DNA of 64,000 nucleotides from Armatimonadota bacterium (GCA_046292385.1 JBKBRF010000002.1:203653-267652); one strand, 5' to 3'. Positions 1 to 64,000 are shown, numbered from the stretch's first letter. Translations and numbers: made by a program. Notes: generated by a model not told the origin, from the letters alone.

Positions 1-241
1 CGGCGTCGGACGGAGCGCGGCCCGGCTTCTCCTGCGTGCTGGGGGTGCCCGGATCGACCGCCGCGGGCTGCGGGCGTTTGCCGTCGTGCACCCGCCACTT
101 GTTCCCCGGCAGGAACGGGGTGTCGTCGTAGCCGAGGTTCGGCTGCTGCGCGCCGGCGGCCAGGCCGAGGCCAACCCCGGCACCGGCCGCCGCGACTACG
201 GTCACGAGGGCGCGCCGGGACCATTTCTGGCGAATCTTCAC
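1..241 (-). CDS. DUF1080 (3-keto-disaccharide hydrolase-like) secreted protein, N-terminal part (runs off window)
   Basis: Manual translation gives VKIRQKWSRRALVTVVAAAG...GYDDTPFLPGNKWRVHDGKRPQP...PSDA, the typical N-terminus of this family. GTG start with AAGGAG upstream and an RR-containing signal peptide. Confidence 0.7.
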   Translation of the reverse strand, partial: MKIRQKWSRRALVTVVAAAGAGVGLGLAAGAQQPNLGYDDTPFLPGNKWRVHDGKRPQPAAVDPGTPSTQEKPGRAPSDA

Positions 242-414
242 GTGCGTGACTCCTTGCGAGTTGTGAAAAGACGAAGCCCGGTTCACCGGTGGAACGGGGG
301 ACTCCTGGAGGAGGGCGATACCGGAGAGCGGCCACTTACGTCTGCCTACTGTACGCGTTCACGCACTGCGGGCGCGCGCTTGCCCCCTCTATCCTACGCG
401 CGGAGACCCTTCCG

Positions 415-1311
415 ATGAGCGTGGTGCTGCAGAATCTCACGAAAGTCTATGATCGCAAAGTCGTCAGCGTCGACGACGTCTCGCTCCGCGTCGATTCCGG
501 CGTGCTGGGCCTCCTCGGGCCGAACGGCGCGGGCAAGACGACGCTGATGCGCATGCTGGCGACGCTGCTCGATCCCACCACCGGCACCGCCAGCGTGGAC
601 GGCTACGACGTGCGCCGGCAGCGGTCCGACGTGCGCCGCATCCTCGGCTACCTGCCGCAGCAGTTCGGTCTCTACCCGCACATGTCGTGCCGGGAGATGC
701 TGGAGTACGTGGGGCTGCTCTACGGCCTGCCGCGGCCGGAGCGGCGCGAGGCGGTGGAGCGCACGCTGCACGCGGTGCATCTGGAAGAGTTCGCGAAGCG
801 GAAGGTCGGCGCGCTCTCCGGCGGGATGAAGCAGCGCCTCGGCATCGCGCAGGCGGTCCTCGCGAGCCCGCGGCTGCTGATCGTCGACGAGCCGACCTCC
901 GGCCTCGACCCGGAGGAGCGGATCCGGGTGCGGAACCTGCTGGCGGAGCTGGCGCGGGACCGGGTGGTGATCCTCTCCACCCACATCGTGGGCGACGTGA
1001 CGGCGACGGCGCACACCCTCGCGCTGCTACGGCGGGGGAAGCTGATCTTCCACGGCACGCAGCCGGAGCTGCTGCGGGAGGTGGAGGGGCGGGTCTGGAC
1101 CGCCCGCGTCTCCGAGCCGGACCTGCCGCGCCTGAAGGAAGCGTGCCTGATCACCGGCATCACCCACGCGGCGGATGGTCTGGAAGCGCGGCTCGTGGCC
1201 GAAGACCCGGGACGGCTGCCGGGGGTGCTGCAAGCCTCCGCCGCCGCCGCGGGGCTGGAGGACGCCTACCTCTACCGGATGGGGCAGGACGCGCTGGAGG
1301 TGGGGGTATGA
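415..1311 (+). CDS. ABC transporter ATP-binding protein (ABC-2/multidrug type)
   Basis: Walker A GPNGAGKT, signature LSGGMKQR, Walker B LLIVDEP, H-loop LSTH. Confidence 0.95.
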   Translation: MSVVLQNLTKVYDRKVVSVDDVSLRVDSGVLGLLGPNGAGKTTLMRMLATLLDPTTGTASVDGYDVRRQRSDVRRILGYLPQQFGLYPHMSCREMLEYVGLLYGLPRPERREAVERTLHAVHLEEFAKRKVGALSGGMKQRLGIAQAVLASPRLLIVDEPTSGLDPEERIRVRNLLAELARDRVVILSTHIVGDVTATAHTLALLRRGKLIFHGTQPELLREVEGRVWTARVSEPDLPRLKEACLITGITHAADGLEARLVAEDPGRLPGVLQASAAAAGLEDAYLYRMGQDALEVGV

Positions 1312-2648
1312 ACGGCGCCGTGCCGGCCGCGATGCCGGGTGCCGGTCTCGGGGAGCTGGCCCGCGCGGAGCTGCGGCTGGTGGTCCGCAGCGGCGGCTTC
1401 CTGCTGCTCGCCGCGCTGGTGGCGGTCTGCGCCGTGCTGACGCAGGTGACCCTGCGCTACGCCGCCCCGATGGTCCTGAGCCTCGGGCCCACCGCCTACA
1501 GCTACCTGCGGGACCTGCTCGACGCGCTGCTGCCGATCGTGGTGCCGCCGCTCGTCTGCGCCGCGGCGCTGCGGGAGCACCGCCTGGAGATGGGCGACCT
1601 GCTGCTCTCCAAGCCGCCCTCCAGCGAGCGCCTCTACTGGGGAAAGCTGGTCGGGGTCTCCGCCGCCGTCGCCCTCCTGCTTCCGGTCGCGGCGCTGGCG
1701 GCGCTCGCCGCCCAGGCCGCCCTCTTCCGCGAAGTGACGGTCTACGCCGTGCTCCTCGCCGCCCTGCGCGCCGCCCCGCCGCTCCTGTTCAGCACGCTCC
1801 TCTCGTTCGCGCTGGCCACCTTTGCGCGCTCCGCCCTGGTAGCCGGCTTCGCCATGGCGCTGCCGATCGCGGTGGCGGCGGGCAGCAGCTACCTGATCCC
1901 GGTCCTCCAGTTCACGCTAACGCCGTACCATCTCACCTGGGCGCTGCTCGGCCTCGCCTGCGCGGCGGGGGTGGCGGCCTGGTGGCAGGCGGGCCGTCAG
2001 CCGGAGCGGACGCTCCTCCGTCGGGTCGCGCCGGCCGCCGCGGCCCTCGCGCTCGCCCTCGTCGCCGGGGCTTCGGCCACCGCGAAGTGGCGCGGCTGGA
2101 CCCTCGACGCCGACCCGGCAATGCAGCGCCTGGGGGACCGGAAGCTGCAGAACGGGCCGCTTCCGGACACGCCGATGCGGACGGTCGACGGCGGCACCCT
2201 GCGGCTCGGCGCCTGGACGGGCAAGCCGCTGACGGTCGTCCTCTGGTCCACCGACGGCGCCGACGGGGCGTCCGAAGCCGCGGCGCTCGCTCGCGCGTGC
2301 CGCGAGGGCGGGGAAGGCCGCGTGGAGCTGGTCACCGCGTGCGTGACGGAAGATCCGCTCCGGGCCGGGGATGTCGCCGCCATTGCCGGGCTCGACGGCC
2401 CGGTGCTCTGGAACCCGCCGCCCCGCTTTGAAATGGCGACCGGCCTGGCCGCCGCGCTCGGCATCGAGCAGGCGCCCCAGCGAGCGATCGCCGCCTTCCT
2501 GCGCGGCAAGGACCCGGTCGTGGGGCCGAGCACCGTCACGGAGCCGCCGATGCAGGCCGGCGGAGCACCGCCCCGGCGGCAGTGGGCGCACCGCCTGACT
2601 CAGCTCGGGACCGCCGCGTTCCGGCGGCTGGCGGAGGAGAAGCACTAG
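1308..2648 (+). CDS. ABC-2 type permease fused to a C-terminal thioredoxin/redoxin-like domain lacking CxxC
   Basis: ATGA overlap with the ATPase. Multiple TM segments with an RE..L.LSKP..GK motif. C-terminal LPDTPMRTVDGGTLRLGAWTGKPLTVVLWST resembles a redoxin N-terminus. Confidence 0.7.
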   Translation: MNGAVPAAMPGAGLGELARAELRLVVRSGGFLLLAALVAVCAVLTQVTLRYAAPMVLSLGPTAYSYLRDLLDALLPIVVPPLVCAAALREHRLEMGDLLLSKPPSSERLYWGKLVGVSAAVALLLPVAALAALAAQAALFREVTVYAVLLAALRAAPPLLFSTLLSFALATFARSALVAGFAMALPIAVAAGSSYLIPVLQFTLTPYHLTWALLGLACAAGVAAWWQAGRQPERTLLRRVAPAAAALALALVAGASATAKWRGWTLDADPAMQRLGDRKLQNGPLPDTPMRTVDGGTLRLGAWTGKPLTVVLWSTDGADGASEAAALARACREGGEGRVELVTACVTEDPLRAGDVAAIAGLDGPVLWNPPPRFEMATGLAAALGIEQAPQRAIAAFLRGKDPVVGPSTVTEPPMQAGGAPPRRQWAHRLTQLGTAAFRRLAEEKH

Positions 2649-2649
2649 G

Positions 2650-3330
2650 ATGCGCGACTTCTTCCAGTACGTACGACTCTCGGCCGGCGTGGTGGTGCGC
2701 AACGACGCCTGGCTGATGGTGCTGCCGATCGCCTTCCTCTACGTGGTGGGGCTCTGGACGCTCTACTTCGTGGAGACCTCGAAGTGGGACCCCGGGATCG
2801 CGGTGACCCAGGCGGAAGTGTTTGCGCCGCTGGTGGCGGTCTTCATCTTCGCCGGCCTGCTCGACGCGGAGCAGCGGCGGGGCGCCGGCGAGATCGTCTT
2901 CAGCAAGCCGCACCCGCCGGCGCTGCTGCTCGGAGTCCGCGTGGTCCTCGCCCTGCTGGTGAGCGAGCTGTTCCTGCTGTCGGTGCTGATCGCCTACCAC
3001 TTTCGGTTCGGCAACGCCGCCATCGGGCCGTCGATGCTCTACGCGATCCCCCCCTGCCTCTTCATGGGGCTGATCGCGCTGACGACGGGTCGGTCGGTGC
3101 GGAGCGCGGCGGCCGGCTACGGGCTCTCGCTCGGGTTCTGGCTCTGGGACAGCACCGCCGGGATGCTCTACAACCCGCTCTTCGTGCTGCCGGCCGCGGA
3201 GATCGATTCCCCGGAGATCACCGGCGCCTCGCCCGCCGTCTTCCTGGCGGCGAACAAGCTGGCGATGCTGACGGTCGCCGCCGCGCTCTTCTGGCTCAAC
3301 ACCCGCGCGCTGCGCCGGAGCGGCTTCTGA
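2650..3330 (+). CDS. ABC-2 type permease subunit
   Basis: About 6 hydrophobic segments with EQRRGAGEIVFSKP motif; tightly coupled in the operon. Confidence 0.75.
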   Translation: MRDFFQYVRLSAGVVVRNDAWLMVLPIAFLYVVGLWTLYFVETSKWDPGIAVTQAEVFAPLVAVFIFAGLLDAEQRRGAGEIVFSKPHPPALLLGVRVVLALLVSELFLLSVLIAYHFRFGNAAIGPSMLYAIPPCLFMGLIALTTGRSVRSAAAGYGLSLGFWLWDSTAGMLYNPLFVLPAAEIDSPEITGASPAVFLAANKLAMLTVAAALFWLNTRALRRSGF

Positions 3331-6272
3331 TGCTACCCCGACTCCGCACCTTCCTGATCGGGCTTGCCCTGGTCCTCGGCTACTTCTGGACCGGCGCCGC
3401 GGCCAAGCTGCTCCTCCTCTCCAGCGGCGGCGGCGGGCTGCCGCACGGGAGCGACCTGCGCGTCCGGCCGATGCGCGGCTATACCGTGACGGCGGCCAAC
3501 CGCGCGATGGGCAACCTGATGTCGGTCTACGGTCCCCTGCCGATGCCCGCCGCCTTCGGTGCCGGCGTGGCCGCGCACCTGCGGGGGGTGGGCGTGGGCC
3601 TCGACGCCGCGCAGCCGGATTACGACGAGAAGCGGCGCGAGGCGCTGGAGCGCTCCGTAGCCGCTCCCGGCTGGCACCCGTTCCGCAGCCACGCCCGCCT
3701 GGAGCTGGCGGCGCTGGAGCTCTATCCCAGCCCCATCGGCTTCTCAGAAGGGCTCGCCGACGTAGGCCGGTCCGACCGGGGGGCCTGGGTGACGGTCGGC
3801 ATGGTCGACGCCGACCGCTGGTGGATCGCGCGCCAGGCGACCGGCCCCAACCCGCCGCGCGCGGAGGAGCTGTACACGGCGGTCATCGCCGCCCGCCCCG
3901 GCCCCCTACTTTCCGGGGAGGCGCTCTGGATGCGCGCGCTGGCGGCGGCGGAGCGGTGGGACTTCGCCCGGTCGGAAGCAGACTTCCGGGAGCTGGTGAT
4001 CGCCTCTCCGCAGTCGCCGCTCGCCCACCTGGCGCTGCAGCAGCTCCAGGCGACGCCCCCCGGCCGCAGGTCGGCGGCGGACCTCGTCCCGCTCTACCGC
4101 CACGTGCTGCGGCACCGGGAGGGCGTGGAGCGCGCGCGGCTCGCCCCGGACCTGGCAGGACTACTCCAGATGACTGGGGACCAGGACGCCGCCCGGAAGG
4201 TCCTGCGCGACGCCCTCGCGGAGCTGGACCGGCTCCAGGCGGACGGCAAGCTCCGGGACGCGGACCTGGAGCTGCAGCGGAACTTGGGCGAGGCGCTCCA
4301 GCGGCTGGAGACCGAGAAGCCGGCCCCGTTCTTCCCGCCGCCGGTGGAGGCGGCCCCCGGACCGCGCGCGCCGGTCCGCTCCCGCGTGCTGGCGAACGGG
4401 AAGCCGCTCGCCGGCGTGATCGCCGCGCTGGTGCCGGTGCCGGACGCCCTGCGCGGCCTGCCGGTAGAAGTCCAGAACGAGGCGGCGGCTCCCCGCCCCG
4501 CGGGCGCGCCGCCAATCCCGCGGGACGCGAACGAGGCACAGCGGGCCCATTCCTGGTTCACGCAGGGCGTGGCCTCCTGGCTGCGCACTCGCCCGGAGCT
4601 GGTGACCCGCTCCGGCGCCGACGGCGCGCTGAGCTGGCCGTCGATCCCCTCCGGCGCCTACGCCGTCTTCCTGCGCGCCGGCACCTGGCAGCTTCCGGAC
4701 GGAGGAAAAGCCCTAGCGCCGGTGCCGCTCTCGGAGCCGGTTCAGGTGGCCGGGGCGGAAGTGAAGCTCCCGGACCTCCGCCTCGTCACGCCGCCGGAGG
4801 TCCGGCCGCCTTCCGCAGCAGACCCGACCCTCCGCTGGACGCGCGTTCCCGGCGCCGCCGCCTACCGGGTGTCGCTGGCGGCCCGGCTGCTCGACTTCTC
4901 ACCGCAGCAGGTGGACGATACCGGCAGCGGCTCCGCGGCGATCGATCCGGAAGTCGCCTGGTGGCGCGACGGGATTCACGGAGCCTCGACGCCGCTCTCG
5001 GCGGAGGCGTTCGTTGGCCCGGCGGAGGACCCGCTCCGCAGCGGCCTGGCCGCGGGCTGGCAGTACACCTGCCGCGTGGAAGCATTCGATGCGGGCGGAA
5101 AGCTGCTGGCGCAGTCGGAGACGCTCACTCCGCGGGACGGCTTCTCCGGGTGGGGCTGGCGCGCGCTCGCCGGAACGAAGAAAGGGGCGGCCGGCGAGCC
5201 GCCGGCGGCGCAGCGGTTCGCCAGCATGGCGGAGATCGTGGGGGGCGCGGACGAGTTCGGCAGCCCGTTCCTGCAGATGATCACGCGGGAGGAGGTCCAG
5301 CCGCAGCCGCGGAAGCCCCGGTCGATCCCGGTGATGGCGGCGCTGAAGTCGAACGGCCAGGGGCTGCCGCCCCGCCGCCCGCTGGGTGGCCTCCCGCCGC
5401 CGCACGCGATGCCGCCACCCGGCGGACCGGGCGGGCCGATGCTGGCCGGAGTCCCGCCCGGGATGGTCCCGCCCGGCATGGTTGCGCCTCCGGGGATGCC
5501 GCTCCCGGGCGGGCCGCCTCCGGGCGCCACCATGGGGCCCGGAGGTCCCTTCGGACCGGGAGGCCCCGGTAGTCCCGGCATGACGGCACCGGTTCTGCCG
5601 GGGCCGGACGGCAGACCCCCGGTCGTCGCGGCCCCACCCCCGCCCGCTCCGGCGCCGGCTCCCGAGCCGCTGACCGTCTCGCTGGTAGAGCTTTCCGGAC
5701 CTGACGTCGAGACCTGGCAGACCGCGGACGGCGAGCCGGTGGAGCCCGCGGAGGGCGCGCTGCCGCTCCGGGGGACGCTGCGCCCTTCCGGCGGAGCGAT
5801 CCCGCTCCCGGCAGGGTCGCGGCGGCTCCTGGCCCGAACCGCCGGGGCGGGCGCGGTGATCTTCGTTCTCCACGACCGGAACGGGCAGTCGAAACGGCTC
5901 AAGGCGGGCGACCCGGTCCCGCCCGGGGAGTGGTCGCTGGCCGAGATCACTGCGAAGCCCCGAGACGGCGCGCTGATCCGCCTGGTCCGCGCGGCGGTCG
6001 AGGTGGCCCCCGGCACGGGCATCCACCTCACGGCTCGCCGGGTGGAGGGCTTCGTCGTGCTGCGGCTGCGGAGCCTCGCCTCCGAGCCGCTGCGCGCGGA
6101 ACTGTGGGGCGGTGCGGAGGCTCCGCTCGGTGAGGTCGAGCTCTCCCCCCGCGGCAGCACCCGCCTGCGGCTGCCGCTGTCGCTCTTCCCGCAGGGTCCG
6201 CCGGAGCGGCTGGAGGCGCGGTGGGAGGGAGGCCGGGCGGAAGCTGCCCTGAGGCCGAGGGATGAGGAATGA
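3330..6272 (+). CDS. Large membrane-anchored/exported protein (TPR-like helices, beta-sandwich domains, Pro/Gly/Met-rich linker)
   Basis: TGATG overlap with the upstream permease. N-terminal hydrophobic segment, TPR-like A/L-rich helices, FN3-like LRWTRVPGAAAYRV...YTCRVEAFD, and PPGM repeats. Confidence 0.65.
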   Translation: MLPRLRTFLIGLALVLGYFWTGAAAKLLLLSSGGGGLPHGSDLRVRPMRGYTVTAANRAMGNLMSVYGPLPMPAAFGAGVAAHLRGVGVGLDAAQPDYDEKRREALERSVAAPGWHPFRSHARLELAALELYPSPIGFSEGLADVGRSDRGAWVTVGMVDADRWWIARQATGPNPPRAEELYTAVIAARPGPLLSGEALWMRALAAAERWDFARSEADFRELVIASPQSPLAHLALQQLQATPPGRRSAADLVPLYRHVLRHREGVERARLAPDLAGLLQMTGDQDAARKVLRDALAELDRLQADGKLRDADLELQRNLGEALQRLETEKPAPFFPPPVEAAPGPRAPVRSRVLANGKPLAGVIAALVPVPDALRGLPVEVQNEAAAPRPAGAPPIPRDANEAQRAHSWFTQGVASWLRTRPELVTRSGADGALSWPSIPSGAYAVFLRAGTWQLPDGGKALAPVPLSEPVQVAGAEVKLPDLRLVTPPEVRPPSAADPTLRWTRVPGAAAYRVSLAARLLDFSPQQVDDTGSGSAAIDPEVAWWRDGIHGASTPLSAEAFVGPAEDPLRSGLAAGWQYTCRVEAFDAGGKLLAQSETLTPRDGFSGWGWRALAGTKKGAAGEPPAAQRFASMAEIVGGADEFGSPFLQMITREEVQPQPRKPRSIPVMAALKSNGQGLPPRRPLGGLPPPHAMPPPGGPGGPMLAGVPPGMVPPGMVAPPGMPLPGGPPPGATMGPGGPFGPGGPGSPGMTAPVLPGPDGRPPVVAAPPPPAPAPAPEPLTVSLVELSGPDVETWQTADGEPVEPAEGALPLRGTLRPSGGAIPLPAGSRRLLARTAGAGAVIFVLHDRNGQSKRLKAGDPVPPGEWSLAEITAKPRDGALIRLVRAAVEVAPGTGIHLTARRVEGFVVLRLRSLASEPLRAELWGGAEAPLGEVELSPRGSTRLRLPLSLFPQGPPERLEARWEGGRAEAALRPRDEE

Positions 6273-6590
6273 GGGACCCTTAAAGGCAAAAGGCTAAAGG
6301 CTAAAGGCAAAAGGCTAAAGTCCGAACCCTCCGTGAGCGGGAGGTCCTGCTCCTACTCTTGCTCCTGCTCGCTGGCGACCGGGTGTTTCCGGCACGTCTT
6401 CGTAGGGATGAGCGATGAGGGATGAAGGCGGGCCTTCCGGATCAGAGTGGGAGAGTGGGAGCAAGGGAGAGTGGGAGAGCCGCTCCCTCGGTGCTGTTAG
6501 CAGATTCCCGGCTCCGAGCCCCACCCGCCGGGGAGCGCAACCTGCAACCTGCCAACTTGCTAACCTGCAACAGACGTCTCCCACTCTCCA
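6259..6590. repeat. Mosaic intergenic repeat block (GGGATGA, AAAGGCT/A, GCTCCT, GGGAGAGT, AACCTGC arrays plus ~60-bp cassette at 6321-6380)
   Basis: Tandem units directly visible. Confidence 0.9.
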
Positions 6591-6695
6591 TTGCCAAAGG
6601 ATTCGGGCACCTTAAAGCTGCGGCGCCGCGCTGACGGGATTCGGCGCGGCACCGCATAATGTACCTTCGAGCCTCACTTCGGCCCAGGACTCACG

Positions 6696-9068
6696 ATGCC
6701 CGCCACGCCGCCCACTCCGGAACCGGTCCTCGATCTCCACGATCCCTCCCTCTACATCAACCGGGAGCTGAGCTGGCTCGAGTTCAACCACCGGGTGCTG
6801 GAGGAGGCGCTGGAGCACGATAAGCCGCTGCTGGAGCGGTTGAAGTTCCTCTCGATCGTCAGCTCCAACCTGGACGAGTTCTTCATGGTCCGCGTCGCCG
6901 GCCTGAAGCGGCAGGTGCGCTCGCAGCGGATGCAGCGCGGTGCGGAAGGCCTGGCCGCGGAGGAGCAGCTCCGCCGTATTGCGGAGCGATGCCACCTGCT
7001 GGTGCGGGAGCAGGACCGCTGCCTGAACGAGGAGATCCTGCCGGGCCTGGCGGAGCACGGGATCGAGATCAAGCAGATCGAGCAGCTCACGCCGGAGCAG
7101 GCACGTTGGGTGAAGGACTACTTCCACCGGCAGGTCTTCCCGGTGCTCACCCCGCTCGGCATCGACCCGAGCCACCCGTTCCCCCAGCTCCGCAACCGCA
7201 GCCTCAACCTGGTGGTGACGCTCCGCAAGGGCCGGCCCGCCCCGGGCGGCTGGACCTCGCCGCTCTACCTGGCGGTGGTGCAGGTGCCGACCGGCATCCC
7301 GCGGCTGGTGCAGCTTCCGGCGGAGAAGGGCGTGCAGTTCGTGCTGCTGGAAGACGTGATCTGCGCCCAGATCTCCGAGCTGTTCCAGGGGCTCACCGTC
7401 ACCGGCTGCTACCCGTTCCGGATCACCCGCGACAGCGACCTCGAATTCGACGAGGAAGAGGCGGAGGACCTGCTGGAGCAGATCGAGCAGGAGCTGCGGA
7501 AGCGGGAGTGGGGCGACACGGTGCGCCTGGAGGTGACGAAGAGCTGCGGCCCGCGCGCGATGGAGGAGCTGCTCCAGGCGCTGGAGATCACGGAGCAGGA
7601 CGTCTACTGCCGCGCCGCGCCGCTGAACCAGACCGACTTCATGGCGCTCTACCGCCTGCCGGACTACGCGCACCTGAAGGACGCGCCGTTCGTGGCGCCG
7701 GAGGTCCGCCCGGTCCAGGGAGAGACCGACCTCTTCGCGGTGCTGCGCGAGCAGGACGTCCTGATCCACCACCCCTACGAGTCGTTCAACACGGTGGTGA
7801 AGTTCGTGGAGCAGGCGGCGGACGATCCGGACGTGCTGGCGATCAAGCAGACGCTCTACCGGACCAGCGGCGACTCCCCCCTGGTGGCGGCGCTCACCCG
7901 CGCGGCGGAGAACGGCAAGCAGGTGACCGCCATCGTGGAGCTGAAGGCGCGCTTCGACGAGGAGAACAACATCGGCTGGGCCCGCCGGCTGGAGCGCTCC
8001 GGCGTCCACGTGGTCTACGGCCTGATGGGCCTCAAGATCCACTGCAAGCTGCTCCTGGTGGTGCGCCGCGAGCCGGGGGAGGACCGTCTCCGGCGCTACG
8101 TGCACCTCGGTACCGGGAACTACAATCCCAGCACGGCGCGGCTCTACACCGATCTCGGCCTGCTCACCAGCTCGCTGCGGATCGGCCAGGACGTCTCCCG
8201 CCTCTTCAACGTGCTGACCGGCTACTCCGAGTTTCCGAAGTGGCGGCGGCTCGCCGTCTCCCCGCTTGGCCTTCGCGAGCGGGTAGTCGAGCTGATCGAG
8301 CGGGAAGCGGAGCACGCGCGCAAGGGCCGGCAGGGGCGCATCATCGCGCAGATGAACAGCCTGGTCGATCCGGAGGCGATCCGCGCCCTCTACCGCGCCT
8401 CCCAGGCCGGCGTCTCGATCGACCTGATCGTCCGCGGCGTCTGCTGCCTCCGCGCGCAGGTGCCGGGGGTCAGCGACAACATCCGGGTCCGCAGCATCGT
8501 CGGGCGAGACCTGGAGCACCGCCGGATCTTCTACTTCCGCAGTGGCGGCGAGGAAGAAGTCTACCTGGCGAGCGCGGACTGGATGCCGCGGAACTTCCTG
8601 CGGCGCGTGGAGGTGATGTTCCCGGTGGAAGACCCGGCGCTGCGGCGGCGAGTGGCGGAGATGCTGCACCTGGCGCTGCGGGACAACGTGAACGCGCGCC
8701 AGCTCTGCGCGGACGGGCGCTACGTGCCGGTGAAGCCGAAACGGGGGCAGAACCGCCTCGACAGCCAGCTCGCTTTCCGCGACCGCGCCCTGCGGGAGCA
8801 CGCGACGCCGCGCGAGCGCGCGCTCGGCACCGACCTGCTGGTACGGGACCTGAGCCACCCGGGCGGGCCGGAACACGTGGCGCTCACCGCGCTCTTCCCG
8901 GTCCGGAACACCCCGCCCGAGTTGCCGCACGAGCCGGTCCATCCGCCCGACCCGGTACCGCCCAACGGCAGCCGGAACGGTCACGCCGGCGTCAACGGCG
9001 CCGGGACACCGTACGTCCCGGAGCAGGAGGCGGAAGAAGCGCTCTACGACGACGCCAGCGGCGTTTGA
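6696..9068 (+). CDS. ppk1: Polyphosphate kinase 1
   Basis: INRELSWLEFNHRVL, SNLDEFFMVRVAGL, IKQTLYRTSGDSP, ELKARFDEENN, GLKIHCK, SADWMPRN motifs. Confidence 0.97.
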   Translation: MPATPPTPEPVLDLHDPSLYINRELSWLEFNHRVLEEALEHDKPLLERLKFLSIVSSNLDEFFMVRVAGLKRQVRSQRMQRGAEGLAAEEQLRRIAERCHLLVREQDRCLNEEILPGLAEHGIEIKQIEQLTPEQARWVKDYFHRQVFPVLTPLGIDPSHPFPQLRNRSLNLVVTLRKGRPAPGGWTSPLYLAVVQVPTGIPRLVQLPAEKGVQFVLLEDVICAQISELFQGLTVTGCYPFRITRDSDLEFDEEEAEDLLEQIEQELRKREWGDTVRLEVTKSCGPRAMEELLQALEITEQDVYCRAAPLNQTDFMALYRLPDYAHLKDAPFVAPEVRPVQGETDLFAVLREQDVLIHHPYESFNTVVKFVEQAADDPDVLAIKQTLYRTSGDSPLVAALTRAAENGKQVTAIVELKARFDEENNIGWARRLERSGVHVVYGLMGLKIHCKLLLVVRREPGEDRLRRYVHLGTGNYNPSTARLYTDLGLLTSSLRIGQDVSRLFNVLTGYSEFPKWRRLAVSPLGLRERVVELIEREAEHARKGRQGRIIAQMNSLVDPEAIRALYRASQAGVSIDLIVRGVCCLRAQVPGVSDNIRVRSIVGRDLEHRRIFYFRSGGEEEVYLASADWMPRNFLRRVEVMFPVEDPALRRRVAEMLHLALRDNVNARQLCADGRYVPVKPKRGQNRLDSQLAFRDRALREHATPRERALGTDLLVRDLSHPGGPEHVALTALFPVRNTPPELPHEPVHPPDPVPPNGSRNGHAGVNGAGTPYVPEQEAEEALYDDASGV

Positions 9069-9078
9069 CCTGTTTCCA

Positions 9079-9146
9079 GTTGGCAGGTTAGCAGGTTTCA
9101 GGTTGTGCCTCCGTAGGCGGGTCCGAAACCTGCAAACCTGCTAACC
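9079..9146. repeat. Inverted AACCTGC-family arrays forming a hairpin between convergent genes (possible terminator role)
   Basis: gttggcaggttagcaggtttcaggtt ... aaacctgcaaacctgctaacc. Confidence 0.85.
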
Positions 9147-10241
9147 CGGCTCCCCTTCGAGAATCAGGTCCGCGACGCGGTTGCCGATCTCGACGGTCGG
9201 CAGGTGGCCGCCGAGGTCGGGGCCGAGCAGCTTCCCCGCCGCGAGGCCCGACTCGACGGCGCGGTGGACCCGCCGGCCCGCTTTCCGGAGCGGCTCGTCG
9301 TCGTGGCGCTCGCCCAGCCAGTCGAGGAGCATCGCGGCGCTCAGGATCGCGGCGAGCGGGTTGGCGAGGCCCTGCCCGGCAATGTCCGGCGCGGTGCCGT
9401 GAGTCGGCTGGAAGACGGCGTGGCGGTCGCCCAGATCCGCGGACGGCGCGAGGCCGAGCCCGCCCGCCAGGGCGGGACCGAGATCGGAGAGGATGTCGCC
9501 GAACATGTTCTCGGTGACGAGGACGTCGAACTGCTCCGGCTGGCGGACCAGCTTCATGGCGCAGGCGTCGACGTATTCGTGCCGCGCCTCCAGGTCCGGG
9601 TAGCCGGCGGCGACCTCGTCGAAGACCTGCCGGAAGAAGGCGGAGGAGCGGAAGACGTTCGCCTTGTCGACGCAGGTCACGCGCCCCGGCCTGCCGCGTT
9701 CCCGGGCGCGCCGGCGGGCCCACTCGAAGGCGGCGCGGCAGACCCGCTCTGTCCCCTTGCGGGTGATTACCTGCTGGTCGGTTGCCACCTCATCCCGCAG
9801 CACCACGCCGCCGCCGAGGGAGGCGAAGAGCCCTTCGGTGCTCTCCCGCACCACGACGAAGTCGACCTCCTCCGGCCGCTTTTGCGCCAGCACGGCGGGC
9901 ACGCCCGGATACCAGCGCACGGGGCGGATGCCGGCGTAGAGGTCGAGCCGGAACCGCAGCTCGATCTGCGGCACCATCTCGGTCCCGTCCGGCCAGCGGA
10001 CGTCCGGCAGCCCCATCGCGCCGAGAAAGACCGCGTCGACCTCCCGGCAGCGGGAGAGGGTCGCCTCCGGCAGCGGCGCGCCGTTCTCCAGGTACTCCCC
10101 CGCGCCGGCGGGCAGCGCCTCCATCTCCAGCTGGAAGCCGCCGACCGCCTGCTCGGCGGCGCGCAGGGCGCGCACCCCCTCCGCGGTCACCTCCGGCCCG
10201 ATCCCGTCTCCCGGCAGCACGGCGATCTGGTAAGTCCGCAT
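9141..10241 (-). CDS. Isocitrate/isopropylmalate/tartrate dehydrogenase family protein
   Basis: [52 protein letters not shown]. Confidence 0.92.
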
Positions 10242-10509
10242 GGCCTCTACCCCCTGCGGGGAGGTTGCGCGGTCGGCGCCATCATCCCTGCGGTGAAGGA
10301 GCCGCCCAGCCGACGCTGCCTTTGACACAGAAGGACGCTGTGAATGCACAGAAGGAACACAGACTTGGGACTGGAATGGCCTTCGGCCGGATGCCAATCA
10401 CAGTGCTCGATTCGCGGTCGATGCGTGGCCCGGCACCTGTTTAGCACGAGATTCTGCTCTGAAAATGCCCCGCGACGGCGTAGGACGATAGGTTGGCGCT
10501 GCGGCGCGG

Positions 10510-10611
10510 CCTAACCCCCCAAACTCCCTTCCCTGCGAGGGAAGGGGGAGTCAGCTTGCCTAACATCCATAGCTCCCCTCTCCTCGCAGGAGAGGGGTCG
10601 GGGGGTGAGGC
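10510..10611. repeat. REP-like palindromic element (cccttccc..gggaaggg / cccctctcc..ggagagggg..gggggtgagg); relatives at ~36796-36896 and 41169-41207
   Basis: Two hairpins with outer inverted repeats, and dispersed similar copies. Confidence 0.75.
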
Positions 10612-11023
10612 CGCGTGAGAAGTAGCACTCACTCTGTTTTCATCCACCCCGGGTGCGCAGAGCGGCAGCGGCAACTCTGTGTCGAAGATCCAGGACCGAA
10701 ACGAAGGACGGAGGCGCGGGTCAACCAAAGATTCTCGACGTCTTCGAAAACTCGCAAAATAGTTGGAACCCGGGCGGGCAACCACGGGTCTGGGGCCTGA
10801 CTCACTCTCTATCTCGCGCCGGAAACGGAGTGCCGGATCGGGTACACTCGGTACCAGGCGGGCACACTCCCCGTGCGGTGCGGCGGAGCTGAGTCGTTCC
10901 GCACCCTATCCGCCCGCCTTCGCGAGGGACACCACCCGGCGTCACTCGCCGGGCGCGACGGGTAGGATCATGTTGGACTTCTCCCTTCCCCTGACGGGGT
11001 CAATTGAAAGGAGTCAGGCAGCC

Positions 11024-13678
11024 ATGAAACGCCTCGGTTGCCTGGTGATACTGGCTGGACTGCTCTTCGGGGCGCGTCCGGCCGCCGCGGATCCGTATGC
11101 CAGCGCCCGCCTGAGCGACGCGCGCGGAAACGTCTCCGTACGCGGCGCCGAAGAGACCGAGATCACCTACGTGGAGCGCAACGCCGTGCTCCGCGAGGGG
11201 GATACGCTCTGGACCGACCGCAGCGGAAACGCCGAGATCGAGCTGGAGAGCGGCACCTGGGTGCGCCTCTCCGAGGACACGAAGCTGGAGCTCCAGCGCC
11301 TGCCTCCCAGCACGGAGCTGCGGGTCTGGACCGGCTCGGTCTACGTGGACGTTTCCGACCGCGCCCTCACCGCCACCCGGCTGATTACGCCGGTGGGCGA
11401 CGTGGACGTGGAGCCGGAGAGCGTGGTGCGCATCGACCTGAGCCGCGACGAGAGCGCCCGCGTGAGCGTGCTACACGGCCGCGCCCGCGTGGCGCCGGTG
11501 GACGGCTCTCCCGTCGGCCTGCAGACCGGCGAGCGGACCTACCTGGAGTGGGGCCGCGGGGTGGAGCGCCCGTCGCCGTTCAGCCGGGATGAGCTGGACG
11601 GCTTCGACCGCTACCACCGGGAGCGAGTTGACTACTACATCGACCGGCCCGTGCCGCGCGAGCTGGAGCGCGACATCCTGGGCGCGCGGGACCTGAACGA
11701 CTACGGCACCTGGGTGGTGGTGGACCACGTCCGCTACTACCGGCCCACCTGCCCGCCGGACTGGCGCCCCTACTCCACTGGCTACTGGAGCTACGTGCCC
11801 AGCTTCGGCTACTCGTGGGTCGACTACTCCCCGTGGGGCTACGCCACCAGCCACTACGGCCGCTGGCGCTACATGCCGTCCCACGGCTGGCTCTGGGCGC
11901 CCGGTTACGTGTGGGGACCCTCGTACGTCTACTGGTCCAACTACGGCAGCTATTGCGGCTGGGCGCCGCTGGACCCGTGGGGACGCCCCGCCTACTACGG
12001 TCCGGGCAACTTCACGTCGTTCAACTTCATCATTGACTTCCGCAGCTGGACCTTCTGCCCGCGGGACCGGTTCTACTACGGTCGCCACCACCGCAGCTTC
12101 GCGGGCCACGGCGGCCACGGCGGACGCGGCGGACGGTTCCTCTTCGGCGGTCACGAGATCCGGAACAACCCGACTGACTTCCACCTGGTACGGGACTTCT
12201 CCCGGGAGATCGGCGTCCCGCGCGACGGCGGGCGCGGCCTCCTGGTGGGCCACAACGGCCTGCGGGCGCGAGACAGCGTCCTGCGGCTGGAGAACGGCCT
12301 GCCCGCCGGGCGGCTGAAGCAGATCGAGAACCGGTTCAAGGTGCCGGGCACGCGCGACCGGGATCACGCCCGCCGCGACAGCGGCCTGGAGAACCTGCTC
12401 CGGAACCCGGACGCCCGCATCGATGACAACCGCATCCTGAAGGGCCCCGAGGCGCTGAAGCGGCTCGGACGGTCGAACCCGAACGAGGGCGGCGAGCTTC
12501 GGAACGAGCGGCCCACCTCGCCGGTGCGGAACGGCGCCGGCCGCGGGAATGACCGCCCCGGCTCTCCGCTGGGACGTGGTGAGGACCGCCGGCCGAGCGC
12601 AGACCGTCCGGGCAATGACCGGCCCAACGCAGACCGGCCGACCCCGCGCCAGGATGGTCCGCTGGGCAACCCGGGCCGCGGAAACGACGAGCCGCACAAC
12701 GGCGAGCCGAACCGCACCCCCGACCCGGCTCGAAAGCCCGACCCGGCGCAGAAGCCCGACCCGGCCCGGCGGCCGGAGCCCTCGCGCCGGCCGGAGCCGC
12801 GCGACTCCGACGGGCGCAGCGCTCCGAACCCGTTCGAGCGGCGGCAGCAGCACGAGCAGCGCCAACCGGACCGCCAGCCCGAGCGTCAACCGGACCGACA
12901 GCCGGACCGGCGCGAGAGCGACCGGCGGCGGGAGCGCAGCGCCTTCGAGCCGCGCACCCCGGCGCCCGCCCTCGGAAACCCGGGCGCAAGCCCGTCGCCG
13001 GGAGCCGGCTCCCGGGACGACCGCTTCCGCCGAGGCAGCGGCTCGGGCCTGGGAGACCGGAATGACCGACCGTCGCCCGGCACCTCTCCGGCCTCTCCGC
13101 TGCGACCGGACGCCGGCCGGCAGCCGGATGCGCCGCGGTCGTCGTACCGCGACTTCCCCTCGCGCAGCGGCGGCTCCAGCGGCGGCGTAGACCGGAGCTC
13201 GGGCTTCCGCCGGGGCGAGCCGAGCCCGCCTCGGGGCGGAGACAGCCGCTCCGTGACGCCGGGCCCCGGGAGCGCGCCCTCCGGCGGCAGCTACCGGGAC
13301 TTCCGGTCGCCGTCCACGGCGCCCCGGTCGCTCGGCCCGTCCGGCGGATCGTCCAGCTCGCCGTACACCCGGCCGGGGGGCGGCAGCACCCCGTTCGGAG
13401 CGGGACGGAGCCCGAGCCCCAGCCCGTCCGGCGGCAGCTATTCCCCCCGGACCGGCGGCAGCTCGCCGTCCCGCGGGAGCGAGCGCGGCAGCTATCGCTC
13501 GCCGCTGGGGAGCCGCGGCAGCCCGTTCCCGTCTCGCGGCGGCGTGAGCGCGCCCCGCAGCCTCGGACCGTCGCGGTCGCCGTCCTTCGGCAGCCGCGGC
13601 TCCGCGAGTCCGAGCCGGTCCAACGGGGGAAGCTCCTCCGGCGGCCGGTCCGGCGGCTTCTCGCGCCGCGGCCGGTAA
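11024..13678 (+). CDS. FecR-domain / DUF6600-like secreted protein with long disordered R/S/G/P-rich tail
   Basis: AAGGAG RBS, signal peptide, FecR-like EGDTLWT...AEIELE..GTWVRL, aromatic motif WRPYSTGYW..YSWVDYSPWGYATSHYGRW..GWLWAPG, low-complexity C-terminus. Confidence 0.85.
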   Translation: MKRLGCLVILAGLLFGARPAAADPYASARLSDARGNVSVRGAEETEITYVERNAVLREGDTLWTDRSGNAEIELESGTWVRLSEDTKLELQRLPPSTELRVWTGSVYVDVSDRALTATRLITPVGDVDVEPESVVRIDLSRDESARVSVLHGRARVAPVDGSPVGLQTGERTYLEWGRGVERPSPFSRDELDGFDRYHRERVDYYIDRPVPRELERDILGARDLNDYGTWVVVDHVRYYRPTCPPDWRPYSTGYWSYVPSFGYSWVDYSPWGYATSHYGRWRYMPSHGWLWAPGYVWGPSYVYWSNYGSYCGWAPLDPWGRPAYYGPGNFTSFNFIIDFRSWTFCPRDRFYYGRHHRSFAGHGGHGGRGGRFLFGGHEIRNNPTDFHLVRDFSREIGVPRDGGRGLLVGHNGLRARDSVLRLENGLPAGRLKQIENRFKVPGTRDRDHARRDSGLENLLRNPDARIDDNRILKGPEALKRLGRSNPNEGGELRNERPTSPVRNGAGRGNDRPGSPLGRGEDRRPSADRPGNDRPNADRPTPRQDGPLGNPGRGNDEPHNGEPNRTPDPARKPDPAQKPDPARRPEPSRRPEPRDSDGRSAPNPFERRQQHEQRQPDRQPERQPDRQPDRRESDRRRERSAFEPRTPAPALGNPGASPSPGAGSRDDRFRRGSGSGLGDRNDRPSPGTSPASPLRPDAGRQPDAPRSSYRDFPSRSGGSSGGVDRSSGFRRGEPSPPRGGDSRSVTPGPGSAPSGGSYRDFRSPSTAPRSLGPSGGSSSSPYTRPGGGSTPFGAGRSPSPSPSGGSYSPRTGGSSPSRGSERGSYRSPLGSRGSPFPSRGGVSAPRSLGPSRSPSFGSRGSASPSRSNGGSSSGGRSGGFSRRGR

Positions 13679-13711
13679 GCTCACGCGGCCCAGGCCGCGG
13701 CGGTGACACGG

Positions 13712-13749
13712 GATGGACGTTTGCCCCGGCTCCGGGGTAAACGTCCATC
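13712..13749. promoter_or_regulatory. Near-perfect 18-bp palindrome immediately upstream of miaA
   Basis: gatggacgtttgccccgg-ct-ccggggtaaacgtccatc. Confidence 0.6.
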
Positions 13750-13750
13750 T

Positions 13751-14683
13751 GTGTCTTACCCCGCCCCTACCCGTCCCCCGCTGGCGATCCTGACCGGACC
13801 CACCGCCGTCGGCAAGACCGAAGTCTCGCTCGACGTGGCGGAGCGCCTCGGCACGGAGATCCTCTCCGCCGACTCGATGGCGGTCTACCGCCGCATGGAC
13901 GCCGCCACCGCCAAGCCCTCCGCCGCGGCGCGGGCGCGCGTGCCGCATCACCTGATCGACCTCGTCGACCCGACCGAGCCGTTCACCGTCGCCGACTACC
14001 GCGAAGCGGCGATCCCGATCGTGGAGCGTCTCTACGCGGAGGGGAAGCGGCCGCTCTTCGTCGGCGGGACCCGCCTCTACCTCCGCGCGCTCACGGCGCC
14101 GTTCGCCACGGGGCCGGAGCCCGACCCCGAGCTTCGGGCGCGTCTCAAGGAGCAATCGACCGAGGCGCTGCACGCGGAGCTGGCGCGGGTCGATCCCGCT
14201 ACGGCGGCCTGGGTGCATCCCGCGGACCGGAAGCGGATCGTCCGCGCGCTGGAGGTCTGGCACAAGACCGGCCGGCCGATCTCCGAGGTCCAGGCGGAGA
14301 GCCGCGAGGAGGGCGGTCTCTACCCGGCGACCTGGGTGGCGCTGGTCCGGGACCGGGAGGAGCTCTACCAGCGGGTCGATTCCCGCGTGGACGAGATGAT
14401 CCGGGACGGGCTGGTGGAGGAAGTCCAGGGCTTCCTCCACGAGGGCCTCGGCCCGGATACCCCCGCCATGGCCGGCCACGGCTACAAGGAGATCATGCGG
14501 GCGCTCCTGGGCGAGTACTCCCTCGACGAAGGAATCCGGCTGCTGAAACGAAACACCCGCCGCTACGTGAAGTACCAGCTCATGTGGCTGCGGGGCATGC
14601 CGGAAGTCCGCTACGTCCGCGCCGACCAGCCGCACGAGCGGGTGGTGGAGGAGGTGCTTAGAGGGATGAACGATGAGGGATGA
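13751..14683 (+). CDS. miaA: tRNA dimethylallyltransferase
   Basis: ILTGPTAVGKT, EILSADSM.VYR.MD..TAKP, PHHLID, VGGTRLY, RIVRALEV. Start uncertain (13703 or 13751). Confidence 0.93.
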   Translation: MSYPAPTRPPLAILTGPTAVGKTEVSLDVAERLGTEILSADSMAVYRRMDAATAKPSAAARARVPHHLIDLVDPTEPFTVADYREAAIPIVERLYAEGKRPLFVGGTRLYLRALTAPFATGPEPDPELRARLKEQSTEALHAELARVDPATAAWVHPADRKRIVRALEVWHKTGRPISEVQAESREEGGLYPATWVALVRDREELYQRVDSRVDEMIRDGLVEEVQGFLHEGLGPDTPAMAGHGYKEIMRALLGEYSLDEGIRLLKRNTRRYVKYQLMWLRGMPEVRYVRADQPHERVVEEVLRGMNDEG

Positions 14684-14744
14684 ATTCGAACCCTCCGTGC
14701 ACGGGAGGTCTTGCTCCTGCTCTTGCTCTTGCTCGCTGGCGACC
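14662..14744 (+). repeat. GGGATGA array plus ~60-bp dispersed cassette (copy 2)
   Basis: Near-identical to 6321-6380. Confidence 0.9.
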
Positions 14745-14862
14745 CTCGCTCTCCGGCGCGTCCCCGCCAGCCGATCCAGGCGCGTTGGAACCGCGGGCGC
14801 AACCTTCCCGGCAGCTTCATCCCTTCAGTAGAGGAAGCCGAGAGAACTTCCGAGCTGGGGAT

Positions 14863-15046
14863 TCACCGCGGAGACGCGGTGGACGCAGAGAGAACCCGAA
14901 CCGGACTAACCGCCAAGACGCCAAGAGCCGCCAAGATTGAACAAAGTAGTAGTAGCTGGGGTCGCAGTATGGGACTCGTGAAGCGGACCAAGCCCCATCC
15001 TCTGGTTCCAGTTCCCTCTGCGCTCTCCGCGTCCTCTGCGGTGAAT
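14863..15046. repeat. Inverted 9-mer-type repeats (caccgcggagacgcgg..gcagag / ctctgcg..cctctgcggtg) plus cgccaaga array
   Basis: Left and right arms are imperfect reverse complements; aaccgccaagacgccaagagccgccaag lies between them. Confidence 0.75.
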
Positions 15047-15174
15047 CCCGGTTCGGACTCACCTCCCCGACCGACCCCGCGCATCTAAAGAAGGTTGACT
15101 TGCCCGCGTTTGGGGAAATAGAGCCCATCTTCTTCGCCGCGCGGCGGAGACCGGCCACGGAAAGGGGGGCGCGG

Positions 15175-15633
15175 ATGTCTGTTACTCTACGAGGCGGCGA
15201 CCGGCAGGGTCCCGCCAGGAACAGCGCGCTGGCGGAGGCGATCCGCCACGTAGAGTCCGCACTCGAGCCGCCGCATCCGGGAGCCGAGAGCGAGTGGATC
15301 CTCCGCGCCAGTCGGAAGATCCGGGACGGCGCCCGCGCGCTGGCGACCCACCGCGCGGTAGTCGACGCTCCGGACGGGCTCTACGCGCAGGTGGAGGGGG
15401 TTACCCCGCCGGCCGGGCCGCACCTCCGCGGGCTGCGGCGCCAGAGCGGGGCCACGCTGGAGGACGCCAGCCACCTGGAGCGCGCCGCCGGCGCTGCGGC
15501 CGGCGACCCGGAGAACGTGGATGCCGTGCTGGCGCGAGCGCGGGAGCTGGTCGGGGCCCTCTGGCGACTGCAACAGCGGGAGGTGGAGCTGCTGGTTCAG
15601 GCGTACGAGCAAGATATCGGCGCGGGCGATTGA
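15175..15633 (+). CDS. Hypothetical helical protein (possibly hemerythrin-like fold; C-terminal AYEQDIGAGD)
   Basis: Purine-rich RBS. The DGLY and Y..DIG..D motifs recall a known family of hemerythrin-like hypotheticals. Confidence 0.6.
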   Translation: MSVTLRGGDRQGPARNSALAEAIRHVESALEPPHPGAESEWILRASRKIRDGARALATHRAVVDAPDGLYAQVEGVTPPAGPHLRGLRRQSGATLEDASHLERAAGAAAGDPENVDAVLARARELVGALWRLQQREVELLVQAYEQDIGAGD

Positions 15634-15727
15634 CGGCGCTCGCACCGAGGCCGGGAACCACGGAGCCGCTTCTACCGTCAGCAATGAAGAGCGCCCTGGC
15701 GGCGCGAAACCTGGGAGGGAGCTGCGG

Positions 15728-17551
15728 ATGAAGGTGTGGAAGCTGGCCTGCCTCGGCCTGATCGGCGCGCTCCTCTGCGCCGCTCCGTTCCGCGCGGCGG
15801 CTCAGGAGCCGGAAGCACCGGACACGCCGATACCGGCCCCCCAGCAGCCGCAGGCGCGGGAGCTGGATGCGCGGCTCGATCCGCGTCTCGCGGCGCGCCT
15901 CTCCCTGGAGGTGCGGGCCGCCGGGATCGGCGAGACGCTGAGCAGCCTGGAGGCGGCGCTCGGCGTGCCGCTCTCCGCCGCGCCGGGAGTCGGCGCGCAG
16001 CGGATCACCCTCTACGCCGGAGACACCAGCCTCTTCAGCATCCAGCAGGCGCTCGCCTCCCTGCTCCACACGCGCTGGCAGCCGCGCGGCGAAGGGGAAC
16101 AGATCGCCTACCGCCTGCTGGAAGACACCGCCTCCCAGGCGCGCGCGGACGCGCTGCGGCGCCAGCGCCGGTCGCTGCTGCTGAATTCACTCCTGCGTAC
16201 CGCTGTCGCGCTCCAGCGGCGCCCCGCGGAGGCGGTCGCCCTGGAGCTCCGGCAGGAAGTGGCGGCCCGGATGCCGGAGCTGCCGGAAGAGGCGCTGGAG
16301 TCGATCACGCCGGAGCTGCTGCAGCAGACCTGGCTGCTCGCGCCGGTGCAGTACGGCCTGAGCCAGGCGCTCCTGCGGGACGGCGGCGTCTGGGTGCCGT
16401 TCCAGCAGCTCTCGCCGGCGCACCGGGTGCTCTTCGCCACCTTCAGCTCCGGCGCCGCGGGCGCAGACCTGGCCCCGTACTACCCGGAAGAGGTGCTCAC
16501 CAGCCCGCTCTCGCCGCTGGCGCAGCCGCAGGCGCGCCTGGAGTACCGCTATCTCTACGGCGACCGCTGGGCCGGCTCACTGCTGGCGATCCGCGCCGGA
16601 CTTCCGAACCGCTGGGCCGCCACGGTGCTGCCTTCCGCGCTCTACCCGATTCCGGACTACGCCAGCCTCTATCCGGAGGCGCAGGTCCGCCCCGGCGACC
16701 CCGCGCTGCAGAACGGCGTGAACGTGACGATCGACACCGAGGCGCTGAGTTGGGACCAGGCGATCACGCTGCTGGCGGAGAGGGCCGGCCTGAACGTGCT
16801 GAGCGACTCCTACCCCCGGCCGGACGTCTTCCGCACCCCCGGCACCGCGCCGGTGATCGTCGGCACGACGGTCGGCGCAACGCTCGACCGCCTGGCGAGC
16901 CACTACGGCTACGTCTGGTGGCGGCTGGGTGATTTCTACGTCTTCCGCCACCGCTACTGGGCGGAGGAGCAGCGCGTCGCCGTGCCGGAAGAGCTGCTGC
17001 AGTGGGTCGGCGCCGGAGTCTCCGGCGGACGCCTCGCCACGGACCGGATCACCGGCCTGGCGCACCTGACCGACGAGCAGCTCCTCACGCTGAACAGCTA
17101 CGGGCGCGCGGCCGGGCGCGGTGTCGCGCCGCCGGAAGCGTTCGACCTGGACCAGATGCAGCTCGCGCAGCGCGCGCTTAGCCTCTTCTCCGGCCTCACT
17201 CCCGCGCAGAAGGAGCTGGCGCGCAGCACCGGCATCTCCGCCCTGCAGCTCGATCCCTCGCAGCGTCAGGCGCTGCTGGCGATCGCCTACGAGCGCGCGC
17301 TGCCGGTGGCGCTTACCACCCTGGAGCAGTGGCGCTTCCGCGTCTCCGACGCCTTCCGCCGGGAGCGGCTCTCCGCCGGCTGGGCGGAGCTCGGCACGGT
17401 GCGCTTCCTCTTCGATTACGGCAACGCCGGAGCCGCGTCCGCCGAGTTGGCGGTCCGCGCCCCCGCGGTAGAAGCTCCCGCCGCCACGGACGCCGCACCG
17501 GCGGGCTCCCCGCCCGCGCCGATCGAGGAAGGGCAGGGCGGGGAGAGGTAA
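15728..17551 (+). CDS. Secreted hypothetical protein with two STN/secretin-N-like segments
   Basis: GGAGG RBS, signal peptide, LDPRLAARLSLEV...LEAALGVPL and WDQAITLLAERAGLNVLSDSY segments. Confidence 0.75.
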   Translation: MKVWKLACLGLIGALLCAAPFRAAAQEPEAPDTPIPAPQQPQARELDARLDPRLAARLSLEVRAAGIGETLSSLEAALGVPLSAAPGVGAQRITLYAGDTSLFSIQQALASLLHTRWQPRGEGEQIAYRLLEDTASQARADALRRQRRSLLLNSLLRTAVALQRRPAEAVALELRQEVAARMPELPEEALESITPELLQQTWLLAPVQYGLSQALLRDGGVWVPFQQLSPAHRVLFATFSSGAAGADLAPYYPEEVLTSPLSPLAQPQARLEYRYLYGDRWAGSLLAIRAGLPNRWAATVLPSALYPIPDYASLYPEAQVRPGDPALQNGVNVTIDTEALSWDQAITLLAERAGLNVLSDSYPRPDVFRTPGTAPVIVGTTVGATLDRLASHYGYVWWRLGDFYVFRHRYWAEEQRVAVPEELLQWVGAGVSGGRLATDRITGLAHLTDEQLLTLNSYGRAAGRGVAPPEAFDLDQMQLAQRALSLFSGLTPAQKELARSTGISALQLDPSQRQALLAIAYERALPVALTTLEQWRFRVSDAFRRERLSAGWAELGTVRFLFDYGNAGAASAELAVRAPAVEAPAATDAAPAGSPPAPIEEGQGGER

Positions 17552-17608
17552 AGGCGTTGATTACCCCGTCTTCCGCCGGGAAAAAGATCCACGATAGGAG
17601 GTAACCGG

Positions 17609-18337
17609 ATGAAGGCCCTACTCTTTTCACTCTTCGTGTCTACCCTGTTCCTGCTGCCGGCGCTGGCGCAGCGGGAAGACCGCGCGGACGAGCCGGTGCT
17701 GGTGGTCAGCGGCAACTCGGAAGTGCGCGTAGCGCCGGACCTGGCGATCGTGCGCCTCGGCGTGACCCGCATCGCCAGCACGGCGCAGCAGGCCCAGGCG
17801 GAGGTGAACCAGGCCGCCCAGGCGATCCTGGAGAGCGTGCTGCGCCTCCAGGTGCCGAGGGAGGCGGTGCAGACCTCCCAGCTCACGATCCAGCCGCTCT
17901 ACGAGCAGCGTCAGCCGCGCCCCGGACAGGAGCCGCAGGAGCCGCGCGAGCCGCGCATCGTCGCCTACCAGGCGTCGAACGTCGTCACGATCCGCCTCAC
18001 CCGCCTGGAAACCGCCGGCCCGGTGATCGACGCCGCCCTGAAGGCCGGCGCCAACCGGCTGGACGGCCTCTCCTTCGGCCTGCAGAACGACCGCGAGGCG
18101 CGGCAGCGCGCGCTCACCGAGGCAGTGCGGGAAGCCCGGCAGAAAGCGCGCACCATGGCGGAGGCGCTCGACGTGCGCCTGGTGCGGGTGGTAGAGGCGA
18201 TCGAAGGCGGCTACGTACGCCCGATGGAGTTCGCCGCCGAACGCGCCATGATGGCCGCCGGCGACGCCGGCACTCCCGTCTCACCCGGAGAAGTCTCGGT
18301 CCACGCCAACGTCACCCTGCGCTACCGGATCCAGTAG
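17609..18337 (+). CDS. SIMPL domain (DUF541/BP26) periplasmic protein
   Basis: VSGNSEVRVAPDLA, IQPLY, YQASNVV, ALTEAVREARQKA..MAEAL, PGEVSVHANV. Confidence 0.93.
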   Translation: MKALLFSLFVSTLFLLPALAQREDRADEPVLVVSGNSEVRVAPDLAIVRLGVTRIASTAQQAQAEVNQAAQAILESVLRLQVPREAVQTSQLTIQPLYEQRQPRPGQEPQEPREPRIVAYQASNVVTIRLTRLETAGPVIDAALKAGANRLDGLSFGLQNDREARQRALTEAVREARQKARTMAEALDVRLVRVVEAIEGGYVRPMEFAAERAMMAAGDAGTPVSPGEVSVHANVTLRYRIQ

Positions 18338-18658
18338 GCGCTGAGAGGCTTCGGCGGCTCCGCGGCCGAGACCATTGGCTCCCGCAGGCAAAGCCGGAGG
18401 GAGCCAGTTGTGACTACCCCTGGGACGTCAGGGGTGGTCGCTCGACGGCGGACGATTCAGCCCGTGAACCAGGCTGCTGTGGCGGTAGAGCGCACCGGCG
18501 CGGGAAGAGCGCAGCGGTACGCACTCCCGGAGTGGCCTGCTAGCGCCGGAGGCGCGTGAAAAGGCCGCGGAGGGCCCTCGTCGCGGGAGGGCTGTAATCG
18601 TCCGACTAGGGCGCGGGGGCGAACCCGCGGTGTCGACGCTGCTCCACGCCGGAAGGTC

Positions 18659-18700
18659 AAAAAGAGCGGGAGGCCCCCCGAAAGGAAGTCCTCCCGCTCT
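18659..18700 (-). terminator. Rho-independent terminator for the 18714-19184 gene
   Basis: agagcgggagg...cctcccgctct stem followed by a T-run on the minus strand. Confidence 0.75.
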
Positions 18701-18713
18701 CCATTTCGAAGCA

Positions 18714-19184
18714 TTAGCGGCTCGAAAGCATCGGTCCCAGCACCTCCCGCGTCTTATCGACCGCCTGCGCGGCCGGCGTGAGGTCCCAGACCACCGGGAT
18801 CAACAGCACTCCCAGCAGCGCAAGCGTGGAGTAGCGGAGCGCCGTGAGGCCGCCGGAGCGGTCCAGACGCCAGGTGAGCCCGCAGAGCACCACCAGGACG
18901 GCGGACCACGCCGGGAAGAGCCAGAACGCGCTCTGCACCAGCTTCGCCGGGCCGTAGCCCAGCATTCCGAAGGTGAGCAGCGCGGTCACCGCGAAGACGA
19001 GGATGCTCGCCGCGGTGTCCCAGGGCTGCAGCACGGCGCGCAGACGCGCGGCCGCCGCCTTGCGGGCGAAAGCCTGCCGCTGCCGCCAGTTCGGCTTGAA
19101 TTCGGCGCCGCAGACCTCGCACTTCAGCGGCGAGCTGCCCTGCATCTCCACGTACGCCGTGCATTCCTTGCACTTCACGTACAT
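18714..19184 (-). CDS. Hypothetical membrane protein with N-terminal CxxC...CxxC zinc ribbon
   Basis: CKEC...CEVC followed by 3 TM segments; AGGAGG RBS; downstream terminator. Confidence 0.75.
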   Translation of the reverse strand: MYVKCKECTAYVEMQGSSPLKCEVCGAEFKPNWRQRQAFARKAAAARLRAVLQPWDTAASILVFAVTALLTFGMLGYGPAKLVQSAFWLFPAWSAVLVVLCGLTWRLDRSGGLTALRYSTLALLGVLLIPVVWDLTPAAQAVDKTREVLGPMLSSR

Positions 19185-19308
19185 CTGTGTTCCTCCTGTC
19201 CCCTTCCGGGGTTACTTTCTCCCAACCGGCCCTTTGTCCCCGTCTACGGGGCTTTCTGTAACGTGAAGGTCCGACAGAAGGAACCGGAACAGGTGTAAGA
19301 AGGGAAGT

Positions 19309-19474
19309 CAGGGGGATAGGGGGAGATGAGGGGATAAATCAGGTCCAGCCGATCACGGTGATTCCGCTGGAATCCGCTCAGCCCGGCGAAACGGCCGCGT
19401 TGACGCAGCAAGTCGACGCCAGGCGAGCCAGAACAGTGCAGATCCCCTTATCCCCCTCCATCTCCCTCATCTCC
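19309..19474. repeat. Inverted GGGAGATGA-type arrays
   Basis: gggggatagggggagatgaggggata ... ttatccccctccatctccctcatctcc. Confidence 0.75.
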
Positions 19475-19509
19475 TTTCTTACACTTGCAGCTGACAGCAC
19501 TCCGCACTC

Positions 19510-19980
<471 letters not shown>

Positions 19981-20068
19981 CACTGGACCTCCCGCACTCG
20001 CACGTGACCTCTGCTGAGAACATGCTACAGTACACGCGGAAAGTCCGTTTTGTAGCCGGGAGGGGAAG

Positions 20069-20695
20069 ATGCTGCGCCGCGCGTTCATACTGTCTGCCGC
20101 CGCCCTGGCGCTGGGGACCGCCGCGTCGGCCCAGCTTCAGGAGATCTATTCGCAGTACGTGCGCGTGCTGAACCCGCAGGGCGACTTTGCCGCGAAGCTG
20201 ATCCGGCTGGAGCCCGGAGGCGGGGAGGGCTGGCGCGAGGTGCGGGACGAGCGGAACGGGTACCGGCTCCAGGTACCGGCCGGCGCGAAGGTCGATACCG
20301 CCGCCAGCGGCTCCCGGGTGCTGCTGGTGACGCTGGAGGAGAGCCAGGAGGCCCCCTCGCCCACGTTCCGCATCGACCTCTTCCAGCCCGCTCCCGGCGA
20401 GCCGACGAAGGTCGACGCCGAATACGCCCGGGCCTACGCGGAGCAGTATTCGGAGACCGCCTTCGAGGGGAAGCTGCAGGTGACCGACAGCGGGCTGCTC
20501 CAGGTGAAAAAGCTGCCGCTCGCCATGGTCGGCGGCGTCCGACCCCAGGGCGCCGCGCAGGCCTACCGCCTGCAGTGCGCGCACCTGAGCAAGAAGCAGC
20601 AGCTCTTCCTCACCGTCGACTGCTCCGCGGCCGATTGGCCGGGCCTGAGCGAGACGGTCGGCCGGATGCTCCTGACCTTCGAAGTGGGCAAGTAG
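20069..20695 (+). CDS. Secreted hypothetical protein (possibly PsbP-like fold)
   Basis: Signal peptide, RBS, GYRLQVP and terminal MLLTFEV. Confidence 0.65.
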
Positions 20696-20736
20696 GCGCC
20701 GGCAGGCGACAGCCGTCGCCGGGTGACTAAGAACAA

Positions 20737-20768
20737 CGAAGCGGGACCCATCCCGGGGTCCCGCTTCG
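20737..20768. terminator. Hairpin between convergent genes
   Basis: cgaagcgggacc...ggtcccgcttcg. Confidence 0.65.
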
Positions 20769-20791
20769 CAATTCCGAAGGCTGCCGGCACG

Positions 20792-21856
20792 CTAGAGCGA
20801 GCGAGTGCGGCGGCGGTCCCGCGAGGGGTCGGCGGAAGGCGGCTGCGGCACGGTGCGGCTCCGCTCTTCCAGCAGCATCCGCAGCATGTCGAGTCCCTCT
20901 TCCTTCGCCGGGACCGACTCGGCTTCCGCGGGGGTGGTGGAGCCGGCCATCCGGGCCATGCCGGCCATGCCGGTGTCGGTCCGCGTCTCCATCGACATCC
21001 CGGCCGTGCCCGGCTTCATCATGCTTGCCATCGTCGCCTCGCGCGTGGCCGGCATCATGTTCATCACCGGCTCACCCGGTACGGCGGGAACCGTGGGCGC
21101 CGTGGGGACCGTCGACGGGAGCCGCGGCTCGGCCGCGCCTACCTCCGGCTTCGGGGCGCCCGGCACTTCCGGGCGGGGCGCCGAAACCGCGGCCTCCGTC
21201 GGCTTCTCCGTCCGCCGCTTGAGGGTCGGCTGCGGGCGCCGGTTGGCAGGCGCGGGCGCCGCCTGCTGCTCCGCGACCGGCGCGGCCACCGGCTCCCTCA
21301 CCGGCTCGACCTCGCTGCGGGTGGACACCTCCGGGAGCGGCGCGGGACGGGGCGCCCGCGCGATCCGGATGGGACCATGGGCAGTGTGCGCCTCGGCCCC
21401 GCGCTCCTCGTGCCGCACCGGCGGCTCCGAAGCGTGCTGCTCCGGGCGCTCCGGCTCGGTGCGGGCGATGACCGGCTCCCGCTCGACCGGCGTCGAGGAC
21501 GGGATGATCCCCGCGCGGCTCTGCATCACGCCGAGGAGCAGGAGCGCGGAAGCGCCCGCGAAGGCGGTGAAGGCCCACGGGCCGTAGGGAAGGCTGTGAC
21601 GGCGCGGGACCGCGGCCGGGACCGGAGCCAGCTTGGCGCCGGAGATACCGGCCATGATGCGGGCGTGCAGACCGGTTGGGAGGTCCTCCTCCGGGATCAG
21701 CGACGCCAGGCGGGACAACCCGCGCAACTCTCGCAGCTCACCGGCGCACTGCTCGCAGCGAGTGACGTGCTGCTCGACCGATTGCTCCTGCGTCGCGCTG
21801 AGCTCGCCATCCACGTAGGCGGATAGCTGCTTTCGAACCCTGCCACACCACATCAT
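20792..21856 (-). CDS. zf-HC2 (ZAS) anti-sigma factor with TM helix and disordered extracytoplasmic tail
   Basis: C...LSAYVDGELS...HVTRCEQC (HxxxCxxC), one TM segment, AGGAG RBS. Confidence 0.88.
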   Translation of the reverse strand: MMWCGRVRKQLSAYVDGELSATQEQSVEQHVTRCEQCAGELRELRGLSRLASLIPEEDLPTGLHARIMAGISGAKLAPVPAAVPRRHSLPYGPWAFTAFAGASALLLLGVMQSRAGIIPSSTPVEREPVIARTEPERPEQHASEPPVRHEERGAEAHTAHGPIRIARAPRPAPLPEVSTRSEVEPVREPVAAPVAEQQAAPAPANRRPQPTLKRRTEKPTEAAVSAPRPEVPGAPKPEVGAAEPRLPSTVPTAPTVPAVPGEPVMNMMPATREATMASMMKPGTAGMSMETRTDTGMAGMARMAGSTTPAEAESVPAKEEGLDMLRMLLEERSRTVPQPPSADPSRDRRRTRSL

Positions 21857-22196
21857 GGCGACTCCTAACCCCTCGCCCGGCTCGCCGGTCCTTCCCAGCG
21901 AATACGCTCCGTACGACAATTACGGAGCGGACCGGTTACAACAATCTCGCAACAGCTCTGCGTTCCTGCTTCGTTCCTTCGGCCGCACGCTCGCGCCGGC
22001 GATACGACCATTCCCGGTTTCCCAGGATACGACACCCACCCGCAGAGCTGGTTGCGCCTATCGACCTTAAGACTGTCTGGGTGACTTCACTACGCCTGCC
22101 CGGCACCCCGCCGCGGCTTTCCTCAAAGACGCGCGGCGCTCCGGATTGTTCCCCTATTTGCCTCGGGACTGGTGTGACACACGCCACAGCGGGTCT

Positions 22197-22363
22197 CGGA
22201 CAGAGACAGAGGGACTGAGAGACGGAGAGACAGAGAGACGGAGCGCGGCAGGGGTGGCGGGGATGGCGCCCCGGAGGGGCGCGAGACGATAGCCGGGGGT
22301 CAGCGCAGCGCAGCCCCCGGGCTCACGCCGACCCAATACATCCGCCCTGGAGGGGCGGCGGAG
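22197..22363. repeat. GAGACGGA octamer array followed by REP-like element (gccccggaggggcg...gccctggaggggcg)
   Basis: Tandem octamers and duplicated palindromic units. Confidence 0.75.
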
Positions 22364-22505
22364 CTACGCGCGCTCCTTAGCGAAATCGGTGCGGAGTCAA
22401 CTCCGCGGGTTGGTTCCGCCGGAGGCCAACCTCCGGCGATCCGGGGCTTCACCGTCTCGGACGGGCGGCGGAAACCCCGCTTCTCGAGAGCGCGCCGGAG
22501 CCCGG

Positions 22506-22627
22506 GGTCGCCAGCGAGCAGGAGCAGGAGTAAGAGCAGGAGCAAGAACTGCCGTACACGGAGGGCTCTCCACCTCCGGTGCGCGGGGGTTCGGAACCTG
22601 CAACCTGCAACCTGCAAACCTGAACCT
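22506..22627 (-). repeat. AACCTGC array plus ~60-bp dispersed cassette (copy 3)
   Basis: Reverse complement matches 6321-6380. Confidence 0.88.
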
Positions 22628-24221
22628 ATCTGCGCGGCGCTGGCTTCTTCGGGGCGGCGGGGGCGGGGGCGGCCCACGTGAGGGGCGGCAGGGTAGCGGT
22701 CTTGCCGGCGGCGACGGTGACCGTCACCTCCACGTTCTGCCAGGCGCCCGGCTTCGGCAGCTCCACGCCGGTGTACTTGCGGCGGACCCGGTAGACGCCC
22801 GGCTGCAGGTCTTCCAGCAGCACCTTCCCGTCGAAGTCGACCGGGAGGTCGATCCACCGCACCGCGCTCCAGCCGCCGGGGGTCTGGCGGGAGAGGCCCA
22901 GGCTGACCGTCCCGCTGCGGGGGCTGCGGGTGCGGATGCGGACCTGGCTGGAGACGGCGCCGCCGCCCGCCTGGAAGTAGGGGTTCTGCTGCGCGGCCGC
23001 GCCTTCCGGCATCGGCGCCGCGTTGCGCGCCACGAACCGCTCCGGCACCGGCAGCGGCACGTCGGCGAGGCGGAAGCGGAGTAGCCGCACCGGCTCCTCC
23101 ATCTCCGCAATCTCCCAGGTGAGCTTCGCCGGCTCTTCCTCGCAGCCGGGGAAGATCCAGGTGCCGTCGGAAACGGTCACGTCCGCGCCGCGGTAGCTGC
23201 TGCCGCCGCGGAGGAGCGAGCCGGGATACCGGCGGCCGGACTTCCCGACCAGCTCCGGCACGATCTGCCCGCCCTTCGCCCCGCCGTAGCGGCGGTCGCT
23301 CGGCGCGAAGAGACGCACGCGCACGCTCGGCCCGCTCGGCAGCTCGCCGCCGGAGACCCGCGGGCCGGGGAGCTCCTCCGGCCCCTCGTCCTGCGGCTTC
23401 GGGATCACCAGGTAGCGCGACACGAGGACAATGAGGTCCCGCGCCTCCGCACGGCCCACCGGGCCGGTCAGCGGGAGCGGCAGCTCCGCCTGCAGCGTGC
23501 GCCGGCGCCGGTAGCGCATCAGGTCGCCCTCGATCGAGACCAGCTTACGGGCTTCCGGGTGGGGCCCCTCCAGCGTGACACTGCCGCTCCACTCGTCCGG
23601 GTAGAGGCCGCTGTTGGAGCTGCCGAAGTACCACGGCGTCTCGCCTTTGGAGGTGGCGACGTGGCCCTGGTCGTCGGTCACTACCAGGTTCTGCACTCCC
23701 GCGATCGAGTCGCCCTCGTCCTCCCCCAGCTCCGCGGTGAGCGCCAGGTTCAGGCTGCGGTTCGCCTGCGGCGGCGGGGCGCCCGGCTCGAAGCTGGCCC
23801 AGCGGCTGTCGTACAGGTTTAGGGAGCGGACGTAGAGCCGCACCCCACCCCGCTCGAAGAGCCCCACCGGCTCTCGCGGCTCCACGCCGATCGGCGCCGG
23901 CAGCAGCCGGTACCCCTCGCCCGCCCGGGTGGGACGGAGCTGGAACCTGTCGCAGAGCTGGCGCAGCGCTCGGGAGAAGGAGACGTCCTCCCAGTCGAAG
24001 CTGCCCTGCGGCGGCGCCGCGCCGATCGGCCGGAGCGCTCCGATCTCCACCGGCACGCCGGAGGCCTCGGAGAGGCGCGCGGCGGCCTGCCCGGCATTCA
24101 CGTTCTCCAGCTTCAGCGTGACCCGGCTCGGGGCCGCCGCCGCGGCGGAGAGGAGGCATGCGGAGAGAAGCAGCGCGCGGGCGACGAGGGGGAGGCTTCG
24201 GAGGGTGCGTGGCTCGTACAT
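22626..24221 (-). CDS. Secreted hypothetical protein, paralog A (STN-like N-terminus, C-terminal beta-sandwich)
   Basis: Signal peptide; colinear similarity with 24377-26038. Confidence 0.8.
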   Translation of the reverse strand: MYEPRTLRSLPLVARALLLSACLLSAAAAAPSRVTLKLENVNAGQAAARLSEASGVPVEIGALRPIGAAPPQGSFDWEDVSFSRALRQLCDRFQLRPTRAGEGYRLLPAPIGVEPREPVGLFERGGVRLYVRSLNLYDSRWASFEPGAPPPQANRSLNLALTAELGEDEGDSIAGVQNLVVTDDQGHVATSKGETPWYFGSSNSGLYPDEWSGSVTLEGPHPEARKLVSIEGDLMRYRRRRTLQAELPLPLTGPVGRAEARDLIVLVSRYLVIPKPQDEGPEELPGPRVSGGELPSGPSVRVRLFAPSDRRYGGAKGGQIVPELVGKSGRRYPGSLLRGGSSYRGADVTVSDGTWIFPGCEEEPAKLTWEIAEMEEPVRLLRFRLADVPLPVPERFVARNAAPMPEGAAAQQNPYFQAGGGAVSSQVRIRTRSPRSGTVSLGLSRQTPGGWSAVRWIDLPVDFDGKVLLEDLQPGVYRVRRKYTGVELPKPGAWQNVEVTVTVAAGKTATLPPLTWAAPAPAAPKKPAPRR

Positions 24222-24376
24222 CTCGAGTTAGTCTGTCCAGCTACTTCTGGTGAGTTGGAGTGGGCGCAAGGGAGAGAGGGGGAATGGGAGATCCGCGCTC
24301 GTAAGCAGCTTCGCAAGCTCGCCCACTCGCCCTTGCTCCGATTCCGCTACCGCCCATTCAGCGCGGCGGCAGGCTA

Positions 24377-26038
24377 CTACTTCTTCACCGGTCTGGCGCC
24401 GGCCGGCTTCTTCGGGGCGGGACGGGCTGCGGCGGGCTTCTTGGGAGCGGCGGACACGCCGGGCTTCGACCACTCCAGCGGCGGGAGAACCAGCTCTTTC
24501 CCCGGCTCTACCTGGACCACCAGCTCGTCTCCGGTCCACCGGCCGCCGGTCGGCAGCGCCTCCTCGCCCGGGCGGTACGACCGCAGCACGCGGTAGCGTC
24601 CCGGCCGGACTCCGGAGAGCCGCGCGGTGCCGTCTTCCACCGGCACGCTCATCCAGCGCAGCGGTCCCCAGCCTTTTCCGCGCTCCGCCGCCATGCCGAT
24701 CTGCAGCGTGCCGGCAGGCGCCGGACGGCCGGAGAGGCGGACCGGGGAACTCACCGCCACGCCGTCCGGAGAGTGGAGCGGTTTTGCGGCCGGCTGTCGG
24801 TCCGGATCCTCGGCGGGCTGTCGCCCCGGACCCGCGGCGGGCGCCGCGAGCGGCTCCGGCAGCGGGACGTTCGGGATACGGAACGTGAGCAGCGGCACCG
24901 GCTCACTCCGCTCCAGCGTATCCCAGATCAGCTTCGCCGGCCGGTCACCCTCGGCCAGCCGGAAAGAGATGGTCCCCTCTCCGAACTGCCAGTCGCCGTC
25001 CCCACCGCCGCCCCAGGAGTGGCCGCTGGAGGGATACAGCTCGCCGGAGGCGCCGGCGAGGAGGGGGTTCGAGGCCGCCTCCATGAACTCGCTGCGCGGT
25101 CCCGCCGGCGCGAAGACCCGGAGGCGGATCGTTCTTTCGCCGCTCGACGGCCGGCGCCGGATCTGCGGCAGGTCTTCCTCGCCCGGCGGCACCGGGAGCT
25201 CCTCCGGCGAGGGAGGGCCGTAGCCGGAAACCACGACCAGCGTCTCTCCGATCTGCTTCCGCACCGCCTTGCCGCTCTCCGGCAGCTCCAGCTCCACGGT
25301 GGACCGGCGGACGGTGCGGTGGACCAGCAGCTCTCCCTCTACCCAGGTGAGGCGGCGGGCGCGTGGATCGGGGCCGGGCAGCGAGACGCTGCCGCTCCAG
25401 CGGTCCGGAAAGCCGGCTTCGAAGAAGGACGGCGGTGAACGAAACTCTCCCTGGCGGGCCAGGACCTGGCCGGTGTCGTCCCGCGCCACCACGTTCGCCA
25501 GGCCGTAGACCTGGTCCCGGTCCAGCTCCCCCAGCTCCGCGGCGAAGTGCAGGGTCAGGGTGCCGCTGCTGTCCCGGTTCCCGCCGACCCCGGCGAGGTT
25601 CCGGCTGCGGGACTGGTGGATCGCCGTGGAGACCATGTAGAAGCGGACCCCGTCCCGCACCACCAGCCCGAACGGCTTCAGCGGCGGCCCCTCCTCCGCG
25701 AAGCCGCCCGGCATGAGCTGGTAGACCGGCCCGCGCCGCTGGGGCCGCAGCCCGTACCGGGCGCAGAGCTCCCGGAGCGCCCGGTTGAAGGTCGCCGCGC
25801 TCCAATCGAAGCTGGCCCGCTCCGCCAGCGCGCCCTGCGGCATCCCGAGCGGCTGCGCGTAAGCCGGCAGCGTGAGGCGGACGCCGGACGCTTCGGAGAG
25901 CCGGCGGATCGCCTCCGGGGCCGTCGCATTCTCCACCCGGATCCCGAGCCGCGCTGCCTCCGCGGCGGCGGCGCCGACTCCCGCCGCCGGCGCGACGACG
26001 CACCCGAGGACGGAGAGGAGGGTGAGAAAGTGGCGCAT
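24377..26038 (-). CDS. Secreted hypothetical protein, paralog B
   Basis: MRHFLTLLSVLG signal peptide. Shares RLSEASGV, SFDW, DD.G, PD.WSGSV.L.GP.P.AR and PG.YRV.R.Y with paralog A. Confidence 0.8.
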   Translation of the reverse strand: MRHFLTLLSVLGCVVAPAAGVGAAAAEAARLGIRVENATAPEAIRRLSEASGVRLTLPAYAQPLGMPQGALAERASFDWSAATFNRALRELCARYGLRPQRRGPVYQLMPGGFAEEGPPLKPFGLVVRDGVRFYMVSTAIHQSRSRNLAGVGGNRDSSGTLTLHFAAELGELDRDQVYGLANVVARDDTGQVLARQGEFRSPPSFFEAGFPDRWSGSVSLPGPDPRARRLTWVEGELLVHRTVRRSTVELELPESGKAVRKQIGETLVVVSGYGPPSPEELPVPPGEEDLPQIRRRPSSGERTIRLRVFAPAGPRSEFMEAASNPLLAGASGELYPSSGHSWGGGGDGDWQFGEGTISFRLAEGDRPAKLIWDTLERSEPVPLLTFRIPNVPLPEPLAAPAAGPGRQPAEDPDRQPAAKPLHSPDGVAVSSPVRLSGRPAPAGTLQIGMAAERGKGWGPLRWMSVPVEDGTARLSGVRPGRYRVLRSYRPGEEALPTGGRWTGDELVVQVEPGKELVLPPLEWSKPGVSAAPKKPAAARPAPKKPAGARPVKK

Positions 26039-26140
26039 GGTTCTGCTCCCGGTGCGGATTGGAATCTCTGTCCCTTTCCGGGGAGCGACGCAGGACTCCT
26101 GCCCGCACGCGCGGGAACGAGCCTCCGGAGGAGTGGAGCT

Positions 26141-26980
26141 ATGCGGGAGATCATCGACGCCCACGTGCACGTCTGGACCCCGGACACGGAGCGCTACCCG
26201 CTGGCGGCGGGCTACACTCGAGAGAACATGCGGCCCCGGAGCTTCACGCCGGAGGAGCTGTTCGCCCACTGCCGCCCGGAGGGAGTGCGCCGCGTGGTGC
26301 TGATCCAGATGAGCTTCTACGGTTTCGACAACCGCTACATGCTCGACAGCATGCGGCGCTTCCCTGGGGTCTTCTCCGGCGTGGCGGTGATCGACTGGAC
26401 CGCTCCCCGCCCGGACGAGGAGATGGCGCGGCTGGCGAAGGAGGGAGTCCGCGGCTTCCGCATCCGGAGCGGCGACACCCCGGCGCCCGACTGGGCGGAG
26501 ACGGAGCCGCTCGACCGGATGTTCCGCACGGCGGCGGAGCGGCGGCTGGCGATCTGCCCCCTGCTCGGCCCGAACGCCCTCCCCTCGCTCGCGCGGATGT
26601 GCGCGCGCCACCTCAAGACGCCGGTGGTGATCGACCACCTGGCCCGGATCGGCTTCGACGGGGAGATCCGCGAGGCGGACGTCCACGCGCTCTGCCAGAT
26701 GGCCCACTTCCCGGAGGTGCGGGTCAAGGTCTCCGCCTTCTACGCGCTCGGGAAGAAGCGCCCGCCCCACGCGGAACTGGAGCCGGTGATCCGCCGCGTC
26801 CACGAGGCGTTCGGGGCGAAGCGGCTGATGTGGGCGAGCGACTGCCCCTTCGCGGTGCAGGAGGAGCGGTACGTCGACAGCCTGGCGCTGGTCCGCGACC
26901 GCTGCCCCTGGCTGAAGCCGGACGAGCGAGAGTGGCTCCTAAGGCGGACGGCGGAGGATACCTTCTTCCGCCCAGAGTGA
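26141..26980 (+). CDS. Amidohydrolase family protein (amidohydro_2, sugar lactonase-like)
   Basis: IIDAHVHVW, VIDHLAR, VKVSA, RLMWASDCP. Confidence 0.92.
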   Translation: MREIIDAHVHVWTPDTERYPLAAGYTRENMRPRSFTPEELFAHCRPEGVRRVVLIQMSFYGFDNRYMLDSMRRFPGVFSGVAVIDWTAPRPDEEMARLAKEGVRGFRIRSGDTPAPDWAETEPLDRMFRTAAERRLAICPLLGPNALPSLARMCARHLKTPVVIDHLARIGFDGEIREADVHALCQMAHFPEVRVKVSAFYALGKKRPPHAELEPVIRRVHEAFGAKRLMWASDCPFAVQEERYVDSLALVRDRCPWLKPDEREWLLRRTAEDTFFRPE

Positions 26981-27059
26981 GGGATGAGAGAGAAGGATGA
27001 GCGATGAGGGATGAAGGATGAATCCGAACCCTCCATACCCGGCCGTCCTGCTCCTGCTC
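26977..27059 (+). repeat. GGGATGA array plus truncated cassette (copy 4)
   Basis: gggatga..ggatgagcgatgagggatgaaggatgaatccgaaccctcc...tcctgctcctgctc. Confidence 0.85.
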
Positions 27060-27344
27060 AACACCCCACGTCCGGCCGATCCCTCGCACTTCCCGCCGGG
27101 TTGAGGGCCGGATTCCGGCCCCTCGGCCCGGGTCGCCGCCTTTTCATCCGACGGCTCGTTTGCTACTTCCCCTGGCGATTGGTTTTGGCTAAAATCTTGC
27201 GGTTTCTGCGCGGCGCGTTATCAGGGATGGGGAAGCCTGCTCCTGGAGCCCCAGTTTGCGCCGGGAGCCACCAACCAAGGTCCTGCTGTTCTCGGGCCCA
27301 GCAAAACTGGCCGAAACGGCCCCTCTAGGGAAGTTAGCGAATAG

Positions 27345-30300
27345 ATGAAGTCTGATCCGTTGGGCGCCGGGGGCGCCCAGCCGTCTTCGCGCGCGTGCGC
27401 CGGAGTCGGGATCCTCTGCGCGGTCTCCGCGCTGCTGTCGCTCGGGGCGATGGCTCCGAGCCGTCCCGCCGCCGCTGCGCCGTCCGACGCGGCGGTGCGT
27501 GCCGCTTACGAGCGGCTGCCGCTCACCTTCGAGCCGAACCTGGGGCAGACCGATCCCCGGGTGAAGTTCATGGCCCGGGGACCGGGCTACAACCTCTATC
27601 TCACCGGCTCCGAGGCGGTGCTGAGCCTGCCGTCCGCGGGCGAGCGGCGCGGCGAGGTGCTGCGGATGCAGGTCGAGGGCGCGCGCCCGGCGCCGCGGGC
27701 GCGGGGTCTCTCCCGCCTGGAAGGGAAGGTCAACTACTTCCGCGGCGCCGACCGCAGCAAGTGGCTCCGAAATGTCTCGACCTACGGCCGGGTGCAGTTC
27801 GATGAGGTCTATCCCGGCATCGACCTGGTCTACTACGGCGCCCAGAGCGAGCTGGAGTACGACTTCGTGGTGAAGCCGGGCGCCGATCCGGAGGCCGTCA
27901 AGCTCCGCTTCTCCGGAGCGAAGCGGCTGGAGGTCGACGCGAAGGGCGACCTGCTGCTCCACACCACCTCGGGCCCGGTGCGCCAGCATCGGCCGGTGGT
28001 CTATCAGGAGGTCGACGGCCGGCGCCGCCTGGTCCCCGCGCGGTACGAGCTGCTGGCCGGCAACCGCGTGAAGTTCGCGCTGGGGAGCTACGACCGCGCC
28101 CGCACGCTGGTGATCGATCCCGTCCTGACCTACTCCTCCTACCTGGGCGGCTGGTACGCCGACGCGGGATACGCAATCGCGACCGATGGCAACGGCGCGG
28201 CGATCGTGGCCGGGCAAACCAGCTCCTGGGACTTCCCGCTCCAGAACCCGATTCAGGAGTTCCAGTCCAGCTTCGTCGAGGCGTTCGTCACCCGCTTCAA
28301 CACGAGCGGCTCCACGATCGTCTACTCCACCTTCATCGGCGGCTCGGAGGATGACCGCGCCACCGGCGTGGCGATCGACGGAACCGGCGCGGTCTACGTG
28401 GCCGGCCGTACCGCGTCGGAAGACTTTCCGGAGCTGAACGGGGTGCAGCAGACCTATGGCGGCGGCGGCAGCGACGCCTTCGTGGTGAAGCTGGCGCCGA
28501 GCGGCTCCGCCATCGTCTACTCCACGTACGTGGGCGGCAGCGACACCGACGGCTCCAGCGGTGTGGCGCTGGCGGTGACCGGCAGCGGCGAGGCGGTGAT
28601 CGGGGGCGAGACCCGCTCCAGCGACTTCCCGAAGACGAATGCGCGCGGCTTCGGCGGGGGCGTCTTCGACGGCTTCTTGACGAAGCTTTCGGCAGACGGC
28701 CAGAGCTTTGTGTTCTCCACCTACCTGGGCGGCAGCAGCTACGACGCCGTGCAGGCAGTGGCGGTCGACGGCGCGGGCGCGGTCTATGCCGCCGGCGGGA
28801 CCGAGTCGTCGAACTTCCCCGTGCTGGGCTCTCTGCACGCGCACGCCGGCGGGTCCGACGCCTTCGTCACCAAGCTCTCGGCGAACGGCAGCACCCAGGC
28901 CTACGGCACCTTCCTCGGCGGCACGAATGACGAGACCGCCTACGGGCTGGCGGTCGACGGCTCCGGCGCGGCGTACGTCGTCGGGAAGACCACCTCGACC
29001 AACTTCCCCACCAGCACTGCCTATGACGCGACGCTGGGCGGCTCGCAGGACGCGTTCCTCGTCAAGTTGAACGCGTCCGGCGGCGGGCGGGTCTACTCCA
29101 CGTACCTGGGCGGCAGCAACCGGGAGACGGCCCACGCCGTGGCGGTGGACGGCTCCGGTGCAGCCTATGTGGTAGGTGCCACCGAATCGGCGGACTTCCC
29201 GATCCAGAGCCCGAGCCAGCGCGTCTACGGCGGCGGCACCGGGCCGGAGGGAGACGGCTTCGTAACCAAGTTCCGCGCCGCGGGCACCTCGCTCCACTAC
29301 TCCACCTTCGTCGGGGGGAGCGAGAGTGATGCCGCCTACGGCGTGGCGGTCCACGGCAGCGTTGCGAGCGTGACGGGGCGGACCGCCTCGCCCGACTTCC
29401 CGCTGGCCTCCGCGCGGCAGCCGATCTTGAATGGCGAGGACGGCTCCGACGAGACTGACGCCTTCCTGGTACGCCTCACCAGCAGCGGCACCTCCGCTCC
29501 GGCCGCTCCCGGCAGCCTGAACGGCACGGTCGTCTCCACCTCGCGCGTCGACCTCTCCTGGGCCGACGCGAGCAACAACGAGGATGGATTCGAGATCGAG
29601 CGGAAGGTCCAGGGCGGCGTCTACAGCGTCATCGGACAGTCCGCGAAGGACACGACCACCTTCACCGACAGCACGGTCGCGGAGAACGTCACCTACGTCT
29701 ACCGCGTCCGGGCAGTGAACGACTTCGACTACTCCGGTTACTCCCCGGAGAAGACGATCCAGGTGGTGGTGCAGGGTGCTCCGAACGCTCCGTCCGGCCT
29801 CGTGGCTACTCCGGTCTCGAGCAGCCGGATCGACCTGCGCTGGATCGACAACAGCGACAACGAGATCCGGTTCGAGGTGGAGCGGAAGTCGGAAGGCGGC
29901 GGATACGCCGTGATCGGTACCACCAACCCGGGCGTGGTTGCCTTCTCCGATACGAACGCCTCCAGCGGCGTGACCTATACCTACCGCGTGCGGGCGATCG
30001 GCGTAAGCGGCAACTCCGGCTACTCGACCGAGGTCTCCGTCTCCACGCCCAACGAGGGTGCTCCGAACGCTCCTGGCACTCTCCAGGCGAGCGCCGTCTC
30101 CTCCACACGGGTCAACCTGACGTGGCAGGATCTGAGCTCGGACGAGACCGGCTTCAAGATCGAGCGCCGCACGGCGAGCACCGCGTATACGCAGATCGGC
30201 ACCGCTGCGGCGGGGGCGACCAGCTACTCCGATACGACGGCGAACGCCGGCACCACCTACACCTACCGGGTGCGGGCGACGAACGGCAACGGCGACTCGC

Positions 30301-30941
30301 TCTACTCGAACGAAGCCACCGCTACCACTTCCGGCAGCGGTGGTGGGGACCGGCCGGCCGTGCCGACCGGGATCAGCGCCACGGCACTCTCCAGCCGGCG
30401 GGTGCAGGTCTCCTGGACCGACGCGAGCAATAACGAGACCGGGTTCAAGATCGAGCGTAAGAGCGGCACCGGCGACTTCGCGGAAGTCGGCACCGCCGCC
30501 GCGAACGCCACTTCGTTCCTGGACCAGACGGTGCAGCCCGGCACGCAGTACACCTACCGCGTGCGGAGTGCCAACGCCGCCGGCTCCTCGGACCCGTCCG
30601 GCGAGGCGACGGTCACCACGCCGTCGCAGAGCGGCAAGCTGCTGGCACCGAAGCAGCGGACGCTCGACTTCGGCACCCTGAAGCCGGGCAAGACCAAGAC
30701 GAAGCCGATCAAGCTGAAGAACATCGGCAGCGGACCGCTCTACGTCGAGATCCCTGCCCCCGCCGCGCCGTACACCGCGACCCCGGTCGGCGGGGTCGTG
30801 ATCGCTGCCAAGCAGACGCTGACGGTGAACGTTCAGTTCGCTCCGACCGCGAAGGGCTCGTTCAAGAGCAGCCTGACCGTGACCACCGACGAGAACGGCG
30901 GGCGCAGCGTCAAGTTCAACCTGAAGGGCAAGCGGAAGTAA
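27345..30941 (+). CDS. Cell-surface protein: DUF7948-like N-domain, 7 SBBP beta-propeller repeats, 4 FN3, C-terminal ASH/Ig-like domain
   Basis: LPLTFEPNLGQ, YPGIDLVY, LVIDPVL, seven YSTY/FLGG repeats, four P.AP..L.A...S..V.L.W.D.S.NE.GF.IER repeats. Confidence 0.93.
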   Translation: MKSDPLGAGGAQPSSRACAGVGILCAVSALLSLGAMAPSRPAAAAPSDAAVRAAYERLPLTFEPNLGQTDPRVKFMARGPGYNLYLTGSEAVLSLPSAGERRGEVLRMQVEGARPAPRARGLSRLEGKVNYFRGADRSKWLRNVSTYGRVQFDEVYPGIDLVYYGAQSELEYDFVVKPGADPEAVKLRFSGAKRLEVDAKGDLLLHTTSGPVRQHRPVVYQEVDGRRRLVPARYELLAGNRVKFALGSYDRARTLVIDPVLTYSSYLGGWYADAGYAIATDGNGAAIVAGQTSSWDFPLQNPIQEFQSSFVEAFVTRFNTSGSTIVYSTFIGGSEDDRATGVAIDGTGAVYVAGRTASEDFPELNGVQQTYGGGGSDAFVVKLAPSGSAIVYSTYVGGSDTDGSSGVALAVTGSGEAVIGGETRSSDFPKTNARGFGGGVFDGFLTKLSADGQSFVFSTYLGGSSYDAVQAVAVDGAGAVYAAGGTESSNFPVLGSLHAHAGGSDAFVTKLSANGSTQAYGTFLGGTNDETAYGLAVDGSGAAYVVGKTTSTNFPTSTAYDATLGGSQDAFLVKLNASGGGRVYSTYLGGSNRETAHAVAVDGSGAAYVVGATESADFPIQSPSQRVYGGGTGPEGDGFVTKFRAAGTSLHYSTFVGGSESDAAYGVAVHGSVASVTGRTASPDFPLASARQPILNGEDGSDETDAFLVRLTSSGTSAPAAPGSLNGTVVSTSRVDLSWADASNNEDGFEIERKVQGGVYSVIGQSAKDTTTFTDSTVAENVTYVYRVRAVNDFDYSGYSPEKTIQVVVQGAPNAPSGLVATPVSSSRIDLRWIDNSDNEIRFEVERKSEGGGYAVIGTTNPGVVAFSDTNASSGVTYTYRVRAIGVSGNSGYSTEVSVSTPNEGAPNAPGTLQASAVSSTRVNLTWQDLSSDETGFKIERRTASTAYTQIGTAAAGATSYSDTTANAGTTYTYRVRATNGNGDSLYSNEATATTSGSGGGDRPAVPTGISATALSSRRVQVSWTDASNNETGFKIERKSGTGDFAEVGTAAANATSFLDQTVQPGTQYTYRVRSANAAGSSDPSGEATVTTPSQSGKLLAPKQRTLDFGTLKPGKTKTKPIKLKNIGSGPLYVEIPAPAAPYTATPVGGVVIAAKQTLTVNVQFAPTAKGSFKSSLTVTTDENGGRSVKFNLKGKRK

Positions 30942-31064
30942 CGCCGCCGGCCTCACCGTCACGCAGGGGGGATGGCTCCGGCCATCCCCCTTTCTCGTAC
31001 CGTGAAGGGGCTCCAGCGCCGCGTCCCGCTGCCGATAATCGGGCTGACGAGGACGACCACCGCG

Positions 31065-31436
31065 ATGCTCTTCCACCGCACCTTTCTGCTGCTCGACGAC
31101 CACAGCGGCTCCCGCGAGGAGCTGCGGGGCATCATCCGCCACGCCGGCGCCACCATCCTCGGCACCGCCGGCACCACCGACGAGGCGCTGGAGCGGGTGG
31201 CACAGCTTCGGCCGGACGCGGTGGTGATCGACGTCAACCTGCCGGGCACCTACGACCCGATCGTGACGATCCAGCGCATGCGCCGCCTGGTGCCGGAGCT
31301 GACCGTCTTCTGCACCGGCAGCGCCAGCCAGTCCGCGGTGATGATGGAGGCGCTCTCCATGGGCGCGTCCGACTTCTTCCTCAAGCCGCTCCAGCAGCGC
31401 ACCGTCTCCGACTGTCTACAGCGCAACCTCGGCTGA
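31065..31436 (+). CDS. Single-domain response regulator (CheY-like receiver)
   Basis: LLDD, phosphoacceptor VIDVNLPG, Thr, FLKP. Confidence 0.85.
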   Translation: MLFHRTFLLLDDHSGSREELRGIIRHAGATILGTAGTTDEALERVAQLRPDAVVIDVNLPGTYDPIVTIQRMRRLVPELTVFCTGSASQSAVMMEALSMGASDFFLKPLQQRTVSDCLQRNLG

Positions 31437-32378
31437 AGGGCGGACCGGCTCCGGCACGCCGGAGCGGAGGGAGCGCTCGAGCGCGTCGGCGGTCGCCTGC
31501 GCGGCGCGGGCCGCGTGGAGGTCGGCCCCCGGCGGAGCTCCGGTGCGGATCGACTCCAGCCACGCCTCCAGCGCCGCCCGCAGGCCCGGCGAGGCTTCTG
31601 GGGGAAGGTCCACGCGCAGCTCCCGCGGCTCCGCGTCGTCCCGGGCGAGCGCGAGCGTGCCGGTGTGGAAGCAGGCATGGAGACTGCCCGCGGTGCCCTG
31701 AACCAGCAGGCTCGGCCCCTGCCCGGCATCCGTGCGCAGCTCCGCCGTCAGCTGCGGGTACTCCAGCACGATCGCCAGCGACCGCGGCGGGCGCTCCGAG
31801 GTCGGCGCGGCGAACGCCCGCCGCGGCGTCTCGCCGGTGAGCAGGTGAACGAGATCCAGCCACTCCAGCGGCAGCGCGGCGCGCGGGGAGAAGACGCCTT
31901 CCAGCGCTCGCAGCGAGCCGAGCTCGCCCGACTGGAGCGCGGCGAGGGCGGAGCGGGCGACGGCGCTGCACCGCAGCTCCAGGCCGGTCTGGTAGACCGT
32001 CCCGGCCGCTTCCCGGGCGGCGAGGAGACGCTCGATCCCCTCCAGGCTCTCCGCCGCCGGCTTCTCGCAGTAGACGTGCTTCCCCGCCGCCAGCGCCGCG
32101 AGGGAGAGCCGCTCGTGCGTGTCGCTCGGCGTGGCGATCACCACCGCGTCGAGCTCATCCAGCAGCAGGTCCTCCGCCTCCTCGTAGAAGCAGAGCGGGT
32201 CGCCCCACGCCTCCCGCGCCCGGTCCCGGTTCTCCAGGTTGTCCGACGATACGGCGACCACCCTGGCGCCGGGAAGCTGCCGGAGCAGCGGCAGGAAGGC
32301 GCCGCACGCGCGGCGGCCCGCGCCGAGGACGCCGATCCGGACCGGCTCCGCCGACCTGTCGCTCATCGCACCGCTCAC
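31416..32378 (-). CDS. Gfo/Idh/MocA family oxidoreductase
   Basis: IGVLGAG, DAVVIATP..H, GKHVYCEKP. Confidence 0.88.
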   Translation of the reverse strand: MSGAMSDRSAEPVRIGVLGAGRRACGAFLPLLRQLPGARVVAVSSDNLENRDRAREAWGDPLCFYEEAEDLLLDELDAVVIATPSDTHERLSLAALAAGKHVYCEKPAAESLEGIERLLAAREAAGTVYQTGLELRCSAVARSALAALQSGELGSLRALEGVFSPRAALPLEWLDLVHLLTGETPRRAFAAPTSERPPRSLAIVLEYPQLTAELRTDAGQGPSLLVQGTAGSLHACFHTGTLALARDDAEPRELRVDLPPEASPGLRAALEAWLESIRTGAPPGADLHAARAAQATADALERSLRSGVPEPVRPSAEVAL

Positions 32379-32833
32379 TCCAGCCGGTAGAGCGAGGGAG
32401 TCGCCTCGAGCTGGGCCTGCCGCGGGTCGGTCGGCACGTAGACGAAGACCCGCGTCTTCGACCTCTCCCCCAGGTAGTCGATCGTCGTGTCCTGCTCCAC
32501 TTCCTCGCCCTGCTCCCCGACGTAAGTGATGCCGATGCGGAGGTCTCGCACGGTACGCCGCCCCTGGTTCTCCACCTCGATCGGAACGACGTACTCACCC
32601 CCCAGCGGCCGGACCTCTCCCCAGAGCGGCCGGACCTGCACCGGGATGTGCTCGGTCTCCGCTCCGAGGCCCTGCCAGAGGAGATAGCCGGAGAGGCCCA
32701 GGATCAGCAGCACGCTGATGCCGAGCGAGATCCACTCCGCCACCAGCCGGCCGCCGGTGCGCCGCCCGTCGCCGCTGCGGGACTCGCCGCGCGAGCGGGG
32801 CGGGGGACACGGATAGGCTCCGACCTCGCTCAT
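32375..32833 (-). CDS. TIGR02588-like protein
   Basis: EWISLGIS..LI, VPIEVENQG, IDYL, DPR; ATGA-coupled to the TIGR02587-like gene. Confidence 0.8.
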   Translation of the reverse strand: MSEVGAYPCPPPRSRGESRSGDGRRTGGRLVAEWISLGISVLLILGLSGYLLWQGLGAETEHIPVQVRPLWGEVRPLGGEYVVPIEVENQGRRTVRDLRIGITYVGEQGEEVEQDTTIDYLGERSKTRVFVYVPTDPRQAQLEATPSLYRLE

Positions 32834-33741
32834 AGGACCAGTCTCCCCGCGGCGCCGCCGACCATCGCCGGCAGCCCGAGTGTGACCACCGAAGCCGCGG
32901 CGGTCGCCGGGTGGCTGAATACCCCCTGCGTTCCGAGCATCCAGAGCAGCCCGCCCGCCACGGAGAGCGAGATCGCGCCGACCATCGCCGTCTCCGCCCA
33001 CGGATGCTGGAAGAGGCTCTTCACGTAGACCTCGTGCTTCTCAAACCCGGAGGCGAAGAGGATCACGTAGACAAGCACCACCGAGAGCCCCAGCAAGGCG
33101 AGCTGATGCCACGGAGCGAGACGGGTCGCGATCAGGAAGACCTCTTCCGTCGGCGCGATGTTGAGCGCGAAGACGGTCGCCCCGGCCAGGGTGGCGCCCG
33201 CATCCTTCAGGTCCGCGTAGAGCTGCTTCCGCTCCGGATTTTCCGGCTCCCCCTGGGACGAGTCCGCCTCCGCGGAGTCCCCGGACGAGTCCCCGGTGCG
33301 GTCTTTTCCCAGCACCTGCGCGTTCGCGAACGAGACGCCGACGCTCACCGCGGCCGCCTCCAGCAGAATCTTGCCGATCCACTCCTTCGGCGACTGGCTC
33401 CACGACAGCTCGCCGACCGCCGCGAGGACGAGCGTGGCGAGCACGAGCCCCACGCCAACCGCCGTCAGCGACTCCGAGAGCGCCTCCCGGACGGAGAATT
33501 CCTGCCGGAAGCCGGAGAAGAGGCTGAAGACGAAGTTGACCGCGACGATCGCCCCGAGGACGGCGAGCAGGTGCCACGCCGAAAGCGTCATGCCGTGCCA
33601 CCACATCTCCATGGTGTACAGAAGCGGGATGCCGACGATCGTCCCACCCGCCACGGCGCGCAGGAGGCTCTGCCCCTCCTCCCGCCAGCCGTACCGGTCT
33701 TCGTGTTCTCGCCCCCGCCCTGCCGCCGCTGCCTGCACCAC
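32830..33741 (-). CDS. TIGR02587 / DUF2391 family membrane protein
   Basis: GG..GIPLLYTMEMWW.G, FALNIAPTEEV, LGLPAMVGGAAGRL. Start approximate. Confidence 0.9.
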   Translation of the reverse strand: MVQAAAAGRGREHEDRYGWREEGQSLLRAVAGGTIVGIPLLYTMEMWWHGMTLSAWHLLAVLGAIVAVNFVFSLFSGFRQEFSVREALSESLTAVGVGLVLATLVLAAVGELSWSQSPKEWIGKILLEAAAVSVGVSFANAQVLGKDRTGDSSGDSAEADSSQGEPENPERKQLYADLKDAGATLAGATVFALNIAPTEEVFLIATRLAPWHQLALLGLSVVLVYVILFASGFEKHEVYVKSLFQHPWAETAMVGAISLSVAGGLLWMLGTQGVFSHPATAAASVVTLGLPAMVGGAAGRLVL

Positions 33742-33947
33742 GCTCGCTCTCCGGCCGGACGCTCCCTCCGGCCGCCTCTTATTCCCGGCAAGCGACCCCA
33801 CCCAAACGGAGCCCGCCTGCTCTCGGGGCTGGCGCTCGGTCCGGAGCGCGCGTCCGAGCCGACGGGATTACCAGGCAGGGACCCGCGCAACCGTGGAGAA
33901 CCTGACTTCGGGCGACCGGTTGCAACTCCCGGCGCTCCACCGTCCCC

Positions 33948-35036
33948 ATGCGCCGCATCTTCCTCTTCGTCGCCGCCCTCGCACTCGTCATTGCCGGCCT
34001 CCGCTGGGGCTACCCGCGGGTGTACCAGTGGTTTGCCCTCGACCGGCCGCTCGCGCGCGCCATCGATCAACGGGACCTCGAGGCGATCGGGCGCCTGGTG
34101 GAGCACGGCGCCAGCACGCGCGTGCGTGGACGCGGGGGCTCGGGCTTCAGCCCCTTTCTCGACCCCGGTTACCGGACAGCCCTGATGGTCGCCGCTCAAC
34201 GGGGTGAGCTGGAGTTGGTGAAGCTCCTGCTCTCCCGCGGCGCCGAGGTCAACGCGCGCGACGGCAACGGCGGCACACCACTCATGTACGCCTGCGAGTG
34301 GAGCGCCGAACCGGAGGTCGTGGAGGCTCTCCTGGCCGCGGGAGCTGACGTGAACGCAAGGGACGATCAGCGGAAGACCACTCTGATGCGGATGACCACG
34401 CTGACGACCGATCCCCCGGATGCAGATCGGATTCGGGTGGCGGAGCTGCTGGTCGAAGCGGGGGCAGACGTCAACGCCATGTGCGGCGACGAGACGGCGC
34501 TGGCGATGGCGGAGCGGAACGGGTGCCGGGAGGTGGAGCAGGTCCTTCGGAAGGCGGGAGCGAGGGGGCTGTCCGAAGAGCTGGCCGGGGTCGAGGGCGC
34601 GGAGCTGCTGCGAGCCGTGGAGACCGCCAACCTGAAGGAAGTCGCCCGCCTCCTTCGCGCCGGACACCGGCTCGACGTGCGGAACCAAGACGGGCTGACG
34701 CCGCTCCTGATCGTGACGCAGGACGGCCGGCACGTGGCGCTGCTGCAGCTCATCCTCAAGTTTCCGCAGGCGCGCGGAGCCGAGGTCCTGAACGCCGCGG
34801 ACGAATACGGACAGACCGCCCTCCACCTGGCGGTAAGCCGCTACAACCCGCTCTATGTCGGACCGCTCGTGCGAGCCGGAGCGGACCCTCGACGCCGGAA
34901 CGACGACGGCGAGACGCCGCTCGGGATCGCGGAGGAGCAGGGAAGACGCGGCATGTCGAAGTGCCTCGACGCACTCCGAGCCGCGGAAGCCGCCAGGGCT
35001 CCGGACGCCGCGCCGCAGGGGACGATCAGCAAGTGA
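33948..35036 (+). CDS. Membrane-anchored ankyrin repeat protein (paralog 1)
   Basis: TALMVAA..G..ELVKLLL.RGAEVNARD.NG.TPL repeats. Confidence 0.9.
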   Translation: MRRIFLFVAALALVIAGLRWGYPRVYQWFALDRPLARAIDQRDLEAIGRLVEHGASTRVRGRGGSGFSPFLDPGYRTALMVAAQRGELELVKLLLSRGAEVNARDGNGGTPLMYACEWSAEPEVVEALLAAGADVNARDDQRKTTLMRMTTLTTDPPDADRIRVAELLVEAGADVNAMCGDETALAMAERNGCREVEQVLRKAGARGLSEELAGVEGAELLRAVETANLKEVARLLRAGHRLDVRNQDGLTPLLIVTQDGRHVALLQLILKFPQARGAEVLNAADEYGQTALHLAVSRYNPLYVGPLVRAGADPRRRNDDGETPLGIAEEQGRRGMSKCLDALRAAEAARAPDAAPQGTISK

Positions 35037-36205
35037 AGCGCATCGTCCTCTTCCTCGCCGCTCTCGCGCTGGTCCTCGGCGGCCTCGGCTGGGGCTACCC
35101 GCGCGTCCACCGCTGGCTGACGCTGCAGCGGCCGATGGCGGCGGCGATTGCCTCACTGGACCGGGCGGCGATTTCCCGCCTGGTGGAGAAGGGCGCCGAT
35201 CCGAACACCCGTGCGGATCCCGACGGATTCCTGTGGAAGGATGGCTCGCAAACGGCACTGATGACGGCGACAGTGGGGGACGATACCGCGCTGGCAAAGC
35301 TCTTGCTCTCCCGCGGGGCCGAGATCGAGGCCCGGGACAGCGGCGGCCGCAATGCACTCCGGCACGCCTGCGGTGGGCTGTTTTTCCGGCAAATCAAGGT
35401 CGCGCAGCTGCTGGTCCGCGCGGGCGCAGACGTGAATGTCCGCGATGAGAGCGGGGTGACGCCGCTGCTCGCTGCATGCGAGGCGCCTACCGGTAGTCCG
35501 GAAATCGTACAGCTGCTGATCCGGGCAGGCGCGGATCTGAATGCCGTGGATCGCAACGGCAGAACGCCATTAATGGTCTTGGCCCACTCCTGGTGGGTTG
35601 ACTCGCCCGATCCGGATCGCGCCCGGTGTGCCGAGCTGCTGATCCGCGCCGGCGCTGACGTCAATGCCACGCTGCCGGACGGCCGGACGGCCCTGGCGCT
35701 CGCGGAGGAGACAGGGTGCCGGGAGGTCGCGCGACTCCTGCGCAAAGAGGCAAGCGGCGGGCTGCGCGAGTGGCTGGAGGGTCGCCCGGGCGCGGAGCTG
35801 CTCCACGCCGTGCTGACCCGGAACTTTCCGGAAGTGGGGAAGCTGCTGAGGGCCGGGCAACCGGTGGATGTGCGGACCCCGGACGGGAGGACGCCGCTGA
35901 TGATTGCGGCAACCGATACGCAGGACTGGCGGATGGTGCGGGTGATCCTGAAGTTTCCCCAGGCCCGCCGGCCGGAGGTGCTGGAAGCTCCCGATTTCGA
36001 GGGAAGGACGCTGCTGCAGTGGATCTGCATCGATTCGTCCTGGCATCCCCAGCGCATTCGGCTGCTGATCCACGCGGGAGCCGATCCCTACCAGGATTCG
36101 GGTTGGAGATCTCCGATCGAGCTCGCCCAGAATAAGGCCAGGATCGGACACCCGGGGATGCTGCGGGCGATCGAACAAGCGCTGGCGAGTCGGCCCGACC
36201 GCTAG
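35033..36205 (+). CDS. Membrane-anchored ankyrin repeat protein (paralog 2)
   Basis: GTGA overlap, same N-terminal anchor (WGYPRV), GADVN repeats. Confidence 0.88.
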   Translation: MKRIVLFLAALALVLGGLGWGYPRVHRWLTLQRPMAAAIASLDRAAISRLVEKGADPNTRADPDGFLWKDGSQTALMTATVGDDTALAKLLLSRGAEIEARDSGGRNALRHACGGLFFRQIKVAQLLVRAGADVNVRDESGVTPLLAACEAPTGSPEIVQLLIRAGADLNAVDRNGRTPLMVLAHSWWVDSPDPDRARCAELLIRAGADVNATLPDGRTALALAEETGCREVARLLRKEASGGLREWLEGRPGAELLHAVLTRNFPEVGKLLRAGQPVDVRTPDGRTPLMIAATDTQDWRMVRVILKFPQARRPEVLEAPDFEGRTLLQWICIDSSWHPQRIRLLIHAGADPYQDSGWRSPIELAQNKARIGHPGMLRAIEQALASRPDR

Positions 36206-36225
36206 CTTCACCACGGAGAGGGAGC

Positions 36226-36603
36226 ATGGAGACGACACTGCGGTTCGAGGGGGTCTACCCGATCGGGAACACGAAGCCGGACGACCTGCCGGCGAAGCAC
36301 CTCGGCCCCGCCATCGGGTACTACACGCGGGTGCTGGGGTTCACGCTCGTCTCCCGGGACGAGCGCCGCGCCACGCTGCGCCGCGACGAGGCCGAGATCG
36401 GCCTGGCGGAGAACGGCGACGACCCGGAGCAGGCGAGCTGCTACTTCGCCGTGAGCGACGTCGAGGCGCTCCGTGCGGAGTTGGAGGCGGCCGGCATCGA
36501 CCCCACGCCCCTCCGCTTCGACCACTACAACGGCAAGCACTACCAGGTCTGCTTCGCCCGCGACCCGTACGGCGTCTGCTTCTGCTTCGGCCGGGAGGTG
36601 TAG
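36226..36603 (+). CDS. VOC family (glyoxalase/bleomycin resistance) protein
   Basis: YYTRVLGF, YFAVSDVEAL, DPYG. Confidence 0.85.
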   Translation: METTLRFEGVYPIGNTKPDDLPAKHLGPAIGYYTRVLGFTLVSRDERRATLRRDEAEIGLAENGDDPEQASCYFAVSDVEALRAELEAAGIDPTPLRFDHYNGKHYQVCFARDPYGVCFCFGREV

Positions 36604-36613
36604 CGCTCGTGCA

Positions 36614-37022
36614 ATAGCCGCCGGGCGGTTGAAACCGCGGCAACCACGGCACGAAGTGCCCCTCCGGGCACTCAGATGGCCCTGGCTCCGGCGTCCGGAG
36701 GACGCTTGGCCGTTTAACCAGGTTCGGTATTCATCCGCTCACTCCCGCAGAGTCACTGAGGCCGGTATGGGGCCGACGCGGCCGGAAACGGTTTCGCCCG
36801 CTCCTCATCCGGCCTCTCTCTTGCGAGGGGGGAGCTATGGGTGCCAAGCGAGCTGCCTCCCCCTTCCACTTCAGGGAATAGGGTTGGGGGATAGGCCGCG
36901 CCGGCGTATCAATCTCTCGCCGCCCAAGAGGTTGCGGGAAGTCACTGACCCGATTTGCAGTGGAGTGCTGAGCCCGCGCAGGCGGGCTTCGCTCCGTGTA
37001 GCCTCGACTTTAGTCCGAGGCG
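36614..37022. repeat. Cluster of REP-like palindromes (gcggttgaaaccgc..agtgccctccgggcact; agcccgcgcaggcgggcttcg..gtagcc)
   Basis: Stacked palindromes between convergent genes. Confidence 0.7.
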
Positions 37023-37129
37023 AAAGCGGCCAATCACTCCAGCGCACCCCCTAGCGGCAGCAAACGCGCCCGGTCCTCGTCAGCCGTCTATCGAGCATTT
37101 CGCGCTGGTGGACTTCGTCACCTGTTTGG

Positions 37130-38284
37130 CTACGCCGCCCTGCGGCGGCGGGCAGGCCGCCCCGCGGTCCTGGCGATCTCCTTCAGGAAGCCGAGCACGC
37201 GCGCCTCGTCGTCCTTCAGCGCCTCCACCTCGTCGACGATCTCCGGGGCGGGGCACTCCGTCAGCAGGGCGCGCTTGGCCTCGTCCAGGTAGGTCTCCAG
37301 GACGGCCGGGTGGACGTAGCACTTGCGGCAGACCGCCGGCGTGTTGTTCAAGCGACTCGCCACGTTCTTGATGGCGGTCGCCACCCGCTTCTTCGCGGCG
37401 GTCTTCGTCTCGCACGGTTCCGCGCCGCAGAGCTCCCGGAACGCCAGCAACGTGCCGGCCCAGGTACGGAAGTCTTTGGCAGTGAAGTCCTGACCGCTGA
37501 TCTCCCGGAGGTACTCGTTCACGTCCGAGGAGGCGACGTCGCGGATCTGCCCGTCGTCATCGTGGTACTGGAACAGCTCCTGCCCCGGCAGCTCCTGCAG
37601 CTTGCGGACCACCTGCGATACCCGGCGGTCGCGAAGATCGGCGTCGCACTCTTTGCCGCTCTTGCCGCGGAAGTGGAAGCGGACCGTGGAGCCCTGCACG
37701 TCGACGTGCTCCTCCCGCAGCGTGGTGAGGCCGAACGACTCGTTCTTTCGCGCGTACTCGTCATTTCCCACGCGGATCAGCGTCTCTTCCAGCAGGCGGA
37801 CCACCGTCGCCAGCACCTTCTCCCGCGGGAGGCCGCGGCGGGAGAGGTCCTCGTCCACCCGGCGGCGGATCCGCGGCAGCGCCTCGCCGAACTGGATCAT
37901 GCGGTCATACTTGGTGGCGTCCCGCACCTCGTGCCAGCGCGGATGGTAGCGGTACTGCTTGCGGCCCTTCTCGTCGCGGCCGGTCGCCTGGATGTGGCCA
38001 TGGGGGATGGGGCAGATCCAGACGTCGCGCCACGCGGGCGGGATCACCAGGCTCCGGATGCGGCGGAGCGTCCGCTCGTCGCGGACCGTCGCACCGTCCG
38101 GGCCGAGATAGCTCCAGCCGCGCCCGCACCGGCGCCGCCGGATGCCGGGCCGCTCGTCCGAGACGTAGCGCAGACCGGCCGCGCGGGCGGTCTCCCGTCC
38201 GGCCGGGTGAAGCAGGTCGCCGCTCCCACCCGGCACCACCCGCAGCGCGGGACGTGTGTCCCCCGGTGCCGCTGTCGCCGCCAT
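37130..38284 (-). CDS. Bacterial DNA topoisomerase IB
   Basis: IPPAW, GRD.KGRKQYRYH, IRVGN..Y, GKSGK, FTAKDFRTW, NTPAVCRKCYVHP (catalytic Tyr). Confidence 0.95.
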   Translation of the reverse strand: MAATAAPGDTRPALRVVPGGSGDLLHPAGRETARAAGLRYVSDERPGIRRRRCGRGWSYLGPDGATVRDERTLRRIRSLVIPPAWRDVWICPIPHGHIQATGRDEKGRKQYRYHPRWHEVRDATKYDRMIQFGEALPRIRRRVDEDLSRRGLPREKVLATVVRLLEETLIRVGNDEYARKNESFGLTTLREEHVDVQGSTVRFHFRGKSGKECDADLRDRRVSQVVRKLQELPGQELFQYHDDDGQIRDVASSDVNEYLREISGQDFTAKDFRTWAGTLLAFRELCGAEPCETKTAAKKRVATAIKNVASRLNNTPAVCRKCYVHPAVLETYLDEAKRALLTECPAPEIVDEVEALKDDEARVLGFLKEIARTAGRPARRRRAA

Positions 38285-38423
38285 GTTGTCCCTCAACTCC
38301 CTGTCTGCGCTGGAACTGTATCTTTTCTTGTTTCTCTTCCCGTCTGTCCGGTTATTGGCGGGCGGGGCAGGTCCCCAAACCGGACGCCGCTGCCGACTAA
38401 GGACTCAGAAGCTCTTCCCAACC

Positions 38424-39521
38424 ATGCCTTCCCGCTCCTCACTATTACTGGTCCTCCTCGCGCTGCTGATCCCGCTCCCAGGGGAGCTCCGGGCGGAGCC
38501 GGGCGCGCCGGAGCCTCCCCCGGTGACCGCGCCCGAGCCCGAGACGAAGCCGGAAACGAAGCCCGAGAGCAAGCCCGAAGGGGACGAGCCCGCCTCTTCT
38601 CTGCTGCGCGCGGGCTGGAGTAAGCTGCTGCTGGAGGAGGCGCTCCGGAGCGTGGAGTCCTCCGGGAAGCCATTCGACTTCCTCTGCGACAGCTTCGACG
38701 CGGACGATCTGCGGCCGGAGCGGATCGCCTTCGCGGCGCCGCCGCGGGAAGTCTCCCGCGCGCTGGCGGAGGACTACGACCGCACCCGCCTCTACTCGAA
38801 CGGCGTCTACCTCTTCCGCCACTCCCGGTGGTCCGACGCGCGCTTCCGGCTCCTCGGCTCCGGCGAGGCCTCGCCGCGCCCGCAGAGCCTGGAAGTGCAG
38901 GCGGTGCCGGCCGTCGGCGACGGGAAGCCGCTGCTCCGCATCTCCGCCCTGCGCGTCCCGCTGGAGGAGCTGCTCCGCAAGCTGGGCGAGGTCACCGGCA
39001 CGCAGTACGAGGTGAGCGGCAGCCTCCGCGAGCGCAAGGTCTCCGGCTCGCTCACGCTGGTCACCCCGGAGATCGTGCGCGAGCTGCTGGGGGTGCTCTT
39101 TCCGGATGCCGCGTGGAGCTCCCGCCCGAACGGCGCCTGGAGCCTCCGCGAGCGGCCGAGCGCCGAGCTGATCTACGTGCTCGCCCAGGCGGCGGAGCAG
39201 CGGGAAGGGGCGACCGCGCGGGCGCGGGACGCGATCCACGTGCAGGTCGCCGCGGCGCTCACCCCGGAAGAGCTCCTGCTCCTGCAGCGGACGAGGCGGC
39301 TGCGCCGCAGCTGGGGGCAGCTCGACCCGGTGACGCGCGAGCTGCTGCTCCTCTGCGGCGAGGTCTTCCTGCACACCGTTCGGGAGAGCGGCGGCGATCC
39401 GGACAGGTTCCTGGACCTGACCCGGCAGTCGGACCTCGGCGTCGAACTGGTGAAGCGCGGTCCCGGGATCCAGCTCCGCCTCCTCGGCCGCGGCGGCGAC
39501 GGCGAGCCAGTCGCCTGGTAA
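38424..39521 (+). CDS. Secreted hypothetical protein with STN-like segment (related to 15728-17551)
   Basis: Signal peptide, (E/K)PET repeats, motifs shared with the 15728 protein. Confidence 0.7.
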   Translation: MPSRSSLLLVLLALLIPLPGELRAEPGAPEPPPVTAPEPETKPETKPESKPEGDEPASSLLRAGWSKLLLEEALRSVESSGKPFDFLCDSFDADDLRPERIAFAAPPREVSRALAEDYDRTRLYSNGVYLFRHSRWSDARFRLLGSGEASPRPQSLEVQAVPAVGDGKPLLRISALRVPLEELLRKLGEVTGTQYEVSGSLRERKVSGSLTLVTPEIVRELLGVLFPDAAWSSRPNGAWSLRERPSAELIYVLAQAAEQREGATARARDAIHVQVAAALTPEELLLLQRTRRLRRSWGQLDPVTRELLLLCGEVFLHTVRESGGDPDRFLDLTRQSDLGVELVKRGPGIQLRLLGRGGDGEPVAW

Positions 39522-39673
39522 GGCAAAAGTCAAAAGGCTAAAGTGGGAACCCCGCTTTCCGGAGGCGAGGGTTCGGACCTTTTGCCTTTAGCCTTCTGCC
39601 TTTAGCCTTTAAGAGCCTTTTGACTTTAGCCTTCAGGACCCCCTTTTGCCTTTAGCCTTTATCCTTTTGCCTT
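39519..39673. repeat. Inverted AAAGGCT/A heptamer arrays around a GAACCC...GGGTTC core
   Basis: Directly visible; same unit as 6281-6320. Confidence 0.9.
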
Positions 39674-39678
39674 CGCGA

Positions 39679-39709
39679 TGATACAATGCTGACTGTATTC
39701 GTCAGCTTA
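39679..39709 (+). promoter_or_regulatory. Extended -10 (TGnTACAAT) overlapped by palindromic operator GCTGAC-N7-GTCAGC
   Basis: tgatacaatgctgactgtattcgtcagctta about 30 nt upstream of the Rrf2 ATG. Confidence 0.65.
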
Positions 39710-39737
39710 GTCAGGTTTCGGGGATGGGAGTGCGACT

Positions 39738-40178
39738 ATGGCGCTGTTCACCTCCAAAGTGGATTACGCCTTGCGCGCGCTTCTCGATCTGGCGGCGCAG
39801 CCGCCGGGACGTCCCGCGCAGAGCCGGGAGATCGCCGGGCGGCAGAACATTCCGGAGTCGTACCTCAACCAGCTCCTCGTCATCCTGCGGCGGGCGGGAC
39901 TGGTGCGCAGCGTGCGCGGGGCGGCGGGAGGCTACGTGCTGGGGCGGGAGCCCCGGCAGCTCACGGTGGCCGACGTGCTCTCGGCGCTGCACGGGGGTAA
40001 CTTCCTGGGCGAGGCGCCGGCGGAGGAGACGACCGCTCCGGCCGAGTGGGTGATCCGGAACCTGTACGGACGGCTGAACGATTCGATGCGCCGGGAGCTG
40101 GAGAGCATCTCTCTGGCGGACCTCACGGCGGAGATGCAGCGCTTGAACGAAGCGCAGAGCCTGATGCTGGGGCTGTAG
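39738..40178 (+). CDS. Rrf2 family transcriptional regulator (CymR-like, no Cys ligands)
   Basis: [18 protein letters not shown]...L...GLV.SVRG..GGY.L; upstream of cysK. Confidence 0.92.
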
Positions 40179-40198
40179 GCAGCCCGGAGAGATCTCCC

Positions 40199-41131
40199 AT
40201 GCGTATTGCCGGGTCGATTACGGAGCTGATTGGCGGGACCCCGCTGGTCCGTCTGAACCGCGTGACCGAGGGCGCGGGCGCCGAAGTCGCGGCGAAGCTG
40301 GAGTTCTTCAACCCGCTCGGCAGCGTCAAAGACCGCATCGCCCTCGCGATGGTCGAAGCGGCGGAGAAGGCCGGCAAGATCGGGCCGGACACGATCATCC
40401 TGGAGCCGACCAGCGGCAACACCGGCATCGGCCTGGCGTTCGTCTGCGCGGCGAAGGGCTACCGGTGCGTGCTGACGATGCCGGAGACGATGTCGATGGA
40501 GCGCCGCGTGCTGCTGCGGGCGCTCGGCGCGGAGCTGATCCTCACCCCCGCCGCCGAGGGTATGCTCGGCGCCATGAGCAAGGCGGAAGAGCTGGCGGCG
40601 CAGGACCCGCGCTACTTCATCCCCCAGCAGTTCGAGAACCCGGCCAACCCGGAGATCCACCGCCGCACCACCGCGGAGGAGATCTGGAACGACACGGACG
40701 GCCGCGTCGATATCCTGGTGGCCGGCGTCGGCACCGGCGGCACCATTACCGGCGTGGCGGAAGTGATCAAGCAGCGCAAGCCGGAGTTCCGGGTGATCGC
40801 GGTGGAGCCGGCCGCCTCCGCGGTCCTCTCCGGCAAGCCCCGCGGGCCGCACCCGATCCAGGGGATCGGCGCCGGCTTTGTCCCGGACGTGCTGCGCACC
40901 GACCTGATTGACGAGATCGTCCAGGTAGAGAACCAGGACGCGATCACCATGACCCGGCGCCTCGCCCGGGAAGAGGGGATCCTGGCCGGCATCTCCTCCG
41001 GCGCCGCCGCCTGGGCCGCGGTCCAGGTCGCCAGCCGCCCGGAGAACGCCGGCAAGCTGATCGTCACCGTCTTCCCCAGCACCGGCGAGCGCTATCTCTC
41101 CACCCCCACCTATGCCGAGCTGGCACAGTAG
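40199..41131 (+). CDS. cysK: Cysteine synthase A
   Basis: SVKDRIA (PLP Lys), [39 protein letters not shown]. Confidence 0.97.
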
Positions 41132-41353
41132 CCCTTCGGAGACGGAGTGAACCGACACTGCACCGATAGCTCCCGTCTCCTCGCGGGAGAGGGACCGGGG
41201 GTGAGGCCCCGTGAGAAGCAAGCGCTTCCGGGTCTTGCGGGGCGACCGGATGAGGGATGAGGCCGAGCCTCCCGGACACTCCCACGCTTACTCTTTGTCG
41301 ATCGGCTGCGGCACCTGGCCGCGGCCCAGGTTAGGAAGGAATACGTAGTTCTG

Positions 41354-42523
41354 ATGAGCTCCCTGATTGCGCCGCACGGCGGCACCCTGATCAATCGCCT
41401 CGCTTCCGAGGCGGAAGCTGCCGAGATCCGCGGCCGCGCCGGCTCCCTGCCCCGCCTCGTGCTCAACGCCCGCCAGGGCGCCGACTTCGAGATGATCGCC
41501 GTCGGCGCGCTGAGCCCGCTCACCGGGTTCATGAGCTCCGAGGCATACCAGTCGGTGATCGACACCCGCCACCTCCCCGGCGGCAAGCTCGCCTGGACGA
41601 TCCCGATCACCCTGGCTCCCGAGGACGCGGTGAGCGAGGGGATCTCCGTGGGCCAGGAAGTGGCGCTCTACTACGAAGACGGCGAGACGCTGGCCGGCGT
41701 GATCACCGTCTCCGAGAAGTTCCCGCTCCAGAAGGAGAAGGAAGCGCAGGCGGTCTACCGCACCACCGAGGAGGCCCACCCGGGCGTGGCCGCGGTCTAC
41801 GCGCAGGGCGCCACCGCCCTGGCGGGCGACATCACCGCCGTGGCGCTGCCGCCGTACGGCGACTTCCCCGAGTACCGCCTCACGCCGGAGCAGACCCGCG
41901 CCGCCTTCGCGGAGCGCGGCTGGAAGACCGTGGTGGCGTTCCAGACCCGCAACCCGATCCACCGCGCCCACGAGTACCTGCAGAAGTGCGCGCTGGAGAT
42001 GGTCGACGGCCTGCTGGTCCACCCGCTGGTCGGCGCCACCAAGGGCGACGACATCCCGGCCGACGTGCGCATGAAGTGCTACGTGGCGCTGCTCGACAAC
42101 TACTACCCGAAGGACCGCACCATGCTGGCGGTAAACCCGGCCGCCATGCGGTACGCCGGCCCCAGCGAGGCGATCTTCCACGCCATCATCCGCAAGAACT
42201 ACGGCTGCACCCACTTCATCGTGGGCCGCGACCACGCGGGCGTGGGCAACTACTACGGCACCTACGACGCGCAGCTCCTCTTCGAGGAGTTCGATCCGTC
42301 CGCGATCGAGATCGTGCCGCTGAAGTTCGAGCACAGCTTCTGGTGCAAGGCGTGCGAGGGCATGGCGAGCGGCAAGACCTGCCCGCACGGCCGTGAGGAG
42401 CACGTGGCGCTCTCCGGCACCAAGGTGCGCGAGATGCTCCGCGCCGGCGAGATCCCGCCGATGGAGTTCACCCGCCCCGAAGTGGCGCAGATCCTCATCA
42501 ACGCGATGCGAGAAAACGCGTAG
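41354..42523 (+). CDS. sat: Sulfate adenylyltransferase (Sat type)
   Basis: PHGG, SPL.GFM, FQTRNPIHRAHEY, GRDHAGVG, CxxC..C.H zinc site, LSGT.VR. Confidence 0.97.
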   Translation: MSSLIAPHGGTLINRLASEAEAAEIRGRAGSLPRLVLNARQGADFEMIAVGALSPLTGFMSSEAYQSVIDTRHLPGGKLAWTIPITLAPEDAVSEGISVGQEVALYYEDGETLAGVITVSEKFPLQKEKEAQAVYRTTEEAHPGVAAVYAQGATALAGDITAVALPPYGDFPEYRLTPEQTRAAFAERGWKTVVAFQTRNPIHRAHEYLQKCALEMVDGLLVHPLVGATKGDDIPADVRMKCYVALLDNYYPKDRTMLAVNPAAMRYAGPSEAIFHAIIRKNYGCTHFIVGRDHAGVGNYYGTYDAQLLFEEFDPSAIEIVPLKFEHSFWCKACEGMASGKTCPHGREEHVALSGTKVREMLRAGEIPPMEFTRPEVAQILINAMRENA

Positions 42524-42531
42524 CAGCCTCA

Positions 42532-42625
42532 GGGTATAGGGTTTAGGGTCTAGGGTTTGGGGCACTCCCTCATCCGATCCCCTCCAAGCTTCTAAACCCT
42601 AACCCCTATACCCTAGCCCCTAGAC
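42532..42625. repeat. Inverted AGGGTNT / ACCCT heptamer arrays (telomere-like, G4-compatible)
   Basis: gggtatagggtttagggtctagggtttgggg ... ctaaaccctaacccctataccctagcccctagac, directly before the ATG. Confidence 0.9.
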
Positions 42626-44443
42626 ATGCCCTGGGAAGCCTGGTTCACTCTCGCCGTCGTCGTCCTGGTCTTTATCGGGATGGTCAAGGAGTGGGGCACG
42701 CCCGACGTGCTGCTCCTGGCCGGAACCATCGCCTGCGCGCTCGTCGGTATCATCAGTACCGACGAGGCCCTCCGCGGCTTCTCCAACGAGGGGATGCTCA
42801 CCGTCGCCGCCCTCTTCATCGTGGCGGCCGCCATGCGGGAGACCGGCGCGCTCGACGTCGTCGGTAAACGCATGCTCGGGAAGGCGACCACGGCCGATAG
42901 CGTGCTGCGGCGGATGTTCCTCTGGGTAAGCACCCTCTCGGCGTTCCTGAACAACACGCCGATCGTGGCGATGCTGCTGCCGATCCTGAACGATTGGTGC
43001 CGCAAGAACCGCGTCTCCCCCTCCAAGGTGCTGATCCCGCTCTCCTTCTTCACCATCCTGGGCGGGATGTGTACCCTGATCGGCACCAGCACCAACCTGG
43101 TGGTCCGCGGCCTGATGGAAGAGGCGTTCGACCGGGCGCAGGATCCGCTGGTGAAGGCGGCGCTAACGCCGCCCGGCGTCTTCGAGATCTCGCCGCTCGG
43201 CATCCCGGTCGCCATCATCGGCGGCCTCTTCATCTTCTTCGTGGGGCGCCGGCTGCTTCCGGACCGCAAAGACCTGCTGGAGCAGCTCGGAGAAAGCTCC
43301 CGCGAGTATCTGGTCGACATGGAGATCCTGCCGGGCTGCCGCCTGGCCGGGCAGACCGTGGAGGAAGCGGGCCTGCGCCACCTCCCGGGGCTCTACCTGA
43401 TCGAGATCGTGCGCGGAGACCGGGTGATCACCCCGGTGGGTCCGGACCAGAACCTGCGGGCCGGGGACCGGCTCACCTTTACCGGGGTCGTGACGTCGAT
43501 CGTCGACCTGGAGCGCATCCCCGGCTTCGTTCCCGCGGCCGACGAGGGCTACGAGTCCCGCGCGGACCAGCGGCGGAAGCGCCGCCTCAGCGAGGCGGTG
43601 ATCTCGCCCAGCTCGCCCCTGATCGGCAAGACGATCCGCGACTCCGACTTCCGCGCGATGTACAACGCCGCCGTCGTGGCGGTCCACCGCGGCGGCACCC
43701 GCCTCACCGGCCGCGTCGGCGACATCGAGCTCCGGGCCGGCGACACCCTGCTGCTGCAGACCGGCCCCAACTTTGCCCGCGCCCACCGCAACAACGCCGA
43801 CTTCGTCCTGGTGAGCCACCTGGAGGGCGTGCGCCCGGTCCGCCACCACCGCGCGACGGTGGCGCTGATCCTGCTCGGCTTCCTGATCCTGCTGATGGTG
43901 ACGGAGGTGGTGAGCGTGGTGATGGCGTCGTTCCTGATCGCCGCGCTGATGATCGCCACCCGCTGCATCTCGACCGCCGACGCGCACGAGAGCGTCGACT
44001 GGCAGACGCTGATCAGCATCGCCGCCGCGTTCGGTCTCGGCAAGGCGCTCGAGAACTCCGGCGCCGCGGAAATGATCGGCGCCGCGGTGGTCAAGCTGAC
44101 CAGCGGCTTCGGCCCGGTGGCGGTGCTGGCGGCGATCTACCTGGTGACGGTGATCATGACGGAGCTGATCTCCAACAACGCCGCCGCCGCCCTGATGTTC
44201 CCGCTCGCCGTGGCGGTGGCCGGTCAGCTTGGCGTGAGCCCGCGCCCGTTCGCTTTCGCCATCATGTTCGGCGCCACCCTCGCCTTCGCCACCCCGATCG
44301 GCTACCAGACCAACATGATGGTCTACGGACCCGGCGGCTACCGCTTCACCGACTTCACCCGCATCGGCGTCCCGCTCAATATCCTGCTCTGGATCGTCGC
44401 CTGTCTCCTGATCCCGGTCTTCTGGCCGTTTTCGCTGCGCTGA
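42626..44443 (+). CDS. SLC13/DASS family permease with TrkA-C domains (probable sulfate transporter)
   Basis: SAFLNNTPIVA, LGG.CTLIGTSTNL, two TrkA-C segments, TPIGYQTN.MVYGPGGYRF.DF. Confidence 0.93.
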   Translation: MPWEAWFTLAVVVLVFIGMVKEWGTPDVLLLAGTIACALVGIISTDEALRGFSNEGMLTVAALFIVAAAMRETGALDVVGKRMLGKATTADSVLRRMFLWVSTLSAFLNNTPIVAMLLPILNDWCRKNRVSPSKVLIPLSFFTILGGMCTLIGTSTNLVVRGLMEEAFDRAQDPLVKAALTPPGVFEISPLGIPVAIIGGLFIFFVGRRLLPDRKDLLEQLGESSREYLVDMEILPGCRLAGQTVEEAGLRHLPGLYLIEIVRGDRVITPVGPDQNLRAGDRLTFTGVVTSIVDLERIPGFVPAADEGYESRADQRRKRRLSEAVISPSSPLIGKTIRDSDFRAMYNAAVVAVHRGGTRLTGRVGDIELRAGDTLLLQTGPNFARAHRNNADFVLVSHLEGVRPVRHHRATVALILLGFLILLMVTEVVSVVMASFLIAALMIATRCISTADAHESVDWQTLISIAAAFGLGKALENSGAAEMIGAAVVKLTSGFGPVAVLAAIYLVTVIMTELISNNAAAALMFPLAVAVAGQLGVSPRPFAFAIMFGATLAFATPIGYQTNMMVYGPGGYRFTDFTRIGVPLNILLWIVACLLIPVFWPFSLR

Positions 44444-44452
44444 CGCTCCGCG

Positions 44453-44491
44453 AGGGTCTAGGGTGTAGGGGTTAGGGTGTAGCGTGTAGGG
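44453..44491 (+). repeat. AGGGTGT heptamer array
   Basis: agggtct agggtgt aggggtt agggtgt agcgtgt aggg. Confidence 0.9.
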
Positions 44492-44756
44492 CCGGCGGGG
44501 GCGTAGTGCGCCACTCGGAGACGGACGGTCCTACTCCTACTCGTTCTTCTACTCGGCGCCGGACGATCGCTGCCTGGCAGTCCGGTTTGGATGAGCACTG
44601 CCCCCCGCATCCTAACGCGGCAGATCGGTCATTCGGCAGTGCCCAGCGCAAGCGGCTCCCCGTTCCCCCACACTGCAGGAAAACCCGGGAATCCTGCCGA
44701 ACTGCCGGGAGAGGGCTTGCTCGCCTTCTCCTGTCGCGGTCCCCGCAGAGGCTTCG

Positions 44757-45866
44757 ATGTCGATCTTCCGCCTGCTTCCGTTCGTGCTCGGTCTCGGGGC
44801 GCTCCTGACGCTCGTTCCGCCCGCCTCCGCGGGGCTCTCCGGAGTTCCCGCTCCGCAGGCGCTGATCTACGGCGGGTACCTGGAGCCGGCGGATTTCAGC
44901 GCCCAGGGGACGGCCTCCGTGTCACCGGGGCTGATCACGCTGACCGATAAGTCGCAGGACGGCGCCGCCGGCAGCGCCTTCTTGCTTCAGCGGGTAACCA
45001 CCCAGCGCTTTGTAGCGGGCCTCAAGTTCCGAATCGACCCGGGCGCCGGCTTCGGCGAGACAAGCGGTGATGGCTTCACGTTTCTCATCGCGAAGTCACC
45101 CGACGCGCTCGGCACGTCCGGCACCGGCATGGGGCTCGACACCACCGAGAGCGGCGGCTTCGCGGTGGAGTTCGATACCTGGAAAAACTCCGACTTCGGC
45201 GATCCGGACGGCAACCACGTAGCGCTCGTGTTGAACGGAAACATCCGGGAGACGGTAGGCTCCCCGGCTCCAGTGGCGCAGCCGTTCGACGACGGCCAGT
45301 CCCACTACGTCACGATCGCCTACGAGGCGCTCCCGGAAGGTGGGCACGTGATCGTGGTGATGGACGGGCAGCTTTGCCTCGATGTGACCGATCCCGCAAT
45401 ACCCGCACCGGACGGTTACTTCGGCTTCTCCGCCGGCACCGGCGCGGCCACCGCGACCCACATGATCGAGGGCTTCGCGCTGGAGGCGGATGCGCCGCCG
45501 AGCACTCCCGGCGCGCGGGTGAGAGCCACTGGCAAGCTGCGTGGGCCAGTCGGCTTTCAGGGCCCCCTCGCACTGGACGTATCGTCCAACTCACGGAGAA
45601 ATGTGAAGGGACGGATCGAGTTGAACGCAAAGTCCGATCCGTTCGGCCGGAAGTACATCCACCACATCAGCTCGCTGGTGGTCACCGGTCGTAACCAGGC
45701 CACCATCTACGGGATCGGCCCTGGCCGGCGCCTGGTGCGGGTGGACGTGGTCGACGGGCGCGATCGCGAGACCGTGCGCCTCGTGGAATTCTCCCTCGGC
45801 CCCTACAAGCAGGGCACGCTCCCCCGCGGCCGCGTCTCCATTTCCGTCCGACGCGATAACCGTTAG
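44757..45866 (+). CDS. Secreted L-type (legume) lectin domain protein
   Basis: GDGFTF, AVEFDTW.N, D.NHV, YFGFSAGTG; signal peptide. Confidence 0.85.
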   Translation: MSIFRLLPFVLGLGALLTLVPPASAGLSGVPAPQALIYGGYLEPADFSAQGTASVSPGLITLTDKSQDGAAGSAFLLQRVTTQRFVAGLKFRIDPGAGFGETSGDGFTFLIAKSPDALGTSGTGMGLDTTESGGFAVEFDTWKNSDFGDPDGNHVALVLNGNIRETVGSPAPVAQPFDDGQSHYVTIAYEALPEGGHVIVVMDGQLCLDVTDPAIPAPDGYFGFSAGTGAATATHMIEGFALEADAPPSTPGARVRATGKLRGPVGFQGPLALDVSSNSRRNVKGRIELNAKSDPFGRKYIHHISSLVVTGRNQATIYGIGPGRRLVRVDVVDGRDRETVRLVEFSLGPYKQGTLPRGRVSISVRRDNR

Positions 45867-45906
45867 TAACCCGGCTCCCGGACCGAGGAGTGCTGCAGTA
45901 CCAGCA

Positions 45907-45942
45907 AGGCGCCCCGCCTTCCTCTCGGAGAGCGGGGCGCCT
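45907..45942. terminator. Hairpin between convergent genes
   Basis: aggcgccccgc...gcggggcgcct. Confidence 0.6.
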
Positions 45943-45962
45943 CGGCGTTTGCCGACGGTCGA

Positions 45963-48900
45963 TCAGAGCCCGCCGAGCTCGGCGTCGACGCTGGCGTCTT
46001 CCGGGGCGAAGCCGCGGCGGATGGTGTTCTCCGTCACGGTGCGCGGCTCCAGGAACTGCAGCAGGTAGTCCGGCCCTCCGGCCTTGCTGCCGATGCCGCT
46101 CATCTTGAACCCGCCGAACGGCTGCCGGCCGACGATGGCGCCGGTGATCTTGCGGTTCAGGTAGAGGTTGCCCACCCGGAACTGCTCCCGCGCCTGCTCC
46201 AGCCGGGACGGGCTGCGGCTGTAGAGCCCGCCGGTGAGGGCGTAGCTGGTGCCGTTGGCCAGCTCCAGCGCGTGCGCGAAGCTCTCCGCCCGCATCACCG
46301 CCAGCACGGGGCCGAAGATCTCTTCCTGCGCGAGCGGGCTCTCGTGCGGCACGTCGGTGAAGATCGTCGGGCCGACGAAGTAGCCGTCGCCGAGGTGGGA
46401 GACGTCAGTCTCCAGCGCGAGCCGCGCCACCTGCTTGCCGCCTTCGATCGCCTTCCGGATGTTGTCCCGCGCGCGGCCCTCGATCACCGGCCCCATGAAG
46501 TGGAGCGGCTCTTCCGGCATGCCGATCCGCAGGCTGCGCGACGCCTCGACCAGCCGCCGCACGAAGAGGTCGTAGTTGCCGCCGACCACGATCGCGCGGG
46601 AGCAGGCGCTGCACTTCTGCCCCTGGAACCCGAAGGCGGAGGCGGCGGTGCCGAGGACGGCGTCGTCGATGTCGGCGTCGCTGTCGATGAGGATCGCGTT
46701 CTTGCCGCCCAGCTCCGCGATCACCCGCTTCAGGTGGTGCTGGCCCTCCACCACCTCCGCGGCGAGCCGCATGATGCGGGTGCCGACCGCCCGGCTGCCG
46801 GTGAAGGCGATCACGTGGACCAGCGGGTGGCGGACCAGGTACTCGCCCACCTCCGCGCCGGGACCTGGGACGAAGTTCACCACGCCGGCCGGGAGCCCGA
46901 TCTCCTGCAGGATCTGCACCAGCATCGCGGCGATCACCGGGGTCTGGGTCGCCGGCTTCAGCACCGCGGTATTGCCGGAGACGATCGTGGCGGAGAGCAT
47001 CCCGGTGAGGATCGCCAGCGGGAAGTTCCACGGCGGGATCACCACCCCCACCCCGCGCGGCACGTAGAAGAGGCTGTTCGTCTCCCCCGGCACGTTCAGC
47101 GGGATCGGCTGTGAGAGCCGGAGTGCCTCCCGGGCGTAGTACTCCAGGAAGTCGATCGCCTCCGTCACGTCGGCGTCTGCCTCGCGCCAGGTCTTTCCGG
47201 CCTCCCACACCTGGCAGGCGGAGAACTCGTCCCGCCGCTCCCGCAGGCGCGCCGCCGCCTGGAGCAGGTAGCCGGCCCGCGCTTCGGCGCCGAGGTCGCG
47301 CCACGCCGGGTAGGCCGCCGCCGCGGCGCGGACCGCCGCCTCCGCCTGCTGGAGGGTGGCCGAGGCGACGCGCCCCACCACCTCCGCCGGCCGCGCCGGG
47401 TTGAGCGACTCGATCCAGTCGCCGGAGTGCTGCTCCCGGCCGTCGATCAGCAGCGGGTACTCCCGGCCGAACTCGCCGCGCACCTTCCGGAGGGCGGCGG
47501 CGAAGCGGTCGCGCTCTTCCGCGGCGGTGAAGCGGTGCACCGGCTCGTTGCGGAACGGCGGCAGCGCCAGGCCGGAGACCGCCGGCGCCGCCGGAGCGGT
47601 CCCGCGGCCGGTGGCGACCGGCTCCAGCCCGGGGACCGGGGAGGGCGCGCCGTTCAGGGACGGGGCGCCGGGCTGCGGCGCGGGCGGCTGCAGGAGCGTC
47701 TCCGCCGGAAGCTCCTCAGCGAAGCCCATCCGCAGGAAGCTCTGGCTGGCGGTGTTCTCCAACAGGCGCCGCACCAGGTAGGCCATGCCGGGGATCAGCT
47801 CTCCGAACGGCACGTAGACCCGCAGCCGCCGGCCCATCCGCGCCACCGCGTCTTTCAGCGGATCGGCCATGCCGTAGAGCATCTGCAGCTCGAACTGGTC
47901 CGGCCGCAGCCCGCGCTCGTCCGCCAGCGCCATCGCCAGCGCGAGGCTGCGGACGTTGTGCGTGGCGATCGCCGCCTCCAGGTGGGGATGGCTCGCCAGC
48001 AGGAGGCGCGCGCACCGCTCGTAGGAGCGGTCGGTCTCCCACTTCTCCGTCCAGACCGGGATCGGCCAGTCGTTCTGCCGCGCGATCACCGTCTCGAAGT
48101 CCCAGTAGGCGCCGCGGACCAGCCGCACCGTCACCGGCGTGCCGCGCTCCCGCGCCCACTCCGCCAGCCCGCCGAGGTCCGCCTCCGTCTCCCGCAGGTA
48201 AGCCTGCATCGCCAGCCCCACGTCCGGCCAGTCGCGGAACTCCGGCTCCATCAGCACCTCGCGGAAGAGCCGGAGCGTGATCTCCTTCAGGTCGTACTGC
48301 TCCATGTCGAGGCAGATGAACGCCCCCTTCTCCCGGGCGGAGCGCAGGATCGGCCGCAGCCGCTCCGCCGCCAGGCGGACGCTGCCCTCCGGGTCGACCG
48401 GCGTCATCTGGGAGCAGAGCGAGGAGACCTTTACAGACAGGTTCAGCCGCGGCGCGGGGCGGCCGTTCACCGTGTCGAGCAGCGGGTTCGGCTTCCAACG
48501 GGTCACGCGCGGGGTGAACTCGTCCAGGAGCTGGAGGTACTTGCCGAAGTAATGCTCCGCCTCCGCCTCGCTCACCGTCGCCTCGCCGAGGAGGTCGAGA
48601 GTGAACGCCATGTCGTCCTTGCGGATCTCCTCCACGGCGCGGAGGGCGTCCTTCACGGTGGCGCCGCCGATGAACTTGGAGGCGAGGGCGTGGATGGCGG
48701 TGCGGACCGCGCCGGCCGCCAGCTTGGCGGTAAGACCGCCGCCCGCATGGTCGATCCCCCAGCGCGCGACTCCCGGAAGCGGCAGCTCCTCGTCCGCGAA
48801 GTACTCCTTCAGGTGGCGGCCGAGGTCGGCATCGTCGGTCAGCGCGGGGAGCACGTCAACGAACCGGAGCGCCTGGATGCGGAAGCTCTCGTTCGACATC

Positions 48901-49067
48901 AGCTTCTGGAAGAGCGTCTCTTCCCAGCGCTCCCGCGCCCAGAACCCGGTCTTCCGCTCCCGCGCCTCCGCCAGCAGGCGCGAGCCCAGCTCCGTCACCC
49001 GCCGCTCCAGAGCCCCGTCCGGCTCCACCCCGCGAGCCGCCGTCCCCCACTGCTCCCGCGTCTCCAT
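45963..49067 (-). CDS. putA: Bifunctional proline dehydrogenase / P5C dehydrogenase
   Basis: DLLGE, DME, RLVRGAYW, YLVRRLLEN; PWNFP, ELGGKN, GQKCSA, EEIFGPV. Confidence 0.95.
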   Translation of the reverse strand: METREQWGTAARGVEPDGALERRVTELGSRLLAEARERKTGFWARERWEETLFQKLMSNESFRIQALRFVDVLPALTDDADLGRHLKEYFADEELPLPGVARWGIDHAGGGLTAKLAAGAVRTAIHALASKFIGGATVKDALRAVEEIRKDDMAFTLDLLGEATVSEAEAEHYFGKYLQLLDEFTPRVTRWKPNPLLDTVNGRPAPRLNLSVKVSSLCSQMTPVDPEGSVRLAAERLRPILRSAREKGAFICLDMEQYDLKEITLRLFREVLMEPEFRDWPDVGLAMQAYLRETEADLGGLAEWARERGTPVTVRLVRGAYWDFETVIARQNDWPIPVWTEKWETDRSYERCARLLLASHPHLEAAIATHNVRSLALAMALADERGLRPDQFELQMLYGMADPLKDAVARMGRRLRVYVPFGELIPGMAYLVRRLLENTASQSFLRMGFAEELPAETLLQPPAPQPGAPSLNGAPSPVPGLEPVATGRGTAPAAPAVSGLALPPFRNEPVHRFTAAEERDRFAAALRKVRGEFGREYPLLIDGREQHSGDWIESLNPARPAEVVGRVASATLQQAEAAVRAAAAAYPAWRDLGAEARAGYLLQAAARLRERRDEFSACQVWEAGKTWREADADVTEAIDFLEYYAREALRLSQPIPLNVPGETNSLFYVPRGVGVVIPPWNFPLAILTGMLSATIVSGNTAVLKPATQTPVIAAMLVQILQEIGLPAGVVNFVPGPGAEVGEYLVRHPLVHVIAFTGSRAVGTRIMRLAAEVVEGQHHLKRVIAELGGKNAILIDSDADIDDAVLGTAASAFGFQGQKCSACSRAIVVGGNYDLFVRRLVEASRSLRIGMPEEPLHFMGPVIEGRARDNIRKAIEGGKQVARLALETDVSHLGDGYFVGPTIFTDVPHESPLAQEEIFGPVLAVMRAESFAHALELANGTSYALTGGLYSRSPSRLEQAREQFRVGNLYLNRKITGAIVGRQPFGGFKMSGIGSKAGGPDYLLQFLEPRTVTENTIRRGFAPEDASVDAELGGL

Positions 49068-49168
49068 CGCTCCCCGCTCTCTCAGAAGAGGCGGCCGGTC
49101 GCACGCCTCCGCACTGCCCACTCCCAGGATTCATGGTAGCCGCGCCGCGCACGGCGGGAAAACGCAGA

Positions 49169-49350
49169 GTATTGCGTAGTCTTCGTATTCCGTATCTCGT
49201 ATTGCGTAGCGGCTCGCCTGTCACTCGTTCCGAAAGATCCTGCCGGGCGAGAAGTTGGAAGAGCGCACCGCCCGGCACGACGTGCTGTGAAGCGGAGAGA
49301 GCACTCCGCTACGGAATACGGAATACGCAATACTGCGATACGCAATACGC
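49169..49350. repeat. Inverted ATACGCA/ATACGGA heptamer arrays
   Basis: gtattgcgta..cgtattccgtatctcgtattgcgta ... tacggaatacggaatacgcaatac..atacgcaatacgc. Confidence 0.85.
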
Positions 49351-49387
49351 CTCTCCCGCAAGCAAGCCCCTGCTTCCGCGTCCATCT

Positions 49388-50308
49388 TCAGCCCCCGATA
49401 GCAGCCAGCCCCTCCGCCACCGCGACCGCCGGCTCCCAGCCGCTGCCGTGGTCTTCCACGCTCCACCAGGCGGAGAGCACCGCCTGCGCCACGGCCCAGG
49501 CGCGCACCCGCTGCGGGTCGAAGCCGAGCTCCGCGTGGAAGATCTCGATCCGCCGGCGCAGGAGGGCGGGCAGGTCTGGCGCTCCCAGGAGCCCCGGGAG
49601 CGGGTTCCGAAGCCAGGCGCCCGTCTCGTACTCCGCCTCTCCGGCGAGCCCCTTCGGATCGATAGCGCGCCACTCGCCGCTCGCGGAGAGGACGTTCCAG
49701 TGGTGGAGGTCGGCGTGGAGCAGGACCGGCTCGCCGGAGGTGGCGAGCAGCTCCCGGAAGTGCGACTCCGCCCGAGCCACCAGCCCCGACGGGAGCGGCC
49801 CCGTCCCCCCGCCGAAGCGGTGCCGCAGCCGCGCCAGCCCCTCCGCCCACTGCTCGACCGCCGGAAACGGGTGCCCGCTCGGCAGCGGACGCCGCAGCCG
49901 CCGCATCACCCCGGCGGCGAGGGTGGTCGCCTCCTCGTCCGGGAGGTCGAGGAGCGTGGTCCCCGGCTCCAGCCGCTCCAGGAGCAGCGCGCCGTCGTCC
50001 GGCTCCGCGCCGAGGAGCCGCACCGCGCCGGCGCCCGCGTAGAGCCGCAGCGCCTCGATCTCACCGGTCAGCTCCGGGTGCGGCACCCCCAGCTTCAGCA
50101 CCACCGGGGAGCCGTCCGCCCGCCAAGCCCGGGTGACGTAGTGGTAGGTGAGCGGCGCGTACGGGGCTTCGAGCCGGAGGCTCCACCGCGCCGCGCAGCG
50201 TGCCAGCAGCTCCGGGAAGCGGTCCAGCCAGACGCGCCCTGCCTCGCCGTGGACCTCCAGGGTCGTGCGAGCTAGGCCCTGCGGAAGGCGGGTGGAGAGC
50301 GGCGTCAT
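49388..50308 (-). CDS. Aminoglycoside/hydroxyurea resistance kinase family (APH(6)-like)
   Basis: VVLKL, E..AL, LLLERL.PG, LLHADLHHWNVL, W.AIDPKG. Confidence 0.9.
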   Translation of the reverse strand: MTPLSTRLPQGLARTTLEVHGEAGRVWLDRFPELLARCAARWSLRLEAPYAPLTYHYVTRAWRADGSPVVLKLGVPHPELTGEIEALRLYAGAGAVRLLGAEPDDGALLLERLEPGTTLLDLPDEEATTLAAGVMRRLRRPLPSGHPFPAVEQWAEGLARLRHRFGGGTGPLPSGLVARAESHFRELLATSGEPVLLHADLHHWNVLSASGEWRAIDPKGLAGEAEYETGAWLRNPLPGLLGAPDLPALLRRRIEIFHAELGFDPQRVRAWAVAQAVLSAWWSVEDHGSGWEPAVAVAEGLAAIGG

Positions 50309-51201
50309 GGCTGCGCCTCCACGGCCGCGCGGGCACGCGGGATCAGGAACCAGAGCGCTGCGATCAGCACCAGCAGGTGGAGCGCGGAGCCGGCAGACTG
50401 GTGGAGCCAGCCTTCCTGCACCAGCAGCTTCGACAGCCAGTTGGCCCACGCGATCGCGAAGACGCCCTGCAGAAAGACCAGCCCGTAGACCGCCAGCAGC
50501 GCCGTCCGCAGCCGCTTGCACAGGGCGGAGAGGCAGACCATCACCGCGCAGGTGAGGAGCAGCCCCACCGGCCACGCGACAGTCGTGAAGAGCATCGTCA
50601 TCGCTGCGTGGACCGGCGACGGGAATTCGGGAGCGAGCTCGTTCAGAATCGGCGGCGCCGACCACTCCTCCGACAGCGCCGGGAAGCGCAGCAGGAACAG
50701 GATCAGGAGGTCGAGCAGCACGCGTCCGGCCAGCAGCAGCAGGAACGGGAGCGCCGCCGCCAGTCCTTTCGCCAGCAGGATCTCGCCCGAGGTCAGGCGC
50801 GTGACCGTCACCTCGTCCAGTCGCAGCTGCTCCCGCTCGCCCGCGATGCTGGTGGCGAGGAACGCCGGCAGCAGGAGCCAGAACGCCGGCGCGGTGAGCG
50901 AGGCGACGACGATCTCGACGCGGTACAGGAACTGCCACTGCGCCGGACCGACCACCAGGACATCCTCGAACACCCAGAGCAGATCGTTGGTGAGCTGGAG
51001 TACGGCGGCGGAGCAATTCAGCACCATCCAGGTGCTCCCGAAGCCGATCGCCGGGTGGTTGATCACCCAGGTGATCAGCACCTGCAGCACCACGATGACC
51101 GCCAGCACCAGGAGCGCCGCCCGGATCTGCGGCGGGCGCCAGCGGTGGCGGAGGTCGAGGCGGAAGTAGGCCCAGGCGGCGCTGCTCATGAGCGGGATCA
51201 T
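50305..51201 (-). CDS. ABC-2 permease-like membrane protein
   Basis: SIAGERE...L....T.L...EILLAK motif, multiple TM segments, ATGA overlap with the kinase. Confidence 0.75.
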   Translation of the reverse strand: MIPLMSSAAWAYFRLDLRHRWRPPQIRAALLVLAVIVVLQVLITWVINHPAIGFGSTWMVLNCSAAVLQLTNDLLWVFEDVLVVGPAQWQFLYRVEIVVASLTAPAFWLLLPAFLATSIAGEREQLRLDEVTVTRLTSGEILLAKGLAAALPFLLLLAGRVLLDLLILFLLRFPALSEEWSAPPILNELAPEFPSPVHAAMTMLFTTVAWPVGLLLTCAVMVCLSALCKRLRTALLAVYGLVFLQGVFAIAWANWLSKLLVQEGWLHQSAGSALHLLVLIAALWFLIPRARAAVEAQP

Positions 51202-51393
51202 GGGAGGGACTCGGGATCTCTGGCGACCGGTCTGTGGATTGCGGGGGCGGCGGTCTCTCGCGTGCCTCCTTGTCGCGATCGGCACCTACGTTAGTGAACA
51301 CCCGGGCCGCGCCGGGGTTTCGTTGACGGCGCGCGGCGTTCTCCGCTATACCTGAGCCGACCGCCGGGCTGCCGGCGAAGGGACCGCTGCCCC

Positions 51394-51897
51394 TTGGAAC
51401 GGACCGAACCCCGCACCGCTGCGCCCGCTTCCCGGTTCCGCACGCCGGCCTTCTGGCTCCTGCGCGTGCTGCCGCCGCTCCTCTTCATGGCGCTCATCTA
51501 CTGGATGGGCACGGAGCGGGCCTCCGCGGGGGAGACCCGCTCGCTCCTCGAGCGGCTGGTGGCGCTCTTCTCGCCGGCAATGGCGGAGAGCCTCTCTCCG
51601 GCAGCGATCGAGCTGGCGAACAAGGCGGTCCGCAAGTCCGGCCACTTCCTCTCCTACGCGCTGCTGGCGGTGCTCGACGCGCGCCCGTTCCGGGAGCCGG
51701 GCAAGCCGCTCGCGCCGCGGTGGGGCTGGGCGGCGTGGCTCGCCGCGACCGCCTGGGCCGCGGTCGATGAATTCCACCAGTCGTTCGACCCCTCGCGCGG
51801 CGGAGTGGTCGAGGACGTGTTTCTCGACTCCGCCGGCGCCGCCTTCGGGGTATACCTGTACCAGCTATGGACCCGACGAGCCTCCCGACGCGGCTGA
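51394..51897 (+). CDS. VanZ family protein
   Basis: VRKSGHF..Y..L, DEFHQSF.P.R.G...DV..D..G. Confidence 0.9.
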   Translation: MERTEPRTAAPASRFRTPAFWLLRVLPPLLFMALIYWMGTERASAGETRSLLERLVALFSPAMAESLSPAAIELANKAVRKSGHFLSYALLAVLDARPFREPGKPLAPRWGWAAWLAATAWAAVDEFHQSFDPSRGGVVEDVFLDSAGAAFGVYLYQLWTRRASRRG

Positions 51898-52664
51898 TCC
51901 GCGCCCCCTTCACCCCGATGCAGCGCGAGCCGGACCCGCTTACGGAGCAGGTCTCCCAGGCGCTGCTGGGACAGGCGGTGGCGGTGCTGGAGGAGTCCGG
52001 CGCGTGGCTACGGGTCCGCACGCCGGACGAGTACGAAGGCTGGATCCAGGCCGCGGCGGCGGTCGAGGCGCCGGAGGGGTGGGCCGGCCCCTGGGCGGAG
52101 GTGGAGGAGCTCTGGGCGAACCTGCGCGCCCGCCCCGATTCGGAGCTGCCGGCGGTGCTGCCGGCGATGATCGGCACGCGGCTCCCGCTGCTCGACCGGG
52201 ATGAGAAATGGGCCACCCTGCGCGGGCCGGAGGGAGCGCCGCTCTACACGGAGGTCAAGCGCGTGCGAAGCCTGGAGGAGCGCCCGGCCCGGCCGCGCTC
52301 CCGCCGGTCGATCTGCGCCACCGCCCGCCGCTTTCTGGGTATTCCCTACCTCTGGGGCGGCTGCAGCCCGTGGGGGCTCGACTGCTCCGGCTTCGTGCAG
52401 CTCGTGCTGCGCCTGCACGGCGTTCTGCTCCAGCGCGACGCCGGGCCGCAGAGCCGCCAGGGAGAGCCGGCGCCGGAGCCCGACGCCGCCGACCTCGTCT
52501 TCTTCGGCCCGCCGGAGCGGCCGGAGGCGATCACGCACGTGGGGATGATGCTCGACCGCGAGCGGTTCATCCACGCCCTGGGCAGCGACCGCGTGCGGAT
52601 CGACCCGCTGCGCGGGGGACGGCTGGAGCGGGAATACCGCTTCGCGCGTCGCTACCTGCCGTAA
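51867..52664 (+). CDS. SH3 + NlpC/P60 peptidase (YkfC/dipeptidyl-peptidase VI-like)
   Basis: SQALLG..V, D.YEGW, G.PYLWGG....G.DCSG, RDA..Q, HVG, FIHA. Confidence 0.93.
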   Translation: MDPTSLPTRLIRAPFTPMQREPDPLTEQVSQALLGQAVAVLEESGAWLRVRTPDEYEGWIQAAAAVEAPEGWAGPWAEVEELWANLRARPDSELPAVLPAMIGTRLPLLDRDEKWATLRGPEGAPLYTEVKRVRSLEERPARPRSRRSICATARRFLGIPYLWGGCSPWGLDCSGFVQLVLRLHGVLLQRDAGPQSRQGEPAPEPDAADLVFFGPPERPEAITHVGMMLDRERFIHALGSDRVRIDPLRGGRLEREYRFARRYLP

Positions 52665-52884
52665 CGGTAGGGGCGTCTATCCTCGTAAACGGAGTAGGCG
52701 AGCCAGCCAACCCTACCGAATTCCAATAAGGTGGCCTGCAACACGAGACCCGGGGTGCGTGTCCCAACTCGGAGGCACTGATACCCTTTTCTTAACAGCA
52801 CAGCGGCCAACCCGAGCGGGTAGGCTGAAACTGGGTTGAGCTGCCACGGACCGGCGAGCTGGTGTGGGCTGGCGAGAGACCTCT

Positions 52885-52975
52885 GTTGCAGGTTGGCAGG
52901 TTTGCAGGTTACAGGTTCGCTCGTCGTCAGGCGGGGTTCGGAACCTGCCAACCTGGAGCTTGCAAACCTGTTAAC
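52885..52975. repeat. Inverted AACCTGC arrays around a GGCGGGGTTCGG core
   Basis: gttgcaggttggcaggtttgcaggttacaggtt ... aacctgccaacctg..gcaaacctg. Confidence 0.88.
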
Positions 52976-53086
52976 GGTCGGGCTCCCACTCCAGGCCGTC
53001 CGAAGTAGCGGCACGACGGTAACCGACGAAGCAGATCCGGACGAGAGCCGACGCGGCTCCGCCTTCGATTTTGAAGTGATCCATCT

Positions 53087-56000
53087 ATGCGATTGAAAGT
53101 CCTTGCGGCTGGTGGTCTCGTAACGGCGTGGTGCGGCCTGGCGGCCGTGGCGGCGGCGCCCCGCGGCGCGGCGAAGCCGGCGGCGAAGCCCGCGGGAAAG
53201 GCGGCGCGCTCCGCCAAGCCGGCGGCCAAACCGGCGGCGAAGCCGGCCGCCAAGCCCCCGGTGAAGCCGGTCCCAGCCGTCTCGCCGGAGGAAGCGGAGT
53301 TCTTCGAAAAGGAGATCCGCCCCGTGCTGGCGCAGGAGTGCTACTCCTGCCACGGCCCCAAGGTCGCCCAGGCCGGCCTGCGGCTCGACTCCCGCGCCGC
53401 CCTGCTCCACGGAGGCGACAAGGGCCCGTCGCTGGTGCCCGGCGCGCCGGACAAGAGCCTGCTCGTCCAGGCGGTCCGGCACGAGGGCGGCTTGAAGATG
53501 CCGCCGGGACGGAAGCTCTCCGAGAAGCAGGTCGCCGCGCTGGAGAAGTGGGTCCAGATCGGCGCCCCGTGGCCCGGCGCCGCCGCGCAGCCCGCCAAGG
53601 CACCGCAGAGCTGGGATGAAGCGGTGGCGGTGCGCTCCAAGTGGTGGAGCCTGCAGCCGGTCCGCAAGCCGGCACTCCCCGCGGTGAAGAACGCGAAGTG
53701 GAGCGCTCATCCGGTCGACCACTTCATCCTGAGCAGCCTGGAGAAGAAGGGTCTGAAGCCGAGCGCCCGGGCGGACCGCCGCACGCTGATCCGCCGGCTC
53801 CACCTCACGCTCACCGGCCTGCCGCCCACCCCGGAAGAGGTGGAGCAGTTCGTGAAGGACCCGTCTCCGAACGCCTACCCGCGGCTGGTCGACCGGATCC
53901 TCACCTCCCCGCACTACGGCGAGCGCTGGGCGCGGCACTGGATGGACGTGGTCCGCTACGGCGAGACGCACGGCTACGAGTGGAACTACGAGATCCGGGA
54001 CGCGTGGCGCTACCGCGACTACCTGATCCGCGCGTTCAACGAGGACGTGCCGTACAACCAGCTCGTCCGGGAGCACCTCGCCGGCGACCTCCTGCCGCAG
54101 CCCCGGCGCAACCCGAAGGAAGGCTTCAACGAGTCGGTCATCGGCACCGCCTTCTATCGCTTCGGGGAGAACGGGCACGACGTCTTCAAGGAGATCGGCC
54201 TCGACGTTCTGGACAACCAGATCGACACCCTCTCCAAGGCGTTCCAGGCAACCACCATCTCCTGCGCCCGCTGCCACGACCACAAGCTCGACGCGGTCTC
54301 CACCAAGGACTACTACGCGCTCCTGGGCGTGCTGGCGAGCTCCCGGCAGGTGGTCCACACCCTCGACACGCCGGAGCTCGACGCGCAGCGCAAGCAGCGC
54401 CTCCGGGAGCTGAAGGGCGAGATCCGCGGCGCGCTGGCGGCGAAGTGGTCCGCCGACGCGGCGGAAGCCGGCCGCTACCTCGCCGCCGCGCAGGCGGTGC
54501 GGGAGAAGAAGCCGGAAGCGGAGACGCTGAAGCAGGGGCTCGACGCGGGCCGGCTCCAGGCGCTGGTGACGGCGCTGGAGAAGCGGAAGCCGGGCCTGGA
54601 AGAGCCGCTGCAGGCGTGGCTCTCCGTGACGGAGGCGCAGGCGAAGAACGCGCCGGTGGGCGAGGCATGGAGCCGCACGGCGGAGCAGTACGCGCAGGAA
54701 GCGAAGACGCGGGCGGAATTCAACGCCAAGCACTTCATCCCGTTCGGCGACTTCCGCGCGGGCGCGCCGGCCGGCTGGCGCGTCGACGGCCTCGGCCTCC
54801 ACGGCGGCCCCTCCCCGAGCGGCGACTTCGCCGTGGCGGACGAGGGCGACAAGGCGCTGCTCGGCATCTTCCCGGCGGGCCTCTACACCCACACGCTCTC
54901 GCAGAAGCTGAACGGCTCCATCCAGTCGCCGTTCCTGCCGGGCGAGACGCGGCAGGTCAGCTTCCGCGTGCTCGGCAACCGGAGCGGCGTGGTGCGGCAG
55001 ATCCCGGACCAGCGCCAGCTCACCGACGCCGGCACCGAGGTGAAGTCGGACGACCTGAAGTGGGTCACGATGGGCCGCTCCGACCGGGACGACTGGGTCT
55101 ACCTGGAGCTGATCACCAAGGAGCACAATCCGCGGTGGGCACCCGGCGACGAGAAGGGCAAGCCGAAGCAGGAAGATCCGCGCTCGTACTTCGGCGTGAC
55201 GCAGGTGGTGCTCCACAACGGCACCGGCGAGCACCCGAAGGAGAGCCTGGGCCACATCGTCCGCCTCTTCCAGGGCGAGGCGCCCAAGGACGCGGCGGAG
55301 GCAGCGGCCCGCTACGAAGCGGCCACGCGCGCCGCGATCGAGGCGTGGGCGGCCGGTAAGGCGTCCGACGAGGACGCCGCGTGGCTCGACTGGGCGATGA
55401 GCAGCGGCCTGCTCTCTAACTCGGTCAAGAGCAGCCCCGAGGTGGAGAAGCTGATCGCGGAGTACCGCTCCGTAGAGAAGGGGATCACCCCGCCGCGGCT
55501 CGTCTCCGGCGTGGCGGACGTGGCCGGCGGCTTCGACGTGCCGGTCTTCATCCGCGGCGACTTCCGGAACCCGGGCGAGCCGGCGCCCCGCCGCTACCTG
55601 GAGGTGCTCTCCAGCAGCGAGCGCCCCGGCACCGCCAACGGCAGCGGCCGCTGGGAGCTGGCCCAGGAGATCGCCAGCGCGCGCAACCCGCTTACCGCCC
55701 GGGTGATGGTGAACCGGGTCTGGCACTACCTCTTCGGTCGGGGGCTGGTCCGCACCACGGACGACTTCGGCCACATGGGCGAGAAGCCGACCCATCCGGA
55801 GCTGCTCGACTACCTGGCGGCGCGCTTCACCGAGCCGGCGAACGCGGGCTGGGGCGGCTGGTCCGTAAAGAGCCTGGTGCGGCAGCTCGTGCTGAGTGAG
55901 ACGTTCCAGATGAGCGGCCAGGCGAACACCGCGGCTCGCGGGAAGGACCCGGACAACCTGCTCCTGCATCACTTCCCCGCTCGGCGGATGGAAGCGGAAG

Positions 56001-56539
56001 TGATCCGGGACTCGATCCTGACGGTCTCCGGCCGGCTCGACCGCACCCTCTACGGGCCGAGCATCCAGCCGCACCGGGTCGATCCGAAGCCGGAGCGCCG
56101 GCTCTGGACCGGTCCGCTCGACGGCGAGGGCCGCCGGAGCATCTACACCAAGATCACCCTGATGGGCGGGCCGGCGTTCCTGGAGGTCTTCAACTTCCCG
56201 GACCCGAAGACGGCGATGGGGCGGCGCGACGTGACCAACGTGCCGGCGCAGGCGCTGACGCTGCTGAACGACCCGTTCGTGCTGGGCCAGGCGGAAGTCT
56301 GGGCGGAGCGGCTGGTCGCCGGCTCCGAGGCGACGGTCGCCCAGCGGATCCAGGGCATGTTCCAGCGCACCCTGAGCCGCCCGCCGAGTCCGCAGGAGCT
56401 GGCGCGGGTAGAGAAGGTAGTGAAGGACCTGGCGGCGCTCCACGAGGTGCCGGAAGGCGAAGTGTTGAAGAGCAAGCCGGTCTGGAAAGACCTGGCCCAC
56501 GCCTTCTTCAACCTGAAAGAGTTCATCTACGTGCGGTAG
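53087..56539 (+). CDS. Planctomycete cytochrome c + DUF1549 + DUF1553 protein
   Basis: FFEKEIRPVL..CYSCH, YGERWARHWMDVVRY, CARCHDHK, NPLTARVMVNRVW, PTHPELLDYLA, EFIYVR. Confidence 0.96.
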   Translation: MRLKVLAAGGLVTAWCGLAAVAAAPRGAAKPAAKPAGKAARSAKPAAKPAAKPAAKPPVKPVPAVSPEEAEFFEKEIRPVLAQECYSCHGPKVAQAGLRLDSRAALLHGGDKGPSLVPGAPDKSLLVQAVRHEGGLKMPPGRKLSEKQVAALEKWVQIGAPWPGAAAQPAKAPQSWDEAVAVRSKWWSLQPVRKPALPAVKNAKWSAHPVDHFILSSLEKKGLKPSARADRRTLIRRLHLTLTGLPPTPEEVEQFVKDPSPNAYPRLVDRILTSPHYGERWARHWMDVVRYGETHGYEWNYEIRDAWRYRDYLIRAFNEDVPYNQLVREHLAGDLLPQPRRNPKEGFNESVIGTAFYRFGENGHDVFKEIGLDVLDNQIDTLSKAFQATTISCARCHDHKLDAVSTKDYYALLGVLASSRQVVHTLDTPELDAQRKQRLRELKGEIRGALAAKWSADAAEAGRYLAAAQAVREKKPEAETLKQGLDAGRLQALVTALEKRKPGLEEPLQAWLSVTEAQAKNAPVGEAWSRTAEQYAQEAKTRAEFNAKHFIPFGDFRAGAPAGWRVDGLGLHGGPSPSGDFAVADEGDKALLGIFPAGLYTHTLSQKLNGSIQSPFLPGETRQVSFRVLGNRSGVVRQIPDQRQLTDAGTEVKSDDLKWVTMGRSDRDDWVYLELITKEHNPRWAPGDEKGKPKQEDPRSYFGVTQVVLHNGTGEHPKESLGHIVRLFQGEAPKDAAEAAARYEAATRAAIEAWAAGKASDEDAAWLDWAMSSGLLSNSVKSSPEVEKLIAEYRSVEKGITPPRLVSGVADVAGGFDVPVFIRGDFRNPGEPAPRRYLEVLSSSERPGTANGSGRWELAQEIASARNPLTARVMVNRVWHYLFGRGLVRTTDDFGHMGEKPTHPELLDYLAARFTEPANAGWGGWSVKSLVRQLVLSETFQMSGQANTAARGKDPDNLLLHHFPARRMEAEVIRDSILTVSGRLDRTLYGPSIQPHRVDPKPERRLWTGPLDGEGRRSIYTKITLMGGPAFLEVFNFPDPKTAMGRRDVTNVPAQALTLLNDPFVLGQAEVWAERLVAGSEATVAQRIQGMFQRTLSRPPSPQELARVEKVVKDLAALHEVPEGEVLKSKPVWKDLAHAFFNLKEFIYVR

Positions 56540-56560
56540 GCGCCCGCTCCGTGCTATTCT

Positions 56561-56593
56561 GACGGCTGGAGGTCAAGCGACTTCCAGCCGTCC
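56561..56593. other. Strong intra-operon hairpin
   Basis: gacggctggaggtc-aagc-gacttccagccgtc. Confidence 0.6.
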
Positions 56594-56653
56594 GGAGCAG
56601 CGGGTCCCGCTCATTCAGCATTTGGCGTTAACCGTTAACCAGGAGATCCTGCG

Positions 56654-58093
56654 GTGAAGAATAGGTCGAACGACCCGGCGTGCGGCTGTCCCGGCCGCGT
56701 GAAGGCGCCGATGACCCGGCGAGAGCTGCTGAAGACCAGCGCGAACGGCTTCGGAATGCTGGCGCTCTCCGCGCTGATGGCCGATCCGAGCTACGCCGGG
56801 CTGGTGCAGAAGCAGGGCCCGCACCACGCCCCCAAGGCGAAGAACGTCATCTTCCTCTTCATGGACGGCGGCGTCTCCCACGTCGACTCGTTCGACCCGA
56901 AGCCGAAGCTGACCGAGATGCACGGCAAGGCGGTCGGAAAGGTCGATAACCCCACCGCCGGCGGCGCCCGCAAGTGGCTGAAGTGCCCGTGGGAGTTCAA
57001 GCAGTACGGCCAGTCCGGGATGCCGATCAGCAGCCTCTTCCCGCACGCCGCCACCATCGCGGACGAGCTGGCGGTGATCCGCTCCATGAAGGCGGAGTTC
57101 CCGCTCCACTCCCGCGGCAACCTGCTCCTGCACACCGGCCGCAACACCGGCGGTCTGCCGAGCTTCGGCTCCTGGGTCACCTACGGCCTCGGCTCCGAGA
57201 ACAAGAACCTGCCCGGCTTCGTGGTGCTCAACTTCAACATGGTGCCGGCGGGCGGCCTGGAGAACTTCTCCAGCGGCTTCCTTCCCGCCACGCACCAGGC
57301 GACGATGCTGAACGCCACCGGCACCCCGCTGGACAACCTGGTCCCGGCGGACAAGATCGCCCGGGTGCAGCGGATGAAGCTCGACCTGCTCGGGGCGCAG
57401 GACCAGGAGTTCTCGCGCAACCTGGGCGGCATGGAGCCGGTCGAGTCGGCGATCGAGAACTACGAGCTCGCCTACCGGATGCAGTCGCTCGTGCCGGACG
57501 TGCTCGACCTGAGCAAGGAGAGCGAAGAGACGAAGAAGAGCTATGGTCTCGACGCCGAGAACAAGCACAAGCGCGAGTACGGCATGCAGTGCCTGCGGGC
57601 GCGGCGGCTGATCGAGTCCGGCGTCCGCTTCGTGGAGGTCTGCTGCCCGCAGCTCTACGGCGCCACCGGCACCTGGGACCAGCACGGCGAGCTGAAGAAG
57701 GGCCACGAGACGAACGCGATGGTCACCGACCAGGCGGTCACCGCCCTGATCAAGGACCTGAAGCAGCGCGGCATGCTGGACGACACGCTGATCCTCTGGG
57801 CGGGCGAGTTCGGCCGCACCCCGCACTCCGCGGGCGACGACGGCCGCGACCACCATCCGGAAGGCTTCACCGTCTGGCTGGCAGGCGGCGGCGTGAAGGG
57901 CGGCACGATCTACGGCGCCACCGACGAGCTCGGCATGCACTCCGTGGAGAACGTCTGCACCTTCCACGACCTGCACGCGACGATGCTCCACCTGATCGGC
58001 CTGGACCACGAGCGGCTCACCTACCGCTTCGGCGGCCGCGACTTCCGCCTCACCGACGTCCACGGCCGCGTGATCAAAGAGATCATCGCCTAG
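56654..58093 (+). CDS. DUF1501 domain protein (Tat-like TRRELL signal)
   Basis: AKNVIFLFMDGG.SH.DSFDPKP, ARRL.E.GVRFV, WDQH, GEFGRTP, GRDHH, RLTDVHG. Confidence 0.96.
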   Translation: MKNRSNDPACGCPGRVKAPMTRRELLKTSANGFGMLALSALMADPSYAGLVQKQGPHHAPKAKNVIFLFMDGGVSHVDSFDPKPKLTEMHGKAVGKVDNPTAGGARKWLKCPWEFKQYGQSGMPISSLFPHAATIADELAVIRSMKAEFPLHSRGNLLLHTGRNTGGLPSFGSWVTYGLGSENKNLPGFVVLNFNMVPAGGLENFSSGFLPATHQATMLNATGTPLDNLVPADKIARVQRMKLDLLGAQDQEFSRNLGGMEPVESAIENYELAYRMQSLVPDVLDLSKESEETKKSYGLDAENKHKREYGMQCLRARRLIESGVRFVEVCCPQLYGATGTWDQHGELKKGHETNAMVTDQAVTALIKDLKQRGMLDDTLILWAGEFGRTPHSAGDDGRDHHPEGFTVWLAGGGVKGGTIYGATDELGMHSVENVCTFHDLHATMLHLIGLDHERLTYRFGGRDFRLTDVHGRVIKEIIA

Positions 58094-58180
58094 CCGGCGC
58101 AGCCTCGCGGGGCGGCAGTCACCCGCCGCCCCCGACACCCCATCCCCTGGACCAAATCCCCTACACCCTGGAAGAAGAGA

Positions 58181-58930
58181 ATGAGCGAGAAGCAGACTGC
58201 CGTGGCGATCGTGACCGGCGCCGCCCGCGGGATCGGTAAGGCGACGGCGGAGTACTTCGCCGCCGAGGGAAAGGCGGTCGTGATCGCCGACCTCGACCAG
58301 CAGACCGCGGAAGCCGTGGCGCACGAGCTCCGCGAGCAGGGTCGCCAGGCGATCGCCGTCAAGGTCGACGTCGCCAACCGGGAGAGCGTCGGCGCGATGG
58401 TCGAGACGGTGCTCTCCCAGCTCGGCCGCATCGACATCCTGGTGAACAACGCCGGCATCGCCGGCCGCGCCGCCCCGCTGAGCGACGTCACCGACGCGGA
58501 GTGGGACACGATGATGGCGGTCGACCTGAAGAGCGTCTACCTCTGCTGCCAGGCGGTGCTGCCGCACATGCTGCAGCGCGGCTCCGGCGCCATCGTGAAC
58601 GTCGCCTCCATCGCCGGCAAGGAAGGGAACCCGAACATGGTCCCCTATTCCACCGCCAAGGCGGGCGTGATCGGCCTGACGAAGGCGCTGGCGAAAGAAG
58701 TAGCGGCGAAGGGCGTCCGCGTCAATGCGGTGGCGCCCGCGGTGATCGAGACCGAGATCCTGCAGCAGCTCACGCCCGCGCAGGTGGAGTACATGAAGTC
58801 GCGCGTCCCGATGGGCCGCTTCGGCGCGCCGCAGGAAGTCGCCGCCGTAATCGGCTTCCTCGCCTCGGACGGCTCGAGCTTCGTCACCGCCCAGTGCTAC
58901 GACGTCAGCGGCGGCCGCGCCACCTACTAA
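58181..58930 (+). CDS. SDR family oxidoreductase
   Basis: TGAARGIG, NNAG, YSTAK. Confidence 0.95.
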   Translation: MSEKQTAVAIVTGAARGIGKATAEYFAAEGKAVVIADLDQQTAEAVAHELREQGRQAIAVKVDVANRESVGAMVETVLSQLGRIDILVNNAGIAGRAAPLSDVTDAEWDTMMAVDLKSVYLCCQAVLPHMLQRGSGAIVNVASIAGKEGNPNMVPYSTAKAGVIGLTKALAKEVAAKGVRVNAVAPAVIETEILQQLTPAQVEYMKSRVPMGRFGAPQEVAAVIGFLASDGSSFVTAQCYDVSGGRATY

Positions 58931-58976
58931 GCAGCGGCGGCGAGACCGGCCGGAGCCGGCTGAGCGCAGAGTCGTG

Positions 58977-59021
58977 AAATGGGAGCCACCTTGCCCTCTG
59001 GGTGCGGCGGCTCCCATTTTT
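58977..59021. terminator. Rho-independent terminator (probably bidirectional)
   Basis: aaatgggagcc...ggctcccattttt. Confidence 0.75.
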
Positions 59022-59109
59022 GCTGTCTCTTCTACTCCGAACCGGTTGCTGCCCGTCGTCTCCGGGCGTCATCAGGCCAACCCTGAGCGTGGAAGCCGGG
59101 CGGAAGGCG

Positions 59110-60252
59110 TCAGCCAATCAGCCTGGCGGCCGGCTTCTGCACCCACTCGTGATAGGCGTCGGAGACGCGCGCCTCGGTCGCGTCGCCCGGGTGGATCAGC
59201 ACACGGTAGCGGAAGCGCAGCGTCTCACCCTTCTTCTGGTGGTAGGGAGTTTTCTCGCTGGCCCCAAAGGCGGCGTTCGCGAACGGGTTGGTGCCGACGA
59301 GCCCGTAGTCGCGCGCGTGCCAGCGGCACGGGTGGTTCAGGTTGCCCGGGTGGTCCATCATCGCGATGCCGACCACCTTGCCCTGCACGGGGCCGCTGTA
59401 GTCGAGCCACTGCGCGCGCTTGCCCCAGACCTGCTTCTCGCCCACGCCCCGCTCGCTGTTCATCATCTTCCCGCCTTCGCCCCCCTTGATGGTGTGGAAG
59501 ACGCGGAAGGCGAGGATGCCGCCCTCCTTCGTGTCGCCGTACTCCACGTCGCCGTGGGAGGCGATCAGGTGGACTTCGTAGTCGAGCAGGCGGCGGTCCG
59601 GGCCGACGTTGTAGACGCGGATCGCACGCCGCTCGTCGAGGACTGGCTTGCCGTCGTGGGAGGTCCAGACCGAGGAGGCGACAAAGCCGCCGTAGGCGGT
59701 ACCGCCGGATTTGCGAGTGAACTTCTGGTGGCGCGTCCAGCCGTGCTTGCCGGCCGCCTCGCTCCAGTTGTCGACGCCGTTCACCTCGTCGTAGGCGGTC
59801 CAAAACGAGCGGTGGTGCGGGTGGTCCTGGTCCTTCGCCTGCTTCTCCTCGGCCACGTCGATCATCGGAAAATCGCGCGTGACGCGTCGCCGCTCGGGGC
59901 CGAACACCGGGTGGAAGAACGGCCGCGCGTGCTGCGGATCGAAGTTGTAGGTGGTGAAGAGGCCGTCCGGCAGGTAGATGCTCAGCGCGTGCGGGCCCTC
60001 TTCCTTCAGCTCCACCCGGCCCTTCTCCTGCGCCGCGGCCAGCCGGAAGCGCCGGCTCTCCCCGGCTTCCAGGCCGGAGACGAGGACCACGAGCCGGTCG
60101 CCGTCCAGCTGCGCCGGCAGCCGCAGGCCGCCCCCCTCTTCCCGCAGCTCGAGCGGCCCGTCCGGGAGCGGCTCGGAGCACTGGGCGAGCTCTACCTCTA
60201 CGGGCGCGGGGCCGTGGCAGTCCAGGTCGGCGGAAATCTCGATGAGCGGCAT
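59110..60252 (-). CDS. 'PmoA'-annotated (PF14100/DUF6807-like) protein, probably sugar-related
   Basis: RPFFHPV.GP..VTR, DHPHHRSFW, DTKEG, DHP.N, WHARDYG..NPF. Confidence 0.85.
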   Translation of the reverse strand: MPLIEISADLDCHGPAPVEVELAQCSEPLPDGPLELREEGGGLRLPAQLDGDRLVVLVSGLEAGESRRFRLAAAQEKGRVELKEEGPHALSIYLPDGLFTTYNFDPQHARPFFHPVFGPERRRVTRDFPMIDVAEEKQAKDQDHPHHRSFWTAYDEVNGVDNWSEAAGKHGWTRHQKFTRKSGGTAYGGFVASSVWTSHDGKPVLDERRAIRVYNVGPDRRLLDYEVHLIASHGDVEYGDTKEGGILAFRVFHTIKGGEGGKMMNSERGVGEKQVWGKRAQWLDYSGPVQGKVVGIAMMDHPGNLNHPCRWHARDYGLVGTNPFANAAFGASEKTPYHQKKGETLRFRYRVLIHPGDATEARVSDAYHEWVQKPAARLIG

Positions 60253-60277
60253 TTGCAAGTCCCTCCGCCGGCCCGTT

Positions 60278-61099
60278 TTACGCCGCCCCGGTGAAAACCT
60301 CTCTCAGATAGCGCAGGCTCTCCCGGGCGATCGTCTCCGGGTCGGGCGAGTAGTCGAACACCTCTACGGAGACATACCCGCCAAAGCCGGTCTCCCGCAG
60401 CGCAGCGGCGATCGGGCGGAAGTCGGTCTCGCCGAACCCGGGTCCGCGCCGGTTCGCGTCGTTCGCGTGGACGTGCTCCACCAGCGCGGCGAGCTCCCGG
60501 ATGATCTCCGCGGGCGAGCGGTCTTCCGCGGACATCGACTTCACGTCGAGCATCAGTCGGAAATTCGGGTGGTCCAGCTCGTGCACCATCCGCGCCGCTT
60601 CCGCCGCGGTGAGGATGAAGTCCGCCTCCGGCTGCGGCAGCGACTCCTGGCAGAGCGTCACCCCGCGCTCGGCCAGGGTCGGCAGCACCTGGCGGTACGA
60701 GTCCTGGGTCCGCTCCCACGCGCCCTGCAGGTCACCGTCCTCCAGCCGCCGCTGCATTGGCGAGCCGAAGATCATCACCGGCGCGCCGACGTCGCCGGCG
60801 AAGTCGACCAGCGCGCGGAGGTAGTCGACCGTCCGCCGCCGCAGCGCCTCGTCCTTCGAGTGGATGTGGAGCCCCTTCGGCGAGGCGAGCAGCCAGTGCA
60901 GCCCCACGATCTCCAGCCCCGCGTCGGCGGCGACGGTGCGGATCTCCCGCCGTCGCTCCGGAGAGACGGCGGTGACCGACTCGCCGAACGTAAACGGCGC
61001 GATCTCGATCCCGTCGTAACCGGTCTCGGCCACGAAGCGGCAGACCCGCTCCCACGGCCAGTCCCCGAAGGTCTCGTTACAGATGGCGAAGCGCTGCAT
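60278..61099 (-). CDS. Sugar phosphate isomerase/epimerase (AP_endonuc_2; psicose/tagatose 3-epimerase-like)
   Basis: FAICNETF, GYDGIEIAPF, GLHWLL, FGSP.QR, HVHAND.N..GPG.G, SVEVF. Confidence 0.92.
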   Translation of the reverse strand: MQRFAICNETFGDWPWERVCRFVAETGYDGIEIAPFTFGESVTAVSPERRREIRTVAADAGLEIVGLHWLLASPKGLHIHSKDEALRRRTVDYLRALVDFAGDVGAPVMIFGSPMQRRLEDGDLQGAWERTQDSYRQVLPTLAERGVTLCQESLPQPEADFILTAAEAARMVHELDHPNFRLMLDVKSMSAEDRSPAEIIRELAALVEHVHANDANRRGPGFGETDFRPIAAALRETGFGGYVSVEVFDYSPDPETIARESLRYLREVFTGAA

Positions 61100-61196
61100 G
61101 GGTCCTCTCTAGGGTCGATCTGATCAAACGGGTGCCTGCGGAACGCACCCCGCCGAATGACGCGAGGTGAGCGGCAGCCCTCGTCTCCCTACCCCA

Positions 61197-61355
61197 GTCA
61201 TCCTGACCGGAGGGAAAGATCTACGTCACTCCGCTCCCCGCGAGCACGATCAGCCCCCGCGTTCGGGAGTGCCCCGCCACGCCGCGTCCTCGTCACCCGG
61301 ACGCGTGCTCCGAACCAGGACGGCTGCCGAGATTCTTCCCTGCGGTCACAATGAC
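61197..61355. repeat. Inverted-repeat miniature element (gtcatcctgaccggagggaaagatct ... agattcttccctgcggtcacaatgac)
   Basis: About 26-bp imperfect terminal inverted repeats. Confidence 0.75.
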
Positions 61356-61556
61356 GAGCTCGCGCGATAGACGCTCCTGGCGAACGGACAGCCCGCGGCG
61401 ACGCGTTTCGGTCACCAGCGCACTCCCGCTCCTCGCTGCGGACTACGTGTTCGGCAGGCGGCGAGCGGGAGTACGAGTAGGAGTGGCCGTGCTCGGAGGG
61501 CGCACCGCGGCCCACGCCAGCCCTACCCGCTACCCCCTAAACGCTACCCGCTACCG

Positions 61557-62768
61557 CTACGCAACAGCGGCCTGGATCTTCCGCACGGCGGCGGCGATGT
61601 CGTCCATGTCGCTCCGCTCCGCGAGCAGGAGGCTCTGGCCCAGCCAGACCGCCTCGCTGCTGGCCTGCTCCACCTGGGGCAGGTGGACGGCGCCGTAGTC
61701 GATCCGCGCGGGGAACGGGTGGGTCTCCGTGTCGATCTTGAAAGCGGGGCTGCGGTAGAGCGGAGAGTAGCCCGGGCTGCACGGCACGCCTTCGGCGCGG
61801 AGCGCCTCCAGGAAGGCGTCGCGGGTCATGCCGCCGAGCTGGGCCGGGTCGATCCGGAAGATGAAAAGGTGGTAGGCGTGGTTGGTGATCCGCGGGTCGC
61901 GGCGCAGCGGCCGGATCCCGGGGACCTGCGCCAGCTGCTCCGCCAGGTAGAGCGCGTTCTCGTTGCGGCGCCGGGTCTGCTCTTCCAGGCGCCGGGCCTG
62001 GGAGAGCAGAAGGGCGGCCTGGAGCTCGGTCATCCGGAAGTTGCCGGAGAGCATCCGGTGCTCGTACCAGCCGCCTTCGCGGACGCGCCCGCAGTTGGAG
62101 AGCGACCAGGCCCGCTCGAACGTCTCCTCGTCGTTCGTCACGACGATCCCGCCCTCGCCGGCGTTCAGGTTCTTGCTCGCCTGGAAGCTGAAAGTCCCGG
62201 CATTGCCGATGGCGCCGACCCGGCGCCCGTTCCACTCCGCCAGGTGGGCCTGGGCGGCGTCTTCGATGAGGGCCAGGTTATGGCGGCGCGCGATCTCGGA
62301 GAGCGCGTCGAGGTCGGCGGGACAGCCCGCCACGTGGACCGCCACGATGGCGCGGGTCCGCTCCGTGATCGCCGCCTCGGCGGCGGCAGGATCGAGGTTC
62401 AGGGTGTCCGGCTCGATGTCGGCGAAGATCGGCACCGCGTTGACCTGCACGATCGAGGAGGCGGTGGCGATGAAGGTGTAGGGGGTGGTGATCACCTCGT
62501 CGCCCGCGCGCACGCCTGCCGCGCGCATGGCGATCTCCAGCGCGTGGGTGCCGTTGGTGCACGGGACCGCGTACTGCGCCTGCTGGAGCGCGGAGAAGTA
62601 CTCGGCGAGCTCGCGGTTCTTCGGCCCATTGAACCACTTGCCGCTGCGCATCACCGCCTCGACGGCCTGGACGTCGGTCTCGTCCCACACCGGCCAGGCG
62701 GGCCACGGCCGGGTGCGGAGCGGGGTGCCGCCCTGTACCGCCAGTTGCTCCGGAGCTGTGACTGCCAT
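61557..62768 (-). CDS. DegT/DnrJ/EryC1/StrS PLP-dependent aminotransferase
   Basis: NGTHAL, GDEVI...YTF.AT, EDAAQAH, FSFQASKNL.AGEGG, NFRMTE.QAA. Confidence 0.95.
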   Translation of the reverse strand: MAVTAPEQLAVQGGTPLRTRPWPAWPVWDETDVQAVEAVMRSGKWFNGPKNRELAEYFSALQQAQYAVPCTNGTHALEIAMRAAGVRAGDEVITTPYTFIATASSIVQVNAVPIFADIEPDTLNLDPAAAEAAITERTRAIVAVHVAGCPADLDALSEIARRHNLALIEDAAQAHLAEWNGRRVGAIGNAGTFSFQASKNLNAGEGGIVVTNDEETFERAWSLSNCGRVREGGWYEHRMLSGNFRMTELQAALLLSQARRLEEQTRRRNENALYLAEQLAQVPGIRPLRRDPRITNHAYHLFIFRIDPAQLGGMTRDAFLEALRAEGVPCSPGYSPLYRSPAFKIDTETHPFPARIDYGAVHLPQVEQASSEAVWLGQSLLLAERSDMDDIAAAVRKIQAAVA

Positions 62769-63102
62769 GCTAATCCCCCGCGGCGCATTCCGGCGCCAGG
62801 TCAACCCTTCTTACACCTTCCCCGAGCGCGATACCTTCCGAGTACGAGCACTCCTACGCCTACTCGTAATCCTACTCCGCCTCGAAGGCGCTCCGGAACG
62901 GCAGCGTCGTGCAGCGCGGGCCGCGAGGCATTTAAATACCTCGCTGGACGGCCTACGGCCACGCGTCCTCCGGACGCCCCTGCTGCGGCACACGGCTCCT
63001 CTCGTCGAAACGCGAGCCGTTACCCGACCTATCAGCGCGCTGAGACGTGCGTCGCGTCTCCGGAGCCGCGTCTCCCGCTCCGAACCGCGCCCACTCTCCC
63101 AC

Positions 63103-63843
63103 TCAGTCTTCGCCGCGCTCCCGGAGGAGCGCCTCGCGGGCGGCTTCTTGCTCCGCGACCTTCTTGCTCCCGCCGCGGCCGACTCCGAGGACGCGGTCGC
63201 CGACCATCGCCTCGCTCAAGAAGACGCGGTTGTGCGCGGGCCCGCTCTCCGCAGAGGTGCGGTAGACCGGCGTCACACGCTGCCGCTCCTGCCAGAGCTC
63301 CTGCAGGCGGCTCTTGTAGTCCCGCACCTCGTCCGGGTCGACCCGGCGCACCAGCTCCCGCAGGACGAAGTGGCGCGCCGCCTCCAGCCCCTGAGCCAGG
63401 TAGAGAGCGCCGAGCACCGCTTCGAAAAGATCGGAGAGGGTGCTCGGCCGCTCGCGCACTCCCGCGGCGTCGTCGGCCGGCGCCACCGCCAACAGCGCTC
63501 CCAGCTCCAGCGCCTCCGCGGCGCGCGCCAGGGAGGGCTCCGCCACGTAGGTGATCTTCATCTTGGTGAGCCGGCCCTCCCGCTCGTCCGGATAGGCGTG
63601 GTAGAGGTGCTCGCTCACCACCAGCGCGAGGACGGCGTCGCCCAGCAGCTCCAGCCGCTCGTTATCGCCGTGCGGCGCCTCCTCGGAGAGGCCGCGGTGG
63701 GTGAAGGCCTGCGCCAGCAGCTCCTCGTGCTCCGGCCCGAATCCCAGCGGGGCGCCGAACGACCGGAGACTCTCTCGCCATTCCGGACGGTTCCAGGGGT
63801 ACTCGGCGTGCGGGTCGCTCATCAAGGGTACGGGGTGGGACAT
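63103..63843 (-). CDS. rnc: Ribonuclease III
   Basis: AFTHR, NERLELLGDAVL, D.FEAVLGA.YL, dsRBD DYKSRLQE...GP.H...G.G.SKK.AEQ.AA. Confidence 0.96.
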   Translation of the reverse strand: MSHPVPLMSDPHAEYPWNRPEWRESLRSFGAPLGFGPEHEELLAQAFTHRGLSEEAPHGDNERLELLGDAVLALVVSEHLYHAYPDEREGRLTKMKITYVAEPSLARAAEALELGALLAVAPADDAAGVRERPSTLSDLFEAVLGALYLAQGLEAARHFVLRELVRRVDPDEVRDYKSRLQELWQERQRVTPVYRTSAESGPAHNRVFLSEAMVGDRVLGVGRGGSKKVAEQEAAREALLRERGED

Positions 63844-63846
63844 GGG

Positions 63847-63999
63847 TTAGCGCTTGGCGTAGGCCTTCGGCCGCTCGGCTCGCAGCAGGAGGTAGCTGAT
63901 CACCTGGTAGCCGACCAGCAGGCCGATCATCACGCTCACCAGCCACCAGTCGAGGACCGCCACCCGGTTGAGCGGCCAGAAGCGGACCTCCGCCCGGCC
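63847..63999 (-). CDS. lepB: Probable signal peptidase I, C-terminal end (runs off window)
   Basis: Translation GRAEVRFWPLNR matches the SPase I C-terminal motif; lepB-rnc adjacency is common. Confidence 0.6.
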   Translation of the reverse strand, partial: GRAEVRFWPLNRVAVLDWWLVSVMIGLLVGYQVISYLLLRAERPKAYAKR

Positions 64000-64000
64000 G

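Follow-up and report, generated by a model that had tools for sequence, protein, structure and literature searches.

REP, BIME and REPIN elements are extragenic repeats, present in about 100 or more copies, that are enriched at the 3' ends of genes, form mosaics of short modules and are associated with RAYT (Y1) transposases; they carry a GTAG-type head and a stable palindrome and occur as inverted doublets, and in E. coli the BIMEs are reported to bind host proteins. The BOX elements of S. pneumoniae and S. suis are described as intergenic, multicopy repeats of the form boxA-(boxB)n-boxC with terminal inverted repeats, target-site duplications and an RNA stem-loop fold, and in S. suis differing end modules are found around one internal module (Croucher et al. 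2011, PMC3049150). A third type consists of GGGNATC heptamer arrays, described in Xanthomonas and Nostoc, which abut stop codons and prefer four units, and most such heptamer repeats are reported to be transcribed in Xanthomonas (Rehm et al. 2015, PMC4692102).

The repeat described here was found in a 64-kb window (the whole stretch of 64,000 nucleotides that was analysed) from one uncultured Armatimonadota bacterium with a genome of 7.04 Mb, a GC content of 69% and an assembly that is 98% complete. Read 5' to 3', the element starts with a short heptamer array of fixed length and continues through a CCGAACC joint, a weak small hairpin and 1-7 CT-rich hexamers into a 14-mer (GCTCGCTGGCGACC), behind which a tail extends for about 45 nt. 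The cassette of about 60 bp reported in the preliminary description is real as a sequence, but it is the core of a longer unit of about 110-160 bp (roughly 130), with conservation extending about 45 nt beyond GCTCGCTGGCGACC, and the loop spacing given there as N3 is N2 or N3 depending on the reading. The number of hexamers varies between 0 and 7 per copy (mode 4) and the 14-mer is a near-palindrome, G-n-TCGC-nn-GCGA-n-C, in which 10 of 14 positions read from the sequence lie in dyad symmetry. On balance we favour the view that this is a modular, non-coding BOX/BIME-like dispersed DNA repeat that acts, or formerly acted, at the DNA level.

All four copies reported for the window were present, together with their preceding AAAGGCT, GGGATGA, GCAGGTT and GGGATGA arrays, and a profile made from 103 genome copies placed them at 6300-6411 (+), 14665-14774 (+), 22478-22572 (-) and, for the head only, 27003-27059 (+). 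In the first copy an AAAGGCT-type array of about 5.7 units (6281-6320) begins 9 nt past the stop codon of a gene ending at 6272 and is followed on the same plus strand by the head (6321-6346), where the small hairpin CCTCCG-TGAG-CGGGAGG comes after the TCCGAACC joint, by a CT-rich run of GCTCCT, ACTCTT and GCTCTT units (6347-6366), by the 14-mer with its near-palindromic core TCGC-TG-GCGA, which is the best-kept part (6367-6380), and by a tail (6381-6411) that contains the conserved island TCCGGCACG and continues into a second GGGATGA array. The second copy occupies 14661-14774 on the plus strand (tail end approximate), with a GGGATGA-type array (14661-14683) in which miaA has its stop codon (gene end 14683), a head (14684-14710), hexamers (14711-14730) and the 14-mer (14731-14744), after which the tail runs to about 14774. 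The third copy lies on the minus strand at 22478-22627 (tail end at about 22478) and its GCAGGTT array (22627-22595) is found directly past the stop codon of the gene ending at 22626; here an additional hairpin of about 25 nt with the CCGAACC word separates the array from a degenerate head, which is followed by the hexamers, the 14-mer (22519-22506) and the tail. The fourth copy (26978-27059, plus strand) is truncated and lacks the 14-mer and the tail, having only a GGGATGA-type array that overlaps the stop codon of an Amidohydro_2 gene ending at 26980 (26978-27021) and a head with two hexamers (27023-27059). Each of the four copies is thus located behind the stop codon of a same-strand gene, as had been claimed (gene ends 6272, 14683, 22626 and 26980), and full Pfam matches were obtained for two of the four upstream genes, IPPT for miaA at the second copy and Amidohydro_2 at the fourth.

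Exact matches to GCTCGCTGGCGACC numbered 73 in the whole genome as compared with 0.43 expected from base composition. A profile search of the genome gave 164 matches, of which 146 had E<1e-5 and 108 had E<1e-10; the repeat is present in about 100 to 150 copies in this genome. With a crude codon-usage gene call, 145 of the 146 matches at E<1e-5 were intergenic, and apart from 7 adjacent pairs among these 146 the copies were singletons. They are diverged from each other, with most pairs being 70-90% identical and a single pair reaching 96%. Among 136 placed copies, 40 were located in convergent spacers (compared to 708 of 4755 for all spacers) and 19 in divergent spacers. The preliminary description had presented the cassette as always sense-oriented, which is correct for 4/4 copies in the window and does not extend to the genome, where co-directional spacers contained 41 sense and 40 antisense copies; stricter sets gave the same picture (40/37, 27/25 and 25/25 sense/antisense). 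The occurrence of four sense copies behind stop codons within the window is a sampling effect. There was also no bias toward either replication strand as judged from local GC skew (the locally G-rich strand carries 70/128 copies, p = 0.33, the proxy being weak on contigs) or toward the local majority of gene strands (66/128).

The genome's heptamer arrays were located by motif-based scans, given that a strict array finder undercounts degenerate arrays. For copies with a same-strand upstream gene the stop codon was located inside the array in 21/73 cases and within 10 nt of it in 14/73, with most of the others within 60 nt. Heptamer arrays in the genome started at a median of 6-34 nt past a same-strand stop codon whether the cassette was present or absent, and the CCGAACC joint was also found behind arrays lacking the cassette. 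Abutment of stop codons is therefore a property of the heptamer arrays and not of the cassette, which is found near stop codons because the array module sits there. The heads of 77 type-1 copies were 34 of the GGGATGA type, 34 of the AAAGGCT type and 9 of other types, the unit number being four in 22/34 GGGATGA-type heads and five in 21/34 AAAGGCT-type heads. No association was seen between head type and any of 49 variable columns of the body (lowest p = 0.02, with a Bonferroni limit of 0.001). On paper (GGGATGA)4 fits the G3-N4 pattern of a putative G-quadruplex.

The same genome contains a sister family, represented by 55 further profile matches that share the head, have different hexamers and a different tail and lack the 14-mer of the cassette. 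Like the cassette, its members have an array, a CCGAACC joint, a small hairpin and a CT-rich hexamer run in this order, and the word following the hexamers (ACTCG-A-TGGCG) resembles that of the cassette (GCTCG-C-TGGCG). They differ in the hexamer units (ACTCCT/TTCTCG) and in having a longer, other tail that ends in a CTCCCACTC-type array, and their heads are almost only GGGATGA (28/35).

Outside this genome, an 18-mer scan of genome contigs returned single matches only, in unrelated high-GC taxa, which we take to be chance matches. Two longer patterns searched against metagenome contigs and one pattern searched against viral contigs gave 0 matches, and blastn against plasmids and phages returned nothing. 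A blastn search with a single copy over 40 relatives identified just a GGGATGA array, in genome G010. A profile search extended to 150 further Armatimonadota genomes returned eight matches, all weak (20.8-28.4 bits); of the two inspected, one is a coding Ala-Pro repeat (G010) and the other, in G005, an array of ACTCTT/GCTCTT hexamers that lacks the 14-mer. As judged by these sequence searches, the repeat is found in this genome only within all collections searched.

Several hallmarks of mobile elements were examined. Within 500 nt, 3/71 copies had an inverted counterpart of their 5' array (control mean 1.25), 12/100 copies had any inverted array within 400 nt, and a repeat search of three window copies showed no end-to-end inverted repeat, in support of the earlier statement that there are no obvious terminal inverted repeats; the idea that the cassette is cargo between inverted arrays was rejected on the inverted-partner counts. 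The longest word shared by the two flanks averaged 5.19 (n = 68) against a value of 5.0 (sd 0.11) when pairings were shuffled, giving no indication of a target-site duplication in a test that is weak given the fuzzy boundaries. Among the 11 transposase-like loci in the genome (5 Y1, 2 IS110 and 4 DDE_Tnp_1) one was located within 1 kb of a copy, about 0.5 being expected, and no mobilising enzyme was linked to the repeat. None of the five Y1_Tnp (HUH) loci was within 5 kb of a copy (the nearest were at 5.5-19.7 kb, or no copy was present on the contig), and these loci are flanked by other hairpin repeats of their own. The 98%-complete assembly yielded neither an RVT_1 reverse transcriptase nor TnpB (Cas12f1-like_TNB). 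The earlier hint of RNA-mediated spread was not supported, and given that the copies are mostly 70-90% identical, recent movement is not shown. Integron attC sites are sense-oriented behind cassette genes, and an attC reading was dropped because the orientation here is random and the copies are dispersed.

A role in RNA, as a 3'-UTR module (terminator, stabiliser or processing site) in the sense transcript or through spread by an RNA intermediate, was suggested by the four sense copies just behind stop codons in the window, by arrays that abut or hold the same-strand stop codon (21/73 inside, 14/73 within 10 nt) and by the transcription of most such heptamer repeats in Xanthomonas (Rehm et al. 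2015, PMC4692102). The stop-codon evidence is general to heptamer arrays, and the strand bias that had been read as a hint of RNA function disappeared genome-wide (41 sense, 40 antisense), this being the random orientation that the preliminary description had itself named as counting against its proposal. Nor did folding support the idea, no conserved fold or covariation being found. With 40 copies, RNAalifold returned -5.49 kcal/mol and a covariation term of -0.19. Measured against shuffles, hairpin 1 had a mean z-score of -1.0, hairpin 2 one of +0.1 and the whole element one of -0.3. Folding energies were equal on both strands (sense -36.5, antisense -36.3), and a fold of window positions 6260-6500 was no better than shuffles (z = -0.58), the sense/antisense energy gap there being compositional. 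In hairpin 1 the 3' arm has degraded with no compensatory changes, as seen at pair 28-45 (CG 54, CA 16, CC 13 and CT 7). A long stem that pairs the hexamer run with purine arrays (GAGTGGGAG...) appeared in some MFE folds and was rejected, a partner being present in just 13/100 copies. An Rfam search of the cassette matched no family, a consensus scan found no sigma-70 promoter or intrinsic terminator at the cassettes, and sigma-54 and ECF promoter likenesses noted by eye had the wrong spacing. ARAGORN detected no tRNA anywhere in the window, and an origin of GGTTCGAAT-like words from a tRNA or T-loop was likewise rejected. Over window positions 6000-25999, two DNA runs and two RNA runs yielded short Logan contigs only, none of those listed spanning a cassette, and the raised summed depth in DNA bins with cassettes reflects cross-mapping of the repeat. 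Near-identical DNA is present in soil and root samples. With no conserved structure, covariation or folding asymmetry, no terminator-like site and no RVT_1, we regard an RNA module as very improbable. Of the earlier alternatives, an undescribed non-autonomous element or a 3'-UTR RNA module, what holds is a dispersed, non-coding, multicopy repeat with no Rfam match and no occurrence outside this genome in the collections searched, and the RNA module is not supported. A coding function, either as a short leucine-rich peptide (CTG CTC ... GCT GGC GAC, read as L(n)-A-G-D) or as the terminus of a neighbouring gene, appeared hardly credible: the hexamers have a period divisible by three, poly-Leu and then AGD can be read in one frame and a Shine-Dalgarno-like GGGAGG is present in the 3' arm of hairpin 1, but no ATG, GTG or TTG start is kept in the poly-Leu frame, the GGGATGA array supplies an in-frame TGA immediately upstream, the tail spacing shifts by non-multiples of 3, copies with ACTCTT units have TAG in one reverse frame, and 145/146 copies lie outside called genes.

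A dispersed DNA repeat would account for these observations as follows. The repeat would have been copied into gene-free spacers in either orientation, by past mobility or by recombinational spread, and copies might persist mainly where they are least harmful, at the 3' ends of genes and above all in convergent spacers. The hexamer number would drift by slippage, and two main interchangeable heptamer heads are attached to one body at the common CCGAACC joint, with the 14-mer being a putative protein recognition site. A possible though rather unlikely alternative is that the 14-bp near-palindrome, perhaps with the hexamers, is a host-recruited DNA site, putatively bound by a dimeric DNA-binding protein (nucleoid, topology or regulatory) and selected at about 100 gene ends, with the rest of the cassette as carrier. 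The 14-mer is by far the best-kept part (97.7% consensus identity, compared to the head at 88%, the hexamers at 89% and the tail at 59-69%), and this high conservation next to a poorly conserved tail could mean selection for a host function rather than a selfish repeat; the 10/14 dyad positions and the 41/40 split would also fit a site that functions in either orientation. However, the figure of 97.7% is inflated because both the seeds and the profile were anchored on the 14-mer, 55 head-sharing copies lack the 14-mer, and no candidate protein and no occurrence outside the genome were found. More speculative, and in our estimate improbable, is a combinatorial spacer grammar in which arrays of fixed length (four G3-type or five AAAGGCT units) would cap gene ends and be joined at CCGAACC to exchangeable bodies, a dedicated protein would dock on the 14-mer and hexamers irrespective of strand, and the modules would be shuffled by site-specific recombination at the joint. 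If true, the spacers would hold an organised intergenic system of a new kind rather than junk repeats. Two things that were earlier merged are now separate, the known tendency of arrays to lie at stop codons and a lineage-restricted modular repeat body. Annotation of Armatimonadota gains one defined repeat family and its profile, for a repeat that fills spacers and breaks assemblies. Should the 14-mer be a protein site or CCGAACC a recombination point, they would provide a route to the assembly of mosaic intergenic repeats, BIME and BOX among them.

Compared with known systems, the 5' array alone resembles the G-rich heptamer repeats of Rehm et al. [quoted passage not shown] That study describes its repeats as arrays standing alone or in inverted pairs, rather than as heading a conserved cassette of 100 nt, and AAAGGCT makes up half of the present cassette heads, lacking a G3 tract and having five units as the mode. 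The architecture, and the architecture only, is analogous to that described for BOX (PMC3049150), with conserved end modules around variable tandem units (head-(hexamer)n-14-mer/tail), and the end-module exchange of S. suis parallels the interchangeable heads and the sister family. As BOX is described there, the cassette differs in its tandem unit (6 nt compared to about 45 nt), in its host (69% GC and another phylum) and in lacking a terminal inverted repeat, target-site duplication or fold in the tests run, and no sequence relation is apparent from the Rfam search, in which no family matched. A MITE would have terminal inverted repeats, which the cassette lacks, and a target-site duplication, of which the weak test gave no sign; an IS200/IS605-derived PATE or a retroelement fits poorly with the lack of TnpB, RVT_1 and skew-strand bias and with the unlinked Y1 loci. 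The cassette also differs from a structured RNA family in that its orientation is not fixed to the transcript and no conserved structure with covariation is present. In comparison with REP/BIME/REPIN elements, it has no GTAG-type head or stable palindrome, occurs as singletons and has no Y1 gene within 5 kb, but like them it is extragenic, high-copy, enriched at the 3' ends of genes and mosaic with arrays and other modules, in a genome that encodes Y1-type proteins with flanking hairpin repeats of their own.

The motif was present at all four positions where the preliminary description had placed it, 6321-6380 (+), 14685-14744 (+), 22506-22568 (-) and 27023-27059 (+), and the sequence read there gave one order of modules: a heptamer array, the joint (T/G)CCGAACC, a small hairpin (CCTCCG-loop-CGGGAGG, hairpin 1), CT-rich hexamers (GCTCCT, GCTCTT and ACTCTT) and GCTCGCTGGCGACC. 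We refer to the side of the array, joint and hairpin 1 as the head and to the hexamers, the 14-mer that follows them and the tail as the body. The variation of the preceding array was confirmed with Tandem Repeats Finder, which placed AAAGGCT units at 6281-6320 (copy 1), GGGATGA-type units at 14661-14683 (copy 2) and 26978-27021 (copy 4) and GCAGGTT units at 22595-22627 on the minus strand (copy 3). Copy 3 has a second CCGAACC hairpin between its array and a degenerate head, and copy 4 ends after two hexamers. In all-against-all BLAST comparisons of 600-nt windows and in anchored listings, similarity between copies starts in the heptamer array and extends about 25-45 nt beyond the 14-mer, across a conserved island TCCGGC(A/G)CG and as far as approximately ...AGCTCG. 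The stretch directly 3' of copy 1 (6405-6479) contains a further GGGATGA array, then a GGCGGGCCTTCCGG hairpin and a AGAGTGGG octamer array.

The assembly (7.04 Mb in 91 contigs, 69% GC, 98% complete by marker genes, with the window on contig 2) contains 73 exact occurrences of the 14-mer, compared to 0.43 predicted from base composition. An nhmmer profile made from 103 seeds gave 164 matches in the genome at E<1e-3 (83 on the plus and 81 on the minus strand), 146 at E<1e-5 and 108 at E<1e-10, and within the window it recovered the four known copies and nothing else. Most pairs of copies were 70-90% identical and just one pair reached 96%; longer shared flanks were seen in only a few pairs. Copies occur singly, and the 146 matches include 7 adjacent pairs.

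The head was typed in the 77 type-1 copies in which it was measurable. GGGATGA-type heads were found in 34 of these, their unit number peaking sharply at four (22/34), AAAGGCT-type heads in another 34, with a mode of five units (21/34), and other or absent heads in 9. Head type was not associated with any of 49 variable body columns (the smallest p value was 0.02, against a Bonferroni limit of 0.001), the alignment showed strong mutual information only within the array, and the number of hexamers per copy ranged from 0 to 7 with a mode of 4. By regular expressions, the CCGAACC joint followed 92 of 134 GGGATGA arrays, only 26 of which ran on into the 14-mer. A sister family of 55 profile matches (e.g. 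contig 19, 59646-59721 (-); contig 5, 204159-204234 (-); contig 62, 25975-26050 (+)) shares the GGGATGA array, the CCGAACC joint and the small hairpin with the cassette but has ACTCCT and TTCTCG hexamers and a different, longer tail that ends in a CTCCCACTC-type array. Given the two main head types on the same body, the common joint and the sister family, the proposed interchangeability of the array is thus real and reflects a set of modules united at a common joint.

Gene context was examined with a crude gene caller (codon log-odds from 1121 long high-GC3 ORFs followed by greedy selection), which gave 5591 genes and a coding fraction of 83%. Among the genes next to the window copies, full-length Pfam matches were obtained for two of the four upstream genes (miaA/IPPT and Amidohydro_2) and no Pfam match for the other two or for two of the four downstream genes. 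The decisive comparison of orientation was made in co-directional spacers, the one type in which both neighbours of a copy run the same way relative to it. Copies at E<1e-5 in these spacers were divided into 41 sense and 40 antisense, and stricter gene scores or restriction to copies bearing the 14-mer gave 40/37, 27/25 and 25/25. Neither a bias to the locally G-rich strand (70/128 copies, p = 0.33) nor one to the local majority gene strand (66/128) was found. Orientation is therefore random genome-wide, the earlier claim that the cassette is always sense-oriented fails together with the RNA-type strand bias read from it, and the four sense copies out of four in the window are a sampling effect. 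Convergent spacers held 40 of the 136 placed copies, although they make up just 708 of all 4755 spacers, and divergent spacers held 19.

Where the upstream neighbour was on the same strand the array began at the gene end. Among these 73 cases, the array contained the stop codon in 21 and followed it by no more than 10 nt in 14, and in the remaining 38 the distance was mostly up to 60 nt. When the head faced a gene start the median gap was about 130 nt, and the tail side was never close to a gene end (medians about 130-280 nt). GGGATGA, AAAGGCT, GCAGGTT and AGGGTKT arrays throughout the genome, with or without a cassette, began a median of 6-34 nt 3' of a same-strand stop codon and were about equally frequent in sense and antisense. 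The location just downstream of a stop codon thus stands for same-strand upstream neighbours, but it comes from the heptamer arrays as such and not from the cassette. Two further array loci in the window, a long CCTTTAG array (reverse of AAAGGCT, about 12.6 units) at 39578-39673 and an inverted pair of AGGGTTT and CTAAACC arrays about 30 nt apart at 42531-42623 (both Tandem Repeats Finder), exemplify array-pair hairpins with the common CCGAACC/GGTTCGG joint.

No conserved fold was found. The RNAalifold energy for 40 full copies was -5.49 kcal/mol (covariation term -0.19), and in hairpin 1 a 3-bp core was kept while the 3' arm decayed without compensation (pair 29-44: CG 81, CA 11; pair 28-45: CG 54, CA 16, CC 13, CT 7). 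Mean z-scores against shuffles were -1.0 for hairpin 1 (n = 74), +0.1 for hairpin 2 (n = 100) and -0.3 for the whole cassette (n = 74), and per-copy folding energies were equal in sense (-36.5) and antisense (-36.3). In copy 1 the MFE fold pairs the hexamers with the downstream purine array, many G-U pairs joining them to the octamers, but this stem was rejected, as the fold did not do better than shuffles (z = -0.58) and a partner of this kind was present in just 13/100 copies. Neither promoters nor terminators were detected at the cassettes by consensus scans, ARAGORN gave no tRNA in the window, and Rfam no match at gathering thresholds. At E<=1, three sub-threshold microRNA-family matches lay away from the cassettes, at 9080-9144 and 10505-10615; the latter (minus strand, about 100 nt, two precursor families at 34.6 and 32.9 bits) suggest that the spacer separating the genes at 9141-10241 and 11024-13678 contains a long hairpin.

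The window copies lack terminal inverted repeats, as had been noted. An inverted partner of the 5' array was found in 3/71 copies (control 1.25), any inverted array within 400 nt in only 12/100, and no target-site duplication was detected. Five Y1_Tnp, two IS110-type and four DDE_Tnp_1 loci were identified in the genome, and no RVT_1 or TnpB-type domain. Only one of the 11 transposase-like loci had a copy at a distance of 1 kb or less, against about 0.5 expected. The Y1 (HUH) genes are bordered by other hairpin repeats: GCGAGGGGTT..AACCCCTCGC on contig 51 (25920-26261), GGAGTGCGG..GCTTGC.. palindromes on contigs 83 (9901-10122) and 40 (62344-62622) and ..GTCAAC.. hairpins on contig 5 (163128-163307). 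The ..GTCAAC.. hairpins recur 3' of many cassette copies.

By blastn the cassette was absent from 40 relatives, with just a GGGATGA array in one (G010). Its profile gave eight weak matches (20.8-28.4 bits) in 150 other genomes of the phylum; the two inspected were a coding Ala-Pro repeat in G010 and, in G005, which belongs to the same family but to a different genus, a hexamer array lacking the 14-mer. This array, at 1465-1535 of its locus (contig 9), consists of about ten ACTCTT/GCTCTT units, as found in the cassette. Metagenome contigs (two patterns), viral contigs, and plasmids and phages gave no matches. The cassette was thus not found outside this genome in anything searched, in collections that may omit records of the source genome or a very near one. 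The 31-mer words of window 13000-22999 were present at 0.94 in hot-spring DNA runs and at 0.20-0.55 in soil and root metagenomes from other studies; two runs aligned to this stretch yielded only short, little-diverged pieces, none of them a contig across it.

Among other explanations, the main one, which we regard as rather unlikely, is that the repeat has been recruited by the host as a putative protein-binding site centred on the 14-mer. This segment is 97.7% identical to the consensus and near-palindromic (core TCGC-TG-GCGA, 10/14 positions symmetric), which hints at a protein site. The other segments were at 89% (last three hexamers), 88% (joint with the hairpin 1 5' arm, and the TCCGGCACG island), 83% (hairpin 1 3' arm) and 59-69% (rest of the tail), but this contrast is inflated because the copies were found with the 14-mer itself. 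An RNA module, as first proposed from the sense copies in the window, is a weak explanation and very improbable given the even orientation and the lack of a conserved fold. A coding function is weaker still and scarcely credible, as 145 of the 146 copies at E<1e-5 were outside the genes called by the crude caller.

Heptamer repeats located at stop codons are a published class, to which the 5' array belongs. Rehm et al. 2015 (PMC4692102) describe GGGNATC arrays in Xanthomonas and Nostoc on the coding strand within 50 bp of the stop codon, sometimes overlapping it, with four units preferred, inverted pairs, and fewer arrays than expected between divergent ORFs. A different intergenic heptamer, TAACTGA, is located before start codons according to MacGregor 2015 (PMC4679880). 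In architecture the nearest known element is BOX, boxA-(boxB)n-boxC, and in S. suis there are families in which one internal module is enclosed by differing end modules (Croucher et al. 2011, PMC3049150); BOX has terminal inverted repeats, target-site duplications and a fold, and none of the three was found in the cassette. REP/BIME elements resemble the cassette in location and mosaicism and differ from it in having palindromes, doublets and a linked RAYT. Given the BOX-like architecture, the REP/BIME-like location and mosaicism and the class of the array, we therefore lean towards regarding the cassette as a new, lineage-restricted variant among modular intergenic DNA repeats.
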